Positions 1 to 48,103 of a stretch of DNA of 48,103 bases are shown one piece after another (the first letter of the stretch is position 1; the number at the start of each line of letters is the position of its first letter). This DNA is from Deltaproteobacteria bacterium (GTDB lineage Bacteria > Myxococcota > SpSt-1050 > JACRCP01). The DNA is taken from contig JACRCP010000396.1 in the NCBI GenBank assembly GCA_016218965.1, positions 1 to 48,103 of the forward strand. Reading direction: 5' to 3'. The notes beneath the pieces are model-generated. The model saw nothing but the letters and a program-made list of their open reading frames with translations, did not search any database and had not been told where the DNA came from. A program made the translations under genes and the position numbers.

Positions 1-155
1 CGATTTGCTACCCGGAAGCGGTTGCCGGTGTGGAAATCTGACCGCCATGATCCGATTGGCTCACGGCGGAACCGTCACGTTGTCACGAGCGCTGACAACG
101 CGCATGTCCGCGAACAGGGGGTTCTTACGGAAGGATCAACAAATTGCCCGACGGG

Positions 156-824
156 TCAGCAGAAACGGAGTCCCCGCCATCGATCCTGTTCGAACCGAAC
201 TTTTTTGCTCCATAGATGGTGGCCCGATTCATCATGTTTCACGACATAGGCATCGCTGTTGCCGACGCTGACAAACCGTTCGCCGCCGAAATCGACGGTA
301 TCGTCGAACGACCCGGTCAAAAAGACGTTGCCCCGAGGGTCACTGGAAACCGAATTTCCCCATGCAGACCCGGTCGATTGAAAATGTTTGCTCCACAAGT
401 GGCCACCATTCGCGTCGAATTTGGCGAGACAGATGCCCGGTGCGACACCGGCTACGATCAGGTCCCCACCTCCGAAGTCCATTGTCCCCTGGCAGGCCGC
501 GGTCAGAAATACACTCCCGGAGGTGTCAGCCGAAACGGAGATGCCTTCATCCCAATCGAATGATCCAAAAGACCTGCTCCAAAGATGGTCGCCGGCTGCG
601 TTGTATTTCGCGAGGAAGGCATCAGAGCTTCCCGCACTGGCGAGTTCCCCCCCGCCGAAGTCCACTGTTGCCTGAAAAAAACCCGTTACGAACAGCGGCC
701 CCGGGGCACTGGGGGTCAGACACTGGCAGTTGGCACATAGATCCCAAGTCTCACGACCTGGGCCAACACTGTGCTGCCCGCGGCGGGCTTCCGGGGGCGA
801 AATTCCTTGACGAAAGCGGACCAT
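156..824 (-). CDS. SBBP (beta-propeller) repeat protein, probably truncated or a remnant. It has no signal peptide.
   Basis: Three tandem ~60-aa repeats of the pattern D..G.hLWSK.FGS...G.SVS.D..GNVFLTG...DFGGG, typical of the SBBP beta-propeller repeat. The first Met at 824 has no secretion signal, and an in-frame stop lies at 903-905 upstream. The ORF overlaps the upstream region of the EF-G-like gene. Confidence 0.4.
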   Translation of the reverse strand: MVRFRQGISPPEARRGQHSVGPGRETWDLCANCQCLTPSAPGPLFVTGFFQATVDFGGGELASAGSSDAFLAKYNAAGDHLWSRSFGSFDWDEGISVSADTSGSVFLTAACQGTMDFGGGDLIVAGVAPGICLAKFDANGGHLWSKHFQSTGSAWGNSVSSDPRGNVFLTGSFDDTVDFGGERFVSVGNSDAYVVKHDESGHHLWSKKVRFEQDRWRGLRFC

Positions 825-883
825 CTGGCATACAAACTGCCCTCCACCCGGCCCCCCGGGGACCGACCAAAGGAGCTCTTTCC

Positions 884-2971
884 ATGGCAGGCAGGGACCC
901 CATCAGGAACATATCGGTGATCGGCTACGACGGCGCCGGCAAGACCGCGTTCACAGAGGCGCTGGCGCGCCTGGGCGCCCCCGATCGCGCGAGCAAGGAC
1001 GGCTCGACTTCGCGGCTGGACCATGAACCGGAGGAAGGCAAGCGCAACTTCTCGGTCACCACCCACGTCACCCACCTCCAGTGGAAAGGCCTCACGATCA
1101 ACGTGCTGGACACGCCCGGCTTCTCGAACTTCCTGACCGAGACCGCCAACATGGCGTCCATGACCGAGGCCGCGGTGATGGTCTGTTCGGCGACCGGCGC
1201 CGCCAAACACCTGACCGAACGTTTCTGGTTCATCGCCGAGGACGCAAAGCTGCCGGTCGCGTTTTACGTGAACCGCATGGACACCGAAAGCGCCAGTCTC
1301 GCGAACGCGGTCAAGGGGATCGAGGCCGAGATCCAGGCGCGGGTGGTGGTGTGCCAGCTCCCCGTCGGCACCGACTCGCTGCACCGCGGTGTCGTGGACC
1401 TTTTCACCGGCAAGGCGTGGATCATCGAGGGCGCGTTCGGGAAGATGGGTGAGAAGGACGTCCCGGCCGACATGAAGGACGAGGTCGCGACCTACCGGAC
1501 CCAGCTCATCGAGTCGATCGCCGAATGCGACGACGAGCTGCTCAACAAGTACCTCGAGGGCACCGAGCCGACGCCCGCGGAACTCGAGGCCGCCTTCGCC
1601 AAGGGGTTCGCCGCCCGCAAGATCTTCCCGCTTTTCTGCGGATCGGCCAAGAAGGGCACGGGGTTGGGCCTCCTCCTTGACTGCGTCGCGCAGTCGTTCC
1701 CCGCCCCCAATGAGCGGGCCGAGTGGGTCGGATCGGATCCAAAGGGCGGCCAGGCCATCATGCGCAAGCCGCTCGCCTCGGAGCCGTTCTCGGCGCTGGT
1801 GTTCAAGACGACCATTGACCGCTTCACCGGCAACGTCTCGTTTCTACGCGTGGTTTCCGGGACGCTCACTACCGACATGGCGGTCTACAACCCCGCGAAG
1901 AGGGTCGAAGAGAAGTTTGCCGGCCTCGCGAAGCTCGACGGGAAAAACCTCGTCCCCGTCAAACAGGCCGCCGCCGGAGACGTCGTCGCCCTGACCAAGC
2001 TCAAGGAAACCCAAACGGGAAACACCCTCTGCGATTCCGCCAGCCCCGTGCTGCTCTCACCGTTCGGCGCGCCGAAACGCGTCATGTCGGTCGCCATCAA
2101 GCCAAGAAACAAGGCCGACGAGGACAAGATGGCGCAGGGGATCCTCAAGCTGGTCGAGGAGGACCCCGTCCTCGAGTACTCGCGGGACCCCGTCACCAAG
2201 GAGGCAATCCTTGCGGCCATGGGGCAGGCGCACATAGAGGTGACCATCGAGAGGCTGCGCCGCAAGTTCGAGGTCGAGGTGTCCTCGTCGCCGCCCAAGA
2301 TCGCGTACCGCGAGACGGTCAAGGGCAAATCCGAGGCCCAGGGAAAGTACAAGAAACAGACCGGCGGGCGCGGGCAGTACGGCGACTGCTGGCTCAAGAT
2401 GGAGCCGCTCGCGCGGGGCACCGGGTTCGAGTTTGCCGACGAGATCTTCGGCGGCTCCATCCCCAAGAACTTCATCCCGGCTGTCCAGAAGGGCGTCGAG
2501 GGAGCGATGCTCGAAGGCCCGGTGGCCGGGTATCCGGTGGTCGACGTCAAGGTGACGGTCTACGACGGCTCGTACCACGACGTGGACTCGTCGGAACTCG
2601 CGTTCAAGATGGCCGGCTCGTTCGGCTTCCAGAACTGCATCGCCGAGGCGAATCCCATCCTCCTCGAGCCGATCATGAAGATCGAGGTGACCATTCCCGA
2701 GGAATACATGGGCGACGTCATCGGCGACCTCAACTCCCGCCGCGGGAAGATCCTCGGCATGGAATCGACGCGGCGCGGAAGCACCATCAGGGCGCTAGTC
2801 CCGCAGGCCGAGATCCTCACGTACTCGCCCGAACTCCACTCCCGAACGCAGGGGCTCGGTTACTACACCATGGAGTTCTCGCACTACGAGGAGACCCCGC
2901 CGCTCGTGGCGGCGAAAGTGAAGGAACAGACCGCCAAGGCCAGGGCTGCAGAGGAAGCGGCGAAGAAGTAG
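884..2971 (+). CDS. Translational GTPase of the EF-G family (EF-G paralog or EF-G-like protein)
   Basis: ATG at 884 with AGGAG 8 nt upstream. G1 P-loop GYDGAGKT, then DTPGF and NRMD G-motifs, and EF-G domain II-V-like sequence through the C-terminus. The long ORF 362..2971 has 174 non-homologous N-terminal codons, so the internal start was chosen. Confidence 0.85.
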   Translation: MAGRDPIRNISVIGYDGAGKTAFTEALARLGAPDRASKDGSTSRLDHEPEEGKRNFSVTTHVTHLQWKGLTINVLDTPGFSNFLTETANMASMTEAAVMVCSATGAAKHLTERFWFIAEDAKLPVAFYVNRMDTESASLANAVKGIEAEIQARVVVCQLPVGTDSLHRGVVDLFTGKAWIIEGAFGKMGEKDVPADMKDEVATYRTQLIESIAECDDELLNKYLEGTEPTPAELEAAFAKGFAARKIFPLFCGSAKKGTGLGLLLDCVAQSFPAPNERAEWVGSDPKGGQAIMRKPLASEPFSALVFKTTIDRFTGNVSFLRVVSGTLTTDMAVYNPAKRVEEKFAGLAKLDGKNLVPVKQAAAGDVVALTKLKETQTGNTLCDSASPVLLSPFGAPKRVMSVAIKPRNKADEDKMAQGILKLVEEDPVLEYSRDPVTKEAILAAMGQAHIEVTIERLRRKFEVEVSSSPPKIAYRETVKGKSEAQGKYKKQTGGRGQYGDCWLKMEPLARGTGFEFADEIFGGSIPKNFIPAVQKGVEGAMLEGPVAGYPVVDVKVTVYDGSYHDVDSSELAFKMAGSFGFQNCIAEANPILLEPIMKIEVTIPEEYMGDVIGDLNSRRGKILGMESTRRGSTIRALVPQAEILTYSPELHSRTQGLGYYTMEFSHYEETPPLVAAKVKEQTAKARAAEEAAKK

Positions 2972-2980
2972 GCACTGCCC

Positions 2981-4375
2981 GTGCAGGACAAGTTCCACGA
3001 TCACTGCGGGGTCTTCGGGATCTTCGGCCACGCCGAGGCCGCGAATCTGACCTACCTTGGACTGCACGCCCTCCAACACCGGGGACAGGAATCGGCGGGG
3101 ATCGTCTCTTCTGACCGCGACCGCCTGTACTCGCACAAGGCGATGGGGCTGGTGAGCGACATCTTCGACGCGCCCCTGCTGGCAACACTCAAGGGCGATA
3201 TCGCCATCGGTCACGTCCGGTACTCGACGACCGGGGGTTCCCACGTCAGGAACGCCCAGCCGTTCGCCGTCGACTTCTCGCTCGGCTCGATCGCCCTGGC
3301 CCACAACGGAAACCTCGTCAACGCCATGGACCTGCGCTACTCGCTCGAACAGCGCGGCTCGATTTTCCAGTCGAGTATGGACACCGAGGTGGTCGTGCAC
3401 CTGATCGCCACCTCGCGCCTGCCGTCGCTGGTGGACCGAATCCGGGAGGCGCTGGGCCTGCTGAAAGGGTCCTACTCGATGCTCTTCCTGACTGAAAAGA
3501 GCATCATCGCGGCCCGCGACCCGCTTGGCATCAGGCCGATGTGCCTGGGCCGGATCAAGAACGCCTGGGTGGTGGCATCCGAAACGACCGCGCTCGACCT
3601 CATCGAGGGCGAGTACGTCCGCGACGTCCAGCCGGGCGAGATGGTCATCCTGGACGAAAAAGGCATGCAGTCGGTCCGTTTCGCTGATCCGGTGCCGCAC
3701 AGGCACTGCATCTTCGAGTTCATCTACTTCGCCCGCCCCGACTCATTCATCTTCGGGCAGGAAGTGTACGGCGTGCGCAAGGCGCTGGGGCACGAGCTCG
3801 CCCGCGAGCACTGCGTCGAGGCCGACATGGTCATGTCGGTCCCCGACTCGGGCACGGTCGCCGCGCTGGGATTCGCCGAGGGGCGCCGGATCCCGTTCGA
3901 AATGGGCCTCATCCGGAGCCACTACGTCGGCCGCACGTTCATCGAGCCGCAGCAGCACATCAGGCATTTCGGGGTAAAACTCAAGTTGAATCCCGTCCGC
4001 AAATTCATCGACGGCAAACGCGTCGTCGTGGTCGACGACTCGATAGTACGGGGGACGACCTCGCGGAAACTCGTGAAGATGGTCCGCGCCGCGGGCGCGC
4101 GCGAGGTTCACGTGATCATCTCGAGCCCGCCCACGGTCTGCCCGTGCTTCTACGGCATCGACACCCCGACCCGGCAGGAGCTCATCGCGTCGAGCCACTC
4201 CATAGACGAGGTCCGGAAGTACATCACCGCCGATTCACTGGGCTATCTCTCGGTCGAAGGGCTCCACCGCGCCGTCGGCAGCAACGGCAACGGTTTCTGC
4301 GACGCCTGCTTCACCGGCAACTACCCCATCAAGTTCGACGACCACCCCTACCCCCGCCAGATGCATTTGTTCTGA
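2981..4375 (+). CDS. purF: Amidophosphoribosyltransferase (glutamine PRPP amidotransferase)
   Basis: N-terminal propeptide followed by CGVFGI (Ntn-hydrolase catalytic Cys) and a PRTase domain with DDSIVRGTT. The C-terminal Cys cluster (CPCFYGID...CDAC) suggests a 4Fe-4S-type PurF. GTG start at 2981. Confidence 0.9.
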
Positions 4376-4385
4376 ACTTTGGAGT

Positions 4386-4475
4386 GCGGCAGCTTGCTAC
4401 CGCTTTGAATTGAAGCGAGCTTGCTCGCGACACGCGGCAGCAAGCTGCCGCACAAAAGCGCAAGCAAGCTTGCGC
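4386..4475. repeat. Array of four tandem 14-18 bp perfect or near-perfect palindromes, with core GC(G/R)NAGC-WW-GCTNCGC, immediately 3' of purF
   Basis: GCGGCAGCTTGCTACCGC at 4386-4403, GCGAGCTTGCTCGC at 4415-4428, GCGGCAGCAAGCTGCCGC at 4434-4451, GCGCAAGCAAGCTTGCGC at 4458-4475. The last two recur almost identically at 40977-41021. Confidence 0.6.
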
Positions 4476-4579
4476 ACTCCAAACGCGGCGTCGCACTTGC
4501 GGGAGCGCCCGGAGTTGTATAGACTGCCCGCAGCCCGAAGGTCGAGCGACCGAAACTGCGGTTTCAAGGAGGCGCGGGG

Positions 4580-5113
4580 ATGGTGATCTTTTTGACGATC
4601 TGCGCGGTGGGGTTCACGATCCTGCTGGTGTCGCTCCTGCTCGGCGAGATCGCGGACCACGGCGGGGAGCTGCTGCACGACATCGGCGGCGACCATGACG
4701 CCCTCGAGACCTCCGGCCCGAGCTTTTTCAGCCTGAGGATGATGGCAAGCTTCGTCACCGGGTTCGGCGGCGCGGGGGCCATCGGGCGCCACCTCGATCT
4801 GTCGTACTTCGCGAGCTCGGCCGTCGGCCTCGGCGGCGGCATGGCGATCGCCGGGCTCGTGTACGTCGTCGTGAGCTTCGTCTACAAGCAACAGGCATCC
4901 AGCACCGTCGTGGTCTCCCAGCTGGTCGGGAAGATCGCCAAGGTTTCTATCACGATCCCCGCCGGGGGCGTCGGGCAGGTAACGCTGCCCGCCAAAGGCT
5001 CGACGATGACCGTAATGGCAAGGGCTCAGGACGGCGCGGAGATCGAGTATGGCTCCGTCGTCGTGGTGAAGGAAGTGGTGGGGGACCAGATCACAGTTGC
5101 AAGACAACCTTAG
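4580..5113 (+). CDS. NfeD-like membrane protein, the partner of an SPFH/flotillin protein
   Basis: ATG at 4580 with AAGGAGG RBS. N-terminal TM helices and a C-terminal OB-fold-like segment (KVSITIPAGGVGQVTL...VVVVKEVVGDQITV), directly upstream of a flotillin gene. Confidence 0.75.
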   Translation: MVIFLTICAVGFTILLVSLLLGEIADHGGELLHDIGGDHDALETSGPSFFSLRMMASFVTGFGGAGAIGRHLDLSYFASSAVGLGGGMAIAGLVYVVVSFVYKQQASSTVVVSQLVGKIAKVSITIPAGGVGQVTLPAKGSTMTVMARAQDGAEIEYGSVVVVKEVVGDQITVARQP

Positions 5114-5126
5114 GGAGGACAGCACA

Positions 5127-6917
5127 ATGCAGGCACGGATGCGGATTTTCGTGGTTTTCGGAACATTCCTGACCGTCGCGTTCGCCGCCTCAGAGGCGGC
5201 GGCGGAGTCGGCGGTCGAGGCGTTTAACCTGTCGGCCCTGTTCATACCGGTCATCGTCCTCGTCTGTGTTCTGGCGACGATCATCGCAATCGCGATATTC
5301 CTCCGGAACTACGTCAAGGTCCCGCCCAACCAGGTCGCGGTAATCTCGGGACGAAAGCGCTCGCTCGCCGACGGCTCGGCGGTCGGATTCCGGCTCGTGA
5401 GCGGCGGCGCGACGTTCCGCTGGCCGTTTCTCGAGATCGCCCACTACATGAACCTCGAGGTCATCAGCATCCCGGTCTCGACCAAGAACGTCATTACCAA
5501 GGAGGGCGTGCCGCTCAACGTCGATGCCATCGCCAACGTGAAGATCGGCGGCGACGAGAGTTCGATGGGCAACGCCGCCGAGCGGTTCCTCGGGATGCAG
5601 GCCGACGAGATGCGGCACATCGTCGAGAACACGCTCGAAGGACACCTCCGGGCGATCTGCTGCACGCTCACCATCGAGCAGATCAACTCGGACCGGCAGA
5701 AGTTCGCCCAGCAGATGATCACCGAGGCGGCCGACGACCTGCGGCGCATGGGGATTGTCATTGACGCGCTCGTCGTCCAGCATATCCAGGACGAGCAGGG
5801 ATACCTCGAATCTCTCGGCAAGAAGCGCACCGCCGAGGTCAAGCGCGACGCCGAGATCGGCCAGGCCGAGGCCGGCCGTGACGCGGCGATCCGCACCGCC
5901 GAGGCCCAGCGCGACGCCACCAAGAAGGGGACCGACGCCCAGCGCGAGGGCGCGGTGACAAGGAACAAGAACCTCGAGGAGATCGCCCAGGCGGAAAGGA
6001 ACCTCAAGGTCAAGCAGGCCCAACTCCAGTCCGAGATCGCGGCGGAAGAGGCGGTCAGGGACCAGGCCGGCCCCAAGTCGAAGGCCGAATCCGAGAAGGC
6101 GGTGCTTGTCGCCCAGGTCGACGCGCAGAAGGCCAAGATCGAGGCCGAGATCACGCTCCAGCAGAAGCTCGCCGAACGCACCCAGCAGGAACTTCAAGCC
6201 ACCGTTATCCGCCAGGCCGAGGCCGGGCGGCAGAAGGCGCTCATCGACGCCGAGGCGTACCAGACTGCCACGGTCGTCAGGGCCCAGGGCGACCGCGATG
6301 CGGCCATCACCAAGGCCGAGGCGGGCAAAGAGGTCGCCGTGCGTGAGGGTCAGGGCGAGGCGTCCAAGATCAAACAGATTGGCGAGGCCGAGGCGGCCAG
6401 GACCCGGGCGGTCATGCTGGCCCAGGCCGAGGGTGAATCGGCCCAGATCAGGCAGAAAGGCGAGGCCGAGGGCGCCGCGATCCGCGCGAAACTCCTGGCC
6501 GAGGCCGAGGGGACGCTCAAGAAGGCCGAGGCGATGCGCCAGATGGAGGAGGCCGCCAAGCTCATGTTCATCCTCGACCGCCTGCCCACGGTGATTGATT
6601 CGGCGGGCGAGGCGGCCGCCAAGGCCCTGACGCCGGCATTCCAGGCGGTCGGCAGCGGGATGGCGAGCATCGACAAGGTCACTATCATCGAGACGGGAGA
6701 CGGAAGCGGCCAGGGCGGCGTGGCCAGGTTCGCGAGCACGGCGCCGACGGTATTCTTCCAGGTCCTCCAGCAGGCCCGGGCGTTGGGCCTCGACCCGACG
6801 ACTCTGTTCGACAAGCTCGGCGTGAAGGTCGTCGAAAATCTCGGCGTCGAACAGGCTGTGAAGTCGGCGATTCCAACGGTCAGGGAAACAGCCGCTCCGC
6901 CGGCCAAAAAGGCCTGA
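5127..6917 (+). CDS. Flotillin-like SPFH/band-7 domain protein
   Basis: ATG at 5127 with AGGGAGG RBS. A TM hairpin, then an SPFH domain and a long Ala/Glu/Gln-rich coiled-coil (EA repeats) typical of bacterial flotillins (YqiK/FloT-like). Confidence 0.85.
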   Translation: MQARMRIFVVFGTFLTVAFAASEAAAESAVEAFNLSALFIPVIVLVCVLATIIAIAIFLRNYVKVPPNQVAVISGRKRSLADGSAVGFRLVSGGATFRWPFLEIAHYMNLEVISIPVSTKNVITKEGVPLNVDAIANVKIGGDESSMGNAAERFLGMQADEMRHIVENTLEGHLRAICCTLTIEQINSDRQKFAQQMITEAADDLRRMGIVIDALVVQHIQDEQGYLESLGKKRTAEVKRDAEIGQAEAGRDAAIRTAEAQRDATKKGTDAQREGAVTRNKNLEEIAQAERNLKVKQAQLQSEIAAEEAVRDQAGPKSKAESEKAVLVAQVDAQKAKIEAEITLQQKLAERTQQELQATVIRQAEAGRQKALIDAEAYQTATVVRAQGDRDAAITKAEAGKEVAVREGQGEASKIKQIGEAEAARTRAVMLAQAEGESAQIRQKGEAEGAAIRAKLLAEAEGTLKKAEAMRQMEEAAKLMFILDRLPTVIDSAGEAAAKALTPAFQAVGSGMASIDKVTIIETGDGSGQGGVARFASTAPTVFFQVLQQARALGLDPTTLFDKLGVKVVENLGVEQAVKSAIPTVRETAAPPAKKA

Positions 6918-6920
6918 GCG

Positions 6921-7376
6921 ATGCCCGCGGAAGAGCAAACACCGCGTGAGCAACGGGGGCGTCGGACGGACGCGCTGGTCGTCCAATGTTCGAGTTTCGA
7001 GTACCGTCCGTACTTCGAGAGCTTCGTCCTCCACAAGCTGGGCATCCACGAGTATGACCTGCTGGCCGTCCCCGGCGGAATCCAGGTCCTCACGATGGCC
7101 AACTACGTCCCGAAATTCGCATCGCTCCCGAGGCAGTGGCTCGAGTTCATGTTGAAAAAGCACGGCCTCATGCGGATCATCGTCTTCGGCCACGAGGATT
7201 GCGCCTGGTACAAGGACTTCCGCTGGGGACCGATTCACGTTGACCTTCGAAGGCGCCAGCAGAGCGATCTCGTTGCGGTCGCCTCTGACCTCCGCGAGCA
7301 GTACCACGTGCAGGTGAACGCCTTCTACGGCCGGCCTGATGAAGCGGGGAAGGTAGATTTCGAAATGGTGGTGTGA
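6921..7376 (+). CDS. Hypothetical protein, with a possible divergent beta-carbonic-anhydrase-like Cys/His/Cys arrangement
   Basis: ORF begins 4 nt after the flotillin stop. Cys23 (VVQCSS), then His101-x2-Cys104 (FGHEDCAW) with spacing like beta-CA zinc ligands, but the CxDSR dyad is not conserved. Confidence 0.5.
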   Translation: MPAEEQTPREQRGRRTDALVVQCSSFEYRPYFESFVLHKLGIHEYDLLAVPGGIQVLTMANYVPKFASLPRQWLEFMLKKHGLMRIIVFGHEDCAWYKDFRWGPIHVDLRRRQQSDLVAVASDLREQYHVQVNAFYGRPDEAGKVDFEMVV

Positions 7377-7379
7377 CGC

Positions 7380-8717
7380 ATGAGAACCGCAGCGTTGTTC
7401 GTAGTGGCGTTGCTGCTGGCCTCCTGCGCGGGCGAGTCCGAGACCTCCACGGACGCCGGCTCGCGCGATTCCGGCGGAGCCGCCGAAGGGGACTCGGGAG
7501 GCGCGCCGGGGGCCTGCGCGCGTGACGACGACTGCCTCGCGTTCGAGACGTGCGTTGATGGACGTTGCGTGATTCCGGACGTGCCGGACGCGGGGACGCC
7601 TGATTCGTCCGACATGTCAGACACGTCGGACCAGTCCGACACGGGCGTGACGCCCGACACCAACGACGCCGGTTCGCTGGACGGTCCTGATCTGTCCGAT
7701 GTGTCCGACATGTCCGACGTGTCAGACCTGTCCGATGCCGCCGACGCGGGGTTTGACGCCGGCGGCACTGACGGCGGCACCGACGCCGGCCAGGGCACCT
7801 GCCCGGTCGGCGTGACGTGCGTCGATTCATTCCCGTTCGGCGACGACCGCGACACCTCGGCCGAGCCGCCTGGCACGTTCTCGTCGTACTCATGCAAGCC
7901 GACAGTCAACGAGGGCGGGCCGGAGGTGATCTACCGCGTCACCGTTCCGGAGGCGGGGTTCCTTTCGGCGGCCGTGTACGAGGAGAGCGGCGTGGACGTG
8001 GACGTCCACATCCTCTCGGAACTGAACCAGTCTAAGTGCATCGACCGCGGGAATTTCCACGCCCGCGCGGACGTCGAGGCGGGAGTCCACTGGGTCGTGA
8101 TAGACACGTACGTCAGCGGCGGAACTCCCCAGGCCGGGAAGTTCCATGTGGACATCGGCTTCTACGTCCCGTCACGCGGTTCGTGCGCCATGGAGACGGG
8201 CGAGATGCCTCGCGTGGGTGACGGCGGCAATCATCTTCAAATGCCGGCCACCGGGCCGATGGTCCTCGAGGCGCACCTTGTCACGCAGGAAGAGTCTTAT
8301 CGGCCCGCTTCCTCGACACAGCACCTGACCGAGCACTACGCCCTCTCGCAGACGGAGACGGGTTTCGTGATGTATCGCGAGGAGGTCTGGGCGCCGCTCG
8401 AGGGCGGGAGTTTTTACGGCGCGGGGATCGGTGATCCGTCCCTGTTCCCCGTTCTGCACGAGGGTTGGTACGTCAACATGTACTGGACCGCGGCCGCCCG
8501 CCCGTCCCGCGGGACGAGAATGATCCTCAAGGACCCGGATTCGTCCCATGCGGTCGTCGTGGCGGCCGGATACGAGACCGGCCCCGGTGATCTCTCGAAC
8601 ATCGGCGGGACGCCCGAAGAGACTCATTTCTTTTTGCGCACCGGCCACGAGAGCACCCTGACGCTCGGCATCGCGGCCGACCAGACCCTGCCTTACGGCC
8701 CGCGCGTGTGCGAGTAG
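7380..8717 (+). CDS. Lipoprotein with an N-terminal CxxDDDC motif and a (D-x-S-D)n low-complexity linker, unknown function
   Basis: Signal peptide with lipobox LLASC, then GACARDDDCLAFETCVDGRC, then SDMSDTSDQSD...LSDVSDMSDVSDLSD linker, then a ~300-aa globular domain. Confidence 0.65.
   Translation: MRTAALFVVALLLASCAGESETSTDAGSRDSGGAAEGDSGGAPGACARDDDCLAFETCVDGRCVIPDVPDAGTPDSSDMSDTSDQSDTGVTPDTNDAGSLDGPDLSDVSDMSDVSDLSDAADAGFDAGGTDGGTDAGQGTCPVGVTCVDSFPFGDDRDTSAEPPGTFSSYSCKPTVNEGGPEVIYRVTVPEAGFLSAAVYEESGVDVDVHILSELNQSKCIDRGNFHARADVEAGVHWVVIDTYVSGGTPQAGKFHVDIGFYVPSRGSCAMETGEMPRVGDGGNHLQMPATGPMVLEAHLVTQEESYRPASSTQHLTEHYALSQTETGFVMYREEVWAPLEGGSFYGAGIGDPSLFPVLHEGWYVNMYWTAAARPSRGTRMILKDPDSSHAVVVAAGYETGPGDLSNIGGTPEETHFFLRTGHESTLTLGIAADQTLPYGPRVCE
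7607..7740. repeat. Strand-symmetric TCCGAC/GTCGGA-rich tract encoding (D-x-S-D)n
   Basis: Imperfect hexanucleotide repeats gtccgacatgtcagacacgtcggaccagtccgacac and ctgtccgatgtgtccgacatgtccgacgtgtcagacctgtccgat. They read as SD repeats on both strands. Confidence 0.6.
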
Positions 8718-8739
8718 ACAACAAAAAGAGAGGAGTGCG

Positions 8740-10632
8740 ATGAAGAACTTCACCATTGGGGAGCGCCTGCGGTACGCCTTTGACAATACCATGTCCAAGG
8801 GGACCATCGCGCTCATTGGCTGGCTGGCGGTCCTTTCGGTCGTAGTCATCGCCTTCATCTCGGCCATCGTGTGGGCGGTCGGCATCGCCCCGGAGGGAAA
8901 GGGCGATTTCGCGAAGCTCCTGTGGATGAGCCTCATGCGCACGCTCGACGCCGGCACGATGGGCGGCGACGAAGGCGATTGGGCGTTCCTGTTTGCGATG
9001 CTCGGCGTCACCATCGCGGGGATCTTCATCATCTCGACGCTCATCGGCGTGCTCACCACCGGCATCGAGGCCCGGCTCGGGGCGCTCCGAAAGGGCCGCA
9101 GCAAGGTGGTCGAGCAGAACCACACGGTCATTCTCGGATGGTCCGAGGCGGTCTTCACGATCGTCTCCGAGCTCACCGTCGCCAACGAGAACCAGAAGAA
9201 CCCCTGCGTGGCGATCCTCGCCGACAAGGACAAGGTCGAGATGGAGGACACCATCCGCGACAAGGTCGGCGACACCAAAAACACGCGTGTCGTCTGCCGC
9301 ACCGGCAGCCCGATCGATCTCAACGACCTCGACATCATCGGCATCCACTCATCGAAGTCGATCGTCGTCCTCGCCCCCGACGTGGCGGACCCGGACCCCG
9401 AGGTGGTCAAAGTGGTCCTCGCAATCACAAACCACCCCTTCCGCCGGCAGGAGCCGTACCACATCGTGGCCGAGCTGCACGACCCCAGAAACGTCGAAGT
9501 CGCGAAGATGGTCGGAAAGGACGAGGTCGAGGTCGTCCTCGTCTCGGACCTGGTCGCGAGGGTTATCGCCCAGACGTGCCGGCAGTCGGGACTGTCGGTC
9601 GTGTACCAGGAGCTCCTGGACTTCGGCGGTGACGAGATCTACTTCTTCGACGATCCCGCGCTCGTCGGAAAAAAGTTCGGCGACACGCTCAACCTCTTCC
9701 CGGAATCCACGGTCATGGGCTGGCACCCGCACGACGGCGCCCCGGCGCTCAATCCGCCAATGGATACCGTCCTGCGCGCCGGTGATCGGCTCGTGGTGAT
9801 TGCGGAGGACGACGACACGACGAAGATCGGCGCGGCCGCTCCCCGGGTGGACACCGCCGCCTTCTCGGACGCTCCCGTCCCGCCGCCCGCCCCCGAAAAG
9901 ACGATCATCCTCGGGTGGAACTGGCGCGCGCCGATCCTAATCAACCAGCTCGACGCCTACGTCGCCCCCGGCTCCCTGGTGACGGTGGTATCCACCAACC
10001 CCGACGCGACCGCGCAGTTCAAGAAGCTCTGCACCGACCTCAAGAACCTCAAGGCGGAAATCCGCGAGGGCGACCCCGCCGACCGCCGCCTGCTCGACTC
10101 GCTTAACATCCCCGGCTATCACCACGTCATCCTGCTCTCGAACTCCGACACGATGACCCCCGAGGCGGCCGACGCGCACACGCTCTTCACGCTCCTTCAC
10201 CTCCGCGACATCGCCGACAAGTTCGGAAAGTCGTTCTCGATCGTGAGCGAGATGCTCGACGTGAAGAACCGCGAGCTCGCAGAGGTGACGCGGGTGGACG
10301 ACTTCATCGTGAGCGACCGTCTGGTGAGCCTGATGCTCACACAAGTCTCCGAGAACAAACACTTGAACGCGGTCTTTGCCGACGTCTTCGACCCGGAGGG
10401 ATCCGAGATCTACCTCAAGCCCGTCGAGCGCTACGTGAAGACGGGCGTCCCGGTGAACTTCGCGACCGTGGTCGAATCCGGCAGGCAGAAGAGCGAGCTT
10501 GCCATCGGCTGGTCAATCAAGGTCCACGCCCATGACGCGTCAAAGGCCTACGGCGTGCGGACCAACCCCAAAAAGGACGAGACCGTCACCTTCGCCCAGG
10601 GCGACAAGGTCATCGCCGTCGCCGAGTCGTAG
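8740..10632 (+). CDS. CASTOR/POLLUX (DMI1)-like ion channel with tandem RCK/TrkA-like domains
   Basis: ATG at 8740 with GAGGAG RBS. Two TM segments flank a pore-like region (MRTLDAGTMGGDEGDW), followed by two RCK-like domains (HTVILGW..., KTIILGWNW...). Confidence 0.8.
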   Translation: MKNFTIGERLRYAFDNTMSKGTIALIGWLAVLSVVVIAFISAIVWAVGIAPEGKGDFAKLLWMSLMRTLDAGTMGGDEGDWAFLFAMLGVTIAGIFIISTLIGVLTTGIEARLGALRKGRSKVVEQNHTVILGWSEAVFTIVSELTVANENQKNPCVAILADKDKVEMEDTIRDKVGDTKNTRVVCRTGSPIDLNDLDIIGIHSSKSIVVLAPDVADPDPEVVKVVLAITNHPFRRQEPYHIVAELHDPRNVEVAKMVGKDEVEVVLVSDLVARVIAQTCRQSGLSVVYQELLDFGGDEIYFFDDPALVGKKFGDTLNLFPESTVMGWHPHDGAPALNPPMDTVLRAGDRLVVIAEDDDTTKIGAAAPRVDTAAFSDAPVPPPAPEKTIILGWNWRAPILINQLDAYVAPGSLVTVVSTNPDATAQFKKLCTDLKNLKAEIREGDPADRRLLDSLNIPGYHHVILLSNSDTMTPEAADAHTLFTLLHLRDIADKFGKSFSIVSEMLDVKNRELAEVTRVDDFIVSDRLVSLMLTQVSENKHLNAVFADVFDPEGSEIYLKPVERYVKTGVPVNFATVVESGRQKSELAIGWSIKVHAHDASKAYGVRTNPKKDETVTFAQGDKVIAVAES

Positions 10633-10642
10633 GCAGGCCGCA

Positions 10643-11641
10643 TCATTCGAAAACGGCCGCCATGATGGCGACGAGATGCGCGACGTCCTGGACGCGGCGG
10701 AACGACCCGGCGTTGACGTGCGACAAGGCCGGAGTGACCAGGAGCCGGTGACGCCCCGACCCGGCACTCCCGCGCAGTTCGGCGGATATCCTCTTCGAGT
10801 GGACCGGAGGGATGAGAGGGTCGTTTGCGTCGTGCAGAAGCAGGACCCGGCATCCGGGTCCGAACGTCCTGCCCGCCGGCGAAAGCTCGCGGAGCGTCTC
10901 GCGCGACAGGGTCTTCTCGTACAGGCGACGGAGATCGGCCGCGTTGAGCGCGCGTTCGCAGAAGGCGCGCCGCGGCGCGAGATCCCGGTCCTCGCACCAC
11001 GTGCGCAACAGACGCGCCACCTCGTCCCCATCCGCGCGGGAGATTCCGGCCCGCGTTCCGAGCGCGTGCGCCATCAGAAATCTCAGATACAGATGGTTGT
11101 CCCACTCCTCGTCCGTCCGCGGCGCTCCGGAATAGCGGTTCCAGACCCATTGAAGCGCCTCGTAAAGGGAGTGGTACGCACCGAACGATATCACGGTGTC
11201 AATCGTGCCCCGCCCCGCGTCGTCCGCCGCTGCGGTGAGCGAGATACCGGCCCCGAAGCTGAACGCGACGATCCCGGCCGGCCGGCCGTCCAGCCGCGCC
11301 AGATGCCCCGACAAGTCGGTGATCGCCGAAAGATCGCCGCGCTCGAACCGCCCGTTCTTGAGGCCCGGAAGCTCGACTGCGGCCGCACGCACACCCCGGC
11401 GCGCCAGCGCCCGCGAAAACCCCACGAGCCGCCGGTCCATTTCGCCCGCGAGCGTCATCCCGTGAACCGTGATCCACGTCCGCGCCGCGCGCGCCGGTTC
11501 ATACAGACAGTACGACGTACCGCCCGGGGTCCGGGGGCGTCGCTCCAAAACGCCAGGACCGTCGCCCACCGCCATCGGGTCTACGACCTCAAGGAGGAAA
11601 CGCGCGGACTTCGCCAGCGACAAGACCCGCCGCGCCTTCAC
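10643..11641 (-). CDS. Alpha/beta-hydrolase fold protein
   Basis: Nucleophile-elbow-like AFSFGAG and an HG-type motif (VHGMTLAG). Its start codon overlaps the stop of the upstream rhodanese gene by 4 nt. Confidence 0.7.
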   Translation of the reverse strand: MKARRVLSLAKSARFLLEVVDPMAVGDGPGVLERRPRTPGGTSYCLYEPARAARTWITVHGMTLAGEMDRRLVGFSRALARRGVRAAAVELPGLKNGRFERGDLSAITDLSGHLARLDGRPAGIVAFSFGAGISLTAAADDAGRGTIDTVISFGAYHSLYEALQWVWNRYSGAPRTDEEWDNHLYLRFLMAHALGTRAGISRADGDEVARLLRTWCEDRDLAPRRAFCERALNAADLRRLYEKTLSRETLRELSPAGRTFGPGCRVLLLHDANDPLIPPVHSKRISAELRGSAGSGRHRLLVTPALSHVNAGSFRRVQDVAHLVAIMAAVFE

Positions 11642-12078
11642 GGTGCCCCCCTGTCAACCGGTCCGCGCCACGCCTCGATCCCGCCGGCCAGGTTCCTGAC
11701 CTTCCCGAAGCCCCGGCTCATAAGCCTTTTGGCCGCCACTTTGCTCCGGTGCCCTTTTTGACAGTACGTCACGACGTCGGCGTCGGCACTCAGCGCGGCT
11801 GCGCTTCCGGGAAGCCCGCCAAGCGGCATCAGGACGGCGCCCGGGATGCGCCCGCGCGCGAATTCGGCCGGCTCCCGGACGTCCACGATCACCACGCCCT
11901 TCCAGTCCCGAAGAAGCGACTCGAGATCGGCGGCACTGATTTCCTTGACGCCAAAAAACCTCGCCGCGTCAAATGCAAACGCCACGGCAGCGGCCGCACC
12001 GGCAACAACGACGACCGTGGCGACGACACGCACCGGACCGCCGGGTCGCGAATCAGGTTTGTCTTCCGCGGGGTTCAT
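11638..12078 (-). CDS. Membrane-anchored single-domain rhodanese (sulfurtransferase)
   Basis: N-terminal TM helix, then a rhodanese fold with active-site loop CQKGHRS and DVREPAEF. ATG at 12078. Confidence 0.75.
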   Translation of the reverse strand: MNPAEDKPDSRPGGPVRVVATVVVVAGAAAAVAFAFDAARFFGVKEISAADLESLLRDWKGVVIVDVREPAEFARGRIPGAVLMPLGGLPGSAAALSADADVVTYCQKGHRSKVAAKRLMSRGFGKVRNLAGGIEAWRGPVDRGAP

Positions 12079-12132
12079 ACCTATAATTCGGATACTAAAC
12101 CGGCAGAGGTGCCCGTGGCAACCGAACTCAGC

Positions 12133-12951
12133 ATGCTCGAACAGATCGTCGCGTTCGCCTCGGGTTTCGTGATCAAACCCGCCTACATGATCGCGATGCT
12201 CGTGTTCGTGCTGATCGTCGGGCGAAACAGCGAGCCGGACGTCCGGCAACTCGGCGCCGGAACGGCGGTTTTCCTGCTCGGGGAGGTCTTCTGCGCGGCC
12301 GACTACCTTTTTGCCGGCGGAAAAAACGTTGCACTGGAGTGGCTTCACGGCCTTGGCATGATCGCCGGCTCCGGGATTTTGTTTCTCGGCTTCATCAACA
12401 CGGCGGACCGAAGAGTGCTTTTCTTCTCGGCGCCCGGCCGCGCCTGCGCGTTGACGCGTTTCTGCGGCACCTGCGCCAAAAACACCCGGACGCCGTGCCG
12501 TTTCGAGCATCTGTTCATGTTCTTCTCGCTGTCGCTCGCGGTCGTCTCGTGCATGCCTTTCGCCTCGCCGTTCATCCAGATCGACAGGACCGTCAAGGTC
12601 TTCGGCACCGACGTCTGCCAGAACCACCCCGTTTTCCTGCAACTCTTCGAGATGCGCATCTATCCGGCGACCGCCGTGGTGCTTTTCTGTGCGTCATTTC
12701 TCGCCCTGCTCTGGATCAGGAACTCGCCGGTGGGCGTTGCGAAGTACCCTTTCGCCTTCGGCCTCGGGTTCTTTTCGTACGGTACGTTCAAGTATTTCCT
12801 GCTTGCCGCGTACCGCGAGGCCGTCGTGCGGGCCGACTTCTGGGAGGAGGTCACCGAGCTCCTCCTGACCGCCGGACTGATCATCTTCGTCGCACTTTTC
12901 CGCAAGCGCCTTTTGTTGAAAGGCTCTCACGAAACCGGGGAGGCGGCATGA
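12133..12951 (+). CDS. Polytopic integral membrane protein with conserved Cys pairs, translationally coupled to a radical SAM gene
   Basis: At least seven hydrophobic segments, plus CGTCAKNTRTPC and CQNHP motifs. The stop overlaps the rSAM start (ATGA at 12948-12951). Alternative in-frame GTG starts at 12109 and 12115, and a TATAAT lies at 12082-12087. Confidence 0.6.
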   Translation: MLEQIVAFASGFVIKPAYMIAMLVFVLIVGRNSEPDVRQLGAGTAVFLLGEVFCAADYLFAGGKNVALEWLHGLGMIAGSGILFLGFINTADRRVLFFSAPGRACALTRFCGTCAKNTRTPCRFEHLFMFFSLSLAVVSCMPFASPFIQIDRTVKVFGTDVCQNHPVFLQLFEMRIYPATAVVLFCASFLALLWIRNSPVGVAKYPFAFGLGFFSYGTFKYFLLAAYREAVVRADFWEEVTELLLTAGLIIFVALFRKRLLLKGSHETGEAA

Positions 12952-13976
12952 TTCGCGCCCGGGACGTCCTCGAAGCGGCAAAGATGGCGCGCTACGCGGC
13001 GTCATTCCTCCGGAAACGGCTGGTCCACGTCAACCTTCAACTCCTTTACGACTGCCCAATGCGATGCCGGATCTGCGACTTCTGGACCGACCGCTACCGT
13101 GACGAACCGGCGCTCACCGCCCGGCAGGTCGAGACGATCTCGGAGAACCTCGCAAGGATCGGCCCGCAGATCGTATCAATCGGCGGAGGGGAGCCGCTTT
13201 TGCATCCGCAGATTGTCGATGTCGTCCGGGCGTTGGGCTCGCGGCATTTCCCGGTGATGATCTGCAACGGCTGGTTCGTGACGCCGGCGATCGCCCGGGC
13301 GGTCTTTTCGGCGGGGGCGTACGAGGTGAGCGTGTCGGTGGACTACGCCGACCCCCGGCGGCACGACTCCCAACGCGGGGTCGAAGGGGCACACCGGCGC
13401 GCCCTCGATGCGCTGAACATTCTCAACCAGGCCCGGTCGGGGCCGTGGCAGCGCGTCCACATGATCACGGTCGTCATGGACGACAACCTCGAGGAGATCG
13501 AGCCTTTGATCCGTCTGTGCCGTTCGATGGGGATCACCTACCTCGTCACGCTGTATTCCGACAGCCGCGGGAGCAAGGAGACGCGCGCGGTGCCGCGTGA
13601 CGTGAGCGCCCGCCTCGTCGCTCTGAAACGCAGGCACCCCGAGTTCGTCGCCCTGCGCGGCTACCTCGGCAAGTTCTCGGAATCGGTCGGGTCGGGAGGG
13701 ATAGGGCCGTGTTTCGCCGGGAGGAACCTGTGCAACATAGACAACCGCGGGAACGTCGCGCTCTGCATCGACAGGATGGACGAACCCGTGGGGAACATCC
13801 TCGCCGATGACCCGCTGGTGATCGAGGAGAGGCTCCTTTCAAAGCACGAGTCGAACACCTGCCGCGCGTGCTGGACCTCGTGCCGCGGGTCCATTGAAAC
13901 GCTCATGTACGGCGGCGGTGCGCCCGCCAACCTGCTCGACTACTATCGGATGACGAGGCCTGTTGCTATCGCCTGA
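12948..13976 (+). CDS. Radical SAM enzyme with a C-terminal Cys cluster (SPASM/twitch-like)
   Basis: CPMRCRIC (CxxxCxxC) about 30 aa from the start, GGGEPLL SAM-binding motif, and C-terminal C-x2-C-x3-C plus other Cys. GGAGG RBS at 12938. Confidence 0.85.
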   Translation: MIRARDVLEAAKMARYAASFLRKRLVHVNLQLLYDCPMRCRICDFWTDRYRDEPALTARQVETISENLARIGPQIVSIGGGEPLLHPQIVDVVRALGSRHFPVMICNGWFVTPAIARAVFSAGAYEVSVSVDYADPRRHDSQRGVEGAHRRALDALNILNQARSGPWQRVHMITVVMDDNLEEIEPLIRLCRSMGITYLVTLYSDSRGSKETRAVPRDVSARLVALKRRHPEFVALRGYLGKFSESVGSGGIGPCFAGRNLCNIDNRGNVALCIDRMDEPVGNILADDPLVIEERLLSKHESNTCRACWTSCRGSIETLMYGGGAPANLLDYYRMTRPVAIA

Positions 13977-14988
13977 GACCCGCCTTCGCCGCCAGCATCG
14001 CCTCCCGCAACACCGACGCCGGGTGATTGAACGCGAGCGAAAGCCCGAGCGCGCACGCCGAGTGGCAGCGGGTGTCGCACGAGGGCTCGGGGCCGATTTG
14101 TTCGCGCCCCGCCGCCCTGATTCGGTCGAGGTCGGGCTCGGAGAGCAGGTTCCCCGCCACGCGGCCGATCTCGAGGCACGGGTAGAACACGTCGCCGACC
14201 GGGGACACAGCCAGCACGGTCGAGGGGCGGCACAGGAACTTTGAAAGGTCGCGCATGTGCTCGAGATACGCGACGGTGCCGTGGACCTTTCCGCCGCGCC
14301 TCTTCCGGGCAATCAGGAAGTCAAACAGCCGGCGGTACTCCGGGTCGCCGTCGAACCGTGCCGGGGCCTTCACGCCCAGAAGTTGCGGGCAGAGGGCGAA
14401 CCGAAAACCGCACGAGCTCGCGTATTCGTAGACGTCGTAGAGGTCCGCGAGGTTGTCTTCGGTCGCGACCGACGAGATGATGATCTCGTAACGCCTGCCG
14501 GGAAACGTACGTGCCCTCTCAATCTGCCCCAAGATGCGGGCGTGCGCCCCCGGCCCCGCTCCAAGCCAGCGATCGGCCTTGGCGGCGTCGAGGGTGTCGA
14601 GGCTGAACACGAGATGTTTGACGGCTTCGTTGATGAGCGTAAGGTGCCGCTCGACGTCGTCGCCGATCGTCGTAAGCACGACGCCGTCGAAACCCAGCGA
14701 CGGCAGGCCGCGAAGGACGTCGTTGAGCGCCGGATACCTGAGCGGCTCACCGCCGGTGAGGACCAGGAAATCGGCATAGCGCCGAATCGTTGCAAGAACC
14801 CGCAGGACCTCGGGGGCCGAAAGCACCGGTGAGGCCAGCCGGTAGTACGGCGTGCCCGTCCCGTCGCTGCAATACGGGCACCGGTAGTTGCAGGCGTAGG
14901 TGAGGTAGTACACGGCAAGAAGCGGGTGCCACCTAAGCGGGTCGCGCGTGCCCAAATGAACGAGGCTGTTTCGGAGGGTCAGGAGCAT
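13966..14988 (-). CDS. Radical SAM enzyme with a C-terminal Cys cluster, convergent with and overlapping the previous rSAM
   Basis: ATG at 14988 with AGGAG context. CNYRCPYC motif, TGGEPL, and C-terminal CDTRCHSAC. The last 11 nt overlap the 3' end of the plus-strand rSAM. Confidence 0.85.
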   Translation of the reverse strand: MLLTLRNSLVHLGTRDPLRWHPLLAVYYLTYACNYRCPYCSDGTGTPYYRLASPVLSAPEVLRVLATIRRYADFLVLTGGEPLRYPALNDVLRGLPSLGFDGVVLTTIGDDVERHLTLINEAVKHLVFSLDTLDAAKADRWLGAGPGAHARILGQIERARTFPGRRYEIIISSVATEDNLADLYDVYEYASSCGFRFALCPQLLGVKAPARFDGDPEYRRLFDFLIARKRRGGKVHGTVAYLEHMRDLSKFLCRPSTVLAVSPVGDVFYPCLEIGRVAGNLLSEPDLDRIRAAGREQIGPEPSCDTRCHSACALGLSLAFNHPASVLREAMLAAKAGLRR

Positions 14989-14998
14989 GATCCCGGCA

Positions 14999-15436
14999 TC
15001 AGCCGCGATCGAGGTGACGCGAGCCGATGGCGCCGAAGACGCCGCCCAGAGTGCCGCCGATGATCGGCCCGGCGAGCCACATCGCGATGATGAAGGTCTT
15101 GGCTTCCTCCGGATGATTGCTGGCGATGAGCATCGTAAGCGGGGGGAGAAGGACCGAAAAAAGGCCCACTGCCGCCCCGACGAAAATCCCGTCCAAAGCC
15201 GTCGCCGGGCCGGCGGCGGACCGGTGCCTGGCAACCCAGAGTCTGGTCCCGAGATCGTTGGCGACCACGGCCGAGAGACCCCCGACGACAAGCGAAAGAA
15301 CGATCCGCAGGGCATAAACCGGCCGGAACGGAATTGAAACGAGCGATCCGACCGACCACAGCACCGTCGGCACGATGCTGTACAGCGCTCCGATGAGCCT
15401 CGCCCTCCGGACGTACGCTTCGCAGATATCCTTCAC
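14999..15436 (-). CDS. Small integral membrane protein (4 predicted TM helices)
   Basis: GTG start at 15436. Highly hydrophobic 145-aa product ending 11 nt upstream of the minus-strand rSAM start. Likely co-transcribed with it. Confidence 0.5.
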   Translation of the reverse strand: MKDICEAYVRRARLIGALYSIVPTVLWSVGSLVSIPFRPVYALRIVLSLVVGGLSAVVANDLGTRLWVARHRSAAGPATALDGIFVGAAVGLFSVLLPPLTMLIASNHPEEAKTFIIAMWLAGPIIGGTLGGVFGAIGSRHLDRG

Positions 15437-15463
15437 GCGTCCCCCTTTCCGATATTCGGAAAC

Positions 15464-15955
15464 CTATTCGACGTCCGCGGCGGGGGCGGGGCGGTTTGTG
15501 CCGCCGGCGGTGAGGGCCACTGTCCCGTCGTCGCACAACTCGGTCCGGGACAGCAGCGTTCCGTCGGCCGCCAGAACGGCCAGCGCGCGTTCGCCCAGCC
15601 TCACGACATCGAATTCGGTTTCGGACCCGTCGGTGAAGATCACCCGCACGCGCACGGTGGAGTCGTCCACGCGCGCGAACTCGGCGAGCGCCCCGTCGGG
15701 GAGGGCGCCGGACGTGAGCGGGTTGTCCCCGGTCCAAAACTCGATCAGGTTGAAGACAATCGCATCGGCAAGCGCGATGACGCCGTAGACCGGGATGATC
15801 GTGAACGCCCACAGCACAAGCGTCTTTACCCACTTGTTGTCGAGGCTGTCGTTCCACTTGTACACCGTCCGAATCGCCTTGAACGACCCGAAACACGACG
15901 CGAGCGAGAGCATCAGGACCGAACCGATGAGAACCGCGGCGATGGCTCTTTTCAT
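15464..15955 (-). CDS. Lipoprotein (lipobox LSLASC) of unknown function
   Basis: Internal ATG at 15955 with GGAGG RBS gives MKRAIAAVLIGSVLMLSLASC. The mature part has a hydrophobic hairpin (LVLWAFTIIPVYGVIALADAIVF). The longer ORF upstream lacks a signal. Confidence 0.6.
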   Translation of the reverse strand: MKRAIAAVLIGSVLMLSLASCFGSFKAIRTVYKWNDSLDNKWVKTLVLWAFTIIPVYGVIALADAIVFNLIEFWTGDNPLTSGALPDGALAEFARVDDSTVRVRVIFTDGSETEFDVVRLGERALAVLAADGTLLSRTELCDDGTVALTAGGTNRPAPAADVE

Positions 15956-16106
15956 GGGCGCCTCCCTCCTTCGATTGGACTCTACCAGCATCCACTTCGA
16001 GCGCCAACCGAATTGTGGCATTTCTGTCGCGCAAACACGCAGAGACGCAAAGGCGCACGGGTGCTCGATGAATGGATTTTCGGTTGCCTCGTGATACAAT
16101 GCGACC

Positions 16107-16343
16107 ATGCCGACGGTGATGCATCTGGGACCGTACCGGTTGTTTTTCTACGCCAACGACAGAGCGGAGCCGGTCCATGTTCACGTCGAGCGCGAGGCAT
16201 CGAACGCGAAGTTCTGGCTCGGGCCGGTGCGGCTCGCACGAAACAACGGTTTCAGGCCGATCGAGTTGGGGAGAATCGAACGCCTCGTGTCGGACCACGA
16301 GGACGGGATTGCGGAGGCATGGCATGACTACTTCGGGGATTGA
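16107..16343 (+). CDS. DUF4160-family small protein
   Basis: 78 aa (MPTV...RLFFYANDRAEPVHVHVEREASNAKFWL), overlapping the downstream DUF2442-like gene by 20 nt. Confidence 0.6.
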   Translation: MPTVMHLGPYRLFFYANDRAEPVHVHVEREASNAKFWLGPVRLARNNGFRPIELGRIERLVSDHEDGIAEAWHDYFGD

Positions 16344-16704
16344 GACGGCGGGGATCAGGGCTACTGATGTCCGGGTGAACCGGGACAGTCTGAGCGTCGA
16401 TCTCTCGGACGGGCGGACCATTTCGGTGCCCCTCGCCTGGTTTCCTCGTTTGCTCCACGGGAACATGGCGGAACGGGCGAACTGGCGGCTCATCGGAATC
16501 GGCGCCGGAATTCACTGGCCCGACCTTGACGAGGACATCAGCGTCGAAGCGCTGGTGGCCGGAGTCGGGTCGCAGGAAAGCCAGCGTTCGCTGGCCGCGT
16601 GGGTCGAATCCCGGCAAAAACGAGCGCCCGGCCGGAAGACCGCGCGAAACGGGCGCCGCGGCGCGGGAAGGTGCAAAGACACCGCACGCCACATCGCGAG
16701 GTAA
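16324..16704 (+). CDS. DUF2442-family protein, the usual partner of DUF4160
   Basis: Internal ATG at 16324. Contains the conserved LSVDLSDGRTISVPLAWFPRL segment. Confidence 0.55.
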   Translation: MTTSGIETAGIRATDVRVNRDSLSVDLSDGRTISVPLAWFPRLLHGNMAERANWRLIGIGAGIHWPDLDEDISVEALVAGVGSQESQRSLAAWVESRQKRAPGRKTARNGRRGAGRCKDTARHIAR

Positions 16705-17296
16705 AGGGTCCGCGTTGCCAACTTGAGCGGGGGACCCGTCGTGGGAGAAGAAGCTCAAAGAAACGACTTTCGCATCACCAGAGCCGGGTTTTTCCAAGTG
16801 GGCGTGGTCGCCGTTCCCTTGGCGTCGTTCTCTTTGTTGTTGACGTTTTCGGCCGGTGCTGATTCTCCTTGGGGTCTGGGATACGTGATGGGCGGCGGCC
16901 TGGCGGCGGCCGCGTGGTACGTCATTGCTTTCCACGAAGTGTATTCGATCCGTTTTTCCGGGAACTCCGAGGTCACGTTGGCCTCACTGATCTGGAAAAA
17001 GCGGCTCCGGCGCGACCCTACTGAACTCGATTCCTGTCCGCGTGGAAGCGACTTTCGAGCATTTTCGCCACGATCGCGGGAGCGCTCCTCGTCGTCAGGT
17101 TCTCGCTGTCGGCGCTTGACCTTTTGCGCATCATCAATACCACGCCCGGGTGCCGCCCACGTTCGTACACTCCGCCCGGGAAAAATTTTTTTCGCCGCCG
17201 CCAGGACCCGGCCCCGCGCCGAGGCGAGACCGGAAATCGGCTTGTAAAATCGCGTGACCGTGGTACCCTTGATGTAAGGAAACAAGGAGGCAAGGA

Positions 17297-17536
17297 ATGC
17301 TTGCCAAGAAGACGTCGAAAAACCAGATCACGCTGCCCAGGGACGCGGTAAAGGAATTCCCCGGAGTCGACTACTTCGACGTGTCCGTCGCCGACGGCAG
17401 AATCTGCCTCATTCCGGTGAAGTTCGAGTCCGCGGCCGGCACCATTGAAAAGGTCCGGAAGAAGATCGCTGCGCTTGGGATCACAGAGGAAGACATCCGG
17501 AATGCGATTTCGTGGGCGAGGGGCAAACGCAGGTGA
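17297..17536 (+). CDS. AbrB/MazE/SpoVT-type antitoxin
   Basis: AAGGAGG RBS. KNQITLPRDAVKEF swapped-hairpin motif. The stop overlaps the PIN gene start (GTGA). Confidence 0.7.
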   Translation: MLAKKTSKNQITLPRDAVKEFPGVDYFDVSVADGRICLIPVKFESAAGTIEKVRKKIAALGITEEDIRNAISWARGKRR

Positions 17537-17949
17537 AACGCCTCCGGGTCGTCGTTGACACGAATGTCGTTGTTTCGGCGCTCCTCTTTCCGGGCCTCAC
17601 GGCCGGGATAAGAGAACTTTGGAAATCCGGCGCATTCACAATGCTCGCATCCGGCGAAATGTTCGCCGAGTACGTCCGCGTTCTGGCTTACCCAAAATTC
17701 GCGCTTGCCGAAAACGAAGTGCGGGCGTTGCTGGACAACGAGGTAGTGCCGTTCATCACCCCCGTCAAACCGGGTTCGAAGTTCCCCCCGACCTGCCGCG
17801 ACCCCGATGACGACAAGTTCCTGGCCTGCGCGGCCGCAGGAAGGGCGGATTTCATAGTCACCGGCGACGACGACCTGCTCGTGTTGAAAAAACACGGCCG
17901 CTGCCGCATCGTGACGGTCAAGGATGCGCTGGCACTGCTCGGAAGCTGA
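17533..17949 (+). CDS. PIN-domain toxin
   Basis: VVDTNVVVSAL N-terminal PIN signature with later acidic residues (DPDDDKFLA, TGDDD). A GTG start at 17533 is proposed; the ORF track start is 17512. Confidence 0.7.
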   Translation: MKRLRVVVDTNVVVSALLFPGLTAGIRELWKSGAFTMLASGEMFAEYVRVLAYPKFALAENEVRALLDNEVVPFITPVKPGSKFPPTCRDPDDDKFLACAAAGRADFIVTGDDDLLVLKKHGRCRIVTVKDALALLGS

Positions 17950-17958
17950 CCGCCCCGG

Positions 17959-18891
17959 TCAACGTCTCTTCGTCGCCAGGTACACTTTTCCGTTCGGCGC
18001 GTCTTTGAGGTTTTCGGTGAAAACGATCTGCGGCAGGCCGCTCGATGTCACTGTGAGCGACGGGGTGTCCTCATCCATGTCGGGTGTGGCGGTCACTATC
18101 TCCTCGGTTTCAAAAGCGCCGCCGTTGCCTCGGATGTAGAGAACGTCACTCATCGAGTCAAAGAATCGCTTGAACGCGATGTGAACTCCTGCCACGGGAT
18201 CACCGGCGACTCCGAGGTAGTACGTCCGGTCGTCGGTCGACGTCGAGATCGCCTGCACTCCTTTCCACGCGCCGGCCTCGAGCCGATTGTACGTGAGCGT
18301 CTTGTGGTCCCAGTCCGCGCCATCTGCGTACGCGAGGTGCACGACCCCGGCCCCGTCGAGCCCGATCGCCGGCGACCAGACATCCCGGTCGAGTGCGGTG
18401 AGCCCCTTCTCCGCGTCCCAACCAGCGGCGGTCCTCTTCCGGCGGTACAGGACGTTGTTGAAGTCGCTGCTCCCGGGCTTGCTGTAGACCGCGTGGACAT
18501 TCCCCGCGTTGTCGACGGCGAGGTCGTAGTCGGGGGAGAGCGAGAACGGTGCGGTCATGTCGGCGACCGTCTCGGCAACCGACGGCGCACCGTTCTTTGT
18601 CGAGAGATAACTGTCCGCAGACGCATCAACGGCACTGGTATCAGGCGACTCCCCCGCATCCTCGCCGGTGTCGGGAACAATCCCGGCGTCGGTGCCGACG
18701 TCCCCTGTCCAGGCATCTGCTCCGGCATCTTCGATTGCGCCGGTGTCTACGATTGGCCCTGAATCCCCGCCCGGGGCCGCACCGTCCCCGGCGGCGCCCT
18801 GCCCCGCCTCGTCGGAGCTGCAGGCGGAAACGGCCATGAGGAAGGTGAACACCGAAATGAACAAAATCGCGAGCAATCGACGGGTTTTCAT
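17959..18891 (-). CDS. Lipoprotein (lipobox LMAVSAC) with a DAG/DTG-rich linker, unknown function
   Basis: ATG at 18891 with GAGGGGAG RBS. Signal plus lipobox, an Asp/Gly-rich linker and a ~200-aa C-terminal domain. Confidence 0.65.
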   Translation of the reverse strand: MKTRRLLAILFISVFTFLMAVSACSSDEAGQGAAGDGAAPGGDSGPIVDTGAIEDAGADAWTGDVGTDAGIVPDTGEDAGESPDTSAVDASADSYLSTKNGAPSVAETVADMTAPFSLSPDYDLAVDNAGNVHAVYSKPGSSDFNNVLYRRKRTAAGWDAEKGLTALDRDVWSPAIGLDGAGVVHLAYADGADWDHKTLTYNRLEAGAWKGVQAISTSTDDRTYYLGVAGDPVAGVHIAFKRFFDSMSDVLYIRGNGGAFETEEIVTATPDMDEDTPSLTVTSSGLPQIVFTENLKDAPNGKVYLATKRR

Positions 18892-19043
18892 GAACTTCTC
18901 CCCTCAGGCGACCGGGCTCGTCACCCTATACAACGGACGTGGCACGAACGCAACGCGGCCTACACAGTTCGATTCCTCACTTTCTCCATGCTATACTTTG
19001 AATGAGAATCTGGCTAATGAACGCCGTTCGCGGGAGTTTGATC

Positions 19044-19271
19044 ATGGACAAGGTCTTGGCAATAAAAGAAATCGAGGCGCGGTACAAATCCGAGTGGGTC
19101 CTGGTGGAAGACCCGACGACGGACGAGACCCTGGAGATCCGGAGCGGAAAAGTCGTGTGTCACAGCAAGGACCGTGACGAGGTCTACCGAGTGGCCGCAT
19201 CGCGAAAACCCAGAAACTTCGCCGTTCTGTACACCGGCCGGATGCCGAAGGACGCGGCGATCATCCTGTGA
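19044..19271 (+). CDS. Small protein upstream of a retropepsin-like gene (possible DUF5678-like partner)
   Basis: Internal ATG at 19044 with GGGAG upstream. 75 aa. The stop overlaps the next gene's GTG start (GTGA). Confidence 0.45.
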   Translation: MDKVLAIKEIEARYKSEWVLVEDPTTDETLEIRSGKVVCHSKDRDEVYRVAASRKPRNFAVLYTGRMPKDAAIIL

Positions 19272-19651
19272 TCCACCGGTTCAAAGCCAAACAGGGCCTT
19301 GTCGTCGTTCGGGCGGAACTGACCGGCCCGACTGGGAAAGCCTCCTTGCGGCTGGCACTCGACACGGGGGCGACGAACACCCTGATCAATGTCGGCATGC
19401 TTGTCGCGATCGGCTGCGATCCGGCGACCTCCAGGGAACGCGTCGAGGTGACCACAGGGAGCGGGGTGGAGTTTGCACCTCGGGTTGGGCTGAAAAGACT
19501 GTTCGTCCTCGGCTCAGAGAGACGTTCATTCCGCGTACTGGCGCATACCCTGCCGCCGAGCGCAGGTGTGGACGGGCTTCTGGGATTGGATTTCTTCCGA
19601 GACCGGAAGCTGGGGATCGACTTCCGGAAAGGCCAAATCACCGTCGCCTGA
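19268..19651 (+). CDS. Bacterial retropepsin-like aspartic protease
   Basis: LALDTGATNTLI (D-T/S-G-A catalytic motif) within a ~125-aa protein. Confidence 0.7.
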   Translation: MIHRFKAKQGLVVVRAELTGPTGKASLRLALDTGATNTLINVGMLVAIGCDPATSRERVEVTTGSGVEFAPRVGLKRLFVLGSERRSFRVLAHTLPPSAGVDGLLGLDFFRDRKLGIDFRKGQITVA

Positions 19652-19706
19652 CGCCGGCGGATTGCCGTCACCTCCCGTGCAAGGACACTGCGCAGCCGAG
19701 GCGTAC

Positions 19707-20141
19707 ATGCCCAACAACGAAAACAGGCCACCGGACTGGAAAACTTTCCTCACCACATGGAAGAACCTTTCAATCATTTTCGCATGGATACTGGGGGCGA
19801 TATTGGTCATCGGGATAATACTGATCGCACTGGATTATCTCCGTATCATCGGCCCGGCTGGACACGGTGTCCTGATTCCAGCCGCACTGTTCGTGTGGGT
19901 GTTTCTGTTCTGGGTTTTTCTGACGTTGGTGATGGTGACTTTGGTATTGTTGAGAAAAGGGCCGGCACGGAGCGAGTACCGCAACCGTTGTCTCGAGACC
20001 GATGGCCCCCGCTCGCGCAAACCTTGGGCCAAGGTCCTTACGTTGGTGGAGACGCCGAACGGAGTGCAAACGCGCACGGACAAGCAGGGCTTGTCCGTGG
20101 CACCCTCGGATTGGAACGGGCGGGTTCCGCACCCGCGATGA
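19707..20141 (+). CDS. Hypothetical membrane protein (3 TM helices)
   Basis: Internal ATG at 19707. Strongly hydrophobic core FAWILGAILVIGIILIALDYL...FVWVFLFWVFLTLVMVTLVLL. Confidence 0.45.
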   Translation: MPNNENRPPDWKTFLTTWKNLSIIFAWILGAILVIGIILIALDYLRIIGPAGHGVLIPAALFVWVFLFWVFLTLVMVTLVLLRKGPARSEYRNRCLETDGPRSRKPWAKVLTLVETPNGVQTRTDKQGLSVAPSDWNGRVPHPR

Positions 20142-20176
20142 ACGCGGGTGCTTCAGCCACCCCTACAGCGTCCCGC

Positions 20177-22060
20177 CTACTTGCAGCACTTCTCTATCAG
20201 GTCCGGCGGCTGGACGCCGTATTCGCAGGCGCAGCAGACGTCCTTGCACTCGGGCGGCGTGCAGCAATTGTCTATGATCGCCGGGTCCACGGTGCCGCAG
20301 TCCGGTTTCGGCGCACAGCACTTCTCGTTCACCTCGGGCGGCAGCACGCCGTAGTCGCACTCGCAGCAGACGTCTTCGCAGCTGACGCAGCACTCGGCGA
20401 ACTGCTCGGGCGTCACCGAACCGCAATCCGGCGGCTCCACTCCGTAGTCGAGCGTGATGCAGCATTGCGACGCCACGGTGCAGTCGACCGGTTCCTTGGG
20501 GCAGCATTCGTCTATCACAGCCGGATCGACCTTGTCGCAATCCGGGGGAGGGATGCCGTACTCGGGGGCGGCGCAGCACTGCTCGTAGACATCCGGGGGG
20601 ATCACGCCGTAGTCGCACTCGCAGCACACGTCGCCGCAGTTGATGCCGGCGTCCGGCGCGGGACCGGCGTCCTCGCCGATGACTCCGCCGTCCGGCGGCT
20701 CGACACCGTACTCCGGCTGGATGGCACAGCACTCTTCGTAAACGTCCGGCGGGATCACGCCGTATTCGCACTCGCAACAGACGTCCTTGCAGTTCGTTCC
20801 TCCGCCGTCCGGAGCGGGACCGGCGTCCTGTCCCACGGCGGCGTCCCCGGAAACGCCCCCGTCCTCGGCCGGGCCTCCCGAGTCCTCCACCACGGCACCC
20901 GCATCCCCGGAAGTGACCGCGACGTCGCACCCGCCGACTACCAGCGAAAACGCCGACGCAGCCGCGGCCATGTGCCGCGCCACGCGCCTAAGCGGCCGCT
21001 GGCGGACAAGCTCCGAGACCCTGTAGTAGCAGTAGGGGTCCTCGAAGACCGACGGTCCCATTGCCGCGGCCACGCATTTCGCGCCGCCCCGGCAGAGTTT
21101 TGCGTACCGGCAGGTCTTGCAGAATCCCGTGAGGTCGGCGGCCCGGAAGAGCCGGTTGTACGAAAATGCCGCCGGGTCGTTCCAGATGTCAGATAGCGCC
21201 CTCTCGCGGACGTTCCCTTCGACAAACGGGTCGCGATCGCGGTCCGAGAACGCCTGCATCGAGAGGCAGCCCTTGATGTTTCCGTTCGACTCGATCCCGA
21301 TCGCCTGGAGCCCTGCCTGGCACCCGCCCCAGCGCTGGGGTTTCCCGTCCCACGACATGGCCCGCAGGCGCGAGTCGTACGGCCCGTAGAAACCGATCGA
21401 ATCGCCAATGTGGACTCGAATCCCGCCCTTCGATTCGAGCCGGTAGAGGCGCGGGAGCAGATCAAGAAGGTCCTCGGGCTCGAGCACCCAGTCATCCCGA
21501 TCCTTCAAGTTCCCCATGGATTTGCCGAGCTGGACGCGCCACGACGCGGCGCCGAGCTTCTCGGCCATGCCGCAGGTCTCTTCGAGGTGCGCAAGGTTGA
21601 GCTTGTTGGCCGTGGTCATGATGGCCGTCGAGACGCCCGCGTCGGCAAGGAATGAGAGGGCGCGCACGGTCTTCGCGAACGTCCCCCTGCCGCGGATCTT
21701 CTCGTGCACCGCCTCGGGGCCATCGATGCTCACCGCGGCGTTGGCGAGCCCCGCGTCCTTCATTCGGCGTGCAAGCTCCGCCGTCATGGAGTTCCCATTG
21801 GTCACGATGTTGGCGATCATCCCGCGGTCGCGGATGGCTTTCGCCACGACCTCCCAGTCGGGCCGAAGTGTCGGCTCGCCGCCCGATAGCGTGATGAGCC
21901 TGCCCCCGAGCCTCGCGAGCGAGCCAACGACGCCAAGGCACTCGGCGGTGTCCATCTCGTCGGGCCGGGCCGTACCCGCCCGCGAGCCGCAGTGCCCGCA
22001 CCGCAGATCGCACGCCAGTGTGAACTCCCACACGCAGTTGACCGGCTTGAACTCAGGCAT
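20177..22060 (-). CDS. Radical SAM/SPASM-domain enzyme fused in frame to a signal-peptide-like hydrophobic segment and five tandem Cys-rich repeats
   Basis: ATG at 22060 with GGAGGG RBS (longer ORF to 22123). CDLRCGHC CxxxCxxC, SGGEPT, and a SPASM-like CKTCRYAKLCRGGAKC cluster. This is followed by RRVARHMAAAASAFSLVVGGCDVAV (signal/lipobox-like), then a Gly/Asp linker and repeats of C-x-DVCCEC-x-YGV-x-PPD-x3-CC. There is no stop between the domains in the sequence as given. Confidence 0.8.
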   Translation of the reverse strand: MPEFKPVNCVWEFTLACDLRCGHCGSRAGTARPDEMDTAECLGVVGSLARLGGRLITLSGGEPTLRPDWEVVAKAIRDRGMIANIVTNGNSMTAELARRMKDAGLANAAVSIDGPEAVHEKIRGRGTFAKTVRALSFLADAGVSTAIMTTANKLNLAHLEETCGMAEKLGAASWRVQLGKSMGNLKDRDDWVLEPEDLLDLLPRLYRLESKGGIRVHIGDSIGFYGPYDSRLRAMSWDGKPQRWGGCQAGLQAIGIESNGNIKGCLSMQAFSDRDRDPFVEGNVRERALSDIWNDPAAFSYNRLFRAADLTGFCKTCRYAKLCRGGAKCVAAAMGPSVFEDPYCYYRVSELVRQRPLRRVARHMAAAASAFSLVVGGCDVAVTSGDAGAVVEDSGGPAEDGGVSGDAAVGQDAGPAPDGGGTNCKDVCCECEYGVIPPDVYEECCAIQPEYGVEPPDGGVIGEDAGPAPDAGINCGDVCCECDYGVIPPDVYEQCCAAPEYGIPPPDCDKVDPAVIDECCPKEPVDCTVASQCCITLDYGVEPPDCGSVTPEQFAECCVSCEDVCCECDYGVLPPEVNEKCCAPKPDCGTVDPAIIDNCCTPPECKDVCCACEYGVQPPDLIEKCCK

Positions 22061-22232
22061 GACACCCTCCAGCGTTTGCTTTCGCGCCATTATACACTGA
22101 TGCCCCGAAAAACGGACAAACAACTTTCAAATCCGATGCCACGCGCAACATGCTGAAATGACTGCCCGTATTGGTCCCGGCACCGTTCAGAATTCCGACC
22201 GAAAGCGAATTTCCGGCGCCTATGGCCCGAGG

Positions 22233-23897
22233 TCACTTCCGGATCACGACCCAGAGCACTTGATCGTCCGTCCCCGGTTTGTCGATGGAGCGTTTTGCGC
22301 CGCCGGACACCTCGACGGGCGGCCCGGGTTTCCCGGTTTTTGGGTCGAAGAAACGCGCGTCGAAGGCGCCGGGCGCGTCGGAGAGATCGAGAGTGACGGA
22401 CTTCTGGGACTCGACATAGACGATGTACATGCGGCCGCGCTCGCAAAGCGCCGGGAGACCCGCCGCCACGGCTGCGTCTGGGCGCATCGCCTCGATGTTG
22501 AGCGAAGGATCGTCTAGGACCTTCGTGATGTGCCCCAGCCGGTCGAGCGCCGCATCGCGCTCCGCCGCTTTCGACGCGATGGCCGCCTTGGTGTCGAACC
22601 CGAACGACGCGTCGTTCTGCAACACGAAACCGGCACCGCCGAGCGCCGTGCCCCACGCCATCCGCATGAGGGCGTCCAGCCGGTCGGCCTCGCCCCTGAA
22701 CTCGGGGACCGGCTCGCTGAAGAAACAAGGCTTGGGCGGGGTCTTCCCGAACGCCGCAACATAGTGGTCAAAGAAGTCCCGCGCCGGCGGCATGGCGTCC
22801 CACCGCGGCGAGTGGTTGGTGATGACGTCGCACTCGGGATTGCCCTGGTAGTCGCCCGCGAGCACGTGGTCGTCGTTTACCGCGGTGATCGCGTCCGTCC
22901 GCTTCCTGAAGAACGACAGGAAGTGCGTCTGGTGCTTCAGGAGGTTGCCCTGGTCGTACCACTCGCCCTCGTTGAACATCTCGAACATCACGTTGTCGAA
23001 GCCCTTGAGCGTGTCAATCATGCGTTCGCAGAAGCGTTCCTGGAAGAACTGGTTCTTTTTTTGCCATCGCCACGAGGGGTCGAACGCGGCCGGGGCCTCG
23101 GCCCCGTAGTCGTCGAGCTCCACGTACCCGGCCTTGTCGGCAAGCGGCCCGCCGAGCGCGGAGTTGAACGGGTGACCGTCGAACCGCCACTTCACGCCGC
23201 CGTCGTGCACCGTGATCAGGACGACCATGTCCCTTGCGCGGGCCGCGCGGACGAACTCGCCAAGCTGTTCGAAATACACGGGGTTGAGGCTGTTCAAGTC
23301 GAACTTCCCCGGCCCACCGTTCCAGGGCCAGAACTCCGGCGCGTCGTAGCCGATCCGCTCGTCGTCCCTCTGGTCGGTGATCCCGATGTACGACCAGATC
23401 ATCACCACGTTGAGCCCCCTGCTCGAGAGCGCGTCGAGGTATTCCACGTAGTTGAAGTCGGCGCCCAGCTCCATCCAACCCTGCGTCAGCGAGTCGCCGA
23501 CAAGAATGACCGGTTTCCCGTCGAGCCGGAGGTAGTACCCCGAAGGCCCGACGGAAAGGCCCGGCAACACGCCACCGTCCGTCCCGCCCGCGTCGGCGCC
23601 GGCGTCCTGAGGGGCGGCAACATCGGACGGATCAGACCGATCGGACAGATCGGACACGCCGGGCAGATCGGACGCGTCTTCCGTCCCGTCGTCAATCGTC
23701 CCTTCGTCCTTCGTCCCGCTGTCCGCAAAGGCGCCAGCGTCCCGGCCCGACGGGCCGCCGTCCTTAGCCGATCCGGTCCCGGCGCCTTTCGGACCCCCGC
23801 CCCCGCCCTCCGTAGTGACCCCGCCGCCGCACGCCGCAAGGAACATCGTCGCGGCTGCAAACGAAACGGCAAGAGGGATCGTTCTCAACCGCATCAT
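22233..23897 (-). CDS. Lipoprotein, putative TIM-barrel glycoside hydrolase (clan GH-A/DUF4038-like)
   Basis: Internal start MMRLRTIPLAVSFAAATMFLAAC, then a Gly-rich/SD linker. The catalytic domain has FEMFNEGEW (NEx acid/base-like) and a conserved aromatic-rich TIM-barrel pattern. The family assignment is tentative. Confidence 0.7.
   Translation of the reverse strand: MMRLRTIPLAVSFAAATMFLAACGGGVTTEGGGGGPKGAGTGSAKDGGPSGRDAGAFADSGTKDEGTIDDGTEDASDLPGVSDLSDRSDPSDVAAPQDAGADAGGTDGGVLPGLSVGPSGYYLRLDGKPVILVGDSLTQGWMELGADFNYVEYLDALSSRGLNVVMIWSYIGITDQRDDERIGYDAPEFWPWNGGPGKFDLNSLNPVYFEQLGEFVRAARARDMVVLITVHDGGVKWRFDGHPFNSALGGPLADKAGYVELDDYGAEAPAAFDPSWRWQKKNQFFQERFCERMIDTLKGFDNVMFEMFNEGEWYDQGNLLKHQTHFLSFFRKRTDAITAVNDDHVLAGDYQGNPECDVITNHSPRWDAMPPARDFFDHYVAAFGKTPPKPCFFSEPVPEFRGEADRLDALMRMAWGTALGGAGFVLQNDASFGFDTKAAIASKAAERDAALDRLGHITKVLDDPSLNIEAMRPDAAVAAGLPALCERGRMYIVYVESQKSVTLDLSDAPGAFDARFFDPKTGKPGPPVEVSGGAKRSIDKPGTDDQVLWVVIRK
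23625..23680. repeat. TCGGAC-type SD-repeat tract
   Basis: tcggacagatcggacacgccgggcagatcggacgcgtc encodes DASDLPGVSDLSDRSDPSD on the minus strand. Confidence 0.5.
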
Positions 23898-23934
23898 CGA
23901 AGACCTCCTCATTGACCGAATCCCCCGCGAACTC

Positions 23935-25653
23935 TCAACGCACCGCCGAGCACGAACAGCCGGACGATTCGTCATTCCCCGAGCCGACGTCGGGTGCTTC
24001 GCCCGATCCCTGATCCTCCACCGCTCCCCCACCGCCGTCGGCCGGGGCCGGGACATCCGGGCCCCCGTTGTCGGCCGCGACCTGAGCATCGGCCTCGGAA
24101 CCGGAATCCGGCGCCGCCCCGTCAACCGGGGGTCCGGCATCGTCGAACCCGGCATCGGGCGCAGGACCGGCGTCCGGGACACCCGAATCCGCCGCGCCGG
24201 TATCGACCGGTCCCGCATCCAAACCGGCGCCGGAGTCGAATGTTCCGGCGTCCGCCGTTCCGGTGTCGGGCTGCCCCGCGTCGGGGATCTGCGTCGTCAC
24301 CGAAATGTCCCGCGAGAGCGTCTGCCCGAACCAGGCGACGCCGTCATGGACCATTCGGGCGCTGAAACGGGCCGTGCCTGGCGAGGCGGGCGCCACAAGG
24401 TCGAAGGTGAACTTGTTCGTCTGCCCCGGCGCCACCGGTGCCGCCATGTAGAGCCTCTGATCGGCCGCCGAGTTGTGGTACCCGCCGGCTGTGCCGTTGG
24501 CCCACATGACGGTGTTGTCCTGGACGGATCCCAGCCGTGTCCCCCCGATGTGGTCTTGCGGCTCCTGCCACGCGACCGTCCCCGTGTTCTTCATCGCGAC
24601 CTCGACGCGAACAGTCGAGCCCGGCGTCATGTACACGGGAATGGTGTGCGATTCCACGGCTGCGTCTTCGGTCTGCGACCCCATGTACTCGGCGAAGAAC
24701 GCCTGCCAGTCCCCCGCGTGGACGTAGAGCACCTCGGTCGCCGAGAGCGTCTGGCCGTTTGTGAACACCGGCGGGTGGTACGATCCGTCTATCGGCTCGC
24801 GGTCCCGGTTGACGAAGAAGAACTCGATCGTGCGCACCGGGTCTATCACCTCGACGTTGCGCCAGAAGTTGAACGTGGCGACCTGGGACGAACTCACCAC
24901 GCGCCCGATCCCGCCGTTGGGTCCCCAGATGTCGTACCACGAGTTCTGGAGCCCGCTCTGTCCGACCCCGGGGACGACCATGATCCCGCTGTTTGCCTGC
25001 CCCGGCCGCCGATCGGGAATAGGCCCGGCGGTCACTCCGGACGCCGTGTGATGTTCCCACGAGTTGCAGCAGCCGTACCACCATTCCCGCGTATCCCACG
25101 CGAAGTTGAGCAGCCCCGCGTCCACGCCCAGAACGTCCACGGGGCACGAGAGCATCATGACGCGGTGCTCGTCGAGACCTATTGCGTCCATCTCGGCCGT
25201 GTCGACCGTGATGAGGTGGCTCACGGCGATGCGTGACGAGTCCTTCTCGAACGTGTATGTGCGCGAGAAGCGCAGGCCCACCGACCTCCGCGCGGCCTCG
25301 GTGAGTCTGAGAGCCCCGGAAAAAGCGATCACGAGCCGGGAGGCCGTGTTTTCCTGGATTGTGACCTGCGCATTCTGCTCCCACGACTGGTCGAATGTGT
25401 TGTTCCCGACCCCGTCGCCGCCGTACAGGCTCCCGAGATAGTGGTAGCCGTCCCCCGCCAGAAACTGCACCCCGGCCCCCTTCCGCCACAGTTCGACCAT
25501 TGCCCCGCCCATGGCCGAATCCATGACCGCCTTGATCTTCGCGTCATCCCAGACGTGCCGCGTACCGGATTTCGAGTAACCGGAATGCGCGTAGCCGCCC
25601 TGAACACAGAAGACAGCCAGGGCCGTGATGCCTGCCGCAACCCCTCTGGACAT
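23935..25653 (-). CDS. Secreted protein of unknown function with a C-terminal DAG/DTG repeat region ending ...SSGCSCSAVR
   Basis: ATG at 25653 with AAGGGAG RBS. Signal peptide MSRGVAAGITALAVFCVQGGYA. The SD repeats in the 5' extension of the ORF are the shadow of the opposite-strand gene and are excluded. Confidence 0.65.
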   Translation of the reverse strand: MSRGVAAGITALAVFCVQGGYAHSGYSKSGTRHVWDDAKIKAVMDSAMGGAMVELWRKGAGVQFLAGDGYHYLGSLYGGDGVGNNTFDQSWEQNAQVTIQENTASRLVIAFSGALRLTEAARRSVGLRFSRTYTFEKDSSRIAVSHLITVDTAEMDAIGLDEHRVMMLSCPVDVLGVDAGLLNFAWDTREWWYGCCNSWEHHTASGVTAGPIPDRRPGQANSGIMVVPGVGQSGLQNSWYDIWGPNGGIGRVVSSSQVATFNFWRNVEVIDPVRTIEFFFVNRDREPIDGSYHPPVFTNGQTLSATEVLYVHAGDWQAFFAEYMGSQTEDAAVESHTIPVYMTPGSTVRVEVAMKNTGTVAWQEPQDHIGGTRLGSVQDNTVMWANGTAGGYHNSAADQRLYMAAPVAPGQTNKFTFDLVAPASPGTARFSARMVHDGVAWFGQTLSRDISVTTQIPDAGQPDTGTADAGTFDSGAGLDAGPVDTGAADSGVPDAGPAPDAGFDDAGPPVDGAAPDSGSEADAQVAADNGGPDVPAPADGGGGAVEDQGSGEAPDVGSGNDESSGCSCSAVR

Positions 25654-25747
25654 TGGCAACTCCCTTCCCGGTTCGGGCTCAAGGGTCCGGCGATCATTGT
25701 ACAGTACCCCGCGATGTGCTTCAATGTGTGACCAGAGGTCCACCTGC
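25654..25747. promoter_or_regulatory. Divergent intergenic region with a conserved ~45-bp block (CATTGTACA...CGCGATGTGCTTCAATGTG) duplicated at 30024-30111
   Basis: Sequence identity to the second copy is seen directly. Promoter function is an inference from its position between divergent start codons. Confidence 0.4.
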
Positions 25748-27067
25748 ATGAAAGCCACCGCATTTGTCGGCGTGACGTTCTGCCTTGCGGCCCTTGCCTG
25801 CGGCGAGGGCGTGACTGAAAACAGAGCGGACGCGCCGGCGGGTCGCGACGCGGGCGGCGGGCGGGACGAGGAGACGAGGGACGAAGGGACGACGGACGCG
25901 GGCGCGCAGGACGCGTCGGAACCGTCCGACCGGTCCGACACGTCCGACAGGTCTGACCTGTCCGATGTGGGTGGGTTTGACGCGTCCGATGCGTCCGATC
26001 TGTCCGATCGGTCCGATCCGTCCGACGTTGCAACACCGCAGGACGCCGGCACCGACGCGGGGCCGCCGCTTCACTATCCCGGGAAGACATGGGACGAAAA
26101 GGACCCCGGCGAGGCAGGGCTGGACAGCGCCAGGCTCGACTCGTACAAGGGCTCCGTTCTCGGCAGGGGCTGCGTGACGCGGGGCGGGTACATGGTGTAC
26201 ACGTGGGGCGATCAGGCCGCCAGGGGCGACGTCGCGTCCGCCTGCAAGCCTTTCTTCAGCCACTTCCTGTTCACGGCGGTCGAGGAGGGGCTGCTGGAGA
26301 ACATTGACGTACCGGCGAGGCAGTTCGAGCCGAGGCTCGACGCTATCAACAAGGACCTGGGCTACAAGGACCGCGGGATACTCTTCCGCCACTTTGCCAC
26401 GCAGACATCGTGCTACGGCGTCACCGAGTCCCCCGGAACCGCCTTCGACTACAACGACTTCCAGATGGCCCTGTTTTTCGACACGCTGTTTCTCAAGGTG
26501 TACGGAAAAACCTACGACAACCTGGACGCCGACGTGTTCAGGGCACGCCTGTGCGACGTCATCGAGTGCGAGGACAGTCCCACCTTCTTTGCCTTCGGGA
26601 AGAACGACCGCCCCGGGAGAACCGCGATCTCGGTCCGTGACTTCGCGCGCTTCGGCCTGCTGTACATGCGCGGGGGGCGATGGAACGACCGTGAACTGAT
26701 CCCGGCCGACGTCGTGCTCGCCGCAACGACCAGCCCTCTGCCGAACGCGATCCCGAGGACAAACGGCGTCGAAGCCGAGATGATCGCCGGACAAAGGTCC
26801 CTGGGCTCGAACACGATCCCCGACAACCAGACCGACCACTACGGGAGCTACAGCTACCTGTGGTGGACAAACGGCGTGGATCGGGACGGGAACCGGCAGT
26901 GGCCCGACGCGCCGCTCGACACCTACGGCGCTTTCGGACACGGCGGGAAGCGTGCGATGGTGGTGATTCCCAGCCTGGATATCGTGACGAGTTGGAACGA
27001 CTCCGGCATCGACACGCCGGAGAAGGCAAATGAGGCGCTGAAAAGGCTCGTCGCGTCGGTGCAATGA
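25748..27067 (+). CDS. Lipoprotein, beta-lactamase/transpeptidase-fold serine hydrolase (class C / family VIII esterase-like)
   Basis: MKATAFVGVTFCLAALAC lipobox, an SD-repeat linker, and a catalytic domain with the S-x-x-K motif (ASACKPF) and a later Tyr/HGG region. Confidence 0.75.
   Translation: MKATAFVGVTFCLAALACGEGVTENRADAPAGRDAGGGRDEETRDEGTTDAGAQDASEPSDRSDTSDRSDLSDVGGFDASDASDLSDRSDPSDVATPQDAGTDAGPPLHYPGKTWDEKDPGEAGLDSARLDSYKGSVLGRGCVTRGGYMVYTWGDQAARGDVASACKPFFSHFLFTAVEEGLLENIDVPARQFEPRLDAINKDLGYKDRGILFRHFATQTSCYGVTESPGTAFDYNDFQMALFFDTLFLKVYGKTYDNLDADVFRARLCDVIECEDSPTFFAFGKNDRPGRTAISVRDFARFGLLYMRGGRWNDRELIPADVVLAATTSPLPNAIPRTNGVEAEMIAGQRSLGSNTIPDNQTDHYGSYSYLWWTNGVDRDGNRQWPDAPLDTYGAFGHGGKRAMVVIPSLDIVTSWNDSGIDTPEKANEALKRLVASVQ
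25915..26030. repeat. SD-repeat tract (D-x-S-D)n
   Basis: ccgtccgaccggtccgacacgtccgacaggtctgacctgtccgatgtg...gcgtccgatgcgtccgatctgtccgatcggtccgatccgtccgac, about 90% identical to 30283-30396. Confidence 0.6.
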
Positions 27068-28563
27068 TGGGCATCAGCAAAACCATTCCCGGGCTTGCAC
27101 TCGTGTTCCTGTTGCCCTCTGCGCCGGCGTGCTGGGTGGCCGGTTGCAGCTCAGGCACGGAAGAGGACCGGGCCGGAGACTCCGGAAACCCGAAGGTCAT
27201 GGACACCGAAGACTTCGACGCGGAAAGCGATTCGGACTCACATCCGGACGGGGGGGCGGACGCGGGGACGTCCCATGATGCGGGATTGCAGGACGGCGCG
27301 GGCGCTTCCGATACGGGGAATCTCGAGGATTCCGGGCGAGAGGATGCGCGCGTCGACGCCGGCTCGTACGACGCCGGTTCGGAAACGCCGGACGCGGGCT
27401 CCCGCTCCGGACCGCTTGTCCCCGACCCCGCGAACGCACGCTGGCTCAAATGGAAGAACGGCCCGCACACGTTCATATGCGGCCCCGGGGACCCCGAAGG
27501 CTTCCTGTACCGCGGCGCCCGTCTTGCCGACGGGACGCGCGACGGCGACCAGGACGAGATCATCTCGAAGCTTGCGGGGACGGGCGCCAACGGGATCTAT
27601 TTCCAGGCTGTGAGGTCCCACGGGGGCGACGGAGATTCAACGCACAACCCGTTTGTGGACGGCGACCCCGCCAAGGGATTGAGTGACCCGATCCTCGACC
27701 AGTGGGAGCGGTGGTTTGAGGCCCTCGACGAGGCGGGCGTCGCGATGTTCTTCTTCGTCTACGACGACAGCGCACGAATCTGGGACACCGGCGGCGCAAG
27801 CGGCGCCGATGAACGGGCCTTCGTTCAGGGCCTCGTGGGACGCTTCAGCCATCATCGCGGGATTGTGTGGGTCGTTGCGGAGGAGTACGCCGAGAGATAC
27901 GCGCCCGCGAGGGTATCGGCGATTGCGGCCGCCATCCGCGCCGCCGACGCAATGCACCCGATAGGCGTGCACAAGAACCACGGTCTGGACTTCTCCGAGT
28001 TCGCGACCGACCCCGGCATCGATGTCTTCGCCATCCAGTACAACGTGGACACAGCCGGCGAGCTTCACGCCGGAATGCAGAGTGCCTGGGACACCGCAGC
28101 GGGGAGGTACAACCTCACGATGTCCGAGGCCGCAAATCACGGCTCGGGGGACTCGGCGCGGAGGAAGAACTGGGCCGCCGCCCTGGGCGGCGCCTACGTG
28201 CTCGTGCTCGGAATGGACGTGGCCTCCACGCCTGTCTCCGACCTGGAGGACTGCGGGAGGCTGGCGCGCTTCATGGAATCGGCCGGTTTCGCCTCGATGT
28301 CGCCCCACGACGAGCTGTCGTTTGGCGCGACGGAATACGTGATGGCGGACCCCGGGCGGGACTACATCGTCTACGCGGCGGGAAATGGCGACCCCGGCCT
28401 GCGCGGGCTGGACGCGGGAACCTATCTCCTGCGCTGGCTGGACACCGTCACCGGCACGGAAAAGGAGGAGGAGGTCACGACCGCGGCGGGCGACCGCACG
28501 TTCACCCGCCCCGGCGGGCTGGGAACCGAGGTCGCATTGCACATCCGGCACCTGCCCGAGTGA
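27064..28563 (+). CDS. Lipoprotein, putative TIM-barrel glycoside hydrolase-like protein
   Basis: ATGA overlap with the upstream gene. Lipobox LLPSAPAC, a DAG-rich linker, and a core similar in layout to the 22233-23897 product (FFFVYDD, VVAEEYAERY). Confidence 0.7.
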   Translation: MMGISKTIPGLALVFLLPSAPACWVAGCSSGTEEDRAGDSGNPKVMDTEDFDAESDSDSHPDGGADAGTSHDAGLQDGAGASDTGNLEDSGREDARVDAGSYDAGSETPDAGSRSGPLVPDPANARWLKWKNGPHTFICGPGDPEGFLYRGARLADGTRDGDQDEIISKLAGTGANGIYFQAVRSHGGDGDSTHNPFVDGDPAKGLSDPILDQWERWFEALDEAGVAMFFFVYDDSARIWDTGGASGADERAFVQGLVGRFSHHRGIVWVVAEEYAERYAPARVSAIAAAIRAADAMHPIGVHKNHGLDFSEFATDPGIDVFAIQYNVDTAGELHAGMQSAWDTAAGRYNLTMSEAANHGSGDSARRKNWAAALGGAYVLVLGMDVASTPVSDLEDCGRLARFMESAGFASMSPHDELSFGATEYVMADPGRDYIVYAAGNGDPGLRGLDAGTYLLRWLDTVTGTEKEEEVTTAAGDRTFTRPGGLGTEVALHIRHLPE

Positions 28564-28577
28564 CCCGGCCGGGCAGT

Positions 28578-30023
28578 TCAGAATACGTAGTTGCAGGCCT
28601 TCAGGTTGCGGAAGACGGCCCCAGTTTCGTCGCCGCCGGCGCTTTCGCTCCCGAACCAGAGATAAGGGTCCGTACCGAGGGTGATGCCGCCGTACCCCTC
28701 GCTCCCCCACTCGACTCCATCCACCAGCAGGCGCACCTCGGCGCCGTCCCAGGTCACCTTGAGCTTGTGCCACTGTCCGTCGGACTGGTCCGGCAGCCGC
28801 TTCGTATCCATGCAGCAGAAGGCGCCCGCGAGGATCACACGTAGGTTCCCGCGCGGCTGCCCGCAGTCCGAGGCCATGTTGGCGAGCACCATCCTTGCCT
28901 TCTGGGGGTTCTCGCCCTCGTGGATGTTCAGGTTGAAGACGAACCGCTCGCACCCGTGGGTCCCCGACTCGAAGGGGATGATCCTTAGCAGGTCCTTTGC
29001 CTCAAACTCCATGGCGCCCTTGTCAAAGACTCCCGAAAGCGTCCGCTCGATGCGGTCCCCCGTACCGTCCACGGCGTAGCCCCCGTCTCGGAAGCTGCCG
29101 CCCTTGAACCTGAAGCCGGCGGCCTCGACCTCCTGCTGGCTCGACAGGGACGAGGAGTAACACACCTGATCGGGCTGGCACACGCCGCCCTCGTCGATCT
29201 GGTTGTTGCAGTCGTTGTCCTTGCCGTCACACACCTCCGGTTCGGGCGTGCACTGGACCGTGCCGGAGGTAATGGTGATGAAGTTCAATGCCGTGTCTTC
29301 GGTCCCGTCGCCCGCCCGGAGCGTCAGCCGGCCGTCCGTCACGGTGACAGGCAGGTCGTTGACGCGTATGAACTGACCCGCCGCCGACATGACGGAGTCG
29401 ACGGCAACCACTCCCTCGATTTCGATGCGGTTGGGCCCCTGCTCGAACTCGTCACCGCTGGCCAGCGAAACCTTGTAGTCACCGTTGGGAACCACGATCT
29501 CCCACATGTCCACAACGCCAATGCCCCCGGGGAACATTACCGTGTCCAGGATCGGGTCGCCCGTGACGTTCCGTTTTCGGGTCGCCGAGGTCAGGTCGCG
29601 GGACCACCCGCGCCCGCGTCCGTTGTCAAATGTCGAGCCGTCGTCGTGCTGCCACCCAGCGGGCGGCGAAAACCCCGGCGGCCCGAAGTTGATCTTGAGA
29701 TCGACGGGCTGCTGGGTGCCCGCATCTGTTCCCACGTCCGCCGCAACAGCGCCTCCATCATCGGTTCCCGAGTCCGCCACATCCCCCGAATCGGGTGCGC
29801 CTGCCTCCGGCGTTCCTCCCGCATCGTCTGGTGCCTGTGCGTCATCCGGGGCGCCCGTGTCCTGGTGCGCCTGGCCGGTGTCATTCTGCCCGCCGCCGCC
29901 ATCCCCCGAACCGCCCGTGTCAGGGGCAACAACACCTTTGTCGGACAACGCCCCGTTGTCCCCCGTGTCGTAGCAGGCGTAAAGCGCCAACATGCACGCG
30001 ACGGCCGCAACCCATCTGGTCAT
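28578..30023 (-). CDS. Lipoprotein with a malectin-like carbohydrate-binding region, a MopE-type CxDxxDxDCxxxxDE Cys motif and a ConA/LamG-like C-terminal domain
   Basis: ATG at 30023 with GGAGG RBS. Lipobox MLALYAC, motif CDGKDNDCNNQIDEGGVC, and C-terminus ...FRNLKACNYVF. Confidence 0.7.
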   Translation of the reverse strand: MTRWVAAVACMLALYACYDTGDNGALSDKGVVAPDTGGSGDGGGGQNDTGQAHQDTGAPDDAQAPDDAGGTPEAGAPDSGDVADSGTDDGGAVAADVGTDAGTQQPVDLKINFGPPGFSPPAGWQHDDGSTFDNGRGRGWSRDLTSATRKRNVTGDPILDTVMFPGGIGVVDMWEIVVPNGDYKVSLASGDEFEQGPNRIEIEGVVAVDSVMSAAGQFIRVNDLPVTVTDGRLTLRAGDGTEDTALNFITITSGTVQCTPEPEVCDGKDNDCNNQIDEGGVCQPDQVCYSSSLSSQQEVEAAGFRFKGGSFRDGGYAVDGTGDRIERTLSGVFDKGAMEFEAKDLLRIIPFESGTHGCERFVFNLNIHEGENPQKARMVLANMASDCGQPRGNLRVILAGAFCCMDTKRLPDQSDGQWHKLKVTWDGAEVRLLVDGVEWGSEGYGGITLGTDPYLWFGSESAGGDETGAVFRNLKACNYVF

Positions 30024-30111
30024 TGGCAACCTCCGCTCGAAACTCTCGAAACTCTCGCCATTGTACATGACCTCGCGATGTGCTTCAATGTGCGCCGAAA
30101 GGACCAAACGC
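30024..30111. promoter_or_regulatory. Second copy of the conserved divergent intergenic block
   Basis: CATTGTACATGACCTCGCGATGTGCTTCAATGTGCGCC matches 25690-25735. It is flanked by the conserved starts CATTGGCAAC (minus strand) and CATGAAAGCCACCGCAT (plus strand). Confidence 0.4.
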
Positions 30112-31875
30112 ATGAAAGCCACCGCATGTGTCGGCGTGATGTCGTGCCTTGCGGCCCTTGCCTGCGGCGGGGGCGTGACGGAAAACGGAGCGGACGTGCC
30201 GGTCGGGCGCGACGCGGGCGGCGGAGGGGACGAAGGGCCGACGGACGCCGGGACGATGGACGCGGGCGCAGAGGACGCGTCCGAGCCGTCCGACCGGTCC
30301 GACATGTCCGACAGGTCAAACATGTCCGATGCGGGCGGGTTTGACGCGTCCGATGCGTCCGATCCGTCCGATCGGTCCGATCCGTCCGATGTTGCCACGC
30401 CGCAGGACTCCGGCGCCGACGCGGGCGGTGGAGGGGACGAGGGGACGACGGACGCGGGTACAGACACGGGCGTGCAAGCCGACAGCGGGGCCGATACGGG
30501 GGTTGCAGATACGGGGGTTCCGGACGCCGGCAACGGTTGTGTCCCGGTGGACGTCCCCCCGAAGGTCGAAGATTCGACGCTCCCCGGCGAGAATCCGCCG
30601 GGGAAATCCGAGGCGCGCCTTCAGGGCTCGTTCCACGACGAGTACCTCTACGACTCGACGAACTACATCAAGATCGGCGTGCGGCGCGAGTGGGGCGGCT
30701 CGGTGATCTTCTTCGGCCTCGTCTCGGGCGGAGCGGGGATGAATGGAACCAACACCATAGACGCCAACGACACCGGCCGCGAGGTGCAGGTGGCGTTCTA
30801 CGACCCCGACCGGGCGATGCAGAACTGCGCGTGGAACGCCTCGTGCCGGACCGTCCCGACATCGTGCGCGCAGTCGATCACTTTCTTGGGCTGGGACCCG
30901 GTTCAGGGCGGGAACCGCTGCAACAACGGCTCGGGAGTCGACTCGGTGGCGAACGCAAACGGACTCCTGTCAGTCGTCACCACGCCGCTTTTCTGGAACC
31001 CCGACTGGGACCGCCAGGACTGCAACTCGGGCGGCTGCAGCGACCCGCAGAAGAAGTACCGCAAATCCGACGTGCAGGTGACGCAGCGGTTGAGGTTCGT
31101 CCGGACGCACGTTGTCGAGATCGACTACACCATTTCCAACCTCGCCGACTTCGACCACGCCGAGACCGCTCAGGAGATGCCCACGCTTTACTCGGCCAAC
31201 GGCGAAAACGGCCCCGACCTCTGGAAACTCGTGGACTCGAACGGCACGGAGGTCCCGATAGATCAGCCCGCGGGCGGCGACGGCTTCAACTACAAGAACC
31301 TCACCAGCCCAGGCGGCTGGGTGACCATGCAGAACACGGCCGAAGACTACGGAGTGGGGATCTACTACGAGAACCGTCTGTCGTCGTTCCAGGGCTGGCA
31401 GCTCCGCTCGCTCCCGTTCAACAACGTGCGCGCGATCTTCCCGTTCGCCATTCCCCCGCACGCATCGGTTCGCGCAAGGGCGTATCTCATCGTCGGCGGC
31501 TACGGCACGGTTTCGGCCGAGGCGGCCTGGCTCGACGCACACCTCGCGCCGTTCGGCTCGCTCGACGTCCCCTCGGCCGATGCGACGGTTTCGGGAGCGG
31601 TGGAGATCTCGGGCTGGGCGCTCGACAACAAGGACGTCACGTCAGTTGAACTGCTGGTAGACGGAAAACCGGCGGGCGCAATGACGTATGGCTCTGCACG
31701 CCCGGACGTCTGCAAGGTCTGGCCGCAGTACAGAAAATGCCCAAACGTGGGATACGGCGGGACGCTCGACACATCTTCGCTTTCGGCGTGCCAGCACCTC
31801 GTCGAGGCTGTCGCAGAAGATGCCGACGGGAACTCGCGCGTGATAGACCGGAAGAGATTCAGCGTTTCGAGGTGA
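30112..31875 (+). CDS. Lipoprotein of unknown function with an SD-repeat linker and a C-terminal Ig-like domain
   Basis: MKATACVGVMSCLAALAC lipobox. The N-terminal ~110 aa are a near-duplicate of the 25748 gene, and the rest is unrelated. Confidence 0.7.
   Translation: MKATACVGVMSCLAALACGGGVTENGADVPVGRDAGGGGDEGPTDAGTMDAGAEDASEPSDRSDMSDRSNMSDAGGFDASDASDPSDRSDPSDVATPQDSGADAGGGGDEGTTDAGTDTGVQADSGADTGVADTGVPDAGNGCVPVDVPPKVEDSTLPGENPPGKSEARLQGSFHDEYLYDSTNYIKIGVRREWGGSVIFFGLVSGGAGMNGTNTIDANDTGREVQVAFYDPDRAMQNCAWNASCRTVPTSCAQSITFLGWDPVQGGNRCNNGSGVDSVANANGLLSVVTTPLFWNPDWDRQDCNSGGCSDPQKKYRKSDVQVTQRLRFVRTHVVEIDYTISNLADFDHAETAQEMPTLYSANGENGPDLWKLVDSNGTEVPIDQPAGGDGFNYKNLTSPGGWVTMQNTAEDYGVGIYYENRLSSFQGWQLRSLPFNNVRAIFPFAIPPHASVRARAYLIVGGYGTVSAEAAWLDAHLAPFGSLDVPSADATVSGAVEISGWALDNKDVTSVELLVDGKPAGAMTYGSARPDVCKVWPQYRKCPNVGYGGTLDTSSLSACQHLVEAVAEDADGNSRVIDRKRFSVSR
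30283..30396. repeat. SD-repeat tract (D-x-S-D)n, paralogous to 25915-26030
   Basis: Direct comparison of the two tracts in sequence. Confidence 0.6.
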
Positions 31876-31893
31876 ACCGGAAAGGGGTGGCAC

Positions 31894-33093
31894 ATGGATT
31901 CCCGCGGAGTCGGGTACTGGTCCCTGCGGATCGTCCTCTTCTCCTTCTTCTCCCTGCTCACCGTTCCTTCGCCGCCCGCCCGCGCCGCCGGCGAGGAGTT
32001 CACGGTGCCGAAAGAGGAACCGAACACCGTGTTCACCCGCCGCTGGAACTGGGCCCACCCGCGCCCCGAGTACTACAGCACCACGCGCCACGGCGACTCG
32101 GGCGAGCCCAGGCTCGACGAAACGCGCGACCCCGACCAGAGCGCGCCGTACCTCTACATGGGATCGGCGACCGCCGTCTTCAACAACCTCCCTCCCGGCA
32201 AGTACGAGCTCTGGGTCTTCTACCGCAAGTCCACCAACCGTTCGCGAAACGTCCCGTGGAAGGTCACGACCGACGCGGCCACGAACAATACGGCAGGGGG
32301 AATCATTGACCAGTACGAGGACGTGGCGTGCTGCGGCGAGTGGTACCTCATCCCGGAAACGAGGAGCAATCCGATAGGCGTCCAGAGCTCGTTCACGCTC
32401 AAGTGGAGCGCCGACAAGGGCGATTTCCCGGAATACGACGGCCGCTCGGTCGCGTACGGCGGCGCCAGGGTCAGGCGTGTATCCGACGACCCCACCCCGC
32501 TCGACGGAGGCGTCGCCGACACCGGCGGCCCGGCCGGGACGTGCGCCGCCATCCGATCGACGCCGGGATTCGAGCTGTGTGTGGAAACCGAGACAACCTG
32601 CGCGGGGGTGTTCACCAACGGCGCGGGCTGCGCCGCGTATTGCGCAACGGCGAACATGGTTTGCACGGAAGCGTTCGGCGCCTCGCCGGGCTGCAACAAG
32701 GAGCTTGAGAACCCGCTTGAGTGCGCCGCGACCGAGGGCCACAACTCCGACTGGTGCGAGTGCGCGTATCCGCCGGGGTACGACGGAGGAACGAAGGACG
32801 GGGGGACGACGGACGAAGGGACGCCGGACGCGCCTGACGCGTCCGACATGTCCGACACGTCCGACCCGCCCGACGCTTTCGACGCGGGAACTTTCGACGT
32901 CACCGGCCTGTCTGACCTTTCAAGCGCGCCCGATGCGGCGGCATCCGACCGGTCCGAGCCGTCAGATCTGTCCGATCTGTCGGATGCCGCGCGCCAGCCG
33001 CCGGACGCTGGCGCGGCTGGCGGCGACGCCGGCGCCGAGCCGTTCGAGTACGACGCGTTGGGCTGCGGGTGCGTAACCGTGAGAATGAACTGA
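31894..33093 (+). CDS. Secreted protein of unknown function with a C-terminal SD-repeat region ending ...ALGCGCVTVRMN
   Basis: Signal peptide MDSRGVGYWSLRIVLFSFFSLLTVPSPPARAAG, with AAGGGG upstream. Cys-rich mid region (CAGVFTNGAGCAAYCATANMVCTEAFGASPGC). Confidence 0.65.
   Translation: MDSRGVGYWSLRIVLFSFFSLLTVPSPPARAAGEEFTVPKEEPNTVFTRRWNWAHPRPEYYSTTRHGDSGEPRLDETRDPDQSAPYLYMGSATAVFNNLPPGKYELWVFYRKSTNRSRNVPWKVTTDAATNNTAGGIIDQYEDVACCGEWYLIPETRSNPIGVQSSFTLKWSADKGDFPEYDGRSVAYGGARVRRVSDDPTPLDGGVADTGGPAGTCAAIRSTPGFELCVETETTCAGVFTNGAGCAAYCATANMVCTEAFGASPGCNKELENPLECAATEGHNSDWCECAYPPGYDGGTKDGGTTDEGTPDAPDASDMSDTSDPPDAFDAGTFDVTGLSDLSSAPDAAASDRSEPSDLSDLSDAARQPPDAGAAGGDAGAEPFEYDALGCGCVTVRMN
32838..33000. 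repeat. SD-repeat tract at the 3' end of the 31894 gene
   Basis: gcgtccgacatgtccgacacgtccgacccgcccgac...gaccggtccgagccgtcagatctgtccgatctgtcggat. Confidence 0.55.
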
Positions 33094-33115
33094 TGCGAAA
33101 ACGCGAGGAGGTTCT

Positions 33116-36100
33116 ATGACAAGTCCGAGCGTGACTCACCGCCCTGCTGTTGTTCGGACGGTGTCGTCCGGCGCGCTGAAAGCGCGGGAACTCTTGAGCC
33201 TGGGGCAACGCCCCAGGTACACGGGGCCGAAACCCGGCGAAGCCCTGAAGGGGCGAAACGTTCGAGTCAGCGGTTGCGATCCGACGAGTCTCGCCCTTTC
33301 AGGGCTCGCATCGCGATCCCAACCCCCACCCGGGGCGCTTCCCCGGGCTGAAGAATCTCGCGCCTTCAGCGCTCAGCCTCACCGTCCTCGCAGAAGAACC
33401 GCGGCGGGCGAACCCAGGACATTGAGCGGCCTTTTCCTGGCGGCTGCTGTGCTCTCCGCCCTTGCGGGCTGCGGCGGTCACGCCGGGGCGGCCGACGCCA
33501 AACAGGCGGGTGCCGACGCGGGCGGCGCGGGCGCCGCCGAGGAGGTTGCGCCGTTGAAGGTAATCAAGTGGACCGGGAAGTTCTCCGACGGCTGGAAGGA
33601 ATTCGACAAGCTCGCAAACGAGCAGAAGCACGAGAAGGCCTCGGAGCTTGTCGAAAAGATGCTCGAATCGGCCAAGTCGTCGAAAGACTCCGAGGAGTGG
33701 GTCCGCTGCCTCATCAAGTGGACGACCCTCCGTGTCGCGCTCCACGGGTACGAAACCTCCGTGCGCTTCCTGCGCGAACAGCCGTGGCCTGAAGACCTTC
33801 TGGGAAGCACGGTCCTGAACCTGTACTACGCGCGGACGCTCGTGACGTACGCCCACAGCTACTCGTGGGAGATCAACAAGCGCGAGCGCGTCGAGACGAA
33901 GGGCGTCGTGGACCTCAAGGCGTGGACCATGGACCAGATCTTTGCCGAGGCCCAGCGCGCGTACGAGGAGGTCTGGAAACACAGGGAACAGCTCGGCGAC
34001 CTGCCGGCAAAACACCTCTCGGAATACCTTGAACCCAACACGTATCCCGAGGGAATCCGGCCGACCCTCCGCGACGCCGTTTCGTACCTTCGCGTCGAGA
34101 TCCTCGCCGACACGCAGGGCTGGCGCCCCGAGCAGTCAAACGAGGTCTTCAGGCTCGATCTCAAAAACCTCCTGTCGGACGCTCCGGCCGCGAAAGACGG
34201 CAAGGTGTTCGACCTCGCCGACCCCGGTGTCCACCCGCTGGAAAAGATCGCCGCGATCCTTGCCGACCTCGAGCAATGGCACGCAAAAAAGGCCCGGAAG
34301 GAAGCGGCGTTCGAGGCACGACGGGAACGGCTGGAGAGACTCCACGCGAGTTTCACCGAAGACCAGGACCGCGCCCGAATCAAGCACGATCTCGAAAAAC
34401 GTCTGGGTGGCGTTTCGGGAAAACCCTGGTGGTCGATGGGGATGGCGACGCTTTCGACCTTCGTGCAGGCCGAAGACGCCTCCGACGCGCTGATACGCGC
34501 GCGCAAGATCGCCATCGAAGGCCGCGAGGCGTTTCCCGACTCGGTCGGCGGAAAGCGCTGCAATCACGTCGTCAAATCGATCGAGGCGCCGGACTACTCG
34601 CTTTCGGGCATGTCAAGCGACGGACCGAAGAAGCGATCGATCGAGGTGACGCACAAGAACCTCGGGGCACTGCACTTCCGGGCATACGCCGTGGACATCG
34701 TGAGACAGATAGAAACCGCCGACGACTACCGCATTTACCCCGGCTGGAAGGCGCTCCAGAAGATGGTCGAGTCGGGACGCCCGGCACACACATGGTCCGT
34801 CGAGCTTCCCGCGACACCCGACTACAGGATGCACGAAACGTTCGTGACGCCGCCAATGACCAAGTCCGGCTTGTACGTCGTCATGGCCTCGGCGCGGAAG
34901 GACTACGCGCAGGACGACAACAAGATCCTCGGACTCGACGTGGTCGTGACGGACCTCGTGATGGTGACCAGGCAGGAGGGCGGCGAGGTCGAGGTCACGG
35001 TACTTGACGGCCCGGCGGGGAAGCCGGTCCCGGGTGCCGAGGTGACTCTCTACAAATACGACTGGCGGAACAAGCACAAGTCGGTCGATTCCGAGACGAC
35101 CGATGCAAAAGGCGTGGTTCGGTTCTCGCGGAAATCGCAGGACGGTTCGTACTTCCTATTTGCAAAAAAAGGCGTTGAGGTCGCGTACGACCCGAACTAC
35201 CTGTATTTCTACCGCCAGCAGCCCGCGCCCGACCAGCACGCGACCCTCATCTTCACCGACCGGAGCATCTACCGGCCGATGCAAAAGCTCTTTTGGAAGG
35301 CCCTCGTCTATCACGGAAGGTACGACAGGGCGGACTACAAGATCGCTACTAACACCTCGGTGACGATCTCGCTCGTGGACCCGAACCACCAGACCGTCGA
35401 GACAAAGACCGTGACGACCAACGCCTACGGCACGGCGTCGGGCGAGTTCACGATCCCGACCGGACGCATCCTGGGCCAGTGGCACCTGCAAAGCTCGCTC
35501 AACGGGACCGCCTACGTCCGCGTCGAAGAGTACAAGCGCCCGACGTTCGAGTCGAAGTTTCTGGACCCCGCAAGCGCCCTCCGCCTCAACAAGCCCGCGA
35601 CTCTAAAGGGCGAGGCCCGGTACTACTTTGGTCTGCCGGTGACCAACGGCGCGGTCAAGTGGCGCGTCACGCGCGAGCCGGTCTATCCGTGGTGGTGGGG
35701 TTGGTACTGGTGGGCCGAATCCCGCCCGGCGGCCGCGAAGATCCAGACCGTGGCGACCGGCACGGCCGCGCTGAAGGAGGACGGCACGTTCACGTTCACC
35801 TTCACCCCCGAAGCCGACGAGCGCGGCGCCGAGTCGAAGCACCTGACCTTCCGGTACGCCGTCACCGCCGACGTCACCGACGAGGGCGGCGAGACGCGGT
35901 CCGCGTCAAAATCCTTCAGGCTGGGCTTCGTCTCCGTCGAGGCCGCAGTGAGGATGGAAACCGGGTTCCTGATGGAAGGGCAGACGGGCGATCTCACGGT
36001 GCTTCGGACGAATCTCGACGGCGTTCCCAAGGCCGGCAAAGGCGCGTGGAAGCTTCTGGCGACGAGCGGCCCCAAAGAGGCCCTCACGCCGGCCGAACAA

Positions 36101-39100
36101 CCGTTCCCGACGCTTCCGGGAAAAGAAAAGAAAAAGGAGTTCGCGACACCGGGCGACTCGATCCGGCCCCGTTGGAATTTCTCGTACACGCCCGAGGCCG
36201 TGATGCGCGCGTGGGAGGACGGCGGCGTCAAGGGGAGCGGCGAGGTTTCGCACAACGACAAGGGCGAAGGCAAGGTTGCCATCCCCGCGCTCTCGGCGGG
36301 CGTCTATCGCCTCAAGTACGAGACACAGGACGAGTTCGGCGCCAAGTTCGAGATGTCAAAGGAGTTCGTCGTCGGCGGCCGCCGGGCGAACATCGCCCTC
36401 CCCTCGCTCCTGCTCGTCGAGGAATCGTCGGTCAAGGTCGGCGGCACGGCGCGGATTCTCGCGCTTTCGGGCCTGCGCGACCAGTACATGGTGCTCGACG
36501 TCTACCGTGAAGGGAAGCGCGTGGATCGGCGGCAGCTCGAATCGGGCCGGGACTCGACGCTCATAGAGATACCCGTGACCGAGAAAGACCGCGGCGGTTT
36601 CGGCGTGACGCTCTCGGTCCTCCGCGACCACCAGTTCATGCACTCGTCGCAGACGGTGTTCGTCCCGTGGGACGACAAGGAGTTGAAGGTCGAGTTCTCG
36701 ACGTTTAGGGACAAGCTCCGCCCCGGGCAGAAGGAGAAGTGGACGGTGAAGCTTTCCGGCCCAGAGGGAAAGGACACTGCAGTCGCGGCGGCCGAGGTTC
36801 TTTCGTACCTGTACGACCGATCGCTTGACGCCTTCGTCCCGCACAGTCCGCCGAGCCCGCTGTCCATCTGGCCCCACCGCGCCTCGGTCGTCTGGGCGCG
36901 TGCGAACCTCGGGACGGCACACCAGGAGTGGATCGAGAGCCGCGGGTTCAAGCCGCTCCCCGGTTGGCCCGACCTCCATCCGGACCGCCTGAAATTCTAC
37001 GAAGGCTACGGGATCGGCGGGCCCGGGAGGCGAAGGTACTACAAGGGCGGCGGCGCACCGGAAGGCGCGGCCATGCGCAAGTCGATGCCCATGAAGGCAA
37101 TGGCCCGGATGGATCGCGACGAGGCCGAAATGAAGGCCGAAGAGGCCAGGCCGCCCGCTGCGCCGGCCGCGCAGGCCCCGATGGAGGCCGCCGACAAGGC
37201 CGTGGCTACGTCGGAGACGAAACAAAAGGCCGGCGACGGGAGGGACCGCCGCGAACCCGAGGCGCCGGTGCAGATGCGCGCCGATTTTTCGGAGACCGCG
37301 TACTTTTTGCCGCACCTCATCACGGGCGCCGACGGCACGGCGTCAATCGAGTTCTCGGTACCCGATTCGGTCACCTCGTGGAACGTCTGGGTCCACGCGG
37401 TCACAAAGGACCTAAAATCCGGCTCGACGACAAAAGAGGCCAAAACCGTCAAAGACCTCATGGTCCGCCCGTACATCCCGCGCTTCCTGCGCGAGGGGGA
37501 CAAGGCCGAGATCAAGGTCGTCGTCAACAACGCCTCGGACAAGGAGATCAAGGGACATCTCGCATTCGACATCATCGACCCGTCTACAGAGAAGAGCGTG
37601 CTCGAGTCCTTCGGCCTGCGGCCAGAGGACACGAAGAAGCTCCCGTTCACCGTTCCGGCAGGCGGCGGAACAAACCTCGGTTTCTCGCTCGCGACACCTG
37701 CGAAGGTCGGCCTGATAGCATTCAAGGTCACCGCCGTGTCGGGCGATGTGTCCGACGGCGAGCTTCGGCCTATTCCGGTGCTCCCCGGGCGGATGCACCT
37801 TGCGCAGTCCCGGTTCGTGACGCTTCGGGGCAAGGGCCAGAGGGTCATGAAGTTCGCCGATCTTGAAAAGGCCGACGACTCGACGCTGATTAACGAACAG
37901 ATGGTCGTGACGCTCGACGCGCAACTCTTCTACTCGGTGCTCTCGGCACTCCCCTACCTCGTGAACTACCCGTACGAGTGCACCGAGCAGACGCTCAACC
38001 GCTTCGTCTCGACCGGGATACTCTCTTCGATGTACGCGAAGTACCCCGCCATCGAAAAGATGGCAAAGGAGTTCTCGACCCGGAAGACCGAGTTCGAGCA
38101 GTGGGACCAGCCTGATCCCAACAGGAAGATGGCGCTCGAGGAGACGCCGTGGCTCCGGATGGCCAAGGGCGGGACGCACGACTACGACGATCTCGTAAAC
38201 GTCCTCGACCCGCGGATCACCCGCGCCCAGCGCGACGCGTCGCTCGCGAAACTGCGCAAGGCGCAGACCAGCTCCGGCGGCTTCCCGTGGTTCCCCGGCG
38301 GCCCGCCGTCGCCGTGGATGACCGTCTACATGCTCTACGGCTTCTCGAAGGCCCTCGAGTTCGGCGTGGACGTCCCCAAGGACATGGTCCAGCGCGCGTG
38401 GTCGTACGTGCACCGGTACTACATTGACGAGATCGTACGCGACATGATCCGCCACGACTGCTGCTGGGAGACCGTCACGTTCATCAACTACGTGCTCTCG
38501 AACTATCCGGATTCGAGCTGGACCGGAGGCGTCTTCTCGGACGACGAGCGCCAGAAGATGCTGCTGTTCTCGTTTGGCAAGTGGAAGAAGCACTCGCCGT
38601 ATCTCAAGGGGTATCTCGCGCTTACGCTCAAGAGGATGAAGCGCGAGAAGGACGCGCGCCTCGTGTGGGAGTCGGTCCTCGATTCGGCAAAGGAGAAGGA
38701 GGACCAGGGGACGTTCTGGGCGCCAGAGGACCGCGGCTGGCTCTGGTACAACGACACGATCGAAACACATGCGTTTGCGATCAGGACGACCATGGAGCTG
38801 ATGCCCGAGGAGCCGAAGCTCGACGGGATGGTGCTCTGGATCTTCCTTAACAAGAAACTCAACCACTGGAAATCCACGCGCGCCACGGCCGAGGTGGTCT
38901 ATTCGCTTGCGCACTACCTCAAGAAGACCGACCAGCTCGGCGTGCGCGAGGACGCGGCGGTGACGTTAAACGGCGAGACGACGCGGTTCGTTTTTGAGCC
39001 CGACAAGTACACCGGGAAGAAGAACCAGATCGTCGTACCGGGCGAGAAAGTTGACCCGAAGCGCACATCGACGATCACGGTCGAAAAGGACAGCAAAGGC

Positions 39101-39607
39101 TATCTCTTCGCCTCGGCGACGTGGCACTTCTCGACCGAGAAGCTGCCCGAGGAAGACCGCGGCGACTACCTTGCCGTCTCGCGACAGTTCTTCAGGAGGG
39201 TCAACACCGGCCGCGAGTTCGTCTTGCAGCCGCTCAAGGACGGGACAGCGCTTTCTCCCGGCGACGAGGTCGAGGTCCACATATCGCTCCGCTCAAAGCA
39301 CCAGATGGAGTACGTTCACCTGCGCGACCCGAGGGGCGCCGGTTTCGAGCCCGAAGGCGCCGTGAGCAGGCACAAGTGGGAGCTGGGCATCTACTGGTAC
39401 GAGGAGTACCGCGACTCCGGGACCAACTTCTTCTTCGAAAGACTCCCGCAGGGCGAGTACACGTTCAAGTACCGGATAAGGGCCGCGACGGCAGGCACCT
39501 TCAAGGTCGCGCCGGCGACCGTGCAACCGATGTACGCGCCGGAGTTCAACGCGTACAGCGCGGGAGCGGTGGTGAAGATCAGTTCGTCGGAGGAAAAGGC
39601 GAAGTAG
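33116..39607 (+). CDS. Bacterial alpha-2-macroglobulin family protein (YfhM/ECAM-like) with an intact thioester motif
   Basis: ~2160-aa ORF. The thioester signature YPYECTEQ (CxEQ) lies at ~37960-37985 within LVNYPYECTEQTLNRFV. MG-domain-like repeats precede it. A lipoprotein-type signal (LSGLFLAAAVLSALAGC) lies ~102 codons inside the ORF at the TTG at 33422. The ATG at 33116 has a strong GAGGAGG RBS but encodes a 100-aa Arg/Pro-rich extension, so the true start is uncertain. Confidence 0.85.
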   Translation: MTSPSVTHRPAVVRTVSSGALKARELLSLGQRPRYTGPKPGEALKGRNVRVSGCDPTSLALSGLASRSQPPPGALPRAEESRAFSAQPHRPRRRTAAGEPRTLSGLFLAAAVLSALAGCGGHAGAADAKQAGADAGGAGAAEEVAPLKVIKWTGKFSDGWKEFDKLANEQKHEKASELVEKMLESAKSSKDSEEWVRCLIKWTTLRVALHGYETSVRFLREQPWPEDLLGSTVLNLYYARTLVTYAHSYSWEINKRERVETKGVVDLKAWTMDQIFAEAQRAYEEVWKHREQLGDLPAKHLSEYLEPNTYPEGIRPTLRDAVSYLRVEILADTQGWRPEQSNEVFRLDLKNLLSDAPAAKDGKVFDLADPGVHPLEKIAAILADLEQWHAKKARKEAAFEARRERLERLHASFTEDQDRARIKHDLEKRLGGVSGKPWWSMGMATLSTFVQAEDASDALIRARKIAIEGREAFPDSVGGKRCNHVVKSIEAPDYSLSGMSSDGPKKRSIEVTHKNLGALHFRAYAVDIVRQIETADDYRIYPGWKALQKMVESGRPAHTWSVELPATPDYRMHETFVTPPMTKSGLYVVMASARKDYAQDDNKILGLDVVVTDLVMVTRQEGGEVEVTVLDGPAGKPVPGAEVTLYKYDWRNKHKSVDSETTDAKGVVRFSRKSQDGSYFLFAKKGVEVAYDPNYLYFYRQQPAPDQHATLIFTDRSIYRPMQKLFWKALVYHGRYDRADYKIATNTSVTISLVDPNHQTVETKTVTTNAYGTASGEFTIPTGRILGQWHLQSSLNGTAYVRVEEYKRPTFESKFLDPASALRLNKPATLKGEARYYFGLPVTNGAVKWRVTREPVYPWWWGWYWWAESRPAAAKIQTVATGTAALKEDGTFTFTFTPEADERGAESKHLTFRYAVTADVTDEGGETRSASKSFRLGFVSVEAAVRMETGFLMEGQTGDLTVLRTNLDGVPKAGKGAWKLLATSGPKEALTPAEQPFPTLPGKEKKKEFATPGDSIRPRWNFSYTPEAVMRAWEDGGVKGSGEVSHNDKGEGKVAIPALSAGVYRLKYETQDEFGAKFEMSKEFVVGGRRANIALPSLLLVEESSVKVGGTARILALSGLRDQYMVLDVYREGKRVDRRQLESGRDSTLIEIPVTEKDRGGFGVTLSVLRDHQFMHSSQTVFVPWDDKELKVEFSTFRDKLRPGQKEKWTVKLSGPEGKDTAVAAAEVLSYLYDRSLDAFVPHSPPSPLSIWPHRASVVWARANLGTAHQEWIESRGFKPLPGWPDLHPDRLKFYEGYGIGGPGRRRYYKGGGAPEGAAMRKSMPMKAMARMDRDEAEMKAEEARPPAAPAAQAPMEAADKAVATSETKQKAGDGRDRREPEAPVQMRADFSETAYFLPHLITGADGTASIEFSVPDSVTSWNVWVHAVTKDLKSGSTTKEAKTVKDLMVRPYIPRFLREGDKAEIKVVVNNASDKEIKGHLAFDIIDPSTEKSVLESFGLRPEDTKKLPFTVPAGGGTNLGFSLATPAKVGLIAFKVTAVSGDVSDGELRPIPVLPGRMHLAQSRFVTLRGKGQRVMKFADLEKADDSTLINEQMVVTLDAQLFYSVLSALPYLVNYPYECTEQTLNRFVSTGILSSMYAKYPAIEKMAKEFSTRKTEFEQWDQPDPNRKMALEETPWLRMAKGGTHDYDDLVNVLDPRITRAQRDASLAKLRKAQTSSGGFPWFPGGPPSPWMTVYMLYGFSKALEFGVDVPKDMVQRAWSYVHRYYIDEIVRDMIRHDCCWETVTFINYVLSNYPDSSWTGGVFSDDERQKMLLFSFGKWKKHSPYLKGYLALTLKRMKREKDARLVWESVLDSAKEKEDQGTFWAPEDRGWLWYNDTIETHAFAIRTTMELMPEEPKLDGMVLWIFLNKKLNHWKSTRATAEVVYSLAHYLKKTDQLGVREDAAVTLNGETTRFVFEPDKYTGKKNQIVVPGEKVDPKRTSTITVEKDSKGYLFASATWHFSTEKLPEEDRGDYLAVSRQFFRRVNTGREFVLQPLKDGTALSPGDEVEVHISLRSKHQMEYVHLRDPRGAGFEPEGAVSRHKWELGIYWYEEYRDSGTNFFFERLPQGEYTFKYRIRAATAGTFKVAPATVQPMYAPEFNAYSAGAVVKISSSEEKAK

Positions 39608-39666
39608 TCCCGAGTCTTGAGCCCGTGCCCCGGTTGACCGCCGCGCCGCGCCGTCCGGGGTGCCAC

Positions 39667-39685
39667 GGACAACCGCAGGTTGTCC
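39667..39685 (+). terminator. GC-rich hairpin (GGACAACC-GCAG-GGTTGTCC) 60 nt downstream of the A2M stop, with no U-tract
   Basis: Perfect 8-bp inverted repeat seen in sequence. Terminator function is inferred only. Confidence 0.25.
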
Positions 39686-39799
39686 GTGTGCGACGCGCGA
39701 CGTCGTCGCGTGGCGCGAAACATCCCCGAGCCTGTCGAAGGGCTAAGGTTCCCGCCAATGCGGGCTGCCGGGTAGATGGATCGAGGATTGGAGGGATCC

Positions 39800-40252
39800 A
39801 TGGCACTGATGCTCTCGCGTGCAAAGAGGACCATCGGCGCGTTCATCTTCTCGCTTCTCATGTACACCTTCCCGTCACTCGGCGGCGGCTGCAACGTGGC
39901 CGAAGAAAAGGACGGCGGGGCGGAGGTGTTGCCCGCGGAAGATGCCGGTTCGTCAGACGCCGGCCCGTTGGACTACGGTTCTTCGGAAGCGGGTTACGGT
40001 CCGCCTTCCTGCACGACCGACGACGACTGCCGATCTCCCGAAGACCAGACTGCAGTCGCGTACTGCGATCAAGCGCGAGGCTGGTGCGAATACATCTTCT
40101 CGTGCGATTCGGATTCGGAGTGCCAAGAACACTTTGGAGAGTCCTTTTTCTGCGACCCCAAAAAAAAGCAATGCGTTTCCGGGCAAACAGACTTTGACGG
40201 CGGCTTCGACCCCGACGCGGACGCCACCCCCGATGCGGGCACCGCCGATTAG
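39800..40252 (+). CDS. Cys-rich secreted or lipoprotein-like protein, paralog A of the shared 45-aa leader family
   Basis: GGAGGG RBS. MALMLSRAKRTIGAFIFSLLMYTFPSLGGGCNVAEEKDGGAE is almost identical to the N-terminus of the 41072 gene. The mature part has CTTDDDC...C...C units (8 Cys). Confidence 0.7.
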   Translation: MALMLSRAKRTIGAFIFSLLMYTFPSLGGGCNVAEEKDGGAEVLPAEDAGSSDAGPLDYGSSEAGYGPPSCTTDDDCRSPEDQTAVAYCDQARGWCEYIFSCDSDSECQEHFGESFFCDPKKKQCVSGQTDFDGGFDPDADATPDAGTAD

Positions 40253-40297
40253 ACCGACGTGCGATGTCCTGAAGTTCGGCGGTTTGACGGCGCGCGC

Positions 40298-40630
40298 CTA
40301 CGCCCTTGTCAACCGTTCCAGCAGGACATCACCCAGGTTCCTCCTACTATCGAGAACGGCCGACACGTAGACCGTGCCGCCCACAACCTCGTATATGATT
40401 CTCCATGGCGCGACGATCAACTCCCGGAAACCTGTCAGCCCGACCAGCTCCAATTCCGGCACCCTGCGTCCACGGAACGGAGACATGTCGAGCGTCCGAA
40501 ATCTGGCCTCGATCGTGTCCATGATTCGCGCGGCTGTTTCGCGCGATTCCCGCTCGATGTAACGGCCTATCGACTCGAGGTCCTCCCTCGCCAAAGGAGA
40601 AGTGCTGACCTCGAATCTACGACCGCTCAT
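40298..40630 (-). CDS. RelE/ParE-family toxin
   Basis: 110 aa with the ParE/RelE fold signature (PFRGRRVPELELVGLTGFRELIV...YEVV). Overlaps the upstream antitoxin gene by 14 nt. Confidence 0.75.
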   Translation of the reverse strand: MSGRRFEVSTSPLAREDLESIGRYIERESRETAARIMDTIEARFRTLDMSPFRGRRVPELELVGLTGFRELIVAPWRIIYEVVGGTVYVSAVLDSRRNLGDVLLERLTRA

Positions 40631-40907
40631 CTCTCGCCTTCTTCATCGCGGCCCGCACGCGGGCAAATACCTGGTCCGTGGTTTCACCGCGGCCTTCCCG
40701 AAATTCCCTGTCGCTTTGCGCGATGATCTTGAGCATCGCCAGCGTTTCCTGCCAGCGGTCCCAGGTCGCGACGTCCATCAAGACGGCCTTGGCCTCGCCG
40801 TTCTGCGTGATGACCATCTGGCCGCCGGTCTCGACCACCTCTCGCACAACGTCCGCCGTGTGGTTCTTGAGATACGTGATGGGTTTGATCGCTTTAGCAA
40901 GCCGCAT
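40617..40907 (-). CDS. Phd/YefM-family antitoxin
   Basis: 96 aa with the YefM-like N-terminal region (KPITYLKNHTADVVREVVETGGQMVITQNGEAKAVLM). Confidence 0.75.
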   Translation of the reverse strand: MRLAKAIKPITYLKNHTADVVREVVETGGQMVITQNGEAKAVLMDVATWDRWQETLAMLKIIAQSDREFREGRGETTDQVFARVRAAMKKARDERS

Positions 40908-40976
40908 GTTTCACCTCCTGACATGTCCGAATTTAGCACCTTTTAAGGACCGCAACAACAGGATCGTTTTTGGCCT

Positions 40977-41021
40977 GCGGCAGCAAGCTGCCGCGAACGC
41001 AAAGCGCAAGCATGCTTGCGC
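40977..41021. repeat. Double-palindrome element (GCGGCAGCAAGCTGCCGC-N9-GCGCAAGCATGCTTGCGC), second copy of the element at 4434-4475
   Basis: Two perfect 18-bp palindromes. The first is identical to 4434-4451 and the second differs by 1 nt from 4458-4475. It lies in the divergent region between the Phd/YefM start and the Cys-rich gene, 17 nt upstream of a TATAAT (41039-41044). Confidence 0.55.
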
Positions 41022-41071
41022 ACCCCACCCGACCGGCGTATAATGTGCCTGCACCGGGCAAGGAGGGAAAC

Positions 41072-41818
41072 ATGGCGCTCATCATCACGCGGGCCAAAAG
41101 GACCATCGGCGCGTTCATCTTCTCGCTTCTGCTGTACATCTTCCCGTCACTTGGCGGCGGGTGCAACGTGGCCGACGAGAAGGACGGCGGGGCCGAGATG
41201 TCGGACGTGTCCCCCGGCGGGGACGACGCTGTTTTGGCGGATGGCAGCACCTCGCCCGACGGCGGCTCGGAGGACTTTGGAAACACCTGTGGCGCCTACG
41301 GACCTCCCCCCTGCGAGTCCGACGAGGACTGCGCCGCGTACGGCGACGGCTACTACTGCGACAAGGATCATCAGATCAACATGTGCGGCGAGACGACCAC
41401 GTGGCCAACCTGCAAGGGAGGCGTTGTCACGAGCGACGCCGGCCCGCAGGACGCAGGCTACGAGGACTACGGGAACACCTGCGCCGCGTACGGCCCGCGG
41501 CCGTGCGACACCGACCAGGATTGCCGCGACTGGAACGACGCCGGCAACTGGGTCTGCGACAAGGACCATGTCGCGGGCTACTGCAACGGAGAACCGATGA
41601 CGTGGCCGACCTGCATCGAGACCGCCGATGCGGACGCAGGCTACGCCGACTTCGGAACGCCCTGCGCCGCGTACGGTCCCCAGCCGGCGCCCTGCGAGAC
41701 CGATGCTGAATGCGTTGCGCAGAACGGCGCGGGGTGGTACTGCGACAAAGATTTCGTCATTGACGTCTGCGGAACGCTGACGACCCAGCCGACGTGCGTT
41801 CCCGGCGGGGACAAATAA
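41072..41818 (+). CDS. Cys-rich secreted or lipoprotein-like protein with three ~55-aa six-Cys repeats, paralog B of the shared leader family
   Basis: AAGGAGGG RBS. The leader MALIITRAKRTIGAFIFSLLLYIFPSLGGGCNVADEKDGGAE, then three repeats of G-N/T-T/P-C-x-AYGP-x-PC-x-[ST]D-x-[DE]C...CDKD-x6-C-x8-C. Confidence 0.75.
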   Translation: MALIITRAKRTIGAFIFSLLLYIFPSLGGGCNVADEKDGGAEMSDVSPGGDDAVLADGSTSPDGGSEDFGNTCGAYGPPPCESDEDCAAYGDGYYCDKDHQINMCGETTTWPTCKGGVVTSDAGPQDAGYEDYGNTCAAYGPRPCDTDQDCRDWNDAGNWVCDKDHVAGYCNGEPMTWPTCIETADADAGYADFGTPCAAYGPQPAPCETDAECVAQNGAGWYCDKDFVIDVCGTLTTQPTCVPGGDK

Positions 41819-41837
41819 ACCGGAACAGGCAAAGAAC

Positions 41838-41904
41838 GATGCTGGATGCTAGATGCTAGATGGCGCAGATCGAAATCCAGCATCCAACGTCCGGCATCCA
41901 GCAT
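41838..41904 (+). promoter_or_regulatory. Tandem GATGCT(G/A)GATGCTAGATG repeats paired with a downstream inverted copy (ATCCAGCATCC...GGCATCCAGCATCC), forming an extended stem-loop spanning the annotated rSAM start
   Basis: Direct and inverted repeats seen in sequence. A regulatory role is inferred. Confidence 0.35.
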
Positions 41905-42992
41905 CCGCTGTGCCGCGCACCGCATCTGACGCATTCCGACACTTTGCCGCGAAGCACCCGCTCGGGTACCTCTACCTCGAGATCACGCGCCGATGTAACC
42001 TCAAGTGCGTCTACTGCGGAAGCTCCTGCGGCCCGAAGACGCTCCCCGAGGAGATGCCGGTCGCTCGCTGGGTCGCGGTGCTCGAACAGATTGCTGCCGA
42101 CTTCGATTCGAAGAAGATCATGCTCGCCATCACGGGCGGCGAGCCGCTTCTCAAGCCCGACGTGTTCGACCTCTTCGGCGCGGCAAAAAGGCTGGGTTTT
42201 CCATTTGGGATGGTCACAAACGCGACGCTCATCGACGACAAGATGGCCGAACGACTCGCCGGATGCGGGATTGGGTCAATCTCGCTCTCGTTCGACGCCC
42301 CGCCGGAGGTGAACGACTCGCTCCGCGGGAAGGGGATCTCGGAGCGGGTTGCGCGCGCCGCGAAAGCACTTCAGGATGCCGGTTACCGCGGCAAGCTCGA
42401 GATCATGACGACGTTTACGAAACCCGTCACGCCGCACTTGGACGCCCTTCGCAAGTACATCTCCCAACTCCGGGTCGGCCTCTGGCGGATTGTCCCCGTT
42501 ATGCCCATAGGTCAGGCGGCGACGCGGCCCGACCTCCTACCGGACTGCGAGGACTTCAAGACCCTTCTCAAGTTCGTCGAGACCGCGCGCAAAGACGGCT
42601 TGCGCCCGGCGCCCGAGCTTGGAGAGGAGGGGTTTTTGGGCGACCCCTACGAGACCGAAAAGTCCGTCCGCCCGTACAAGTTCCTCTGCCGCGCGGGTCT
42701 CACCATCGCGGGCATCTCGTACGACGGGAAGATCGGCGCCTGCCCCGAGCTGACTCCCGCGTTCACACAGGGCCACGTGGACCGGGACCGTTTCAAGGAC
42801 GTGTGGGAGACGAGATACGAAGTCTTCCGCAAACGGGACTGGACGCGGGTCGGCCAATGCCACAGTTGCAGGTCGTTCGACCGTTGCCTCGGCGGCAGCA
42901 TGCACCTCTACGAAAAACCCGGCGACGCCACCTGCCGGTGCCTTTTTGAAATGATCGGAGGAGACCGGACGACCGCGGGCCGCACGTCGTAG
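41853..42992 (+). CDS. Radical SAM/SPASM-domain enzyme (anSME/peptide-maturase-like) downstream of the Cys-rich repeat gene
   Basis: RRCNLKCVYC CxxxCxxC, TGGEPLL, and a C-terminal SPASM-like CHSCRSFDRC plus further Cys. The start could instead be the GTG at 41910 just after the stem-loop. Confidence 0.8.
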   Translation: MLDGADRNPASNVRHPASAVPRTASDAFRHFAAKHPLGYLYLEITRRCNLKCVYCGSSCGPKTLPEEMPVARWVAVLEQIAADFDSKKIMLAITGGEPLLKPDVFDLFGAAKRLGFPFGMVTNATLIDDKMAERLAGCGIGSISLSFDAPPEVNDSLRGKGISERVARAAKALQDAGYRGKLEIMTTFTKPVTPHLDALRKYISQLRVGLWRIVPVMPIGQAATRPDLLPDCEDFKTLLKFVETARKDGLRPAPELGEEGFLGDPYETEKSVRPYKFLCRAGLTIAGISYDGKIGACPELTPAFTQGHVDRDRFKDVWETRYEVFRKRDWTRVGQCHSCRSFDRCLGGSMHLYEKPGDATCRCLFEMIGGDRTTAGRTS

Positions 42993-43104
42993 CGCCTTAC
43001 AGGATGTGTTTCTCTATGTGGCCGTATCCCGGCGTCCGTGAACGCCGATCCAACTGGCCATCACGAACCGCCGTGCCTTCGGGAACTTCTGCGTGAGCGC
43101 CATG

Positions 43105-43488
43105 TCAGTCGGAGTTCATTGGCACGGCGGTGTCCGGCAACTTGCGCACGCGGTGCCTGCCGGGTTCGACGACGATGAATGATCTCAGGAGATCGTCCTG
43201 TGAGTGATGGCTGAAAACAGCAGTCAATTCGTCGTGAACGGCTTCCAGCGTACCGGGCGACACCCGCAGGTAGATCACTCCCCCTCTCCGGCCCCCCAAA
43301 AAAACCAGCGAACCGAAGTCCCTGTCTCGCGTTACCACAACCCGGCCTTCGGCGGCGCCCTTCTTAAGGATGGCCTCGTCAGCGGCAAGATGCACTTGCA
43401 GCCGCGCCACCGTCACAACGTCGTGCCCGAGACTCAGAAGATGCCGAACAGTGGCCGCATAGACGTCCTGATCGACAAGAAGTCTCAT
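43105..43488 (-). CDS. DUF5615-type (Mut7-C/PIN-like) putative toxin
   Basis: MRLLVDQDV...VVTRDRDFGSL pattern typical of the PIN-like partner of DUF433 proteins. Confidence 0.6.
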   Translation of the reverse strand: MRLLVDQDVYAATVRHLLSLGHDVVTVARLQVHLAADEAILKKGAAEGRVVVTRDRDFGSLVFLGGRRGGVIYLRVSPGTLEAVHDELTAVFSHHSQDDLLRSFIVVEPGRHRVRKLPDTAVPMNSD

Positions 43489-43724
43489 GCCGGGGGCGCC
43501 GGGGTGGAAACGTGCAGCTCTTCGGCGTCAAGAACGTCGATCGCGTATTGCACGCACGCGCGGATGTCATCCTCGGAGATATCAGGATAGTAGTCGCGGA
43601 CGATCCGCTCAAAAGGGACGCTCTCCCTGACCAGCTCCAGCACGTCGTGAACGGGAATTCGCGTTCCCGCAACGCAGGGCTTTCCGAAATGTACTTTCGG
43701 GTCGACTTCGATTCTCTCCTTCAT
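43485..43724 (-). CDS. DUF433-family small protein (antitoxin-like partner)
   Basis: Internal ATG at 43724 with GGGAGG RBS. Conserved GKPCVAGTRIPV motif. 4-nt overlap with the DUF5615 gene. Confidence 0.65.
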   Translation of the reverse strand: MKERIEVDPKVHFGKPCVAGTRIPVHDVLELVRESVPFERIVRDYYPDISEDDIRACVQYAIDVLDAEELHVSTPAPPA

Positions 43725-44109
43725 CGCGCCTACCTCCCGGTCTACGACCAGCACCATTATGCATTCCGCCGGCGGGATCGTCAATGGACCAAGCACAACG
43801 GAAGGTTAGCCGTTTCGATGAAGTGGGCCCCGGCCGCGGCGTTCGACCCTCGCGGGCTGCTTGTCGCAGCCGGGGTGCGGACTCTTCGGCCCGGCGTCTG
43901 CCGGCCCGGGAGAAGGGCCAGGACGGCCTCGGCTCGCCCACGGCGCGATAAGATCCCAGGGTAGCCGCTGCAACACGCGACCCCCGTGGGGTCGTCCGTC
44001 ACCGGCCATTCGGAATGTGCAGAACGTTCCTTCCTTCCCGTTCGTCGTCCGACGCTTCTGCCGGAATGCCCCACGGGGGCATCGTATTGAAGCCCGGGGT
44101 TGCCGCAGG

Positions 44110-44397
44110 CTACCCCGGGATCGCGGAAAAAGAAAACACATCATACAACCCTGAAGGGGTTGCGTCCTTCTTTTCGTACAAGTCCAGCGCCGCCTCCTCC
44201 CACTCCGCCTCCGTCGGCAATCGCTTCCCCGCCCATGCGCAGTACGCCTTGCTTTGGTTCCAGTCCACGCAGTTGATCGGGTGGCTGTCCCTCCCCGAAA
44301 CGCCGTAGTTGCAGTAGGTGCCTGGACGGCCCAGCGGTACGTGGCACCGTCGTGTTCGCACCGTCGTGTTCAGCACCAAGCTCAGGGCCTCGGACAA
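44110..44397 (-). pseudogene. Fragment of a formylglycine-generating-enzyme/sulfatase-modifying-factor (FGE/SUMF1) domain gene
   Basis: Only ~95 aa, containing the central FGE signature [39 protein letters not shown]. The N- and C-terminal thirds of the ~250-aa domain are missing, and it overlaps the aminotransferase 3' end. Confidence 0.5.
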
Positions 44398-45578
44398 AGT
44401 CCTCGGCCGCTCAGCGCCGCTTTAACTCCGCGGACCGCCTGGCGGATCCGGTGCTCGTTTTCGACGAGGGCGAACCTGACGTAGCCTTCGCCGTGCTCGC
44501 CGAAACCCACGCCGGGCGAAACGGCGACCTTTCCCTTCTGCAAGAGCAGTTTGGAGAACCCGACGGAACCCATCGGCCGGAACGCCTCGGGGATCGGCGC
44601 CCAGACGAACATCGTCCCTTTGGGCTTCGGGAAATCCCAGCCGATCCGCGAAAGTCCGTTCACAAGGCAGTCCCGGCGCTTCCGGTAGACCTCGCGGACC
44701 TCGTCAACGGCCCTGTACGGCCCGTTGAGCGCGACGGTCGCGGCGATCTGGATTGCCTGGAACATCCCGTAGTCGAGGTAGCTCTTGAGGCGCGTGAGCG
44801 CATGGACCAGCCGGCCATTGCCGACGACGAAACCGACCCGCCATCCGGGCATCGAGTAGCCCTTGGACATCGAGTACAGCTCGACCGCGACGTCTTTGGC
44901 GCCGGGTACCTGGAGGATCGAAGGCGCCCTGTACCCGTCGAAGACGATGTCGCCGTACGCGTTGTCGTGCACGAGAAGGAGCCTGTGCTCGCGCGCGAAC
45001 TCGACCGCCCTCTTGAAGAAGTCGAGGTCCACCACCTCGGTGGTGGGGTTGTGCGGAAACGAGATGATCATCATCTTGGGCGCCGGCCAAAGCGATTTCA
45101 CGGCGCGCTCGGCCCGCTCGAGGAAGTCCCCGGCGCCCGGGACGAGCGGGATCGAGCGCACGTCGGCGCCGGCGATCACCACGGAATAGGTGTGGATTGG
45201 ATAGGTCGGGTTGGGCACGAGCGCTATGTCGCCCTGTCCCATCACCGCGAGCACGAGGTGCGAAAGCCCCTCCTTGGCTCCGATGACGGCGACAGCTTCG
45301 GTTTCGGGGTCGAGATCGACGCCGTAACGCCGGTGATACCAGTTGCAGATCGCCAGCCGGAGCTTGGGGATTCCCCGGGAAGCCGAGTAACGGTGATTCC
45401 GCGGCTTGCGCGCCGCCTCGATGAGCTTTTCGACTATGTGCGGCGGAGTCGCGATGTCGGGGTTTCCCATCCCGAGATCGACGATGTCCTCGCCGGCCCG
45501 CCGCATCCGGGTCTTGAGGTCCGAGACGACCGCCAGGATATACGGCGGCAGCCGCGCTATGCGCGGAAACTCTTCCAT
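44382..45578 (-). CDS. Class I/II pyridoxal-phosphate aminotransferase (aspartate/alanine/LL-DAP aminotransferase-like)
   Basis: 398 aa. PLP-lysine region [17 protein letters not shown]-terminal LGMGNPD and NPTYP motifs. Confidence 0.85.
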
Positions 45579-45590
45579 GTGTCTCGTCGA

Positions 45591-46091
45591 CTACGGTCCC
45601 GTGCAGTTCCCGCCGAGACAGGTCGTTTCGCATGTGCCCGTTGTCCCGCACGTGAACGTGCAGTTCCCGCCCGGGCAGTCCGTCTGGCAGTTGGCCGCGC
45701 CTGTGCATTCCGACTTGCAGTTCCCGCCGTTGCAGTTGAGATCGCAGGTCGCATTTTCGCCGCATTTCAGCCGACAGTTGCCGCCCTTGCAGTCGAAGTC
45801 ACACGTCACCGAACCCTTGCACTCGTAGTCGCAGTTGCCGCCGAAACAGTCCGCATTGCAGTCGGACGCGGACACGCAACTGTCGCAGTTGCCCAGCTCA
45901 CACAATGCCTCGCAGTTTTCTTCGGCGCACGAGCCGCCGCCACCACCGCCGCCGTCGTCACCGCCTCCCCCGCCGGTATCGCCGCCGCCACCGCCGGGTC
46001 CCGCATCGGTCCCGTCGTCAGTCGACGTGCAACTGACGAAGGTCGCGGGCGCCAAAAGACAAACCGCCAAGATCCCGATGAAAAGCCGCAT
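45591..46091 (-). CDS. Cys-rich lipoprotein with about 10 tandem C-x-GGNC-x3-C units (beta-helix-like), unknown function
   Basis: ATG at 46091 with AAGGAGGG RBS. Lipobox ATFVSC, a poly-Gly/Asp linker, then repeats such as CFGGNCDYEC, CKGGNCRLKC, CNGGNCKSEC, CPGGNCTFTC, CLGGNC. Ends 12 nt upstream of the aminotransferase start. Confidence 0.65.
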   Translation of the reverse strand: MRLFIGILAVCLLAPATFVSCTSTDDGTDAGPGGGGGDTGGGGGDDGGGGGGGSCAEENCEALCELGNCDSCVSASDCNADCFGGNCDYECKGSVTCDFDCKGGNCRLKCGENATCDLNCNGGNCKSECTGAANCQTDCPGGNCTFTCGTTGTCETTCLGGNCTGP

Positions 46092-46233
46092 GTCTCCCTC
46101 CTTGGAGAAGTGTCATAGCCGTCACTTTAACAGCAGAATACTCCGATGGTCAACATAGCGAAAGGCGGCGATATTCCCGCTGTGACATTTTTGTTGCGCT
46201 GCGCACCGTCGCGAATACAATGCGTTCGAACGG

Positions 46234-46710
46234 ATGAGTCGCACAATCGACAAGGCCCTGACCGCGAGATACCGCGCGCTCGACAAGAGCATCCGGCTCC
46301 CAATCGAGGGCGAGGACGCCATCCGACCCGACCTGCTGATTGTCTTCCCATACCGGGGCCCCGCGAGAGCGCCCGAGGTCGTCATCGAGACCGACGAGTT
46401 TTCCGCCGTCTGCCCGTGGACAGGGCTTCCCGACCAGGGCGCACTCACCATCACCTACACCCCGAGGCGCCTGCTTCTTGAGCTAAAGTCGTTGAAGCAC
46501 TATCTCCTCACATTCCGGCAGGTCGGCATCGTCCAGGAGCACGCCGCCGCACGAATCCTCCGCGATCTCGCCCGAGCCGCCAAACCCGCCCGGATGACCG
46601 TGACCGTCGACTACAACGTCCGCGGCGGCCTCCACACCGTCGTCACCGTGCGGCACCCGCAAAGACCGGCGCCCAAACCGCAGAGGACGCAGAGAGCGCA
46701 GAGACAGTGA
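46234..46710 (+). CDS. queF: NADPH-dependent 7-cyano-7-deazaguanine (preQ0) reductase
   Basis: Type-I QueF motifs: the catalytic Cys in EFSAVCPWTGLPD and the ELKSLKHYLLTFR (E-x-K-S-x-K) signature. Confidence 0.85.
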   Translation: MSRTIDKALTARYRALDKSIRLPIEGEDAIRPDLLIVFPYRGPARAPEVVIETDEFSAVCPWTGLPDQGALTITYTPRRLLLELKSLKHYLLTFRQVGIVQEHAAARILRDLARAAKPARMTVTVDYNVRGGLHTVVTVRHPQRPAPKPQRTQRAQRQ

Positions 46711-46772
46711 AGAACCTGAATAGGTCGCGGTTGAATGTCCGGATGCGCCCTTGCAGGCGGAAGGGGTAGAAA

Positions 46773-47879
46773 ATGGGATTCAGGTGCGGTGTCGTCGGAC
46801 TGCCGAACGTCGGCAAGTCGACGCTTTTCAACGCCATCACGGGCAATTCGGTCCCCGCCGAAAACTACCCTTTCTGCACCGTTGACCCCAACACCGGGGT
46901 CGTCCCGGTCCCCGACTCCAGGCTCGACGCGCTCGTCGCGCTGCTTTCGCCGGACAAGTGGACGCCATCGGTGCTCGAGTTCATCGACATCGCCGGGCTG
47001 GTGAAGGGCGCATCAAACGGCGAGGGGTTGGGGAACCAGTTCCTCTCGCACATCCGCGAGGTGGACGTCATAGCCCACGTGGTCAGGTGTTTTTCGGACC
47101 CCAACGTCGCCCACGTATCGGGCGCTGTGGATCCCGCGGGCGACGCGAAGACCGTTCAGACCGAGCTTCTGCTCAAGGACCTCGACACGCTTCGGAAACG
47201 CCGGGACAAGATCATCAACCACGCGAGGTCGGGCGAGAAGGCGTACAAGGACGAGCTTGAGATCGTGGACAGGTTCGTTGCGCATGCCGACGGAGGCACG
47301 GCCCTCCGCTCCGCTGTAAAGACCGACTCCGAACGGCGCATCTCGGCCGAGCTGGGACTCCTCACAACCAAACCGGCGTTCTTCGTGGCAAACGTGGGCG
47401 AGGCCCGTCCGCCAGAGGAGGAGGCCGCGCTCCGTGCGCTCAAGACCCACGCCGCGGCCGAAGGGACCGGGCTCCTGGAGATCCGCGCGCGCTTTGAGGC
47501 CGAGCTTTTGGGCCTCGGTCCCGACGACCGCGCCGCGTTCATGGCCGACGCGGGCATGAAGGAAACGGGCCTCGATGCGCTGGTGCGCGAAGGATACCGG
47601 CTCCTGGACATCATCACATTCTACACGACCGTCGGAACGGAGATACGCGCGTGGACGGTCCCGCGCGGGACGAGGGCGGTGGATGCCGCCGGAAAGATCC
47701 ACACCGACATGGCAAAAGGCTTCGTGAAGGCCGAGTGCATCCGGGCCGAGGACCTCCTGGCCTGCGGGTCAGAGAAGGAAGCGCGGGCGAACGGCAAGGG
47801 GACCGTGGAGGGAAAGGACTACGTGGTCCGGGACGGCGACGTGCTGCACATCAGGTTCACCCCAGCCGCCGCAAGGTAG
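46773..47879 (+). CDS. ychF: Ribosome-binding ATPase YchF (Obg-family P-loop GTPase/ATPase)
   Basis: GVVGLPNVGKSTLFNA P-loop, DIAGLVKGAS, and a C-terminal TGS domain (VRAWTVPRGTRAVDAAGKIHTDMAKGFVKAE). Confidence 0.9.
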   Translation: MGFRCGVVGLPNVGKSTLFNAITGNSVPAENYPFCTVDPNTGVVPVPDSRLDALVALLSPDKWTPSVLEFIDIAGLVKGASNGEGLGNQFLSHIREVDVIAHVVRCFSDPNVAHVSGAVDPAGDAKTVQTELLLKDLDTLRKRRDKIINHARSGEKAYKDELEIVDRFVAHADGGTALRSAVKTDSERRISAELGLLTTKPAFFVANVGEARPPEEEAALRALKTHAAAEGTGLLEIRARFEAELLGLGPDDRAAFMADAGMKETGLDALVREGYRLLDIITFYTTVGTEIRAWTVPRGTRAVDAAGKIHTDMAKGFVKAECIRAEDLLACGSEKEARANGKGTVEGKDYVVRDGDVLHIRFTPAAAR

Positions 47880-48103
47880 GTCGCCATTGTCAGCCCTTTC
47901 AAGGCGTGTGATGAGGTGAAAATCCTGATCGGATACACTGGGGTACAGAGCGCATCGCTTTCTACCCTCACCCTGACCCTCTCCCGCTGGGCTGGTCTTT
48001 ACCCACAAGTCGCGGCAGCACGATGAGACGGCGAGTTGTTGGTACGGTGGATGACGGGTGAATCAGTGGAAGATATCGTACGCCATTTCGATATCCGCCA
48101 GGC

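Follow-up and report, generated by a model that had tools for sequence, protein, structure and literature searches.

What kind of element lies at 4386–4475, where four tandem palindromes follow purF, and why does part of the array recur 36 kb away? The array and its distant copy are both real features of the window, by which we mean the whole 48,103-nucleotide stretch of DNA that was analysed. A search with the 18-mer GCGGCAGCAAGCTGCCGC, allowing up to 3 mismatches, returned 6 matches on both strands at three places in the window, against a chance expectation of 0.07 from dinucleotide-preserving shuffles; 6 or more matches were reached in 0 of 100 shuffles. The second palindrome occurs exactly twice in the window, compared with 0.18 occurrences expected. 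The two sites, referred to here as A (after purF) and B, do share a core, as the original prediction had described, but the length of 45 bp given for it holds at site B only; at site A the core is 42 bp, the spacers being 9 and 6 nt, respectively.

Both sites are extragenic, with site A between 4375 and 4580 and site B between 40907 and 41072, and the genes predicted around them were confirmed. Upstream of site A is purF (2981–4375, plus strand), whose best homologue is 92% identical and named amidophosphoribosyltransferase. Downstream are an NfeD-like gene (4580–5113, plus strand) and, following it, a flotillin gene with a Band_7 match (5097–6917). The NfeD-like ORF matched no Pfam family, and an identical product carries a weak precomputed NfeD_TM match. 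Among recorded sequences, neither the purF ORF as called nor the Phd protein was present, and the one contig recovered was of 1.1 kb, with the NfeD-like gene. Site B is about 70 bp upstream of the start of a Phd/YefM antitoxin gene (40617–40907, minus strand; PF02604, E = 8e-19), beside which lies parE (40298–40630, minus strand; PF05016, E = 7e-16). On its other side, downstream, is a Cys-rich lipoprotein-like gene (41072–41818, plus strand), a paralogue of 39776–40252.

The element at site A is a complete REPIN/BIME-like composite of 106 bp (4378–4483, without assigned strand), which begins 2 nt after the purF stop codon and is followed by the NfeD-like gene. Its four hairpins are bounded by an 8-nt inverted repeat, TTTGGAGT on the left and ACTCCAAA on the right, which was absent from the original prediction. 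The left outer REP unit (4380–4403, plus strand) consists of the foot TGGAGT (4380–4385) and the hairpin GCGGCAGCTTGCTACCGC (4386–4403), which reads GCGGCAG-CTTG-CTACCGC with one C/A mismatch, and the unit is one base off the commonest unit of the family, GGAGTGCGGCAGCTTGCTGCCGC. The spacer TTTGAATTGAA, between 4403 and 4415, leads to a first inner hairpin without a foot, GCGAGCTTGCTCGC (4415–4428, plus strand; GCGAG-CTTG-CTCGC), and this hairpin (gcgagcttgctcgc and its complement) also lies between outer REPs in many Acidobacteriota loci. Beyond the spacer GACAC (between 4428 and 4434) is a second inner hairpin, the exact 18-mer (4434–4451, minus strand; GCGGCAG-CAAG-CTGCCGC), with its CTTG loop on the minus strand. 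The spacer ACAAAA (between 4451 and 4458) separates it from the right outer REP unit (4458–4481, minus strand), made up of the hairpin GCGCAAGCAAGCTTGCGC (4458–4475; GCGCAAG-CAAG-CTTGCGC) and the foot ACTCCA (4476–4481); read on the minus strand, this unit is TGGAGT-GCGCAAGCTTGCTTGCGC. The right outer variant occurs with the same foot in L003, L006 and L047, and five times in the foot-anchored tally.

Palindrome 1 of site A is the reverse-complement form of palindrome 3 with one mismatch. The four differ from one another in sequence, their orientation alternates, and 5–11 nt separate them. Together they make an inverted doublet whose outer, footed REPs face outwards and enclose two inner hairpins. 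Its foot-to-foot length of 100 bp is typical of the 95 distinct doublets that we found elsewhere (median 111 bp). When folded as single-stranded DNA, the 106-bp unit forms one long hairpin from either strand (−41.7 kcal/mol, z = −7.0), and the single 18-nt hairpins (7-bp stem, 4-nt loop) have a folding energy of about −8.7 kcal/mol.

Site B (40977–41027, minus strand) is a half element, comprising the inner hairpin GCGGCAGCAAGCTGCCGC (40977–40994), the spacer GAACGCAAA and the outer hairpin GCGCAAGCATGCTTGCGC (41004–41021). Its foot is degenerate (ACCCCA) and the left half is absent. The same order of inner hairpin, outer hairpin and foot is present in L047 and at positions 1–110 of L128, and site B is a decayed right half of an element of the site A type.

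The original prediction had allowed that the repeat might be found in only two places and not be conserved elsewhere, and the family is instead present in many genomes. With one genome per species, the exact 18-mer occurs at no fewer than 119 loci. Among the matches listed, ACTCCA (at most one mismatch) lies directly 3′ of the hairpin in 120 of 152 exact 18-mer matches, and these footed matches are in records labelled Acidobacteriota, Verrucomicrobiota, Hydrogenedentota, Armatimonadota, Chloroflexota, Planctomycetota (an isolate genome), Zixibacteria, Sumerlaeota and Lysobacterales, together with one unclassified MAG. The footed unit GGAGT plus GCGGCAG-CTTG-CTGCCGC occurs in MAGs and genomes whose labels name about ten phyla, Acidobacteriota for the most part, a spread that rests on contig labels, which can be wrong for the contigs of MAGs. 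The 32 footless matches among those listed (13 in Acidobacteriota and the rest single, for example in Proteobacteria, Actinomycetota, Bacillota, Chloroflexota and Saccharibacteria) look like chance. The consensus unit of the family is 5′-(TT)TGGAGT-GCGGCAG-CTTG-CTGCCGC-TTT-3′.

Within single genomes, and again among the matches listed, at least 6 exact copies are carried by a 1.28-Mb contig (H5_UNCL2) and at least 11 by 10 contigs of one Verrucomicrobia MAG, with copies at two sites in the 48-kb window. The 95 distinct doublets have two perfect inner hairpins in 24 cases, one in 23 and none in 45, and single REP units and double-foot single hairpins are also found in family loci. Viral contigs gave only 2 exact matches, and nothing therefore suggests that phages carry the element.

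The loops and stems of the family behave differently from each other. Perfect hairpins in family loci have the loop CAAG in 118 cases and CTTG in 112, with every other tetraloop present at most 11 times; once units are oriented with the foot 5′, almost all loops read CTTG or CTCG and few read CAAG, which makes the REP unit asymmetric. Changes on both sides are seen in five of the seven stem pairs, where the percentage paired follows from selection, the sequences having been preselected as hairpins. The stem bases covary, and the loop and single-stranded foot stay fixed, which favours a folded single strand over a duplex half-site.

By sequence comparison, site A behaves as an insertion, with an empty site provided by one syntenic relative, in which a precise deletion is possible. 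Window positions 4374–4488 (115 bp) are represented by 6 bp in this relative (L128/L129), whose PurF is 92% identical and whose gene order (EF-G, purF, NfeD, flotillin) is the same; the nearest named PurF relatives of the window's lineage are 68% identical or less. The REP after purF is also absent in two more distant relatives, L132 and L130, and REPs of the same family lie at another place in L128. No target-site duplication was found at site A, where the element is bordered by AC to its left and CGCGG to its right. One short-read contig from the same strain as the window ends within the element. The organism, or close relatives of it, are present in samples SRR12113407, JGI 3300040800 and 3300031262. 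The purF–NfeD spacer thus appears to have grown recently by a 106-bp insertion.

In other genomes the repeat is linked to a transposase gene. At locus L080, a 189-aa ORF lies exactly between two inverted REP copies, and its product matches the NCBIfam model NF047646, REP-associated tyrosine transposase (E = 1e-18; 67.6 bits, below the cut-off of 80), and Pfam Y1_Tnp (E = 0.002; 18.5, below the cut-off of 23), with an HUH motif that reads H-N-H. Homologues of this protein adjoin the element in L043, L098, L121, L125 and L127. The typical linked protein is about 183 aa with HUH and Tyr motifs, and the unit flanks its gene on both sides as inverted doublets. An independent test was anchored on the protein, using 80 metagenome loci and flanks of 400 bp; the GGAGT-plus-hairpin unit lay within 400 bp upstream in 54 of 73 loci and downstream in 50 of 72. 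The density of units is 2.96 per kb near the transposase gene vs 0.157 per kb further away, a 19-fold enrichment. The usual layout is [L..R] gene [L..R], nearly all RAYT-flanking units have the GGAGT foot, and the REP variant tracks the subclade of the transposase protein.

The motifs NH(Y/N)H and YVHxNAVHH are invariant in 16 linked protein sequences, and the linked transposases have diverged to 44% identity. Among PDB sequences, only E. coli TnpA_REP (4ER8, E = 1.8e-6) was matched, in an alignment that pairs the HUH and Tyr motifs of the two proteins, and an AlphaFold2 model (pLDDT 68) has 4ER8 as its best fold match (E = 5.5e-5, TM 0.59/0.64). Motifs and modelled fold identify the linked protein as a predicted HUH/Tyr single-strand DNA transposase of the RAYT (TnpA_REP) type. 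In two cases the same RAYT protein recurred in many samples with its chromosomal surroundings conserved, which is unlike an insertion sequence that multiplies freely. Neither the 48-kb window nor the contigs retrieved for its relatives yielded a RAYT gene, and a cognate RAYT is assumed to be encoded in the window's organism. A Y1_Tnp gene in L132 was considered as a REP partner and rejected; this IS200-like gene lies in an AT-rich island and gave no match to the profile of the REP-linked protein.

We therefore read the palindromes as REP units, and site A as a complete REPIN/BIME-type inverted doublet of a RAYT-linked family, with a probability of about 0.82. The tetranucleotide GT[AG]G is absent from the family, which has instead the conserved foot (T)GGAGT / ACTCCA(AA). 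With this GGAGT foot and its wide phylum range, the REP family is previously undescribed; the REP/REPIN kind to which it belongs is already known.

A mechanism for such an element can be proposed by analogy with E. coli TnpA_REP and IS200/IS605. On exposure of single strands, as at a replication fork, each REP would fold into a hairpin, and a RAYT encoded elsewhere in the genome would bind this hairpin and the GGAG(T) foot. The putative RAYT substrate would be single-stranded 5′-TTTGGAGTGCGGCAGCTTGCTGCCGCTTT-3′. By cleaving and rejoining single-stranded DNA, the RAYT would copy or move the doublet whole, in trans. In the GTAG foot of E. coli, A3 and G4 specify cleavage at CT. The AG of the GGAGT foot resembles A3/G4 of GTAG, and the opposite foot, ACTCC, could supply the CT; more speculatively, the two feet may act as guide and cleavage site for each other. 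From either strand, the first hairpin that a polymerase met would be a GC-rich stem and then TTT, and the element could stabilise or partly terminate the purF transcript as a secondary effect.

That last property could also be the primary one, with the palindromes being host-evolved terminators or mRNA 3′ stabilisers for purF at site A and for the neighbours of site B, and not mobile DNA. Site A comes directly after a stop codon, each GC-rich 7-bp stem gives way to a short run of T, and the RNA fold of 4370–4500 is stable (−64.7 kcal/mol, z = −4.7). A simple terminator scan flags minus-strand GCGCAAGCTTGCTTGCGC-TTTTGT and GCGCAAGCATGCTTGCGC-TTTGCG, one minus-strand match per site vs 0.4 expected, in which the hairpins are then followed only by TTT(T/G). 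Known REPs can terminate transcription or stabilise mRNA (PMC6006769). A terminator that had evolved in place, however, would not have a 23-nt sequence and a single-stranded foot common to about ten phyla, would not flank a transposase gene, and would not be missing en bloc from a 92%-identical relative with the same purF–NfeD arrangement. The T runs are moreover merely 3–4 long, and a terminator at site B, between divergent gene starts, would be without obvious use. We consider a host origin of this kind improbable, and a terminator or stabiliser role can still hold as a secondary, exapted effect of a REP element. A genome-wide operator for a dimeric DNA-binding regulator, as the original prediction had proposed, would at site B include the phd-parE promoter. 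The 18-bp sequences are indeed perfect dyads, and site B lies in the divergent promoter region upstream of the Phd/YefM antitoxin gene; proteins of the Phd/YefM class autoregulate through palindromic operators. Downstream of the site B outer hairpin, 17 nt from its TTGCGC half, a TATAAT can be seen by eye, and it fails the promoter-scan threshold. The stems, however, vary by compensatory pairs, and both the foot and the non-palindromic loop (which, read from the foot, is CTTG and not CAAG) are constant, which is the opposite of a duplex half-site. The identical sequence lies beside unrelated genes in many phyla, site A follows the end of a gene, and no promoter passed the scan at either site, leaving a regulon of operators very unlikely.

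The remaining readings concern the 106-bp unit as a whole. It could be a conventional MITE, derived by deletion from a DDE-type insertion sequence and moved by way of its termini TTTGGAGT/ACTCCAAA, to judge from its terminal inverted repeats, small size, presence/absence polymorphism and intergenic location. The original prediction of a REP-like or MITE-like dispersed element is borne out in its REP-like half by the family, the flanking of the transposase and the empty site; the MITE half is at odds with the lack of a target-site duplication flanking site A. The sole gene that the unit repeatedly brackets encodes a Y1 HUH transposase, not a DDE enzyme, and the occurrence of single REP units and double-foot single hairpins also goes against a MITE, for which we see hardly any likelihood. 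A small structured RNA gene or a CRISPR-like array is almost certainly not the explanation. The fold is stable on both strands, as a structured RNA might be, and L048, L081 and L089 contain regularly spaced copies, as a CRISPR-like array might. Against an RNA gene, the unit is symmetric and no promoter was found in the scan, and the window and 17 related loci contain no Rfam family at the gathering score; a relaxed search gave miRNA models and Clostridiales-1 at 15–25 bits, against cut-offs of 48–85, which is chance level. CRISPR had already been discounted in the original prediction, rightly, for the palindromes at site A differ and alternate, neither window site has uniform repeats with unique spacers, and the ‘spacers’ of the three tandem arrays are themselves repeated, unlike those of CRISPR. 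Three further candidates were rejected: a Shine–Dalgarno-plus-hairpin translation signal (GGAG in the foot), dropped since site A is followed by a start codon on neither strand; a tRNA-like minihelix (stem plus ACUCCA), which lacks an NCCA end; and a sequencing-adaptor artefact, since the stems vary and the element is found in conserved gene contexts.

Compared with the E. coli REP/BIME and TnpA_REP system (4ER8; PMC3479197, PMC2817692), the family described here shares short extragenic hairpins with a conserved single-stranded 5′ foot, clusters in alternating orientation, inverted REPs/BIMEs on both sides of the transposase gene, HUH and Tyr motifs in the linked protein, and AG as the last two bases of the foot, as in GTAG. 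It differs in the foot itself ((T)GGAGT here, GTAG there) and in its perfect 7-bp GC-rich stem with a 4-nt loop, where the E. coli stem is long and imperfect. The linked protein has about 15% identity to 4ER8 over the fold-search alignment, with the Tyr motif YVHRNAVHH in place of YIxxNP, and the hosts are mostly Acidobacteriota and other non-proteobacterial phyla. The REPINs and short REPs of Pseudomonas (for example GTGGGAGGGGGCTTGCCCCCGAT and GTAGGAGCCAGCTTGCTGGCGAA; Nunvar 2010 Table 1, PMC2817692) similarly have short GC-rich stems enclosing a GCTTGC centre, with GGAG within the head region. The inverted doublet is likewise predominant there and has been proposed to be what moves (Bertels and Rainey 2011, PMC3116915), and an 89-bp P. 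fluorescens repeat family cited by Nunvar (PMC2817692) is comparable in size to the median of 111 bp here. The Pseudomonas head, however, starts with GT[AG]G, which is missing here; the inner-hairpin content of the 95 doublets is mixed, the associated protein clade is different, and the near-identical REP is found across many phyla rather than within one genus.

A further parallel is TnpA_Y1 subclass 2.4 of Quentin et al. 2018 (Bertels Group 4; PMC6006769, PMC5581495), which also has in-frame REPs between the HUH and Tyr motifs, double-foot REPs (TGGAGT-hairpin-ACTCCA here) and a family scattered over many phyla. In our set, the in-frame REPs are in the transposase genes P0040, P0054, P0050 and P0037, where they encode KRQQAAALQ or LECGSSLPLS. 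Compared by published signature, the two nonetheless differ, with NH[IFV]H / WQ / YIxNNP and GT[AG]G in subclass 2.4 and NHYH / WFQY / YVHRNAV and GGAGT here. The ends of IS200/IS605 elements (IS608, ISDra2) offer an analogy, in that a Y1 HUH enzyme is paired with a subterminal hairpin and a 5′ guide tetranucleotide on single-stranded DNA. Target duplications are lacking in both, and IS200/IS605 transposases are the next-best fold matches; unlike the IS200/IS605 ends, the hairpin units here are dispersed without the gene, as in REP systems. The acidobacterial ‘TIRYT’ (Di Nocera et al. 2013, PMC3733652) are Y1 transposases flanked by inverted repeats, some of them in repeat families, and in this they resemble the present system. 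Their motifs (MPDHVH ... WQ ... NPV) are clearly different from those here (NHYH ... WFQY ... YVHRNAVHH), and GGAGTGCGG is absent from the searched supplement text of that study (PMC3733652). In a literature search by sequence, long strings were unmatched and 9–12-mers matched unrelated primer-type text alone.

Under the REP reading, the two odd intergenic structures of the window would be selfish or domesticated repeat DNA, and not a regulon signal or an RNA gene. A REP family (GGAGT foot, CTTG loop) and its transposase clade are now defined, both common in Acidobacteriota and present in several other, little-studied phyla. Published REP/RAYT surveys have been built around GT[AG]G or CGTC tags, mostly in Proteobacteria. 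It is possible, though we put it forward tentatively, that one REPIN–RAYT system retains a nearly unchanged 23-nt REP (GGAGT-GCGGCAG-CTTG-CTGCCGC) across about ten phyla. If this were true, the REPIN–RAYT pair would have moved repeatedly between phyla, against the picture of strictly vertical, lineage-bound REPIN populations, or, alternatively, a host-level constraint (such as a two-way terminator or an RNA end-protector) would freeze the hairpin sequence. Near-invariance of the REP across phyla offers a test case for vertical vs horizontal inheritance of REPIN–RAYT systems. Where such repeats disrupt metagenome assemblies, the consensus is also a simple pattern by which to mask them. As a separate observation, the longest stop-free stretch was measured across each copy, and in GC-rich DNA the REP, itself free of stops, is traversed by open frames from adjacent genes.

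Site A, the array after purF, reads in order TGGAGT, GCGGCAGCTTGCTACCGC (4386–4403), TTTGAATTGAA, GCGAGCTTGCTCGC (4415–4428), GACAC, GCGGCAGCAAGCTGCCGC (4434–4451), ACAAAA, GCGCAAGCAAGCTTGCGC (4458–4475) and ACTCCA. Site B, 36 kb away, comprises GCGGCAGCAAGCTGCCGC (40977–40994), GAACGCAAA, GCGCAAGCATGCTTGCGC (41004–41021) and ACCCCA. The palindromes are real and read back as originally described at both sites; with a tolerance of three mismatches, the 18-mer is found at three places in the window against 0.07 matches expected from shuffles, and the second palindrome occurs exactly twice (0.18 expected). An 8-nt inverted repeat, TTTGGAGT/ACTCCAAA, missed in the original prediction, bounds site A. 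Left-half loops read CTTG and right-half loops CAAG, making site A one two-fold symmetric 106-bp unit (4378–4483), either strand of which, as single-stranded DNA, forms a single long hairpin (−41.7 kcal/mol, z = −7.0). Site B retains the right half only, with its foot mutated to ACCCCA, and is best read from its sequence as a decaying remnant. The gene context also agreed with the earlier description, with purF followed by an NfeD-like gene and then a Band_7 gene around site A, and, at site B, with minus-strand Phd/YefM–ParE diverging from a Cys-rich gene. The NfeD label comes from a weak precomputed Pfam match, and our Pfam scan of this ORF returned no family. The hairpins of both sites are extragenic.

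A syntenic relative (loci L128/L129, PurF 92% identical) shares the window's gene order of EF-G, purF, NfeD-like and flotillin. Positions 797–4373 and 4489–5119 of the window align to it at 85–87% identity, and the intervening 115 bp (4374–4488) correspond to 6 bp, so that the extra DNA is the site-A element to within a few bases. No direct repeat flanks the element. With one syntenic empty site, the simplest reading of the alignment is that the whole doublet inserted in the window's lineage, though a precise deletion in the relative could formally have produced the same difference; no REP (a short extragenic hairpin unit with a single-stranded 5′ foot) follows the purF stop codon in two relatives further removed (PurF 79% and 74%). 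Elsewhere, the syntenic relative does have REPs of this family (L128 1–110, GCGGCGTCAAGCCGCCGC-ACTCCAAG). The only public contig carrying the window's exact NfeD-like protein, a short-read Logan contig from the window's own strain (SRR12113407), starts inside the site-A element, at its last hairpin (L120 1–24), a break consistent with a multi-copy repeat disrupting assembly. The 74% relative also encodes a type III secretion or flagellar-export-like cluster (T3SS_needle_F, YscJ_FliF, FliH and T3SS ATPase; L130 8931–12229) a few kb from purF, which may help to place the lineage.

A scan of one genome per species, with the exact 18-mer as query, found it at at least 119 loci. The aligned matches agree well beyond the query, with the consensus aaa-GCGGCAGCAAGCTGCCGC-ACTCCAaag, and ACTCCA (at most one mismatch) lies immediately 3′ of the hairpin in 120 of the 152 matches listed. 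By record label, which for metagenome-assembled genomes (MAGs) can be wrong, the footed matches listed come from Acidobacteriota (at least 74), Verrucomicrobiota (at least 16), Hydrogenedentota (at least 9), one unclassified MAG (at least 8), Armatimonadota and Chloroflexota (at least 4 each), a Planctomycetota isolate genome, Zixibacteria, Sumerlaeota, one Lysobacterales MAG and one further unclassified MAG. The 32 foot-less matches among the 152 listed, about as many as expected by chance, comprise 13 from Acidobacteriota and others scattered singly across Proteobacteria, Actinomycetota, Bacillota, Chloroflexota, Saccharibacteria and others. The window's lineage may add another phylum to this range; its closest named PurF relatives are at most 68% identical and are labelled Thermodesulfobacteriota, Deltaproteobacteria and Polyangiaceae.

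Perfect hairpins in the at least 119 loci have CAAG (118) or CTTG (112) loops, with every other tetraloop at 11 or fewer, and about 90 of the hairpins in the loci listed have stems unlike the query. Both-sided changes occur at five of the seven stem pairs; as these sequences were preselected as hairpins, the evidence lies in stem diversity alone and not in the percentage paired. When the foot is placed 5′, the loop nearly always reads CTTG or CTCG, with CAAG almost absent, so the unit is asymmetric: 5′-GGAGT, stem, CTTG, stem, TTT-3′. Inverted pairs (GGAGT-hairpin to hairpin-ACTCC) are common, with 95 distinct examples, mostly of 80–140 bp (median 111), among which the 100 bp foot-to-foot distance of site A is typical; 24 resemble the window in having two perfect inner hairpins, 23 have one and 45 none. 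An Rfam search matched no family, and we found no paper containing the REP sequence. In the Verrucomicrobia MAG AS27yjCOA_75 and a second Verrucomicrobiota MAG, the REP is central in a multicopy non-coding repeat of ∼250 nt (L014 4930–5330; also L009, L071, L075, L090, L093, L102, L107, L110, L111 and L114), with 75–91% identity among copies and likewise no Rfam match. Two tandem arrays carry one footed REP in every unit, with periods of 236 bp (L081 1096–1821) and 47 bp (L089 6987–7110); we rejected these as CRISPR arrays because the inter-REP sequence is itself repeated.

In one acidobacterial locus (L080), two inverted copies of the unit exactly enclose a 189-aa ORF, with ACTCCAAAC directly joining its ATG and its 3′ end abutting a TTTGGAGT-hairpin. 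Its protein matches NCBIfam NF047646, ‘REP-associated tyrosine transposase’ (RAYT), at E = 1e-18 and 67.6 bits, under the cut-off of 80, with a weak Pfam Y1_Tnp match. A homologue with 44% identity adjoins the element in a Thermoanaerobaculia MAG, and a Hydrogenedentota MAG has a homologue fragment in the same position. The protein collection contains 864 homologues, some already named ‘REP-associated tyrosine transposase’ by JGI; on the contigs of three, the gene again lies between GGAGT-hairpins, and in one (L127) complete four-hairpin units with the architecture of site A flank it on both sides. Against circularity, we chose 80 metagenome loci by protein alignment. Within 400 bp of the gene, GGAGT with a perfect hairpin was present on the upstream side in 54 of 73 and on the downstream side in 50 of 72, at a density of 2.96 per kb close to the gene versus 0.157 per kb further off, most commonly as doublet, gene, doublet. 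The REP variant follows the protein subclade: GCGGCAGCTTGCTGCCGC usually flanks proteins at least 70% identical to that of L080 (and a few more divergent ones), and GCGGTAGCAGCAGCTACCGC and GCGGCGGCTTGACGCCGC accompany two clades at ∼60%. The proteins conserve NH(Y/N)H and YVHxNAVHH motifs. A PDB sequence search matched E. coli TnpA_REP (4ER8, E = 1.8e-6) and nothing else; a moderately confident AlphaFold2 model (pLDDT 68) likewise has its best fold match in 4ER8, with the IS608 and ISDra2 transposases next. Some of these genes carry REPs between the HUH and Tyr motifs (L155, L162, L169, L178, L190, L204 and L213), inserted in frame as KRQQAAALQ or LECGSSLPLS in P0040, P0054, P0050 and P0037. 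None of the genes in the 48-kb window encodes a RAYT. The 79% PurF relative has an IS200-like Y1_Tnp gene (L132 1930–2385) within an AT-rich island and with hairpin ends of its own; we rejected this gene as a REP-linked RAYT, as it does not match that protein profile.

The multi-genome family, the RAYT-flanking units and the duplication-free polymorphism at site A bear out the REP-like reading of the original prediction; its other proposal, an operator for a dimeric regulator, is unsupported. By analogy, the window repeat works like REP/BIME/REPIN systems, with which it shares the hairpin unit, extragenic position, inverted doublets and, at site A, a presence/absence polymorphism lacking any duplication, along with REP-flanked RAYT genes and REP–protein co-variation in other genomes. 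Unlike those systems, it has a GGAGT foot in place of the canonical GT[AG]G head. Pseudomonas REPs such as GTAGGAGCCAGCTTGCTGGCGAA (Nunvar 2010, Table 1) have the same GCTTGC centre and a GGAG in the head region. Subclass 2.4 of Quentin et al. 2018 (PMC6006769) is typified by double-foot REPs and by REPs lying within the transposase gene, but, by published signatures, it has other motifs and its feet are GT[AG]G; the ‘TIRYT’ proteins that Di Nocera 2013 described from Acidobacteria differ from the REP-linked transposase. The biology is ordinary, that of selfish or domesticated hairpin repeats, in an undescribed family of unusually wide phylum range.

By analogy with E. coli TnpA_REP and IS200/IS605 (PMC3479197, PMC6006769), the hairpin would form on single-stranded DNA, and the enzyme would bind the hairpin and 5′ foot, then cleave and rejoin single strands, so mobilising the doublet in trans. 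In E. coli, CT cleavage is specified by the last two GTAG bases, A and G. Here, AG likewise closes GGAG, and a CT is present in ACTCC, the foot opposite, so that, speculatively, the two feet could direct each other's cleavage. Host effects after purF, such as termination or mRNA protection, are plausible; a terminator scan returned weak terminator-like matches only, on the minus strand.

Around site B, two Cys-rich lipoprotein-like genes (39776–40252 and 41072–41818) are paralogues with 86% identical 5′ ends, and the ParE/Phd pair (40298–40907, opposite strand) and the REP half between them look like an insertion between tandem paralogues. Two opposite-orientation copies of a 35-nt palindromic repeat, GG(G/A)GTGC-CACGGACAA-N5-TTGTCCGTG, also adjoin Cys-rich protein genes (20071–20105 and 39658–39692, 86% complementary); given a foot similar to the REP's GGAGTGC, it may represent a second class of REP, and it has zero copies in the fetched loci. 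Several large paralogous genes of the window contain 9-bp-period, TCCGAC-type repeats (7591–7744, 25890–26043, 30254–30407 and 32807–32993), which, read by eye and untranslated, would encode Ser-Asp-rich linkers, and 25.7–26.0 kb is 86% identical to 30.06–30.36 kb across 300 nt.

Follow-up and report, generated by a model that had tools for sequence, protein, structure and literature searches.

Paralogous radical SAM enzymes encoded by convergent, overlapping genes in a Myxococcota genome are probable paired tailoring enzymes of a conserved lipid-type biosynthetic system

Two radical SAM enzymes, rSAM1 and rSAM2, are encoded on opposite strands of contig JACRCP010000396.1 from a Deltaproteobacteria bacterium (Myxococcota), which was analysed over its 48,103 nucleotides (hereafter the window). 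We consider it probable that they are paired tailoring enzymes of one conserved, uncharacterised biosynthetic system of the lipid type. Their genes overlap end to end in the window, and they recur together across bacterial phyla in several orientations.

rSAM1 (12948..13976, plus strand; 342 amino acids) is preceded by the gene of a Cys-rich membrane protein with seven transmembrane segments (7-TM, family F8) that has no Pfam or NCBIfam family. This gene ends at 12951 and begins at ATG 12133 (272 aa) or, in the NCBI annotation, at GTG 12115 (278 aa), which is preceded by the Shine-Dalgarno sequence AGAGG. Its stop codon and the start codon of rSAM1 are merged in an ATGA (12948-12951), through which rSAM1 is translationally coupled to the 7-TM gene. 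On the minus strand a lipoprotein gene (15464..15955; 163 aa; DUF3332, Pfam PF11810 at 112 bits, lipobox LASC) comes first, followed after 27 bp by the gene of a small 4-TM membrane protein recognised by hydropathy (14999..15436; 145 aa), which lies directly upstream of rSAM2 (13966..14988; 340 aa, the same length as NCBI gene call P0133) at a distance of 10 bp; these small gaps fit a single operon. The coding regions of rSAM1, with its stop TGA at 13974-13976 on the plus strand, and of rSAM2, with its stop TAG at 13966-13968 on the minus strand, converge and share the 11 bp from 13966 to 13976. Transcribed divergently from the 7-TM gene, on the minus strand, are the genes of a membrane-anchored single-domain rhodanese (11638..12078; 146 aa) and of an alpha/beta-hydrolase (10643..11641; 332 aa; Pfam Abhydrolase_6/1), the GTG start of the latter overlapping the rhodanese stop (GTGA). 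All the gene features listed in a preliminary description of this DNA were recovered at the positions given there.

Both enzymes belong to the radical SAM superfamily (PF04055, 72 bits for rSAM1 and 48 bits for rSAM2 against a gathering threshold of 29.5) and carry its motifs, C36-x3-C40-x2-C43 (CPMRCRIC) and GGGEPL in rSAM1, CNYRCPYC and GGEPL in rSAM2. The preliminary description regarded them as diverged paralogs of like architecture, and the comparisons bear this out: BLASTP aligns them at 27% identity (E 2e-10), and hhalign at a probability of 99.1% (E 6e-19) over 258 columns, up to the first C-terminal Cys pair. Each has five or six conserved C-terminal cysteines, the invariant residues being C36, C40, C43, C255, C273, C305, C308 and C312 in rSAM1 and C33, C37, C40, C253, C271, C304, C308 and C312 in rSAM2. 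The C-terminus of rSAM1 is a putative Cys-rich auxiliary domain of the SPASM/twitch kind. That of rSAM2 is weakly DUF3463-like in some orthologs, whose PF11946 matches are precomputed or weak (28.9 measured against a gathering threshold of 31.3), and the rSAM2 of the window has no DUF3463 match at E <= 0.01 in Pfam. Orthologs of rSAM1 (50-81% identity) occur in more than 12 phyla, with hosts among the Myxococcota, Verrucomicrobiota, Planctomycetota, Acidobacteriota, Thermodesulfobacteriota, Leptospirales, Riflebacteria, Elusimicrobia, Kapaibacteria, Fibrobacteria, Aminicenantes, Nitrospiraceae and Alpha-, Beta- and Gammaproteobacteria; those of rSAM2 are 42-84% identical. The validity of both reading frames, on which the preliminary description had made its proposal depend, is strongly supported by orthologs across phyla, at 50-84% identity.

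The genomic context was compared across more than 12 phyla in a non-redundant set of 61 related loci (related loci are designated here by L numbers), all of them from metagenome-assembled genomes. The ORF calls in high-GC loci include some spurious ORFs on the opposite strand (as in L004), and co-location was counted from a tblastn presence matrix covering 10 kb around rSAM1. By this count 41 of the 61 loci have rSAM2 at most 10 kb from rSAM1. Both genes were called in 31 loci, which comprise 14 convergent pairs, 14 pairs in the tandem order rSAM1>rSAM2 and three in the order rSAM2>...>rSAM1. This co-location in varied orientation argues that the two enzymes form a single functional unit and that the convergent overlap is specific to a lineage. 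Moreover, the distance matrices of rSAM1 and rSAM2 correlate (r = 0.64, a value reached in none of 2000 permutations), and three clusters without rSAM2 (L041, L045 and L047) have a second rSAM1 paralog in its stead, so that a pair of small radical SAM enzymes is retained there too. That the two are unrelated neighbours abutting by chance, a notion that opposite strands and different upstream genes might encourage, is scarcely credible given that they keep within 10 kb of each other in three gene orders across phyla and diverge in step. The co-location agrees with the earlier proposal that the two units are related in function, but it speaks against their assignment to two separate maturase systems: the pair belongs to one system, which in L069 is encoded in one operon.

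Most of the related loci place the pair within a larger cluster. It contains a type-II FAS/PKS-like set of genes, namely a ketosynthase (KS) with a KS-like partner, two ketoreductases (KR), a FabZ-like dehydratase, a dedicated ACP and a flavoprotein of the nitroreductase family, together with two Tes-like radical SAM enzymes, a hexapeptide acyltransferase and a sulfur-mobilising element. The last takes one of two forms, a NifS-rhodanese or a rhodanese carried as a fusion on the 7-TM Cys protein. One or more Tes-like Zn-ribbon radical SAM genes were found within 10 kb of rSAM1 in 39 of the 61 loci (complete clusters, for example L044 and L069, have two), a KS in 31, a nitroreductase in 28, FabZ in 23, the hexapeptide transferase in 21 and NifS-rhodanese in 16. 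The clusters of L069, L044, L028 and L040 are each laid out as a single operon. The window holds the tailoring half only (alpha/beta-hydrolase, rhodanese, 7-TM protein, rSAM1 and rSAM2), and no FAS/PKS-like, Tes-like or NifS gene was found in its 48 kb or in the closest relatives, L067 and L068; the link to the pathway in this organism therefore rests on other genomes. In L001, L013, L018 and L021 the pair is likewise present and these genes are absent within 10 kb. A pathway of this composition would first build an ACP-bound acyl or polyketide-like chain, which would then be remodelled by four radical SAM enzymes, rSAM1 and rSAM2 performing two of these tailoring steps at or near the membrane. 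Counting against a lipid-type substrate, the nearest solved structures are those of peptide or small-molecule enzymes and not of lipid enzymes: the best PDB relatives of rSAM1 by sequence are BlsE and SkfB (E about 1e-15), and the AF2 model of rSAM2 (pLDDT 88.9) is nearest to SuiB, SkfB, CteB, BlsE and MoaA (TM about 0.6). A literature search returned no paper describing the cluster and no characterised member of the cluster or of the rSAM1, rSAM2 or 7-TM families.

The membrane partner of rSAM1 is a recurrent component. The 7-TM protein is encoded upstream of rSAM1 in 20 of the 61 loci, often with the 4-bp start/stop overlap that the window and the gene calls of L004 both show. Most of its homologs carry a rhodanese domain at the N-terminus; 91 of the best 150 are at least 400 aa long, and those sampled have the fused domain, which indicates that the separate rhodanese of the window belongs to the same module. 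This separate rhodanese is a genuine member of its family (PF00581, 74 bits against a gathering threshold of 22.2) with an active-site loop YCQKGHRS and a transmembrane segment at residues 14-43, and L067 and L068 have its gene at the same position. The 7-TM protein has a four-Cys loop, which looks metal-binding and would face the cytoplasm and the usual N-terminal rhodanese the extracytoplasmic side, and the protein may dock rSAM1 at the membrane and relay sulfur or reducing equivalents. A PEMT-like protein, not homologous to the 7-TM protein and almost mutually exclusive with it, is found near rSAM1 in 24 of the 61 loci; lineages other than that of the window would use a NifS-rhodanese and a PEMT/ICMT-like membrane methyltransferase in place of the 7-TM/rhodanese protein.

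Such a setting raises the question of whether the two enzymes serve to mature a protein or cofactor, either by modifying or loading a sulfur or metal centre in the 7-TM Cys protein or by making a small-molecule cofactor with sulfur that the rhodanese supplies. In the window the pair is accompanied only by rhodanese, 7-TM Cys protein and hydrolase, a sulfur-mobilising domain recurs in the clusters, the four-Cys loop has the look of a metal site, and the best NCBIfam similarities include MftC, PqqE, MoaA and NirJ/AhbD, all of them far below cut-off. About two thirds of the loci, however, do without the 7-TM protein and have the non-homologous PEMT-like protein instead, and what is chiefly conserved around the pair is the synthesis of an acyl chain on a dedicated ACP, together with Tes-like enzymes. 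We therefore regard maturation of a protein or cofactor as unlikely and retain tailoring of a lipid-type product as the preferred reading.

The remaining neighbours recur to different degrees. The alpha/beta-hydrolase is a probable accessory gene: its family (F17) is found between the 7-TM gene and rSAM1 in L011, L022 and L026 and adjoins the 7-TM gene in L056, and it is absent from L067 and L068. The 4-TM protein has no family match and its homologs occur near the cluster only in L020, L049, L067 and L068, so its association with the system is weak, and the DUF3332 lipoprotein, found near the cluster only in L067 and L068, is probably lineage-specific. Of the membrane partner initially proposed for each radical SAM enzyme, the 7-TM protein is thus upheld, while the 4-TM protein (seen beyond the close relatives in L020 and L049 only) and the lipoprotein are not.

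The overlap of the gene ends had been proposed to couple the two units through transcriptional interference or antisense RNA, with read-through from each gene into the other bringing about mutual regulation. No terminator-like site was found at the rSAM1/rSAM2 junction, and no significant RNA hairpin on either strand of 13921-14020, that is, between or within the gene ends (z +1.1 and -1.2), which makes read-through plausible. Overlapping convergent ends of 11-59 bp are furthermore present in 10 of the 14 convergent loci, from several phyla, and in addition in L004, L067 and L068, the last two sharing the very 11-bp overlap of the window. On the other hand, half of the two-gene loci are co-directional, some of them in a single operon; the other convergent loci are gapped by 19-177 bp or about 5.8 kb; the convergent layout follows one clade in the rSAM1 tree; and the 11 bp span codons of poorly conserved C-terminal protein tails together with both stop codons. 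A functional overlap appears quite improbable on this balance. With 14 of 31 loci tandem, variable gaps and a layout bound to one clade, the overlap is better described as a compact arrangement inherited within that clade and specific to its lineage than as a mechanism or a required antisense device.

The preliminary description had noted the absence of an obvious precursor peptide, and an inspection of both intergenic stretches (12079-12114 and 15437-15463) for ORFs of at least 20 aa indeed gave no plausible candidate. This bears on the idea that rSAM1 and rSAM2 are RiPP maturases, of the sactipeptide or SPASM type, acting on a small unannotated precursor. The solved structures that come closest in sequence and fold include SkfB, SuiB and CteB, and further genes resembling SPASM peptide maturases lie in the window at 20180-22126 and 41853-42989. 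Yet the intergenic spaces offer no fitting small ORF, clustering of the ORFs of at least 90 aa from the 61 loci revealed no conserved small gene family beside the pair, identity to peptide maturases is at most 19% with scores far under every curated maturase cut-off, and the conserved neighbours encode ACP, KS, KR, dehydratase and Tes-like enzymes. A RiPP maturase system, which calls for an adjacent precursor gene, was accordingly not recognised in these ORF searches, and a role of the pair in peptide maturation is very improbable.

Among known systems, no curated family claims either enzyme, and the suggestion that the pair might prove to be ordinary members of a known cofactor or lipid family does not apply. 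In NCBIfam neither exceeds any cut-off, rSAM1 reaching 77 bits and rSAM2 51 bits at best where the best-scoring models demand 265-500, which dismisses PqqE, MftC, MoaA, NirJ/AhbD, ScmF and the other curated radical SAM equivalogs. The only curated model that aligns nearly full-length to both is PTO1314 (TIGR03961, cut-off 306; 76.4 bits for rSAM1 and 51.3 for rSAM2), a hypothetical equivalog of an uncharacterised family, to which neither can be assigned. Enzymes with a SPASM or twitch domain (a C-terminal auxiliary Fe-S domain with seven or with three to four cysteines, respectively), such as SkfB, SuiB, CteB, BlsE, MoaA, PqqE and MftC, share the core fold and a putative Cys-rich auxiliary-cluster domain and provide the best PDB matches of the pair in sequence and structure. 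The resemblance is distant (identity at most 19%, TM about 0.6): the number (5-6) and spacing of the C-terminal cysteines depart from both the canonical SPASM and the canonical twitch pattern, PF13186 (SPASM) has precomputed matches in two rSAM1 homologs and none at E <= 0.01 in rSAM1 or rSAM2 in the Pfam search, and, unlike the maturases, the pair comes without precursor peptide or RRE-type leader-binding domain.

Lipid-modifying radical SAM enzymes offer further parallels. HpnH, the adenosylhopane synthase, is likewise a radical SAM enzyme of small size whose C-terminal domain contains cysteines, and it acts on a hydrophobic lipid; no hopanoid genes, however, were seen among the annotated neighbours in the window or the related loci, and scores of 44 bits (rSAM1) and 17 bits (rSAM2) against TIGR03470 (cut-off 225) reject the identity. 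Tes (GDGT-MAS) couples lipid tails through C-C bonds, and the function of its bacterial homologs is unconfirmed in the literature (PMC8941075, PMC13459092). Tes-like genes accompany the pair in many loci, their products scoring 208-253 bits against NF045702, below its cut-off of 450; rSAM1 and rSAM2 themselves differ from Tes in their length of about 340 aa and their lack of an N-terminal Zn-ribbon, and are not Tes enzymes (rSAM2 17 bits, rSAM1 outside the top 25 matches listed). The ladderane cluster of anammox bacteria comprises amxACP, amxFabZ, two FabF homologs, a phytoene-dehydrogenase-like enzyme and a B12-radical SAM enzyme (PMC10139942). The window, which has none of these component genes, is not such a cluster. 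The related loci resemble it in combining a dedicated ACP, a FabZ-like protein, paired FabF-like KS and radical SAM enzymes, and they differ in possessing a nitroreductase, proteins that mobilise sulfur and four radical SAM enzymes (two being Tes-like), in the lack of a phytoene-desaturase-like gene or any amine-oxidase or phytoene-desaturase Pfam match, and in that a B12-radical SAM gene lies near the cluster in L004 only. Outside anammox bacteria, antiSMASH 'ladderane-type' biosynthetic gene clusters (BGCs) have been reported from Desulfobacterota, Myxococcota, Verrucomicrobiota, Fibrobacterota and Planctomycetota (PMC2649909, PMC10139942, PMC9902471). This distribution overlaps with that of the related loci, and the identity of the related clusters with these reported BGCs is a lead.

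The two radical SAM genes that converge in the window, rSAM1 on the plus strand and rSAM2 on the minus strand, form a conserved, unnamed pair. They have a membrane/rhodanese partner of a new type, and in related genomes the pair belongs to a gene cluster that looks lipid-type. The preliminary description had reported a convergent pair with an 11-bp overlap and an ATGA-coupled membrane gene, and the ORF listing and translation bear this out. A 7-TM polytopic membrane protein (12133-12951, plus strand) precedes rSAM1 (12948-13976, 342 aa), whose start overlaps the 7-TM stop in ATGA and whose Shine-Dalgarno sequence, GGGGAGG, sits within the 7-TM gene; the NCBI start of the latter is the GTG at 12115, preceded by an AGAGG Shine-Dalgarno sequence and giving a protein of 278 aa. 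The minus-strand genes begin with one for a DUF3332 lipoprotein (15464-15955; 112 bits in Pfam, lipobox LASC); 27 bp separate it from the gene for a 4-TM protein (14999-15436), which in turn lies 10 bp from rSAM2 (13966-14988, 340 aa). The overlap of 11 bp follows from the stop codons, TGA at 13974-13976 for rSAM1 and TAG at 13966-13968 for rSAM2. Divergent from the 7-TM gene, a membrane-anchored rhodanese with the active loop CQKGHRS (11638-12078, minus strand) has its stop overlapped by the GTG start of an α/β-hydrolase gene (10643-11641, minus strand). The DUF3332 operon is separated from the gene that follows by two toxin-antitoxin-like pairs on the plus strand, DUF4160 with DUF2442 (16107-16704) and a 79-aa protein without a family with a PIN_3 protein (17297-17949); both are missing at that position in the two closest relatives of the locus (L067 and L068), which suggests a recent insertion.

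Both enzymes pass the Pfam Radical_SAM model, and among the curated families of Pfam and NCBIfam this generic match is the only one for either. In NCBIfam rSAM1 reaches at best 77 bits and rSAM2 51 bits, against cut-offs of 265-500 bits for the best-matching models, and full-length alignment is obtained solely with the PTO1314 family, itself uncharacterised. The earlier suspicion that they are diverged paralogs holds: BLASTP gives 27% identity (E 2e-10) and profile-profile comparison a probability of 99.1%, over an alignment of 258 columns that takes in the first C-terminal Cys pair. The invariant C-terminal cysteines (C255, C273, C305, C308 and C312 in rSAM1, with C262 nearly invariant; C253, C271, C304, C308 and C312 in rSAM2) number five to six per enzyme and indicate that each probably carries at least one auxiliary Fe-S cluster. 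Searches with sequence profiles against PDB sequences, and with Foldseek from a confident AF2 model of rSAM2 (pLDDT 88.9), retrieved remote relatives throughout, of the SPASM/twitch, MoaA or viperin type, at no more than 19% identity and a TM-score of about 0.6. A weak signal for DUF3463, the C-terminal domain of HpnH, appears in some rSAM2 orthologs and is absent from rSAM2 of the window. An exact look-up of the window rSAM1 in a contig index gave no match; hundreds of homologs at about 60% identity exist, all named merely 'radical SAM protein', and the same is true of rSAM2.

Pfam and NCBIfam have no family for the 7-TM or the 4-TM protein. Searched by profile against 1.84 billion cluster representatives, the 7-TM protein has 564 relatives, 292 of them at E ≤1e-30. 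Among the best 150 of the 564, the motif C-x(4-6)-C-x2-C-x-K-x(4-6)-C is kept in 140, WEExTE in 141 and GExxC in 147, and 91 are at least 400 aa long. The long forms that were sampled carry an N-terminal rhodanese, so the separate rhodanese of the window can be read as the split form of a common fusion. As some fusions start with a lipobox or a TM helix, the rhodanese is predicted to be extracytoplasmic and the four-Cys loop between TM3 and TM4 cytoplasmic. One family member of 683 aa (P0368) is built as rhodanese, 7TM and DUF1638, which hints at further partners. In another locus (L006, 7944-9587) the 7-TM and rSAM1 genes share one frame without an intervening stop. This fusion was set aside as Rosetta-stone evidence because it may be an artefact: the assembly is from long reads, the same gene contains a frameshift and many gene calls are split.

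The preliminary description had taken the overlap to imply transcriptional interference or antisense coupling of two related maturase systems. Its account of the gene anatomy and the overlap stands; its interpretation is supported in part only, with little in favour of the regulatory element. Where both genes were called (31 loci), 14 loci are convergent, 14 are tandem with rSAM1 ahead of rSAM2, usually with a PEMT-like gene between them, and three read rSAM2, 7-TM, hydrolase, rSAM1. Ten convergent loci overlap by 11-59 bp, with additional overlaps in L004 (17 bp) and L067/L068 (11 bp); four are separated by gaps of 19-177 bp, and in L001 two large genes intervene. In a neighbour-joining tree of rSAM1 the convergent layout is nearly confined to one clade, and the codons inside the overlap encode the unconserved tails of both proteins. 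A bidirectional terminator or structured RNA was looked for at the junction, where neither a terminator-like site nor a hairpin exceeding shuffled controls was found. The convergent overlap is layout rather than mechanism, and ordinary in itself; that antisense regulation is its purpose we consider improbable. The distance matrices of the two enzymes are correlated (r = 0.64, reached in 0/2000 permutations), and adjacency by chance has next to no probability. Together, the mixed orientations, the clade-bound layout and the correlated distances argue that the pairing is functional and the orientation historical.

A genome scan with one genome per species yielded 60 loci, every one in a MAG. The hosts are Myxococcota, Verrucomicrobiota, Planctomycetota, Acidobacteriota, Thermodesulfobacteriota, Leptospirales, Riflebacteria, Elusimicrobia, Kapaibacteria, Fibrobacteria, Aminicenantes, Nitrospiraceae, Actinomycetota (Aquicultor) and several Proteobacteria. 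Neighbours within 10 kb of rSAM1 were counted by tblastn and ORF clustering in 61 non-redundant loci. rSAM2 is present in 41 of these and a Zn-ribbon radical SAM enzyme resembling tetraether synthase (Tes), a lipid C-C coupling enzyme, in 39, with two copies per complete cluster. Next in frequency come a FabF-like KS (31), a nitroreductase-family protein (28), a PEMT/ICMT-like membrane protein (24), a FabZ-like dehydratase (23), a hexapeptide transferase (21), the 7-TM protein of the window type (20) and a fusion of NifS-type cysteine desulfurase and rhodanese (16). The 7-TM and PEMT-like proteins almost never share a locus, and comparison ruled out that these membrane partners are homologs. 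Domains were identified by scanning a complete cluster, L044, with Pfam and NCBIfam; the Tes-like neighbours there score 208-253 bits against the Tes model (NF045702), below its cut-off of 450, and are therefore Tes-like but outside the Tes family proper. In L069 the cluster is a single operon: 7-TM, FabA-like, a 194-aa gene without a family in the position of a KS-like partner, KS, nitroreductase, ACP, KR, Tes-like, hexapeptide transferase, Tes-like, rSAM, rSAM. Directly upstream lie genes for an α2-macroglobulin and PBP1C (L069 1918-9987), and the window also encodes a bacterial α2-macroglobulin (33089-39607, plus strand, 2172 aa); the association is probably a coincidence of housekeeping genes.

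A variant cluster lacks rSAM2 (L039-L047, L058 and L066, from Desulfovibrio, Azoarcus and Zoogloeaceae MAGs), and in L041, L045 and L047 a second rSAM1 paralog (42-45% identity) takes its place, making a small-rSAM pair beside two Tes-like enzymes a recurring theme. In the variant loci two further ORF families, F19 (about 390 aa) and F20 (about 220 aa), recur beside rSAM1. Clusters without the 7-TM/rhodanese genes (L044 81-1265; L028, L030, L037, L049, L050) begin with a NifS-type desulfurase bearing a C-terminal rhodanese, so that a sulfur-mobilising domain recurs in both layouts.

The best-supported reading, which we moderately favour, has rSAM1 and rSAM2 working as a tailoring pair in an acyl-chain pathway, lipid or polyketide-like, that is uncharacterised. 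Such a pathway would also employ Tes-like enzymes of the C-C coupling type and a sulfur-mobilising element, and the 7-TM/rhodanese protein would be the membrane partner of rSAM1 in the window lineage. The chief reservation concerns gene content: the window and its closest relatives hold the tailoring half only, and the rest of the 48-kb window was searched for FAS, Tes and NifS genes without finding any. That the pair instead matures a cofactor or protein is unlikely, set beside the acyl-chain genes of the complete clusters. A role as RiPP maturases is more doubtful still, to the point of being very improbable: the short intergenic gaps give no plausible small ORF, which speaks against a precursor peptide, and that idea was dropped.

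Radical SAM genes are unusually many on this contig. A 649-aa radical SAM/SPASM protein (20180-22126, minus strand) is closest to GDL-motif-peptide-associated and nif11-class peptide maturases (297 and 286 bits, both under the cut-offs). In L067 and L068 an rSAM of 605-640 aa is encoded upstream of DUF3332, 4-TM and rSAM2, and on their strand. The 649-aa protein might belong with the minus-strand unit as a third rSAM, or serve a RiPP system of its own. Another radical SAM/SPASM protein (41853-42989, plus strand, 379 aa) resembles TIGR04133 'rSAM_w_lipo' (259 bits against a cut-off of 425).

More tentatively, the acyl-chain pathway might be one in which a four-radical-SAM cluster (two Tes-like enzymes and rSAM1/rSAM2, with a dedicated type-II FAS/PKS and rhodanese/NifS sulfur supply) makes an undescribed class of membrane lipid in anaerobes, for example with cross-linked, membrane-spanning (brGDGT-like) or sulfur-bearing chains. 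In that case the reactions of rSAM1 and rSAM2 would be new ones that form C-C or C-S bonds in lipid tails, and the 7-TM Cys protein would act as a novel kind of relay, passing sulfur or electrons across the membrane to a radical SAM enzyme. The module defined here joins a membrane partner and a sulfur-carrier domain to two small rSAMs that are paralogs. It is conserved in more than 12 phyla, where Tes-like enzymes and a dedicated synthase of acyl chains accompany it; it has no curated family and no characterised member, and its single-operon forms (L069, L044) are among the concrete candidates for new lipid-tailoring chemistry.

Lipid-tail remodelling enzymes of the radical SAM type (Tes, Mss, Gms, Grs and HpnH) have been identified only recently. 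A search of the full-text literature returned no description of the cluster, of the 7-TM family or of the pairing of rSAM1 with rSAM2. A part in brGDGT synthesis has been suggested for bacterial Tes homologs but is unconfirmed (PMC8941075, PMC11868695, PMC13459092), and the biosynthesis of brGDGT-type and ladderane-type lipids is still an open question in the field (PMC8941075, PMC13459092). The anammox 'ladderane' cluster shares with the related loci the logic of ACP, FabZ, FabF-pair and rSAM, but has a phytoene-dehydrogenase-like enzyme and a B12-rSAM of its own in place of their set, and was rejected as the identity of the cluster on this difference in gene composition (PMC2649909, PMC10139942). 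The cluster of the related loci may be identical with the 'ladderane-type' BGCs that antiSMASH detects in Desulfobacterota, Myxococcota, Verrucomicrobiota, Fibrobacterota and Planctomycetota (PMC9902471).

Follow-up and report, generated by a model that had tools for sequence, protein, structure and literature searches.

Radical SAM–SPASM enzymes and exported lipoproteins with X-Tyr-Gly sites as candidate maturase–substrate pairs in Myxococcota

Gene content of the window

The window analysed here, a 48,103-nucleotide contig (JACRCP010000396.1) from a bacterium of the Myxococcota, contains, at the coordinates originally given, the four predicted CxxxCxxC radical SAM genes, and all four products match Pfam Radical_SAM (PF04055) (Table 1). 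SPASM domains, anticipated in at least two of them, were matched (PF13186) in rSAM3 and rSAM4 only. The three Cys-rich repeat families of the original prediction all exist; the CC-E-C repeats, however, are the C-terminal tail of rSAM3 and not a separate protein. The truncation of the formylglycine-generating enzyme (FGE) gene was borne out by a match to only part of PF03781, and no further FGE-like frames were evident near the fragment. The absence of a sulfatase gene was likewise confirmed, with no PF00884 match among the approximately 35 proteins scanned against Pfam.

Table 1. Features of the window discussed in the text
Feature	Position	Strand	Description
Polytopic membrane protein	about 12130-12951	+	In module with rSAM1 and rSAM2 (12130-14961)
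rSAM1	12948-13976	+	Radical_SAM (PF04055); CPMRCRIC
rSAM2	13966-14961	-	Radical_SAM (PF04055); CNYRCPYC
rSAM3 gene	20177-22060	-	Radical_SAM, SPASM and fused tail; 627-aa protein P0001
rSAM3 enzyme domain	21011-22060	-	Residues 1-350 of P0001; radical SAM core and SPASM
rSAM3 cluster motif	21989-22012		C17xxxC21xxC24
rSAM3 internal lipoprotein-type signal peptide	20927-20989	-	RRVARHMAAAASAFSLVVGGC, residues 358-378; ends in lipobox-like Cys
rSAM3 fused substrate-like tail	20180-20926	-	Cys-rich CC-E-C repeats; seven (D/E)YG(V/I)xP sites
Tail YG sites 1-4	20750-20767, 20696-20713, 20597-20614, 20546-20563	-	Six-residue windows from D/E
Tail YG sites 5-7	20432-20449, 20339-20356, 20207-20224	-	Six-residue windows from D/E
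lipoA	39776-40252	+	lipoB paralogue; two YG sites (DYGS, GYGPPS)
lipoB	41072-41818	+	Six-Cys-repeat lipoprotein; lipobox Cys at 41162-41164; three six-Cys modules
rSAM4	41853-42992	+	rSAM–SPASM, TIGR04133 ('rSAM with lipoprotein') clade; Pfam Radical_SAM and SPASM
DUF433/DUF5615 toxin–antitoxin pair	43105-43805		Adjoins FGE fragment
FGE-sulfatase domain fragment	44110-44397	-	PF03781 positions 78-122 of 255 only (45 positions), E = 7e-15
GGNC-repeat lipoprotein	45591-46091	-	19-residue repeats; 26 Cys; YG absent

Three independent modules

The genes rSAM1 and rSAM2 are convergent, with an 11-nt overlap of their 3′ ends, and together with the membrane protein they constitute a separate module that is conserved across three phyla. 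Homologues of rSAM1 share 58–81% identity (mostly about 60–65%) and occur in Myxococcota, Verrucomicrobia and Thermodesulfobacteriota, and the convergent pair is kept in loci L089, L090 and L091. Relative to the Verrucomicrobia counterparts, rSAM2 is 58% and the membrane protein 30% identical. The long open reading frame of rSAM2 extends to position 15315, and its N-terminal part resembles out-of-frame R/S/P-rich sequence. Both enzymes are distant from rSAM3 and rSAM4 (34–72 bits in the BLAST matrix).

The FGE fragment is a bystander, probably the remnant of a pseudogene. The GGNC lipoprotein, which has no match in Pfam or NCBIfam and no adjoining radical SAM gene, is an unrelated neighbour and likewise a bystander. 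In relatives with wide enough flanks, no synteny was found between the rSAM1/rSAM2 and rSAM3 modules. The window therefore does not hold one common system, as had been supposed, but three independent radical SAM modules: the first is a separate cross-phylum unit, none of the radical SAM enzymes is linked to the GGNC protein, and the modules for which synteny could be assessed do not travel together.

rSAM3 is a splicease-clade enzyme fused to a substrate-like tail

The rSAM3 gene has a GGAGG ribosome-binding site 5 nt ahead of the ATG at 22060. Its product scores 88.5 bits against Pfam Radical_SAM and 34.4 bits against SPASM, and its enzyme domain is predicted by AlphaFold2 with pLDDT above 90 across most of its range; the nearest solved folds in a structure comparison are PqqE, SkfB, SuiB and anSME. 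Among the NCBIfam families, the highest scores are 297 bits for TIGR03913 (GDL-motif peptide maturase) and 285 bits for TIGR04103 (nif11-class maturase 3). Because these scores lie far under the trusted cutoffs of 592 and 725, respectively, we regard rSAM3 as belonging to a sister family and not as a member of either. TIGR04103 presumably corresponds to InterPro IPR026482. The founding splicease, PlpX, is assigned to that InterPro entry in a review (PMC11002830).

The nearest annotated relatives of rSAM3 (37–41% identity) all have X-Y-G substrates adjoining. In Nostoc, the neighbour is a Nif11 precursor ending in ...ALYGLPPELF, and a small downstream open reading frame resembles the splicease Y protein; in Burkholderia, three DUF1842/1843 proteins nearby carry PYGVA, MYGVA and MYGVG; and in Agathobacter, an unannotated small open reading frame ends in ...VMYGTGVRM. 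The BLAST matrix groups rSAM3 with these three enzymes (205–364 bits). By sequence, rSAM3 is a splicease-clade rSAM–SPASM enzyme.

Behind the enzyme domain, a direct reading of RRVARHMAAAASAFSLVVGGC gives a basic stretch, an Ala-rich hydrophobic stretch, GGC and an acidic region, and AlphaFold2 predicts a helix at residues 356–375. The lipobox Cys378 is invariant in a 70-sequence alignment (A2). A strict lipobox pattern occurs in 88 of 110 homologues, and the remaining ones examined also have a Cys after a hydrophobic stretch. The tail that follows contains four repeat copies at the DNA level (family D3), has no family match in Pfam or NCBIfam and is mostly modelled with low confidence by AlphaFold2. 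All 110 homologous tails have YG, with a mean of 4.8 sites against 0.45 expected by shuffling. The residue at −1 is Asp or Glu at 97% of these sites, Pro stands at +4 at 91%, and 79% of the Tyr residues in the tails lie within YG.

The architecture of enzyme, signal peptide and tail is common to more than 100 Myxococcota homologues, which lie in unrelated gene neighbourhoods; the fusion is therefore self-contained. A split version also exists, in which a lipoprotein (P0361) with CCECDYGxLPPE repeats like those of the fusion is encoded 25 nt upstream of an unfused radical SAM enzyme that is 45% identical to the rSAM3 enzyme domain.

rSAM4 follows a lipoprotein gene with YG sites

The only strong NCBIfam match of rSAM4 is TIGR04133, whose cutoff of 425 bits it misses with a score of 259.5 bits; the next family reaches just 112 bits. 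TIGR04133 is a hypothetical equivalog only, and we found no mention of a YGP motif for this family in the literature searched. At E ≤ 1e-10, rSAM4 has 753 homologues; the best 120 of them are mostly from Myxococcota, with identities mostly of 52–58%. Relatives from Clostridium and Methanocella, with TIGR04133 scores of 364–402 bits, fall into one group with the enzyme.

The gene lies 34 nt downstream of lipoB, which has an AAGGAGG ribosome-binding site ahead of its ATG and encodes a protein with five YG sites, of which three have the form AYGP(P/R/Q)P. About 1.3 kb upstream of this pair is lipoA, which shares the signal peptide of lipoB (140 nt, 86% identical; family D4). The order of lipoprotein followed by radical SAM enzyme recurs in most of 76 rSAM4-related loci. 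An upstream open reading frame with at least two YG sites is found in 64 of the 76, with the consensus x(Y/L/F/V/W)YGPxP, and no third conserved gene was found at these loci. In the Clostridium relatives, the upstream proteins are mini-lipoproteins with hardly more than a lipobox and KYGPP repeats.

A conserved Tyr-Gly motif as the probable target

Clade membership, fusion or adjacency, motif conservation and the signal-peptide and lipobox features of the rSAM3 and rSAM4 modules point, somewhat better than evenly in our judgement, to maturase-plus-substrate pairs for exported lipoproteins in which the target is the conserved X-Tyr-Gly and not cysteine, with rSAM3 as a splicease-clade fusion. 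This reading retains part of the original prediction, that the radical SAM enzymes had been recruited to Cys-rich exported proteins: two of the four, rSAM3 and rSAM4, are dedicated to exported repeat proteins. Cysteine as their target was not supported, as the conserved element in both families is X-Tyr-Gly, and Cys-poor or nearly Cys-free substrates keep 3–8 YG sites. QhpD introduces thioether links from Cys to Asp/Glu into QhpC, such links also occur in ranthipeptides, and anSME forms formylglycine; that the enzymes here act on the Cys of the exported repeats in either way would suit the Cys content of the substrates (8% of the whole 627-aa rSAM3 fusion, 7.7% of lipoB), the Cys beside D/E-Y-G at about half of the rSAM3-family sites, and the presence of models of PapB, StsB and SkfB, as well as structures of anSME, among the generic matches. 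Such chemistry nevertheless seems quite improbable, because Cys is unconserved across either family. At −2 and −4 it is present in no more than about half of the rSAM3-family sites; the tails of P0087, P0108 and P0117 have 1–2 Cys yet 3–4 YG sites; 19 of the 64 rSAM4-type loci encode an upstream protein with at least three YG sites but at most four Cys; and in the Clostridium substrates there are just 1–2 Cys, including that of the lipobox. The link to anSME and FGE fared no better: the sulfatase motif C/S-x-P/A-x-R is absent from the mature part of every Cys-rich protein of the window, the 25 best NCBIfam matches include no anSME model, a sulfatase gene is missing among the scanned proteins and the FGE gene is a fragment.

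A different Tyr-centred radical reaction, such as formation of a three-residue cyclophane or of a C–C or C–O cross-link from the Tyr ring to the +2 residue, would preserve the Tyr-Gly target. Triceptide-type rSAM–SPASM enzymes make cross-links on aromatic-X-X motifs, which Y-G-(V/I/P) fits: the +2 residue is strongly conserved, as Val/Ile in the rSAM3 fusion family and as Pro in the rSAM4 family, and WgkB-type rSAM–SPASM models give moderate NCBIfam scores (84–112 bits). Moreover, X in the rSAM3 family is nearly always Asp or Glu, and for RcsA, the only published natural example considered, splicing did not occur at a DYG site (PMC11626197). We consider such a different reaction unlikely, however, since rSAM3 is far nearer to TIGR04103 and TIGR03913 than to the WgkB-type models and each of its close named relatives comes with splicease-type XYG precursors, one being the Nif11 precursor with its Y-like small open reading frame. 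It is very unlikely that the tail is left unmodified, with the hydrophobic segment as a membrane anchor, the tail as an ordinary periplasmic domain that forms disulfides or binds metals, and the enzyme acting on another substrate. The low model confidence and lack of a known domain would be compatible with this, and the CCxC clusters could bind metals, but it leaves unexplained the tenfold YG excess, the near-invariant (D/E)YG(V/I)xP with its concentration of Tyr, the split lipoprotein-plus-enzyme pair, the XYG partners of each named relative and the parallel two-gene rSAM4 cassette across phyla.

Proposed pathway

Spliceases are widespread and excise tyramine at XYG motifs, and their ketoamide products inhibit proteases (PMC11414181, PMC9811515, PMC10849128, PMC11626197). 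By analogy, the cytoplasmic enzyme would modify the Tyr-Gly sites of the tail or lipoprotein precursor while it is still unfolded. The signal peptide would then direct Sec export, after which the lipobox Cys would be lipidated and the signal peptide cleaved, presumably by signal peptidase II. In rSAM3, which would carry enzyme and substrate in one polypeptide, from the cytoplasmic domain through the internal signal peptide to the seven-site tail, this cleavage would free the modified lipoprotein from the enzyme. We know of no precedent for a signal peptide being processed by signal peptidase II when it lies behind a 350-residue cytoplasmic domain, and the hydrophobic segment may be a plain membrane anchor. 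Outside the cytoplasm, the Cys-rich modules would form disulfide-stabilized scaffolds displaying ketoamide groups, which could serve as protease-inhibitor warheads. Transfer of this chemistry to rSAM4 is weaker because it is only 25–28% identical to splicease-clade enzymes (89–121 bits).

Comparison with known systems

As with QhpD and QhpC or anSME and sulfatases, a cytoplasmic Fe–S enzyme would have to modify an unfolded exported protein before translocation, and the generic rSAM–SPASM fold is shared with QhpD and anSME. Unlike those enzymes, which target Cys or Ser, the rSAM3 and rSAM4 families can dispense with Cys, and the sequence similarity is generic only; unlike the anSME–sulfatase system, the window has neither sulfatase motif (mature Cys-rich proteins) nor sulfatase gene (approximately 35 proteins scanned).

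Like TIGR04133, whose partner family we take to be TIGR04134, rSAM4 keeps the two-gene order of lipoprotein and rSAM–SPASM enzyme, although it scores under the family cutoff and the Myxococcota lipoproteins are much longer, their YGPxP core being surrounded by extra modules rich in Cys, Asp or Gly. rSAM3 shares 40% identity with TIGR03913 of Burkholderia and Azospirillum, whose DUF1842/DUF1843 partners are, like the rSAM3 tail, proteins and not short peptides, with xYGV sites. In contrast to these partners, which are separate proteins with no lipoprotein signal, the tail has neither a GDL motif nor a DUF1842/1843 domain, and the score of rSAM3 is half of the cutoff.

The spliceases and spliceotides used as reference (PlpX, PcpX, RhaX and RcsX; IPR026482) were reportedly described by Morinaka in 2018 and Scott in 2022. 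Like them, rSAM3 is an rSAM–SPASM enzyme, with its nearest named relatives (by NCBI annotation) in the splicease clade, and its tail has repeated X-Tyr-Gly, the YGVxPP (+2 to +5) resembling the Nostoc Nif11 YGLPPE. Unlike in those systems, neither a Y protein nor a leader-like activating helix could be recognized here, rSAM3 has no Nif11/NHLP leader, and X is nearly always Asp or Glu. Whereas spliceases act on a separate leader-bearing peptide, the rSAM3 substrate would be a 250-residue lipoprotein domain fused C-terminally via a signal peptide. The family is found in Myxococcota, under the cutoffs of the named families, and its product would be an envelope protein, as opposed to a secreted small peptide.

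Three radical SAM modules in the window

Because the GC content of the window is about 64%, reading frames were chosen by third-position GC. Typical chromosomal genes occupy the flanks (an EF-G paralogue, PurF, flotillin, an RCK-domain channel, an aminotransferase, QueF and YchF), and the interior contains many lipoproteins with acidic SDxSD linkers together with several toxin–antitoxin pairs. Scans for Rfam families and for tRNA genes both returned none in the window. The four radical SAM enzymes of the original prediction, numbered here by position, were all confirmed, and the SPASM clusters expected in at least two of them were detected with Pfam in rSAM#3 and rSAM#4. The prediction of three Cys-rich repeat families held for the six-Cys and GGNC lipoproteins, but the CC-E-C repeats have no gene of their own, being the C-terminal 250 residues of rSAM#3.

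Radical SAM enzymes and Cys-rich lipoproteins of the window
Feature	Positions	Strand	Assignment
rSAM#1	12948-13976	+	Pfam Radical_SAM match, CxxxCxxC
rSAM#2	13966-14961	-	Pfam Radical_SAM match, CxxxCxxC
rSAM#3	20177-22060	-	Pfam Radical_SAM match, CxxxCxxC, SPASM
lipoA (paralogue of lipoB)	39776-40252	+	lipoprotein
lipoB (six-Cys repeats)	41072-41818	+	lipoprotein
rSAM#4	41853-42992	+	Pfam Radical_SAM match, CxxxCxxC, SPASM
GGNC-repeat lipoprotein	45591-46091	-	

A BLAST matrix resolves a splicease-type clade comprising rSAM#3 and its Nostoc, Burkholderia and Agathobacter relatives (205–364 bits within the clade) and a TIGR04133 clade comprising rSAM#4, another Myxococcota member and the Clostridium and Methanocella enzymes (238–540 bits within the clade). 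Scores between these two clades are 87–165 bits, and those of rSAM#1 and rSAM#2 against all other enzymes are 34–72 bits, with no match in one comparison.

The genes for rSAM#1 and rSAM#2 are convergent, with 3′ ends overlapping by 11 nt, and rSAM#1 also overlaps the stop codon of the preceding gene, which encodes a polytopic membrane protein bearing a C..C..C motif, giving a module at 12130–14961. Homologues of rSAM#1 that are 58–81% identical (most about 60–65%) occur in Myxococcota, Verrucomicrobia and Thermodesulfobacteriota, and each of these phyla also has the convergent pair (L089 1–10400, L090 and L091). In Verrucomicrobia, where the 3′ ends overlap too, the counterparts of rSAM#2 and of the membrane protein are 58% and 30% identical, respectively. 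No NCBIfam equivalog covers the module of membrane protein, rSAM#1 and rSAM#2, which is conserved at about 60% identity across the three phyla, and no YG-rich or Cys-rich partner of the two enzymes was found. The Verrucomicrobia contig places the module among ACP, ketoreductase and FabA genes and three further radical SAM enzymes (two Zn_ribbon_HMPTM and one B12-binding), a setting that hints at an uncharacterised lipid or cofactor pathway. The module is unrelated to those of rSAM#3 and rSAM#4.

rSAM#3 joins an enzyme, a signal peptide and a repeat tail

Residues 1–350 of rSAM#3 constitute a radical SAM–SPASM enzyme with the cluster motif C17xxxC21xxC24 and matches to PF04055 (88.5 bits) and PF13186 (34.4 bits). 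The AlphaFold2 model, which was read as per-residue confidence and secondary structure, has pLDDT values of >90 across most of this domain, and the closest solved folds are those of PqqE, SkfB, SuiB and anSME, each at <23% identity. The enzyme domain is followed by RRVARHMAAAASAFSLVVGGC, in which a basic stretch, an Ala-rich hydrophobic helix and a lipobox-like Cys precede acidic sequence. This segment has the predicted layout of a lipoprotein signal peptide, which implies an N-in, C-out orientation. The lipobox-like Cys is invariant in an alignment of 70 family sequences; the strict lipobox pattern is present in 88 of 110 homologues, and the remaining ones examined keep a Cys past the hydrophobic stretch. 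The fused architecture is common to more than 100 homologues from Myxococcota and "Deltaproteobacteria" MAGs, and its recurrence in independent assemblies argues that it is not an assembly artefact. Around three homologues on long contigs, the neighbourhoods were unrelated to one another and contained no conserved partner gene, so the rSAM#3 gene is self-contained. Neither a Y protein (the small partner of spliceases) nor a leader was identified for rSAM#3, and the homologue loci lacked a small conserved partner gene.

The tail of rSAM#3 contains seven (D/E)YG(V/I)xP sites within CxxVCCEC...CC modules. To place these sites in context, 110 homologous tails were compared with the expectation from shuffling each tail. 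Every tail has at least one YG (110/110), and the mean of 4.8 sites exceeds the expected 0.45 about tenfold; 79% of the tail Tyr residues precede Gly. Asp or Glu precedes the Tyr in 97% of sites (−1), Val or Ile occupies +2 in 76% and Pro occupies +4 in 91%, whereas Cys is found at −2 and −4 in only about half of the sites. Three tails (P0087, P0108 and P0117) have one or two Cys, yet three or four YG sites. These statistics and the Cys-poor tails indicate that the conserved unit is (D/E)-Y-G-(V/I)-x-P and that Cys is an optional scaffold.

When the tail was searched by itself against 1.8 billion representative proteins, just 14 matches came up, a low number explained by the compositional bias of the repeats. 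Among them is a stand-alone lipoprotein of 193 aa, consisting of MKKTVMTGFVLSSLLVGC and then four CxxVCCECDYGxLPPEV repeats; 25 nt downstream, at the same locus (L092), lies an unfused 398-aa radical SAM–SPASM gene whose product is 45% identical to the enzyme domain of rSAM#3. The occurrence of both fused and split forms strongly supports the view that the tail is a genuine lipoprotein module and the working partner of the enzyme.

rSAM#3 groups with the spliceases

Spliceases are radical SAM–SPASM enzymes that excise tyramine at X-Tyr-Gly (XYG) and leave a ketoamide. The best NCBIfam match of rSAM#3 is TIGR03913 ("GDL motif peptide-associated radical SAM/SPASM maturase"), at 296.8 bits against a cutoff of 591.75, followed by TIGR04103 ("nif11-class peptide radical SAM maturase 3"), at 285.5 bits against a cutoff of 725. 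We take TIGR04103 to be the same family as IPR026482, the splicease (PlpX) entry. The sub-cutoff TIGR04103 score and the 39% identity to the annotated Nostoc member make rSAM#3 a sister clade of the spliceases, a comparison made with NCBI-annotated relatives. By tblastn against annotated plasmids, members of TIGR03913 and TIGR04103 were found at 37–41% identity to rSAM#3. The Nostoc relative has a Nif11-leader precursor ending in SIALYGLPPELF directly upstream and a 71-aa ORF downstream of the enzyme; the Burkholderia relative is accompanied by three DUF1842/DUF1843 proteins with TPYGVA, AMYGVA and PMYGVG; and the Agathobacter relative has an unannotated small upstream ORF ending in FGPVMYGTGVRM. 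Every named relative of rSAM#3 therefore has X-Tyr-Gly partners. Sequence comparison places rSAM#3 in the clade whose characterised members splice XYG.

The enzymes of this clade share a loop between the radical SAM core and SPASM, IG(Y/F)YGPY, which in rSAM#3 (21374–21391, residues 224–229) reads GFYGPYD and in the Nostoc and Burkholderia enzymes (L086 and L087) reads GYYGPYE. The loop resembles the XYG/YGP substrate motif, as a pseudo-substrate or by coincidence.

rSAM#4 is paired with lipoproteins rich in YG sites

The sole strong NCBIfam match of rSAM#4 is TIGR04133 ("rSAM with lipoprotein", a hypothetical equivalog), at 259.5 bits against a cutoff of 425, with the next match at 112. N-terminally truncated relatives from Clostridium and Methanocella score 364–402 bits against this model (Clostridium, 372–402). 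Neither rSAM#3 nor rSAM#4 reaches a curated family cutoff. Homologues of rSAM#4 number in the hundreds, mostly in Myxococcota, and the majority of the best 120 are 52–58% identical. As in TIGR04133, the partner of rSAM#4 is an adjacent lipoprotein: lipoB, with the lipobox GGGC, ends 34 nt upstream. The paralogues lipoB and lipoA share a signal peptide and contain five and two YG sites, respectively, and among the 30 predicted proteins of the window a high YG density is confined to lipoA, lipoB and the rSAM#3 tail.

Eighty rSAM#4-type loci were fetched, and the 76 with enough upstream sequence were counted. The upstream ORF contains at least one YG site in 71 of the 76, at least two in 64 and at least three in 56, with the consensus x(Y/L/F/V/W)-Y-G-P-x-P; a strict signal-plus-lipobox pattern is present in about 35 of the 80 loci. 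The modules around the YG sites vary widely. Some loci share the Cys module of the window, C.P.AYYGPxPC..D..C...GWYCD...CG...WPxC, and other partners have Cys-poor Asp-/Gly-rich repeats (VVYYGPQPVD) or CC..G..C modules. In nineteen loci there are four or fewer Cys, yet at least three YG sites, and the Clostridium partner is a mini-lipoprotein in which two or three KYGPP repeats plus a short tail account for nearly everything past the lipobox. No third conserved gene was found around the rSAM#4-type pair.

The KYGPP mini-lipoprotein (L084 5775–5969) weakly matches the NCBIfam model NF058595 ("lipo-invert putative C-terminal anchoring domain"; 16 bits, with a cutoff of 37; E = 0.008), which has no match in the internal signal region of rSAM#3.

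Cys richness and the FGE fragment as guides to function

The coupling of rSAM#3 and rSAM#4 to exported lipoproteins, by fusion and by adjacency, bears out in part the proposal that radical SAM enzymes of the window serve Cys-rich exported proteins, except that Cys is not the conserved target: the sole feature conserved throughout both families is repeated X-Tyr-Gly-(V/I/P)-x-Pro. Maturation of Cys-rich peptides, of the SCIFF/ranthipeptide, sactipeptide or QhpD kind, is at odds with the many substrates of both families in which Cys is rare or absent and YG is kept. A sulfatase-maturation logic built on anSME and FGE fares no better. As originally noted, no sulfatase gene is visible, and no sulfatase domain (PF00884) was found in any window protein scanned; the C/S-x-P/A-x-R sulfatase motif is absent from the rSAM#3 tail, lipoB, the GGNC protein and the mature part of lipoA; and no anSME model appears among the best 25 NCBIfam matches of each of the four radical SAM enzymes. 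The FGE gene is indeed truncated: a 95-aa ORF matches only positions 78–122 of about 255 in PF03781, lacks a complete domain and departs from the family reading frame immediately after a 10-residue stretch, and it is followed by a DUF433/DUF5615 toxin–antitoxin pair. It is a remnant without a demonstrable link to the radical SAM enzymes. The eye-catching Cys richness and the FGE fragment are thus red herrings, and we favour the YG motif, which is very probably the target of the rSAM#3 and rSAM#4 enzymes.

The clustering of the modules was also considered. No rSAM#3 homologue lies within 7 kb of the rSAM#1/#2 loci and no rSAM#1/#2 homologue within 8 kb of the rSAM#3 loci, a check that covers rSAM#1/#2 against rSAM#3, the 20-kb spacing of rSAM#3 and rSAM#4 being longer than the fetched flanks. 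A 2,163-aa bacterial alpha-2-macroglobulin, a protease trap (33116–39607, +), immediately precedes lipoA, lipoB and rSAM#4 and shares their strand, a position that would be suggestive if the lipoproteins were protease inhibitors; across the 80 related loci, no such homologue was found at a distance of 6 kb or less. Together, these absences make the co-occurrence of the three modules look coincidental.

Several other features of the interior were recorded. In the GGNC lipoprotein, a 19-residue repeat (C..C.GGNC...C......C...C) occurs five or six times and Cys makes up 16% of the residues; the protein resembles a Cys-laddered beta-solenoid and has no family match, no YG and no radical SAM neighbour. 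Two secreted proteins (23935–26052, −; 31894–33093, +) end in SSGCSCSAVR and ALGCGCVTVRMN, and these GC(S/G)C endings recall the start of the MYXO-CTERM sorting signal, without the subsequent transmembrane helix. The 5′ ends of two lipoprotein genes lie in a duplicated stretch of 300 nt whose copies are 86% identical (25695–25994 and 30059–30358), and repeats coding for (D/S)xSD acidic linkers occur in at least four secreted proteins (7654–7743, 25884–26024, 30248–30337 and 32801–32890). Small accessory or toxin–antitoxin-like genes lie between the modules (16177–16704, 17512–17949, 19002–19651 and 43105–43805): a PIN_3 toxin, a DUF433/DUF5615 pair, a DUF2442-like ORF and a small ORF with a retropepsin-like ORF, the last three assignments having been made by eye only.

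Proposed pathway and relation to known systems

Because Fe–S radical enzymes act in the cytoplasm, the modification has to come before export, the order followed by anSME with sulfatases and by QhpD with QhpC and inferred here for rSAM#3 and rSAM#4. The enzyme would cut tyramine out at every YG site, after which the signal peptide would drive Sec export. Acylation of the lipobox Cys and cleavage by signal peptidase II would follow and, in the fusion, would separate product and enzyme. Oxidation of the Cys modules would then give rigid scaffolds, and the ketoamides might inhibit proteases at the cell surface, a plausible fit to predatory, protease-secreting Myxococcota. We know of no precedent for cleavage of an internal lipoprotein signal, and the fusion raises the question of whether Lgt and Lsp can process a signal peptide behind a 350-residue cytoplasmic domain.

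The chances that rSAM#3 excises tyramine appear about evenly balanced. In the literature, splicing did not occur at the one natural DYG site that was examined (PMC11626197), and X is Asp or Glu in the rSAM#3 fusion family. For rSAM#4, tyramine excision is possible but rather doubtful. A broader reading, which we consider unlikely as a whole, is that in rSAM#3, as in its more than 100 homologues, nature has put enzyme, signal peptide and substrate on a single chain, from which processing of the internal lipobox after Sec export would free envelope lipoproteins studded with ketoamide warheads; with the TIGR04133-type cassette, backbone-spliced beta-amino acids would then be common in envelope proteins of Myxococcota and some Firmicutes and not just an oddity seen in small secreted peptides. 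If the proposed pathway is correct, tyramine-splicing chemistry acts on real envelope proteins and is built into lipoprotein export across hundreds of Myxococcota lineages, with a simpler form in Clostridia. The rSAM#3 fusion is a one-gene system, enzyme and substrate in a single ORF, which would be convenient for chemistry tests and protein engineering, and the uncharacterised TIGR04133 family gains a concrete, testable target motif in YGPxP.

The searchable literature, which does not include the main survey (Scott et al. 2022), describes neither a multi-YG domain joined to a splicease-clade enzyme by a lipoprotein signal nor a YGPxP motif for TIGR04133 partners. It contained nothing relevant on TIGR04133, TIGR04134, TIGR03913, YYGP or Myxococcota pairing of radical SAM enzymes with lipoproteins, and no paper naming both "splicease" and "lipoprotein". 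Spliceases themselves and the TIGR04133 lipoprotein pairing are of kinds already known; the splicease family is widespread, has been mined through YG-rich neighbours and yields products that inhibit proteases (PMC11414181, PMC11002830, PMC10849128, PMC9811515 and PMC11626197). The expected partners of TIGR03913 enzymes carry YG followed by a GDL motif (DUF1842/1843), whereas the rSAM#3 tail has neither a GDL motif nor a DUF1842/1843 match. Like the spliceases, rSAM#3 combines the Radical SAM CxxxCxxC motif with SPASM and is encoded together with a candidate XYG substrate, here as seven (D/E)YG sites in a fused tail and, at L092, as a split pair.

Follow-up and report, generated by a model that had tools for sequence, protein, structure and literature searches.

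A radical SAM/SPASM enzyme fused through an internal lipoprotein-type signal to an XYG- and Cys-rich tail: a candidate self-contained splicease-type maturase of uncultured Myxococcota

Spliceases are known mainly from the heterologous expression of small leader-bearing peptides, and spliceotide systems were reportedly studied in Morinaka 2018 and Scott 2022. These enzymes are radical SAM (rSAM) proteins that act at an X-Y-G (XYG) motif and excise tyramine (PMC11414181, PMC11626197, PMC9811515); for PlpX and RhaX, docking of XYG at the SAM cluster is reported (PMC11414181). The spliceotide systems include the rSAM/SPASM enzymes PlpX and PcpX, which are accompanied by a Y protein, and the binary RhaX, RasX and RcsX, with precursors of the Nif11/NHLP type (PMC11414181, PMC11626197); the binary types work without a Y protein (PMC11414181). 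In RcsA, a single DYG site was examined, and RcsX did not splice it (PMC11626197). For spliceotides, both native products and roles "remain elusive" (PMC9811515). Here, we describe a gene whose product joins a related enzyme to a tail that looks like the enzyme's own substrate. The reading that we favour, and that we hold to be somewhat probable from sequence comparison, is a self-contained fusion of a splicease-type maturase with a lipoprotein substrate.

The gene lies on the minus strand of a stretch of DNA of 48,103 nucleotides, which was analysed as a whole and is referred to as the window (Table 1). It is a single open reading frame with an ATG start at 22060 and a stop codon at 20179-20177, and its product of 627 amino acids is identical to NCBI MBI5529518.1. 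The radical SAM/SPASM enzyme is followed by a basic linker, an Ala-rich hydrophobic stretch, the lipobox VGGC, an acidic linker and a repeat tail with 37 Cys. The first-pass annotation had read the N-terminal part as a complete rSAM-SPASM enzyme that continues without a stop into a signal-like segment, and had proposed profile searches. This description holds, as CDLRCGHC, GGEP and CKTCRYAKLCRGGAKC are all found, the Pfam Radical_SAM and SPASM models both score above their cutoffs, and the frame stays open across RRVARHMAAAASAFSLVVGGCDVAV, the junction of enzyme and tail.

Table 1. Positions of the features discussed, in window coordinates
Feature	Position	Strand	Basis or remark
Whole CDS	20177..22060	-	627 aa plus stop; rSAM/SPASM enzyme, putative internal lipoprotein signal, XYG/Cys-rich tail
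Shine-Dalgarno-like GGAGGG	22065..22070	-	4 nt before ATG 22060
Radical SAM core, aa 12-163	21572..22027	-	PF04055, 88.5 bits (cutoff 29.5)
CxxxCxxC cluster motif CDLRCGHC	21989-22012	-	sequence
GGEP	21872-21883	-	sequence
SPASM auxiliary Fe-S domain, aa 247-344	21029..21322	-	PF13186, 34.4 bits (cutoff 21.5)
Post-SPASM helix: basic linker YYRVSELVRQRPLRRVARH and Ala-rich hydrophobic h-region MAAAASAFSLVVGG	20930..21028	-	signal-peptide n-/h-region layout
Lipobox VGGC, Cys378	20927..20938	-	predicted site of lipidation and of cleavage by signal peptidase II
Acidic Gly/Ala/Asp-rich linker, aa 379-423	20792..20926	-	AF2 pLDDT <50
Repeat domain, aa 424-627, 36 Cys	20180..20791	-	four 6-Cys units and three shorter units
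XYG site 1, E-Y433-G	20759..20767	-	
XYG site 2, E-Y451-G	20705..20713	-	
XYG site 3, D-Y484-G	20606..20614	-	
XYG site 4, E-Y501-G	20555..20563	-	
XYG site 5, D-Y539-G	20441..20449	-	
XYG site 6, D-Y570-G	20348..20356	-	
XYG site 7, E-Y614-G	20216..20224	-	
Second rSAM/YG-lipoprotein pair	41072-42992		rSAM gene 41853-42992

The enzyme part belongs to the radical SAM superfamily (PF04055) and carries a SPASM domain (PF13186 / TIGR04085); the cluster cysteines C17, C21 and C24, the GGEP motif and all seven SPASM cysteines (247, 265, 314, 317, 323, 329 and 344) are invariant among 91 aligned sequences. Its best NCBIfam matches are TIGR03913, the GDL-motif peptide-associated rSAM/SPASM maturase (296.8 bits), and TIGR04103, the nif11-class peptide rSAM maturase 3 or PlpX-type splicease family (285.5 bits); the next best model reaches 153 bits, TIGR04133 (rSAM_w_lipo) 141.8 bits with a cutoff of 425, and the sactipeptide maturase models at most 120 bits. 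As both top scores lie far below the respective equivalog cutoffs of 591.75 and 725, the enzyme is best placed in a distinct clade beside these two families. The partner of TIGR03913, DUF1843, is absent from the tail, and the "GDL motif" peptides likewise bear XYG. Full-length homology to a splicease-family rSAM was established with the PGAP-annotated TIGR04103 enzyme of Nostoc sp. C057 as a stand-in for PlpX (WP_019503880.1); the window enzyme shares 39% identity with it across 373 aa (E 8e-89). Next to the Nostoc enzyme is encoded a precursor whose leader is PlpA3-like and whose core is ...RGSIALYGLPPELF (ending in LYGLPPELF), followed by a small Y-like ORF. The closest solved folds include SkfB, which is the top PDB match, and anSME. 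The rSAM core begins at about aa 8-12, which leaves no room for an N-terminal RRE (RiPP recognition element, a leader-peptide binder). Tail-less rSAMs of 353 aa encoded in the same genomes as fused genes (L081-L083, L085, L087, L089) were considered as split partners and rejected, as they are paralogues with about 39% identity. Within the searchable literature, TIGR03913, TIGR04133 and TIGR04103 are not mentioned, and TIGR04134 is mentioned once, in an unrelated paper on type IX secretion.

The segment behind the SPASM domain reads RQRPLRRVARH / MAAAASAFSLVV / GGC and is modelled by AF2 as a single helix (aa 345-376). Throughout the family, the uncharged stretch before the lipobox is 13-26 aa long (mean 17) and the net charge of the 15 aa ahead of it is +2.3. 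All 91 aligned members have the lipobox Cys, and position -1 is G, A or S in 90 of them. The positive n-region, the h-region and the lipobox [LVI][ASTVI][GAS]C of a Sec/SPII signal are thus all present, but at aa 345-378, behind a complete enzyme; an N-terminal signal was found only in the split homologue P0121, where MKKTVMTGFVLSSLLVGC is followed by the same repeats. The n-region, h-region and lipobox-like site noticed in the first-pass annotation are borne out by this conservation and by P0121, and we interpret the hydrophobic segment as a lipoprotein-type signal that is placed internally. Export by the Tat pathway was considered and rejected, as the twin arginines in the linker are not conserved. 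A bacterial precedent for an internal lipoprotein signal was not found in the searchable literature.

The tail of 250 aa contains no Arg, 53 Asp and Glu and 31 Pro residues, and 37 of the 50 Cys of the protein, namely the lipobox Cys and 36 after it. Its longer unit, C-x-D-V-C-C-x-C-[DE]-Y-G-V-x-P-P-[DE]-x-x-E-x-C-C, is present in four copies and a shorter one, [DE]-Y-G-[VI]-x-P-P-D, in three. Five repeats and about 40 Cys had been counted earlier; the Cys-rich repeats themselves stand, whereas the count becomes four full and three shorter units with seven XYG sites and 37 tail Cys. On the DNA level, there are four diverged copies of an 87-nt unit (68-77% identity), and as these are dispersed as well as diverged, Tandem Repeats Finder reported no tandem repeat. 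The window protein and its close relatives differ by a 13-aa indel in the spacer past the second XYG site (aa ~455). Pfam and NCBIfam scans of the tail gave no match, and the repeat is an undescribed domain without a model in either database. A tail-only phmmer search against 1.8 billion representatives returned just 15 matches and a word-index search with P0121 four; in both searches, composition filters probably drop most relatives.

Across the family, the constant element of the tail is (D/E)-Y-G-(V/I)-x-P rather than Cys, and it is framed by six Cys in most members. At least one YG is present in 164 of 165 tails (median 4, with up to 12 XYG sites per tail), with X being Asp or Glu at 93% of the sites. 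YG occurs 798 times where 79 would be expected, a ten-fold excess, and 77% of the tail Tyr residues are followed by Gly, compared to 12% in the enzyme part; the repeat pattern is far beyond chance. At least 11 members lack any Cys after the lipobox and have an intact enzyme, and all of these except the frameshift-truncated L043 keep the YG repeats. Past the lipobox Cys, 144 of the 165 tails have an even Cys count, as would suit disulfide bonds formed outside the cell, but this could partly mirror duplication of the 6-Cys module instead. Asp or Glu precedes 97% of the YG sites in Cys-rich tails and about 39% of those in Cys-poor tails. In one member, L055, the tail is interleaved with DxDxDG repeats of the Ca-binding type, as in extracellular matrix proteins.

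The fused form prevails among related loci, a comparison with split forms that had been proposed earlier: about 70 of the best 80 loci from GTDB species genomes are fused, and the split arrangement is restricted to one lineage. Here, the stand-alone repeat lipoprotein P0121 is encoded directly upstream of a tail-less orthologous rSAM (L008 and, independently, L090), with a gap of 3-25 nt. Repeat-domain homologues thus do occur near rSAM genes elsewhere, in two independent assemblies, which backs the substrate interpretation of the first-pass annotation. The split-form rSAM shares 45% identity with the window enzyme (E 2e-103) and nests in the fused clade, with 60-65% identity to fused members. 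As it has no membrane segment and the lipoprotein would be exported alone, any encounter of the two would have to take place in the cytoplasm, ahead of export, and this favours an enzyme-substrate relation. A second rSAM/YG-lipoprotein pair is encoded in the window itself. It is 29% identical to the fused system, and its rSAM matches TIGR04133 best, with 259.5 bits against the cutoff of 425. A YG-repeat lipoprotein precedes the rSAM in all four loci examined for this second clade, to which the window rSAM at 41853-42992 belongs, and in L117 this lipoprotein is free of Cys. Both the split form and the second pair tie enzyme and lipoprotein together. The stand-alone Cys-rich proteins at 39800 and 41072 had been linked to the tail before. 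The link is real in that both belong to a rSAM/lipoprotein pair, but it is indirect, as their similarity to the tail is confined to the lipobox region (E 6e-4). No curated Pfam or NCBIfam family matched the stand-alone lipoproteins.

Whether enzyme and tail are made as one chain can be judged from the homologues, of which 638 were found, more than 100 covering 80-100% of the query. The gene is real and conserved in uncultured Myxococcota, for which the enzyme-tail fusion is a typical architecture. A missing-stop artefact, in which a lost stop codon or frameshift joined two ordinary genes, had been raised as an alternative in the first-pass annotation, and the frameshifted copies in L043 and L057 indicate that errors or pseudogenes occur in the family. 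However, two independent assemblies at 94% identity have an uninterrupted junction, and so do more than 150 homologues with identities down to about 40%, most of them from Myxococcota MAGs, which argues that the fusion is genuine. The sole true split has a reversed gene order with the lipoprotein first and so cannot come from a single stop codon. We regard the artefact as already refuted by these comparative data and give it a negligible chance. It is also very unlikely, in our view, that the ORF yields two products, with an internal start before the hydrophobic segment producing a lipoprotein precursor of the ordinary kind and with little or no full-length fusion being made. In-frame GTG and ATG codons do precede the h-region in the window gene, and some start codon is found at that place in about 76% of family members, but this frequency equals the background within the enzyme domain (0.75), and SD-like motifs are rarer there than in the background (0.06 vs 0.14). 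Family-wide, the region ahead of the hydrophobic segment shows no excess of starts or SD-like motifs (0.76/0.45/0.06 vs 0.75/0.47/0.14 for the control), a Met at that position is not conserved, and a strong GGAGGG precedes the true start at 22060. A search for further YG-rich ORFs next to fused genes yielded only the frameshifted copies in L043 and L057 and a contig-edge fragment (P0133). Conserved neighbours coding for a transporter, peptidase, Y protein or precursor were found neither in the window nor in five other loci on long contigs.

Granted a single chain, the chemistry may still differ from the one that we favour. rSAM-SPASM enzymes are established thioether synthases, and the fused enzyme could cross-link Cys residues of its substrate as a sactipeptide, ranthipeptide or QhpD/PapB-like enzyme does; the first two of these had been suggested earlier together with an anSME-like activity. 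The 36 Cys past the lipobox Cys, the higher frequency of Asp/Glu at -1 in Cys-rich tails and the structural similarity to the thioether-forming SkfB and the Cys-modifying anSME are consistent with this; the candidate link would join Cys -5 and Asp/Glu -1, with the C-x3-D/E spacing in CCxC[DE]YG. However, the members with Cys-free tails retain the same enzyme and the (D/E)YG(V/I)xP repeats, which leaves Cys cross-linking unsupported, and the Cys-free lipoprotein paired with the second clade in L117 points the same way. The even Cys numbers suit Cys-Cys pairs better than links from Cys to other residues, an N-terminal RRE is absent, and the best family matches are XYG-associated rather than sactipeptide maturases, so that we consider thioether formation unlikely. 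Slightly less probable still appears a permanent bitopic membrane protein with an uncleaved anchor, whose periplasmic Cys/YG domain would be a sensor, metal-binding or adhesive module and whose rSAM would act elsewhere. The continuous helix of the AF2 model and the Ca-binding-type repeats of L055 would agree with such an anchor and module. On the other hand, a plain anchor needs no invariant lipobox Cys, the split-form partners could meet only in the cytoplasm, no other conserved candidate substrate gene lies nearby in the window and five other loci, and the XYG enrichment matches the substrates of related enzymes.

Returning to the fusion of a splicease-type maturase with its lipoprotein substrate, we infer from the family-wide enrichment of XYG and its persistence in Cys-free tails that this motif is the target of the enzyme. 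The YG(V/I/L)xP context of the family is similar to the PlpA3 core MYGVVFP and to PGYGLPI, the minimal splice tag. As to the chemistry, we consider the splicease reaction, a radical excision of tyramine at X-Y-G, most likely, and this is the least certain step of the proposal. The near-constant Asp/Glu at X stands against splicing, as does the single examined DYG site of RcsA, which RcsX left unspliced (PMC11626197). We propose that the cytoplasmic enzyme would modify the X-Y-G repeats of the tail, either in cis or on a sister molecule. In the next step, the hydrophobic segment would drive the tail across the inner membrane, after which the invariant Cys would be lipidated and signal peptidase II would probably cut the mature lipoprotein off the enzyme. 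The remaining, even-numbered Cys would then pair as disulfides, and the product would be a ketoamide-studded lipoprotein of the cell envelope, for example a protease inhibitor. Up to seven sites would have to be modified ahead of Sec export, which is a timing problem for this reading. One could go further and speculate, as a possible but rather doubtful scenario, that the protein works as a 'one enzyme, one substrate' device, in which the splicease domain would convert the XYG sites of its own tail to ketoamides (beta-amino acids), the helix would serve as an activating or tethering element and afterwards as the internal signal, and cleavage by LspA would send a disulfide-rich multi-ketoamide lipoprotein to the envelope, e.g. 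as a protease shield, with the spent enzyme staying on the membrane.

If this further scenario is correct, no natural splicease-substrate fusion and no internal SPII signal linking a cytoplasmic enzyme to its own exported product would have preceded it, and such protein splicing would gain a native physiological context. With the favoured chemistry, the family would extend splicing to proteins that are large, exported and lipid-anchored, across a whole bacterial phylum, and suggest what ribosomal beta-amino/ketoamide residues may do physiologically in the cell envelope. The built-in 1:1 design would manage without a leader, Y protein, dedicated protease or transporter, and such enzymes could be natural single-chain spliceases for protein engineering. 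A question of cell biology also arises, namely whether Sec, Lgt and LspA can use a lipoprotein signal behind a folded Fe-S enzyme of 345 aa. Whatever the chemistry, it is unusual to find an enzyme and a tail fused across an internal lipobox and conserved in this form. The fused architecture had been thought undescribed, and the searchable literature likewise gave no description of such a fusion; rSAM/SPASM proteins with a lipobox, lipoprotein or fused Myxococcota precursors, and the combination of a splicease with a lipoprotein, are absent from it.

Among the known systems, the sactipeptide and ranthipeptide maturases SkfB, CteB and PapB share the rSAM and SPASM/twitch domains and act on Cys-rich substrates. 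However, the fused family has neither an RRE nor a short leader-bearing precursor, its substrate would be a fused domain of 250 aa, and Cys is not essential, as the tails of some members are Cys-free. AtsB/anSME with Sec-exported sulfatases and QhpD with QhpC are similar in that the target of a cytoplasmic rSAM-SPASM enzyme is subsequently exported. There, enzyme and substrate are separate and Cys or Ser is targeted, whereas Cys is dispensable in the fused family and the anSME motif (C/S)-x-P-x-R is absent from the Arg-free tail. TIGR04133 (rSAM_w_lipo), which we take from its TIGRFAMs description to be an rSAM partnered with a lipoprotein family, and for which we know of no published function, resembles our system in the genetic tie of an rSAM-SPASM enzyme to a lipoprotein (259 bits for the second window rSAM, 142 bits for the fused enzyme), but its pairs are separate genes and both scores fall below 425. 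The spliceotide systems share with the fused family a full-length homologous TIGR04103 enzyme beside a PlpA3-like precursor, a conserved post-SPASM helix, and an X-Y-G that is encoded with the enzyme and has a hydrophobic residue and Pro behind it (YGLPPE, YGVVFP and YGLPI; here YGVIPPD). In those systems the substrate is a separate leader-bearing peptide, whereas here it would be fused to the enzyme through what appears to be a lipoprotein export signal, without a Y (PqqD-like) activator or a Nif11/NHLP leader, and with X-Y-G sites in which X is nearly always acidic and which mostly lie within 6-Cys modules. Engineered RhaX-leader and PlpX-PlpY fusions carry a helix on the C-terminus of the splicease, in the place of the natural post-SPASM helix described here (PMC11414181); they are artificial and add the activating helix alone, whereas the Myxococcota protein continues from this helix into an apparent export signal and a putative substrate.

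The gene studied here encodes, in a single chain, a radical SAM (rSAM)/SPASM enzyme, an internal lipoprotein-type signal and, after the lipobox Cys C378, a tail with repeats of X-Y-G (XYG), the motif at which spliceases excise tyramine. A GGAGGG sequence lies 4 nt 5' of its ATG, and the protein is identical to NCBI MBI5529518.1 from a Deltaproteobacteria MAG, annotated just as 'radical SAM protein'.

Features of the fused gene and of other loci in the window
Feature	Position	Strand	Remarks
Fused CDS, 627 aa	ATG 22060 to stop 20177-20179	-	single ORF
Radical_SAM	aa 12-163 of 627		Pfam
SPASM	aa 247-317 of 627		Pfam; last SPASM Cys is C344
Basic stretch	after C344		YYRVSELVRQRPLRRVARH; frame stays open
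Ala-rich uncharged stretch	after basic stretch		MAAAASAFSLVVGG
C378	after Ala-rich stretch
Acidic Gly/Ala/Asp linker, 45 aa	after C378
Cys-bearing C-terminal domain, 204 aa	after acidic linker		36 Cys
Enzyme-domain loop	about 21370-21390		GDSIGFYGPYD; family consensus IGDSIGYYGPHD
Flanking genes	17959-18891, 22233-24218, 23935-26052	-	products secreted or lipoprotein-like
Two-gene cassette 3' of fused gene	19002-19271, 19268-19651	+	weak DUF5678-like protein; retropepsin-like aspartyl protease (PF13975/PF13650, E ~1e-10)
Alpha-2-macroglobulin protease trap, 2163 aa	33116-39607	+	bacterial; MG2, A2M, bait-region, bMG10 domains
Paralogous lipoprotein	39776-40252	+	1.2 kb upstream
Small overlapping ORF pair	40298-40630, 40617-40907	-	candidate toxin-antitoxin module
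Cys-rich lipoprotein	41072-41818	+	three [DE][YF]G-x-x-C-x-A-Y-G-P-x-P-C repeats
Second rSAM/SPASM, 379 aa	41853-42992	+	29% identical to fused enzyme
Small overlapping ORF pair	43105-43488, 43485-43796	-	candidate toxin-antitoxin module

The first-pass annotation had considered that the fusion might be a missing-stop artefact of two genes. Proteins with 94% identity to the window protein are encoded in two independent assemblies (JGI and Logan contigs of 34 and 24 kb); the junction is equally open in both, and the sole indel is 13 aa in the spacer following XYG site 2 (aa ~455). Homologues numbered 638 in a database search; of the best 120, more than 100 span 80-100% of the query, with lengths of 440-820 aa. 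Relatives were present in 333 stretches of a GTDB scan with one genome per species, and the architecture, assessed in the best 80 of these, is fused in about 70. Almost all of these 80 come from MAGs that carry the label Myxococcota, Myxococcales, Polyangia, Haliangium, Nannocystaceae, Kofleriaceae, Anaeromyxobacteraceae or Bradymonadia, and frameshifted copies occur at two loci (L043 and L057). The junction being open in two assemblies and in about 70 of the best 80 loci, the artefact explanation can be set aside. There is also no sign of a separately initiated second product, as neither start codons nor SD-like motifs are enriched ahead of the hydrophobic segment (0.76/0.45/0.06) over random in-frame positions of the enzyme domain (0.75/0.47/0.14). 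Several fused-gene genomes (L081-L083, L085, L087, L089) have, in addition, a tail-less rSAM/SPASM paralogue of 353 aa that shares about 39-43% identity with the fused enzyme; within 6 kb of this paralogue there was no YG-rich ORF.

The hydrophobic segment was correctly recognised as signal-like with a lipobox. In an alignment of 91 sequences, C378 is invariant, 90 members have G, A or S at position -1, and positions -2 and -3 are lipobox-compatible; the uncharged stretch before the Cys measures 13-26 aa (mean 17), and the 15 residues ahead of that stretch average a net charge of +2.3. The junction thus has the anatomy of a Sec/SPII signal, but one placed behind a complete 345-aa enzyme. The literature yielded no other bacterial case of an internal lipobox, which is a weakness of this reading. 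AlphaFold2 predicts the enzyme with pLDDT above 90, a single long helix at aa 345-376 and an acidic linker of low confidence; the initial part of the helix (PYCYYRVSELVRQ) is conserved in stand-alone relatives too, for example Nostoc NPYCHHRALELAKH. The products of the flanking genes have long Asp/Ala/Gly/Pro-rich linkers after their signals, with a weak GH5-like match and an Ig-like N_BRCA1_IG domain among them. Because these linkers share its composition, the acidic linker is a genome-wide style and not specific to the fused gene. The opposite-strand cassette is not kept beside fused homologues at other loci.

The tail had been described as five Cys-rich tandem repeats. Cys-rich repeats are indeed present, as four 6-Cys units (C-x-D-V-C-C-x-C-[DE]-Y-G-V-x-P-P-[DE]-x-x-E-x-C-C) and three shorter units ([DE]-Y-G-[VI]-x-P-P-D), which together give seven X-Y-G sites, but they are dispersed: Tandem Repeats Finder detects no tandem array in the tail DNA, in which the 6-Cys units form four 87-nt copies of 68-77% identity. 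The tail contains no Arg. Among 165 non-identical tails, YG occurs in 164 (median 4 sites, maximum 12), the sole exception being the frameshifted L043, and the YG count is 798, compared with 79 expected from composition. Gly follows 77% of tail Tyr versus 12% in the enzyme parts, where a conserved G-Y-Y-G-P loop is the source of most YG dipeptides outside tails; this loop is similar to the (A/V)YYGP repeats in lipoproteins that accompany the second rSAM clade. The consensus is [DE]-Y-G-[VI]-x-P-[PDE], with D or E as X in 93% of sites. At least 11 members have a tail without Cys after the lipobox, and all of these except the truncated L043 retain repeats such as EYGVMVP, PPYGLPED, AYGVRPP or YYGMPED. 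X-Y-G, not cysteine, is therefore the conserved element of the tail. In 144 of the 165 tails an even number of Cys follows the lipobox Cys, several exceptions having double lipoboxes or truncation; the even count fits disulfide pairing after export, and duplication of the 6-Cys module may contribute to the pattern. In an uncultured Myxococcales MAG (L055, CAYRCM010000256.1, 3788-6955), a 1056-aa member has 80 Cys and a tail in which Cys-rich XYG modules (CxPCCPxC[DE]YG[FV]xP) alternate with thrombospondin-type-3-like DxDxDGxxD calcium-binding repeats, so that it resembles an extracellular matrix or adhesion protein.

Fused homologues on five long contigs share no common neighbour (precursor, peptidase, transporter or accessory protein). 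A search with the tail only identified a 193-aa stand-alone lipoprotein (P0121) with four CCxCDYG units and a conventional signal at its N-terminus (MKKTVMTGFVLSSLLVGC), and 25 nt downstream of it (locus L008) lies a gene for a 398-aa rSAM/SPASM enzyme. This tail-less enzyme shares 45% identity (E 2e-103) with the window enzyme, nests in the fused clade with 60-65% identity to fused members of Polyangiaceae type and still has a degenerate linker remnant (RRARVWPQSGA...). An independent metagenome contig (L090) has the same arrangement. It is not a broken fusion, as the gene order is reversed, with the substrate before the enzyme. Since the split enzyme lacks a membrane segment and the lipoprotein would be exported alone, the two would meet only in the cytoplasm before export, which points to enzyme-substrate logic. 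The limitation of the split form to one lineage is a weakness of this case.

A second rSAM gene in the window starts 35 nt downstream of the Cys-rich lipoprotein gene; its best model is TIGR04133, 'rSAM_w_lipo' (259 bits, below the cutoff of 425). At three other loci (L117-L119), its homologues likewise lie immediately downstream of lipoproteins that have (A/V)YYGPxPVD or YGPPSC repeats; in one of these lipoproteins the lipobox Cys is the sole Cys. The YG-repeat lipoproteins of these loci match no curated family. Two diverged Myxococcota rSAM clades are therefore both linked with YG-repeat lipoproteins, the first through a fusion and the second through separate genes. The likeness of the fused tail to the proteins at 39800 and 41072 holds as functional analogy but not as tail homology, the match (E 6e-4) being confined to the signal/linker region; the parallel ties of both clades explain it. 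The two paralogous lipoprotein genes have a candidate toxin-antitoxin pair inserted between them. The alpha-2-macroglobulin gene ends 170 nt before the first of these lipoprotein genes; its closeness to putative ketoamide lipoproteins may be coincidental or may point to a common anti-protease theme.

Among NCBIfam models, the fused enzyme scores best with TIGR03913 at 297 bits ('GDL motif peptide-associated radical SAM/SPASM maturase') and TIGR04103 at 285 bits ('nif11-class peptide radical SAM maturase 3'), in each case far below the curated cutoff; AhbD, MftC, PqqE and sactipeptide models are well behind (<=153 bits), and the closest solved structures are SkfB, PqqE, anSME and SuiB. In tblastn against annotated plasmids, members of the two families are 36-40% identical across the whole enzyme domain. 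The TIGR04103 enzyme of Nostoc sp. C057 plasmid p057_G (39% over 373 aa, E 8e-89) is preceded by a Nif11 precursor with a leader clearly homologous to PlpA3 and the core ...GG-RGSIALYGLPPELF, and followed by a 71-aa ORF in the PlpY position. From this locus and the InterPro mapping, we take TIGR04103 to be the PlpX subclass (IPR026482 in PMC11002830). 'GDL' enzymes of Burkholderia and Azospirillum (plasmid loci in B. pseudomallei, L121 560-2125, and A. lipoferum, L122 2055-2755) are preceded by DUF1843/DUF1842 peptides with X-Y-G ~10 residues before the GDL motif (TPYGVAIHQAIADGDL, AAMYGVAIQ...SGDL, MLYGGAM...SGDL), which suggests that TIGR03913 systems are splicease-type too; Scott et al. (2022) may already cover this. 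The 'YG, hydrophobic residue, Pro' context of the fused-tail repeats recurs in the core of PlpA3 (AVAAMYGVVFPWD) and in the minimal splice tag, PIRPGYGLPI. Given these sub-cutoff best matches, the XYG peptides beside relatives and the shared context, the fused enzyme, compared through TIGR03913/TIGR04103 members, is best regarded as forming a clade of its own among the splicease-like rSAMs associated with XYG.

Alongside the observed and conserved architecture, invariant lipobox, XYG repeats, homology to XYG-associated rSAMs and split and fused forms, we propose that the enzyme domain, once folded in the cytoplasm, acts on the XYG sites of its tail and modifies them, with splicing to ketoamides as the favoured reaction. 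The hydrophobic segment would next serve as an internal Sec signal, Cys378 would be lipidated by Lgt, LspA would probably free the mature lipoprotein from the enzyme, and the leftover tail Cys could form disulfides. Ketoamides from splicing inhibit Ser and Cys proteases (PMC11414181, PMC11626197, PMC9811515, PMC11002830, PMC10849128). Two further weaknesses are that multi-site modification has to compete with export and that X is Asp or Glu in the fused tails, whereas the one DYG site tested in RcsA was unprocessed (PMC11626197).

The enzyme class and the motif are already known. The key survey of Scott et al. (2022), which mined YG-rich ORFs beside rSAM-SPASM genes in 189 genera (PMC10849128), lies outside the literature covered and may mention such proteins; within that literature, no paper describes the fusion of an rSAM with a lipoprotein signal and a repeat substrate, in agreement with the first-pass annotation, or links spliceases to lipoproteins. 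That literature thus has no description of the design with enzyme, signal and substrate in a single chain, of the lipoprotein destination or of the 6-Cys XYG module. A 2024 study from the splicease laboratory cites PqqD fusions as the sole natural precedents for its engineered fusions. Engineered spliceases with a C-terminally fused helix are more active and leader-independent (PMC11414181), and one might speculate that the natural post-SPASM helix of the fused protein plays a role like that of the engineered activating helix.

Follow-up and report, generated by a model that had tools for sequence, protein, structure and literature searches.

How do two neighbouring pairs of divergent genes, encoding unrelated exoproteins, come to begin with the same DNA? 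The question is raised by one contig of 48,103 nucleotides (the window), part of a metagenome-assembled genome (MAG) of an uncultured 'Deltaproteobacteria bacterium', in which we see two copies of a cassette of about 425 bp each. They lie at positions 25634-26059 (copy 1) and 30004-30423 (copy 2), in the same orientation and with a spacing of 4.36 to 4.4 kb. The initial annotation had recognised the duplication and placed it at 25560-26040 and 29950-30400, limits that the alignment corrects; it had also taken the arrangement for the product of modular shuffling. We consider it probable that the segment was copied a single time.

Most of the cassette is an ungapped right block (25695-26059 versus 30059-30423) of 365 nt, in which alignment and an identity scan at an offset of 4364 give 47 differences, or 87% identity, and which repeat finding recovers over 300 nt at 86% (family D2). 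Outside it, the same scan drops on both flanks to the random level of 25-35%. A left block (25634-25660 versus 30004-30030), at an offset of 4370, is identical in 25 of 27 positions, with a chance expectation of 0.00, and takes in the start region of both minus-strand genes, with RBS-proximal bases, ATG and the initial 7-8 codons. The island between the two blocks, 34 nt in copy 1 (25661-25694) and 28 nt in copy 2 (30031-30058), has no detectable homology, its global alignment score being lower than the shuffle mean. Since the similarity includes the left block, the core of the intergenic region (31/34) and the signal-peptide codons (55 of 60 nt), all of them non-repetitive, it is not confined to the shared SD repeat, the outcome that would have refuted the initial annotation. 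Differences between the copies show no mosaic pattern (longest identical run, P = 0.64; gap dispersion, P = 0.26), an even spread consistent with a single copying event. In Logan, the assembly of run SRR12113407 matches window positions 22954-30389 with 1 mismatch in 7436 nt, covering copy 1 and most of copy 2 before its contig terminates within the SD array of the latter. Given that this independent assembly carries the repeat, the repeat is not an assembly artefact.

The cassette is joined to four different protein bodies. Leftward from copy 1 runs A- (23935-25653, minus strand, 572 aa), a secreted protein that combines an Ig domain of the N_BRCA1_IG-like type with an acidic linker at the C-terminus and ends in ...SSGCSCSAVR; rightward runs A+ (25748-27067, plus strand, 439 aa, NCBI HY897_24615), in which the cassette is followed from about residue 108 (YPGKTWD) by a putative serine hydrolase body. 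The A+ stop is overlapped by the start of B (27064-28563, plus strand, 499 aa), a lipoprotein and apiosidase-like (PF13204) glycosidase; the A+ and B families are fused or adjacent in other taxa and in that sense functionally linked. Copy 2 is flanked by C- (28578-30023, minus strand, 481 aa), a lipoprotein in which an acidic linker is accompanied by a MopE-like Cys motif and a Laminin_G_3 domain, and by C+ (30112-31875, plus strand, 587 aa, NCBI HY897_24630), in which a further 37 aa of linker separate the cassette from a mutarotase-like body that is followed by a Big_7 Ig domain. No recombinase or transposase domains were found in the genes scanned.

The earlier description of A+ as a beta-lactamase-fold hydrolase is probably right. 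A+ itself has no Pfam match even at E <= 1; its homologues, 60-65% identical, carry precomputed PF00144 matches and are named as members of the serine hydrolase or class C beta-lactamase family. In the alignment of the A+ body, S60-A61-x-K63 (the S-x-x-K motif), Y131 and H294-x-G296 are invariant in 31 sequences, and a PDB profile search returned weak matches to Lsa45 (E = 3.6e-4) and 6-aminohexanoate-dimer hydrolase (E = 3.4e-3). Assignment of this body to the beta-lactamase (PF00144) serine-hydrolase family is thus probable from its homologues and motifs. For C+, the label of an Ig-like-domain protein holds for the Big_7 domain at its C-terminus and is incomplete, as the main body of about 340 aa models as a galactose-mutarotase-like beta-supersandwich; its top PDB match is a GH174 endo-fucanase, and the modelled fold resembles carbohydrate-active beta-sandwich enzymes. 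Body-against-body BLASTP gave E > 3 for the plus-strand genes and matches solely in the low-complexity linker for the minus-strand genes. A+ and C+ have bodies from two distinct families with many members, each body being 60-69% identical to homologues in other organisms; therefore, they have not diverged from one another, and one regulatory-plus-export segment does stand before unrelated bodies, as first proposed.

The cassette is absent from the relatives of these bodies. The MKATA...CLAALACG N-terminus is missing from all 238 homologues listed for the A+ and C+ bodies, and each homologue inspected (six for A+, and those of C+ with a complete N-terminus) has its own lipobox and acidic linker. 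Where homologues of A+ and C+ were examined in other genomes, their loci are not syntenic with this arrangement and lack a divergent partner of this kind, and the collections searched yielded no homologous locus for testing conservation of the intergenic inverted repeat. Neither the promoter block nor the N-terminal peptide matched elsewhere in genome, metagenome and viral collections or in 1.84 billion protein representatives, weak negatives in that the DNA collections do not include the source MAG, and a protein whose body clusters with others is hidden behind its representative.

What the two plus-strand genes share is a leader of 312 nt, or 104 codons (25748-26059 in A+ and 30112-30423 in C+), slightly shorter than the roughly 330 nt first estimated. 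It encodes a signal peptide (MKATAFVGVTFCLAALA in A+, MKATACVGVMSCLAALA in C+), Cys18 (25799-25801 in copy 1) and an acidic linker with an xSD array (25916-26026 and 30280-30390), which is strand-symmetric, as the initial annotation observed, its reverse complement likewise reading xSD. The two leaders differ at 36 of 312 nt and 21 of 104 residues (83 identical), with dN 0.10, dS 0.20 and dN/dS of about 0.5; GC3 is 0.79 in the A+ frame of the cassette. Through the lipobox Cys, 15 of 18 signal-peptide residues are the same. A PROSITE PS51257-type test, in which a positively charged n-region and a hydrophobic core must be followed by [LIVMFWSTAG](2)-[LIVMFYSTAGCQ]-[AGS]-C in roughly the first 35 residues, predicts lipoprotein signal peptides in A+ (MKATAFVGVTFCLAALAC), C+ and C- (LALYAC). 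The lipobox expression does not match A- (ALAVFC), which is more likely a signal peptidase I substrate.

Between the divergent starts, the conserved intergenic block is 34 nt long rather than about 45 bp. This core block, CATTGTACAGTACCCCGCGATGTGCTTCAATGTG at 25695-25728 and its counterpart at 30059-30092, occurs exactly twice in the window (expected 0.00). Its CATTG...CAATG symmetry, which had been put forward as a regulator site, is best interpreted as a pair of hexamer boxes separated by 17 bp, which would form a sigma-70-like promoter for the minus strand and a weaker one for the plus strand. The minus-strand reading is TTGAAG (25724-25719), 17 nt and TACAAT (25701-25696) in copy 1, and TTGAAG (30088-30083), 17 nt and TACAAT (30065-30060) in copy 2. 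A promoter scan places these candidates correctly, and in the correct orientation, for the minus genes, and they are the sole promoter-like sites in the 20-kb span 18001-38000; the window as a whole has 7, not clearly above the shuffle expectation of about 4.8. The plus-strand reading of copy 1, the weaker TTGTAC (25697-25702), 17 nt and TGc-TTCAAT (25720-25725), was made by eye and has 7/12 matches, under the scan threshold. These promoters are assigned by consensus. All three core-block differences fall in the spacer between the hexamers, and the block shows no stronger conservation than the other parts of the cassette (Fisher p = 0.78).

The flanks of the core block vary more. The predicted 5' UTR of A+, read from the sequence and including the Shine-Dalgarno motif AGAGG (25734-25738), occupies 25729-25747 in copy 1 and differs at 8 of 19 positions, a divergence significantly beyond that of the remaining cassette (p = 0.001). 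On the minus strand, the left blocks carry the ATG (25653-25651) and MSRGVAAG of A- and the ATG (30023-30021) and MTRWVAAV of C-, while the non-homologous island forms most of the predicted 5' UTR of A- and the predicted 5' UTR of C-. In A- it holds a small predicted hairpin, seen in the MFE and centroid folds with a fold z-score that is not significant; in C- it holds a 9-nt tandem repeat (CTCGAAACT x2.4). Looking for a cis-regulatory RNA, we found 0 Rfam matches in the window and UTR fold z-scores from -0.85 to +1.19.

The edges of the cassette bear on how it was copied. Recombination at the SD repeats, as suggested initially, does not agree with their position: the array lies inside the cassette, the right breakpoint is about 30 nt past it, at a CGACGCGGG (Asp-Ala-Gly, DAG) microhomology, and the left breakpoint is inside the signal-peptide codons of the minus genes. 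Homology of the A+ body to its relatives begins 3-4 residues past the cassette end. In the C+ linker, a segment termed R1' (30417-30461, plus strand) is a 40/45 copy of the cassette-internal 30210-30254 (repeat families D7 and D11). The cassette homology ends with the 9 nt (CGACGCGGG) that open R1', which thus marks the right breakpoint. It matches the corresponding A+ segment at 37/45; any donor direction drawn from this depends on a contrast of 5 against 8 mismatches over 45 nt that does not reach significance. Both cassette ends fall in frame inside coding sequence, the long ORFs stay open across the junctions, and the ends at 25634 and 26059 are not linked by an inverted repeat. Linker repeats of the xSD and DAG types are present in at least four genes of the window. 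The contig contains another repeat restricted to 5' ends (39790-39929 and 41062-41201; 140 nt, 86%), in a gene pair (starts at 39800 and 41072) whose members are true paralogues throughout.

The most plausible account, and in our judgement a probable one, is that a partial duplication (a 5'-end replacement) took place once within a single region of the chromosome. Some 425 bp would have been copied between two divergent exoprotein gene pairs 4.36 kb apart, carrying the leftward start with its 7-8 codons, a compact divergent promoter, and the rightward RBS, start, lipoprotein signal peptide and acidic xSD tether of about 85 aa. In the recipient pair, the native 5' ends would have given way to the copy, in frame at either side, with the right junction formed through the CGACGCGGG microhomology, an Asp-Ala-Gly codon sequence of the sort that ends many linkers in this genome, and the left junction within the signal-peptide codons of the leftward gene. 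The C-/C+ pair is tentatively the donor, because its linker runs past the breakpoint with R1', a repeat of a cassette-internal segment. Subsequently, the copies may have drifted by about 13% under weak constraint while two 5' UTR stretches were remodelled. This account has its own costs: the non-homologous island needs a second, later replacement or indel in one copy, and a random illegitimate event would be unlikely to give in-frame junctions on both sides without help from selection or from homology already present. Moreover, counted from one 48-kb contig, 'one event, two copies' may be an undercount.

That undercount is the opening for a different view, in which the cassette belongs to a larger, actively exchanging family, a portable promoter-plus-leader module recombined repeatedly onto exoprotein bodies in this lineage, by analogy with the erp 'upstream homology box' family of Borrelia. 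The unrelated bodies, the boundary at a linker/domain junction and the xSD and DAG repeats, which in at least four window genes could supply microhomology, are all in keeping with it, as is the second 5'-end-restricted duplication of the contig; the copy search, besides, covers 48 kb of the source genome. Against this, only two copies occur in those 48 kb and none was matched in the collections, weak negatives though these are; the differences are uniform, with no trace of repeated conversion; and the second duplication joins full-length paralogues, hence is not body swapping. We regard such a family as unlikely, and modular shuffling as a process is not what two copies, evenly spread differences and the lack of others in the collections searched point to. 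A fuller version, with a two-way expression-and-export module acquired repeatedly through DAG/xSD microhomology, more copies on unsampled contigs and a distinct bidirectional promoter geometry, seems to us quite unlikely; were it true, either box would act as the -35 of one strand and as the -10 of the opposite one, and the divergent genes would compete for RNA polymerase. It is likewise quite improbable that the whole divergent pair (about 4.4 kb) was tandemly duplicated and its bodies later replaced or diverged, the cassette being held by purifying selection or gene conversion. Direct repeats at short distance are expected of tandem duplication, and dN/dS near 0.5 and intact promoter hexamers are compatible with some constraint. 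Nevertheless, the bodies come from different families, each 60-69% identical to homologues elsewhere, so four separate body replacements with exact junctions would be required where one 425-bp copy event suffices; no residual similarity extends past the sharp limits, and the core block is not conserved above the coding cassette (p = 0.78).

Two further explanations concern the nature of the conserved DNA itself. Were the CATTG-N22-CAATG inverted repeat the operator of a dimeric transcription factor, a shared regulon could have kept the copies similar; the repeat is indeed in both copies and nowhere else in the window, with all three block differences between its arms. We nonetheless consider this quite unlikely. 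Two CATTG-N15-35-CAATG matches are reached in 6/100 shuffles, and the two observed are not independent; the arms coincide exactly with the promoter hexamers on the two strands; and conservation of the block does not exceed the cassette average. Half-sites with centres 27 bp apart, moreover, lie on opposite helix faces, which is unusual for a dimer. An artefact or mobile element (an assembly chimera, collapsed strain variation, or a MITE- or IS-like element inserted twice) is hardly credible: the metagenomic source and the Logan contig end inside the copy 2 SD array invite the suspicion, but the copies are 87% identical, not identical, a second assembler agrees with 1 mismatch in 7.4 kb, both junctions preserve long reading frames, and there are no terminal inverted repeats at the cassette ends, no transposase gene nearby and no viral match. 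A MITE or insertion sequence would be recognised by terminal inverted repeats and a target-site duplication, whereas these ends lie in frame inside coding sequence.

Returning to the single duplication, the four genes, together with B and probably D through operon linkage, would now share transcription and translation initiation signals. From the hexamer positions, transcription is predicted to start near 25689 (minus) and 25732 (plus), a distance of about 43 bp; in either orientation, the DNA bound by RNA polymerase would be the same core. This recalls the bidirectional promoters described by Warman, Grainger and colleagues, where pseudo-symmetrical sequence could engage RNA polymerase either way, giving divergent transcription, and where the -10 elements overlap on opposite strands, with start sites mostly 18 bp apart and 10 and 23 bp also common (PMC12825309). 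The core lies outside that class, its candidate -10s (25696-25701, minus; 25720-25725, plus) being 18 bp apart and its predicted starts about 43 bp; here each candidate -10 overlaps the -35 of the other strand.

Another likeness is with the erp (OspE/F-related, 'upstream homology box') genes of Borrelia burgdorferi, in which a conserved promoter/operator, lipoprotein leader and first mature residues precede mature parts of independent origin; the cassette has the same shared upstream promoter DNA, lipoprotein leader and independent mature parts. Unlike it, the erp genes are multi-copy, sit at allelic positions on cp32 prophage plasmids, have demonstrated co-expression and recombine to this day, whereas the cassette has two chromosomal copies with no evidence of further exchange and also takes in a long acidic tether and the beginning of another, divergent gene. 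The vlp, vsp and vsa loci of Mycoplasma also place a conserved promoter and prolipoprotein signal peptide before divergent, repeat-rich mature regions, but they serve phase and antigen variation, have many copies, and switch through homopolymers or by means of a dedicated recombinase that inverts DNA at specific sites. The cassette copies are instead repeated directly, have no recombinase gene close by and precede enzymes, not repeat antigens; a vsa-type inversion shufflon is likewise at odds with direct repeats and with genes in which the scan found no recombinase or transposase domain. From ordinary partial duplication or exon-shuffling-like recombination, in which a sharp-limited segment is copied and fused in frame, probably via low-complexity linker microhomology, the case does not differ in principle; it is tidy in that a two-way promoter, two starts, an export signal and a tether appear together.

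Our verdict is therefore an ordinary partial duplication or 5'-end replacement, a small-scale case of a known route to new gene 5' ends, and as a two-copy case it opens no new question. Its value is that of a clean, datable example, showing how promoter, translation start, export signal and surface tether can be gained by a gene in one step with the junction at a low-complexity linker, and it illustrates why acidic repeat linkers may favour domain recombination. The A+ hydrolase and the C+ beta-sandwich protein would be exported as lipoproteins on the same long acidic tether, which would be in keeping with surface enzymes that process polysaccharides and are regulated together. Should the promoters be as read here, one 425-bp copy event brought four secreted proteins of unrelated kinds, together with their operon partners, under common control, and shared control of this kind would be a simple route to a co-regulated surface-enzyme set.

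Two neighboring divergent gene pairs begin within copies of the same ~425-bp cassette, arranged as direct repeats at 25634-26059 (copy 1) and 30004-30423 (copy 2). The contig is complete at 48,103 bp, has a GC content of ~65%, and derives from an NCBI metagenome-assembled 'Deltaproteobacteria bacterium'. At copy 1, A- (23935-25653, minus strand, 572 aa) diverges from A+ (NCBI protein tag HY897_24615; 25748-27067, plus strand, 439 aa), with the plus-strand gene B (27064-28563, 499 aa) overlapping A+ downstream. At copy 2, C- (28578-30023, minus strand, 481 aa) diverges from C+ (HY897_24630; 30112-31875, plus strand, 587 aa), which is followed by gene D (31894-33093) and by a gene for a 2163-aa alpha-2-macroglobulin (33116-39607). 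In the Logan assembly of run SRR12113407, A-, A+, B, and C- are called identically. Long minus-strand open reading frames through the cassette (23935-26052 and 28578-30533) were rejected as genes: they stay open because of the strand-symmetric repeat, whereas the plus frame has a signal peptide, higher GC3, and a gene model backed by homologues. Such xSD arrays, with a 9-nt period, occur in four genes (7591-7744, 25890-26043, 30254-30407, and 32807-32993) and are built on the quasi-palindrome GTCCGAC/GTCGGAC, so that the reverse complement also encodes xSD and opposite-strand frames remain long. They can mislead gene callers and might serve as sites of recombination or inversion. The Logan contig holding copy 1 and most of copy 2 ends inside the copy 2 array (window position 30389), illustrating how short-read assemblers break at this repeat.

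The initial annotation held that the similarity reaches beyond the SD repeat into the gene starts and the region between them, and this was borne out, with slightly corrected limits. The right block (25695-26059 versus 30059-30423, offset 4364) aligns without gaps over 365 nt with 47 differences (87% identity); a MAFFT alignment, a repeat finder (family D2), and a fixed-offset identity scan agree on its limits, directly beyond which identity falls to 25-35%. A left block at offset 4370 (25634-25660 versus 30004-30030) is identical at 25 of 27 positions (chance expectation 0.00). No homology links the two intervening stretches, 25661-25694 (34 nt) and 30031-30058 (28 nt), which align with a score below the shuffle mean. 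Retained outside the repeat are the minus-gene start context with the first 7-8 codons (MSRGVAAG or MTRWVAAV), a 34-nt intergenic core block (25695-25728 and 30059-30092; 31/34 positions), and the plus-gene ATG with the signal-peptide codons (55/60 nt); the linker is common to both copies in full, up to codon 104.

The protein bodies, i.e., the parts beyond the signal peptide and acidic linker, are unrelated in the plus-strand genes: BLASTP of the A+ body against the C+ body returned nothing (E > 3). Outside the cassette, A- and C- have in common only an Asp/Gly/Pro-rich linker composition, with an N_BRCA1_IG-like domain in A- and a Laminin_G_3 domain plus a MopE-like motif in C-. Judged by its sequence, the A+ body belongs to a large family of putative serine hydrolases. 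PF00144 is assigned to its homologues, which are 60-65% identical, come mostly from Planctomycetota, Armatimonadota, and delta-type MAGs, and bear the name 'serine hydrolase' or 'beta-lactamase class C family'; an alignment of 31 sequences shows S-x-x-K, a Tyr, and H-x-G without variation, and the family profile weakly matches two beta-lactamase-fold PDB entries. With A+ alone, Pfam matches stayed below thresholds. An apiosidase-like domain, PF13204, is fused to many A+ homologues, and in the window it forms the separate, overlapping gene B; in one relative (JGI contig, locus L008, 4586-7200), A+ and B homologues are adjacent in reverse order. In Planctomycetota and Armatimonadota, many proteins combine hydrolase and PF13204 in one polypeptide of ~750 aa. 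Fusion or adjacency of the two families elsewhere marks A+ and B as a functional pair, and suggests that 25748-28563 encodes a two-enzyme unit, a putative esterase plus a putative glycosidase. Because of weak GH5/apiosidase matches in 22233-24218 and in B, the neighborhood is probably a cluster of secreted, carbohydrate-directed proteins. Both A- and gene D end in a Cys-rich tail after an acidic linker (...SSGCSCSAVR-stop at 23935-23965 and ...LGCGCVTVRMN-stop at 33060-33093). The GC(G/S)C of these tails is reminiscent of the MYXO-CTERM sorting signal; no hydrophobic helix follows it, and the tails may act as a short C-terminal processing or anchoring signal.

The C+ body (30529-31872) represents a widespread family of ~440 aa, common in Myxococcota and delta MAGs at 60-69% identity, for which Pfam detects only the C-terminal Big_7 domain and otherwise has no model. 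AlphaFold, given 41 homologues, predicts a galactose-mutarotase-type beta-supersandwich with an Ig-like domain after it (mean pLDDT 84.6, pTM 0.86); among PDB structures, a GH174 endo-1,3-fucanase matches the model best (E = 1e-8, TM 0.45), with mutarotases and the periplasmic domain of YidC next. Invariant Asn, Asp, and Cys residues fall in two loops modeled with low confidence (body residues 68-83 and 99-114). Looking up the exact C+ protein on other contigs returned no record.

Within the core block, a consensus scan placed a minus-strand promoter-like site, TTGAAG-17 nt-TACAAT, in both copies (25724..25696 and 30088..30060), 36-43 nt upstream of the minus start codons; these are the only such sites in 18001-38000. 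Window-wide, 7 sites compare with about 4.8 in shuffles, which is no clear enrichment, so the promoter assignment draws on position and orientation. On the plus strand, the boxes read TTGTAC-17 nt-TTCAAT with TGc in front, as in an extended -10. This weaker candidate (7/12, by eye) is followed after 22 nt by the plus ATG, and an AGAGG/AAGGA Shine-Dalgarno sequence lies in the interval. Each box would act as a -10 on one strand and as a -35 on the other, hence the CATTG...CAATG symmetry. This inverted repeat, proposed earlier as a regulator site, does exist; candidate promoter boxes read on both strands would explain it, and special selection on it is not indicated. All three core-block differences lie in the spacer, which is not significant with so few sites (P = 0.19). 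Neither an Rfam search of the whole window nor folding yielded an RNA element. Bidirectional promoters described for Escherichia coli have overlapping -10 elements, and the typical spacing of their divergent starts is 18 bp (PMC12825309). The geometry of the cassette differs, with predicted starts near 25689 (-) and 25732 (+), about 43 bp apart. Elsewhere in the contig, 12059-12121 holds two back-to-back promoter-like sites within 63 bp on opposite strands (TTGTCT-17-TATAAT, plus; TTGCCA-18-TAGTAT, minus), a second candidate divergent promoter.

Several explanations for the paired copies can be weighed against one another. An assembly artefact is contradicted by the Logan contig, which matches window 22954-30389 with a single mismatch: a second assembly agreeing across both diverged copies means that the duplication is genuine. 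Terminal repeats were looked for at the cassette and not found, which speaks against a mobile element. A further rival is a duplication of the whole pair with concerted evolution. The 47 right-block differences fit a uniform process (longest identical run 28 nt, P = 0.64; gap dispersion, P = 0.26) and comprise 24 transitions and 23 transversions; being evenly spread, they do not support gene-conversion mosaicism. An operator-driven regulon has the symmetry of the core block in its favor, but special conservation of these 34 nt is rejected, as their conservation is not above that of the coding cassette (Fisher p = 0.78). Divergence is significantly higher in the 19-nt plus-strand 5' UTR (8/19, p = 0.001), and the minus-strand UTR has been replaced outright, with a 9-nt tandem repeat in copy 2 and a small hairpin of non-significant fold z-score in copy 1. 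The 104 shared codons (dN 0.10, dS 0.20) indicate weak constraint, as would be expected for a signal peptide and a disordered tether. Collectively, these comparisons indicate that the cassette was probably copied once and that the copies then drifted, with local remodeling of the UTRs; ongoing conversion is not indicated.

A larger family of shuffling cassettes, as the initial annotation envisaged, would predict relatives elsewhere. A word-indexed protein search with the 105-aa cassette peptide matched nothing, not even A+ and C+ themselves, probably owing to composition filtering. The promoter block TTGTACA-N6-CGCGATGTGCTTCAATG had no exact-pattern match in genome_contigs or metagenome_contigs, nor CGCGATGTGCTTCAATGTG in viral_contigs; as even the source was missed, the source MAG is not among these collections. 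Degenerate back-translated N-terminal patterns gave 59, 92, and 108 matches (genome, metagenome, and viral collections, respectively), none confirmed. An exhaustive hmmsearch with a 67-aa N-terminal profile over 1.84 billion representatives returned one borderline, irrelevant match (E = 9.7e-4), a weak negative because cassette-bearing proteins hide behind cluster representatives of their bodies. The cassette is absent from all 238 listed homologues of the A+ and C+ bodies, and the closest homologue loci share neither synteny nor upstream region, their contexts being completely different. Across collections without the source MAG's other contigs, on which further copies may lie, these searches mark the cassette as lineage-specific, the N-termini normally found in each body family being different ones. 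The part of the shuffling proposal that stands is the joining of one cassette to unrelated bodies; the uniform differences point to a single event.

A second duplication restricted to 5' ends lies at 39790-39929 and 41062-41201 (140 nt, 86%). It covers the RBS and first ~43 codons (MAL..RAKRTIGAFIFSLL.Y.FPSLGGGCNVA.EKDGGAE) of two small Cys-rich protein genes (39800-40252 and 41072-41818). Past these codons the encoded sequences of the two genes are related only remotely (repeated YGPPxC..D.DC modules), and no conservation extends into the DNA upstream of the genes. Because a radical SAM/SPASM gene (41853-42992) lies directly downstream, their products might be leader-bearing substrates of that enzyme. 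The contig has four radical SAM genes (12339-13976, 13966-15315, 20177-22123, and 41853-42992), two with SPASM. The radical SAM/SPASM ORF at 20177-22123 has at its 3' end a 76-nt repeat family (4 copies, 71-82%, 20181-20799), the complement of which is rich in Cys codons.

The cassette boundaries bear on how and in which direction copying took place. A+ homologues bring lipobox signal peptides and acidic linkers of their own, unrelated in sequence, and family homology starts at '(F/Y)PG.TWD' (residue ~108), the cassette ending at residue 104. In C+, family homology starts at 'C.VP.P.PV..LPGE' (about residue 142), leaving 37 further linker residues after the cassette. These open with a 45-nt repeat, R1' (30417-30461), which matches cassette-internal 30210-30254 at 40/45 positions versus 37/45 for the corresponding A+ segment; the inter-copy homology ends on the first nine bases of R1', CGACGCGGG (Asp-Ala-Gly). 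Recombination at the SD repeats, as had been suggested, thus gives way to a right breakpoint at DAG-codon microhomology ~30 nt past the xSD array (25916-26026). The DAG motif recurs in several window linkers (repeat family D7), and linkers of A+ homologues often end '...DAGP' directly before the body, so that the recipient probably offered the same microhomology. Because cassette-type repeats continue downstream only in C+, C-/C+ is tentatively suggested, from few sites, as the original context and A-/A+ as the recipient.

The evidence best supports a single partial duplication, or 5'-end replacement, between the neighboring divergent pairs, in which a complete two-way initiation region, lipoprotein leader, and tether would have been copied and joined in frame at both ends. 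Among described systems, the Borrelia erp/upstream-homology-box family comes closest: there, many unrelated mature parts are attached to one promoter/leader/localization sequence (PMC10016077). The cassette shares this anatomy; unlike in Borrelia, multiple copies and recurrent recombination are not apparent in the present data. We infer that A-, A+ (and B), C-, C+ (and probably D) would be under common transcriptional control, and that the A+ hydrolase and the C+ beta-sandwich protein would be exported and tethered identically.
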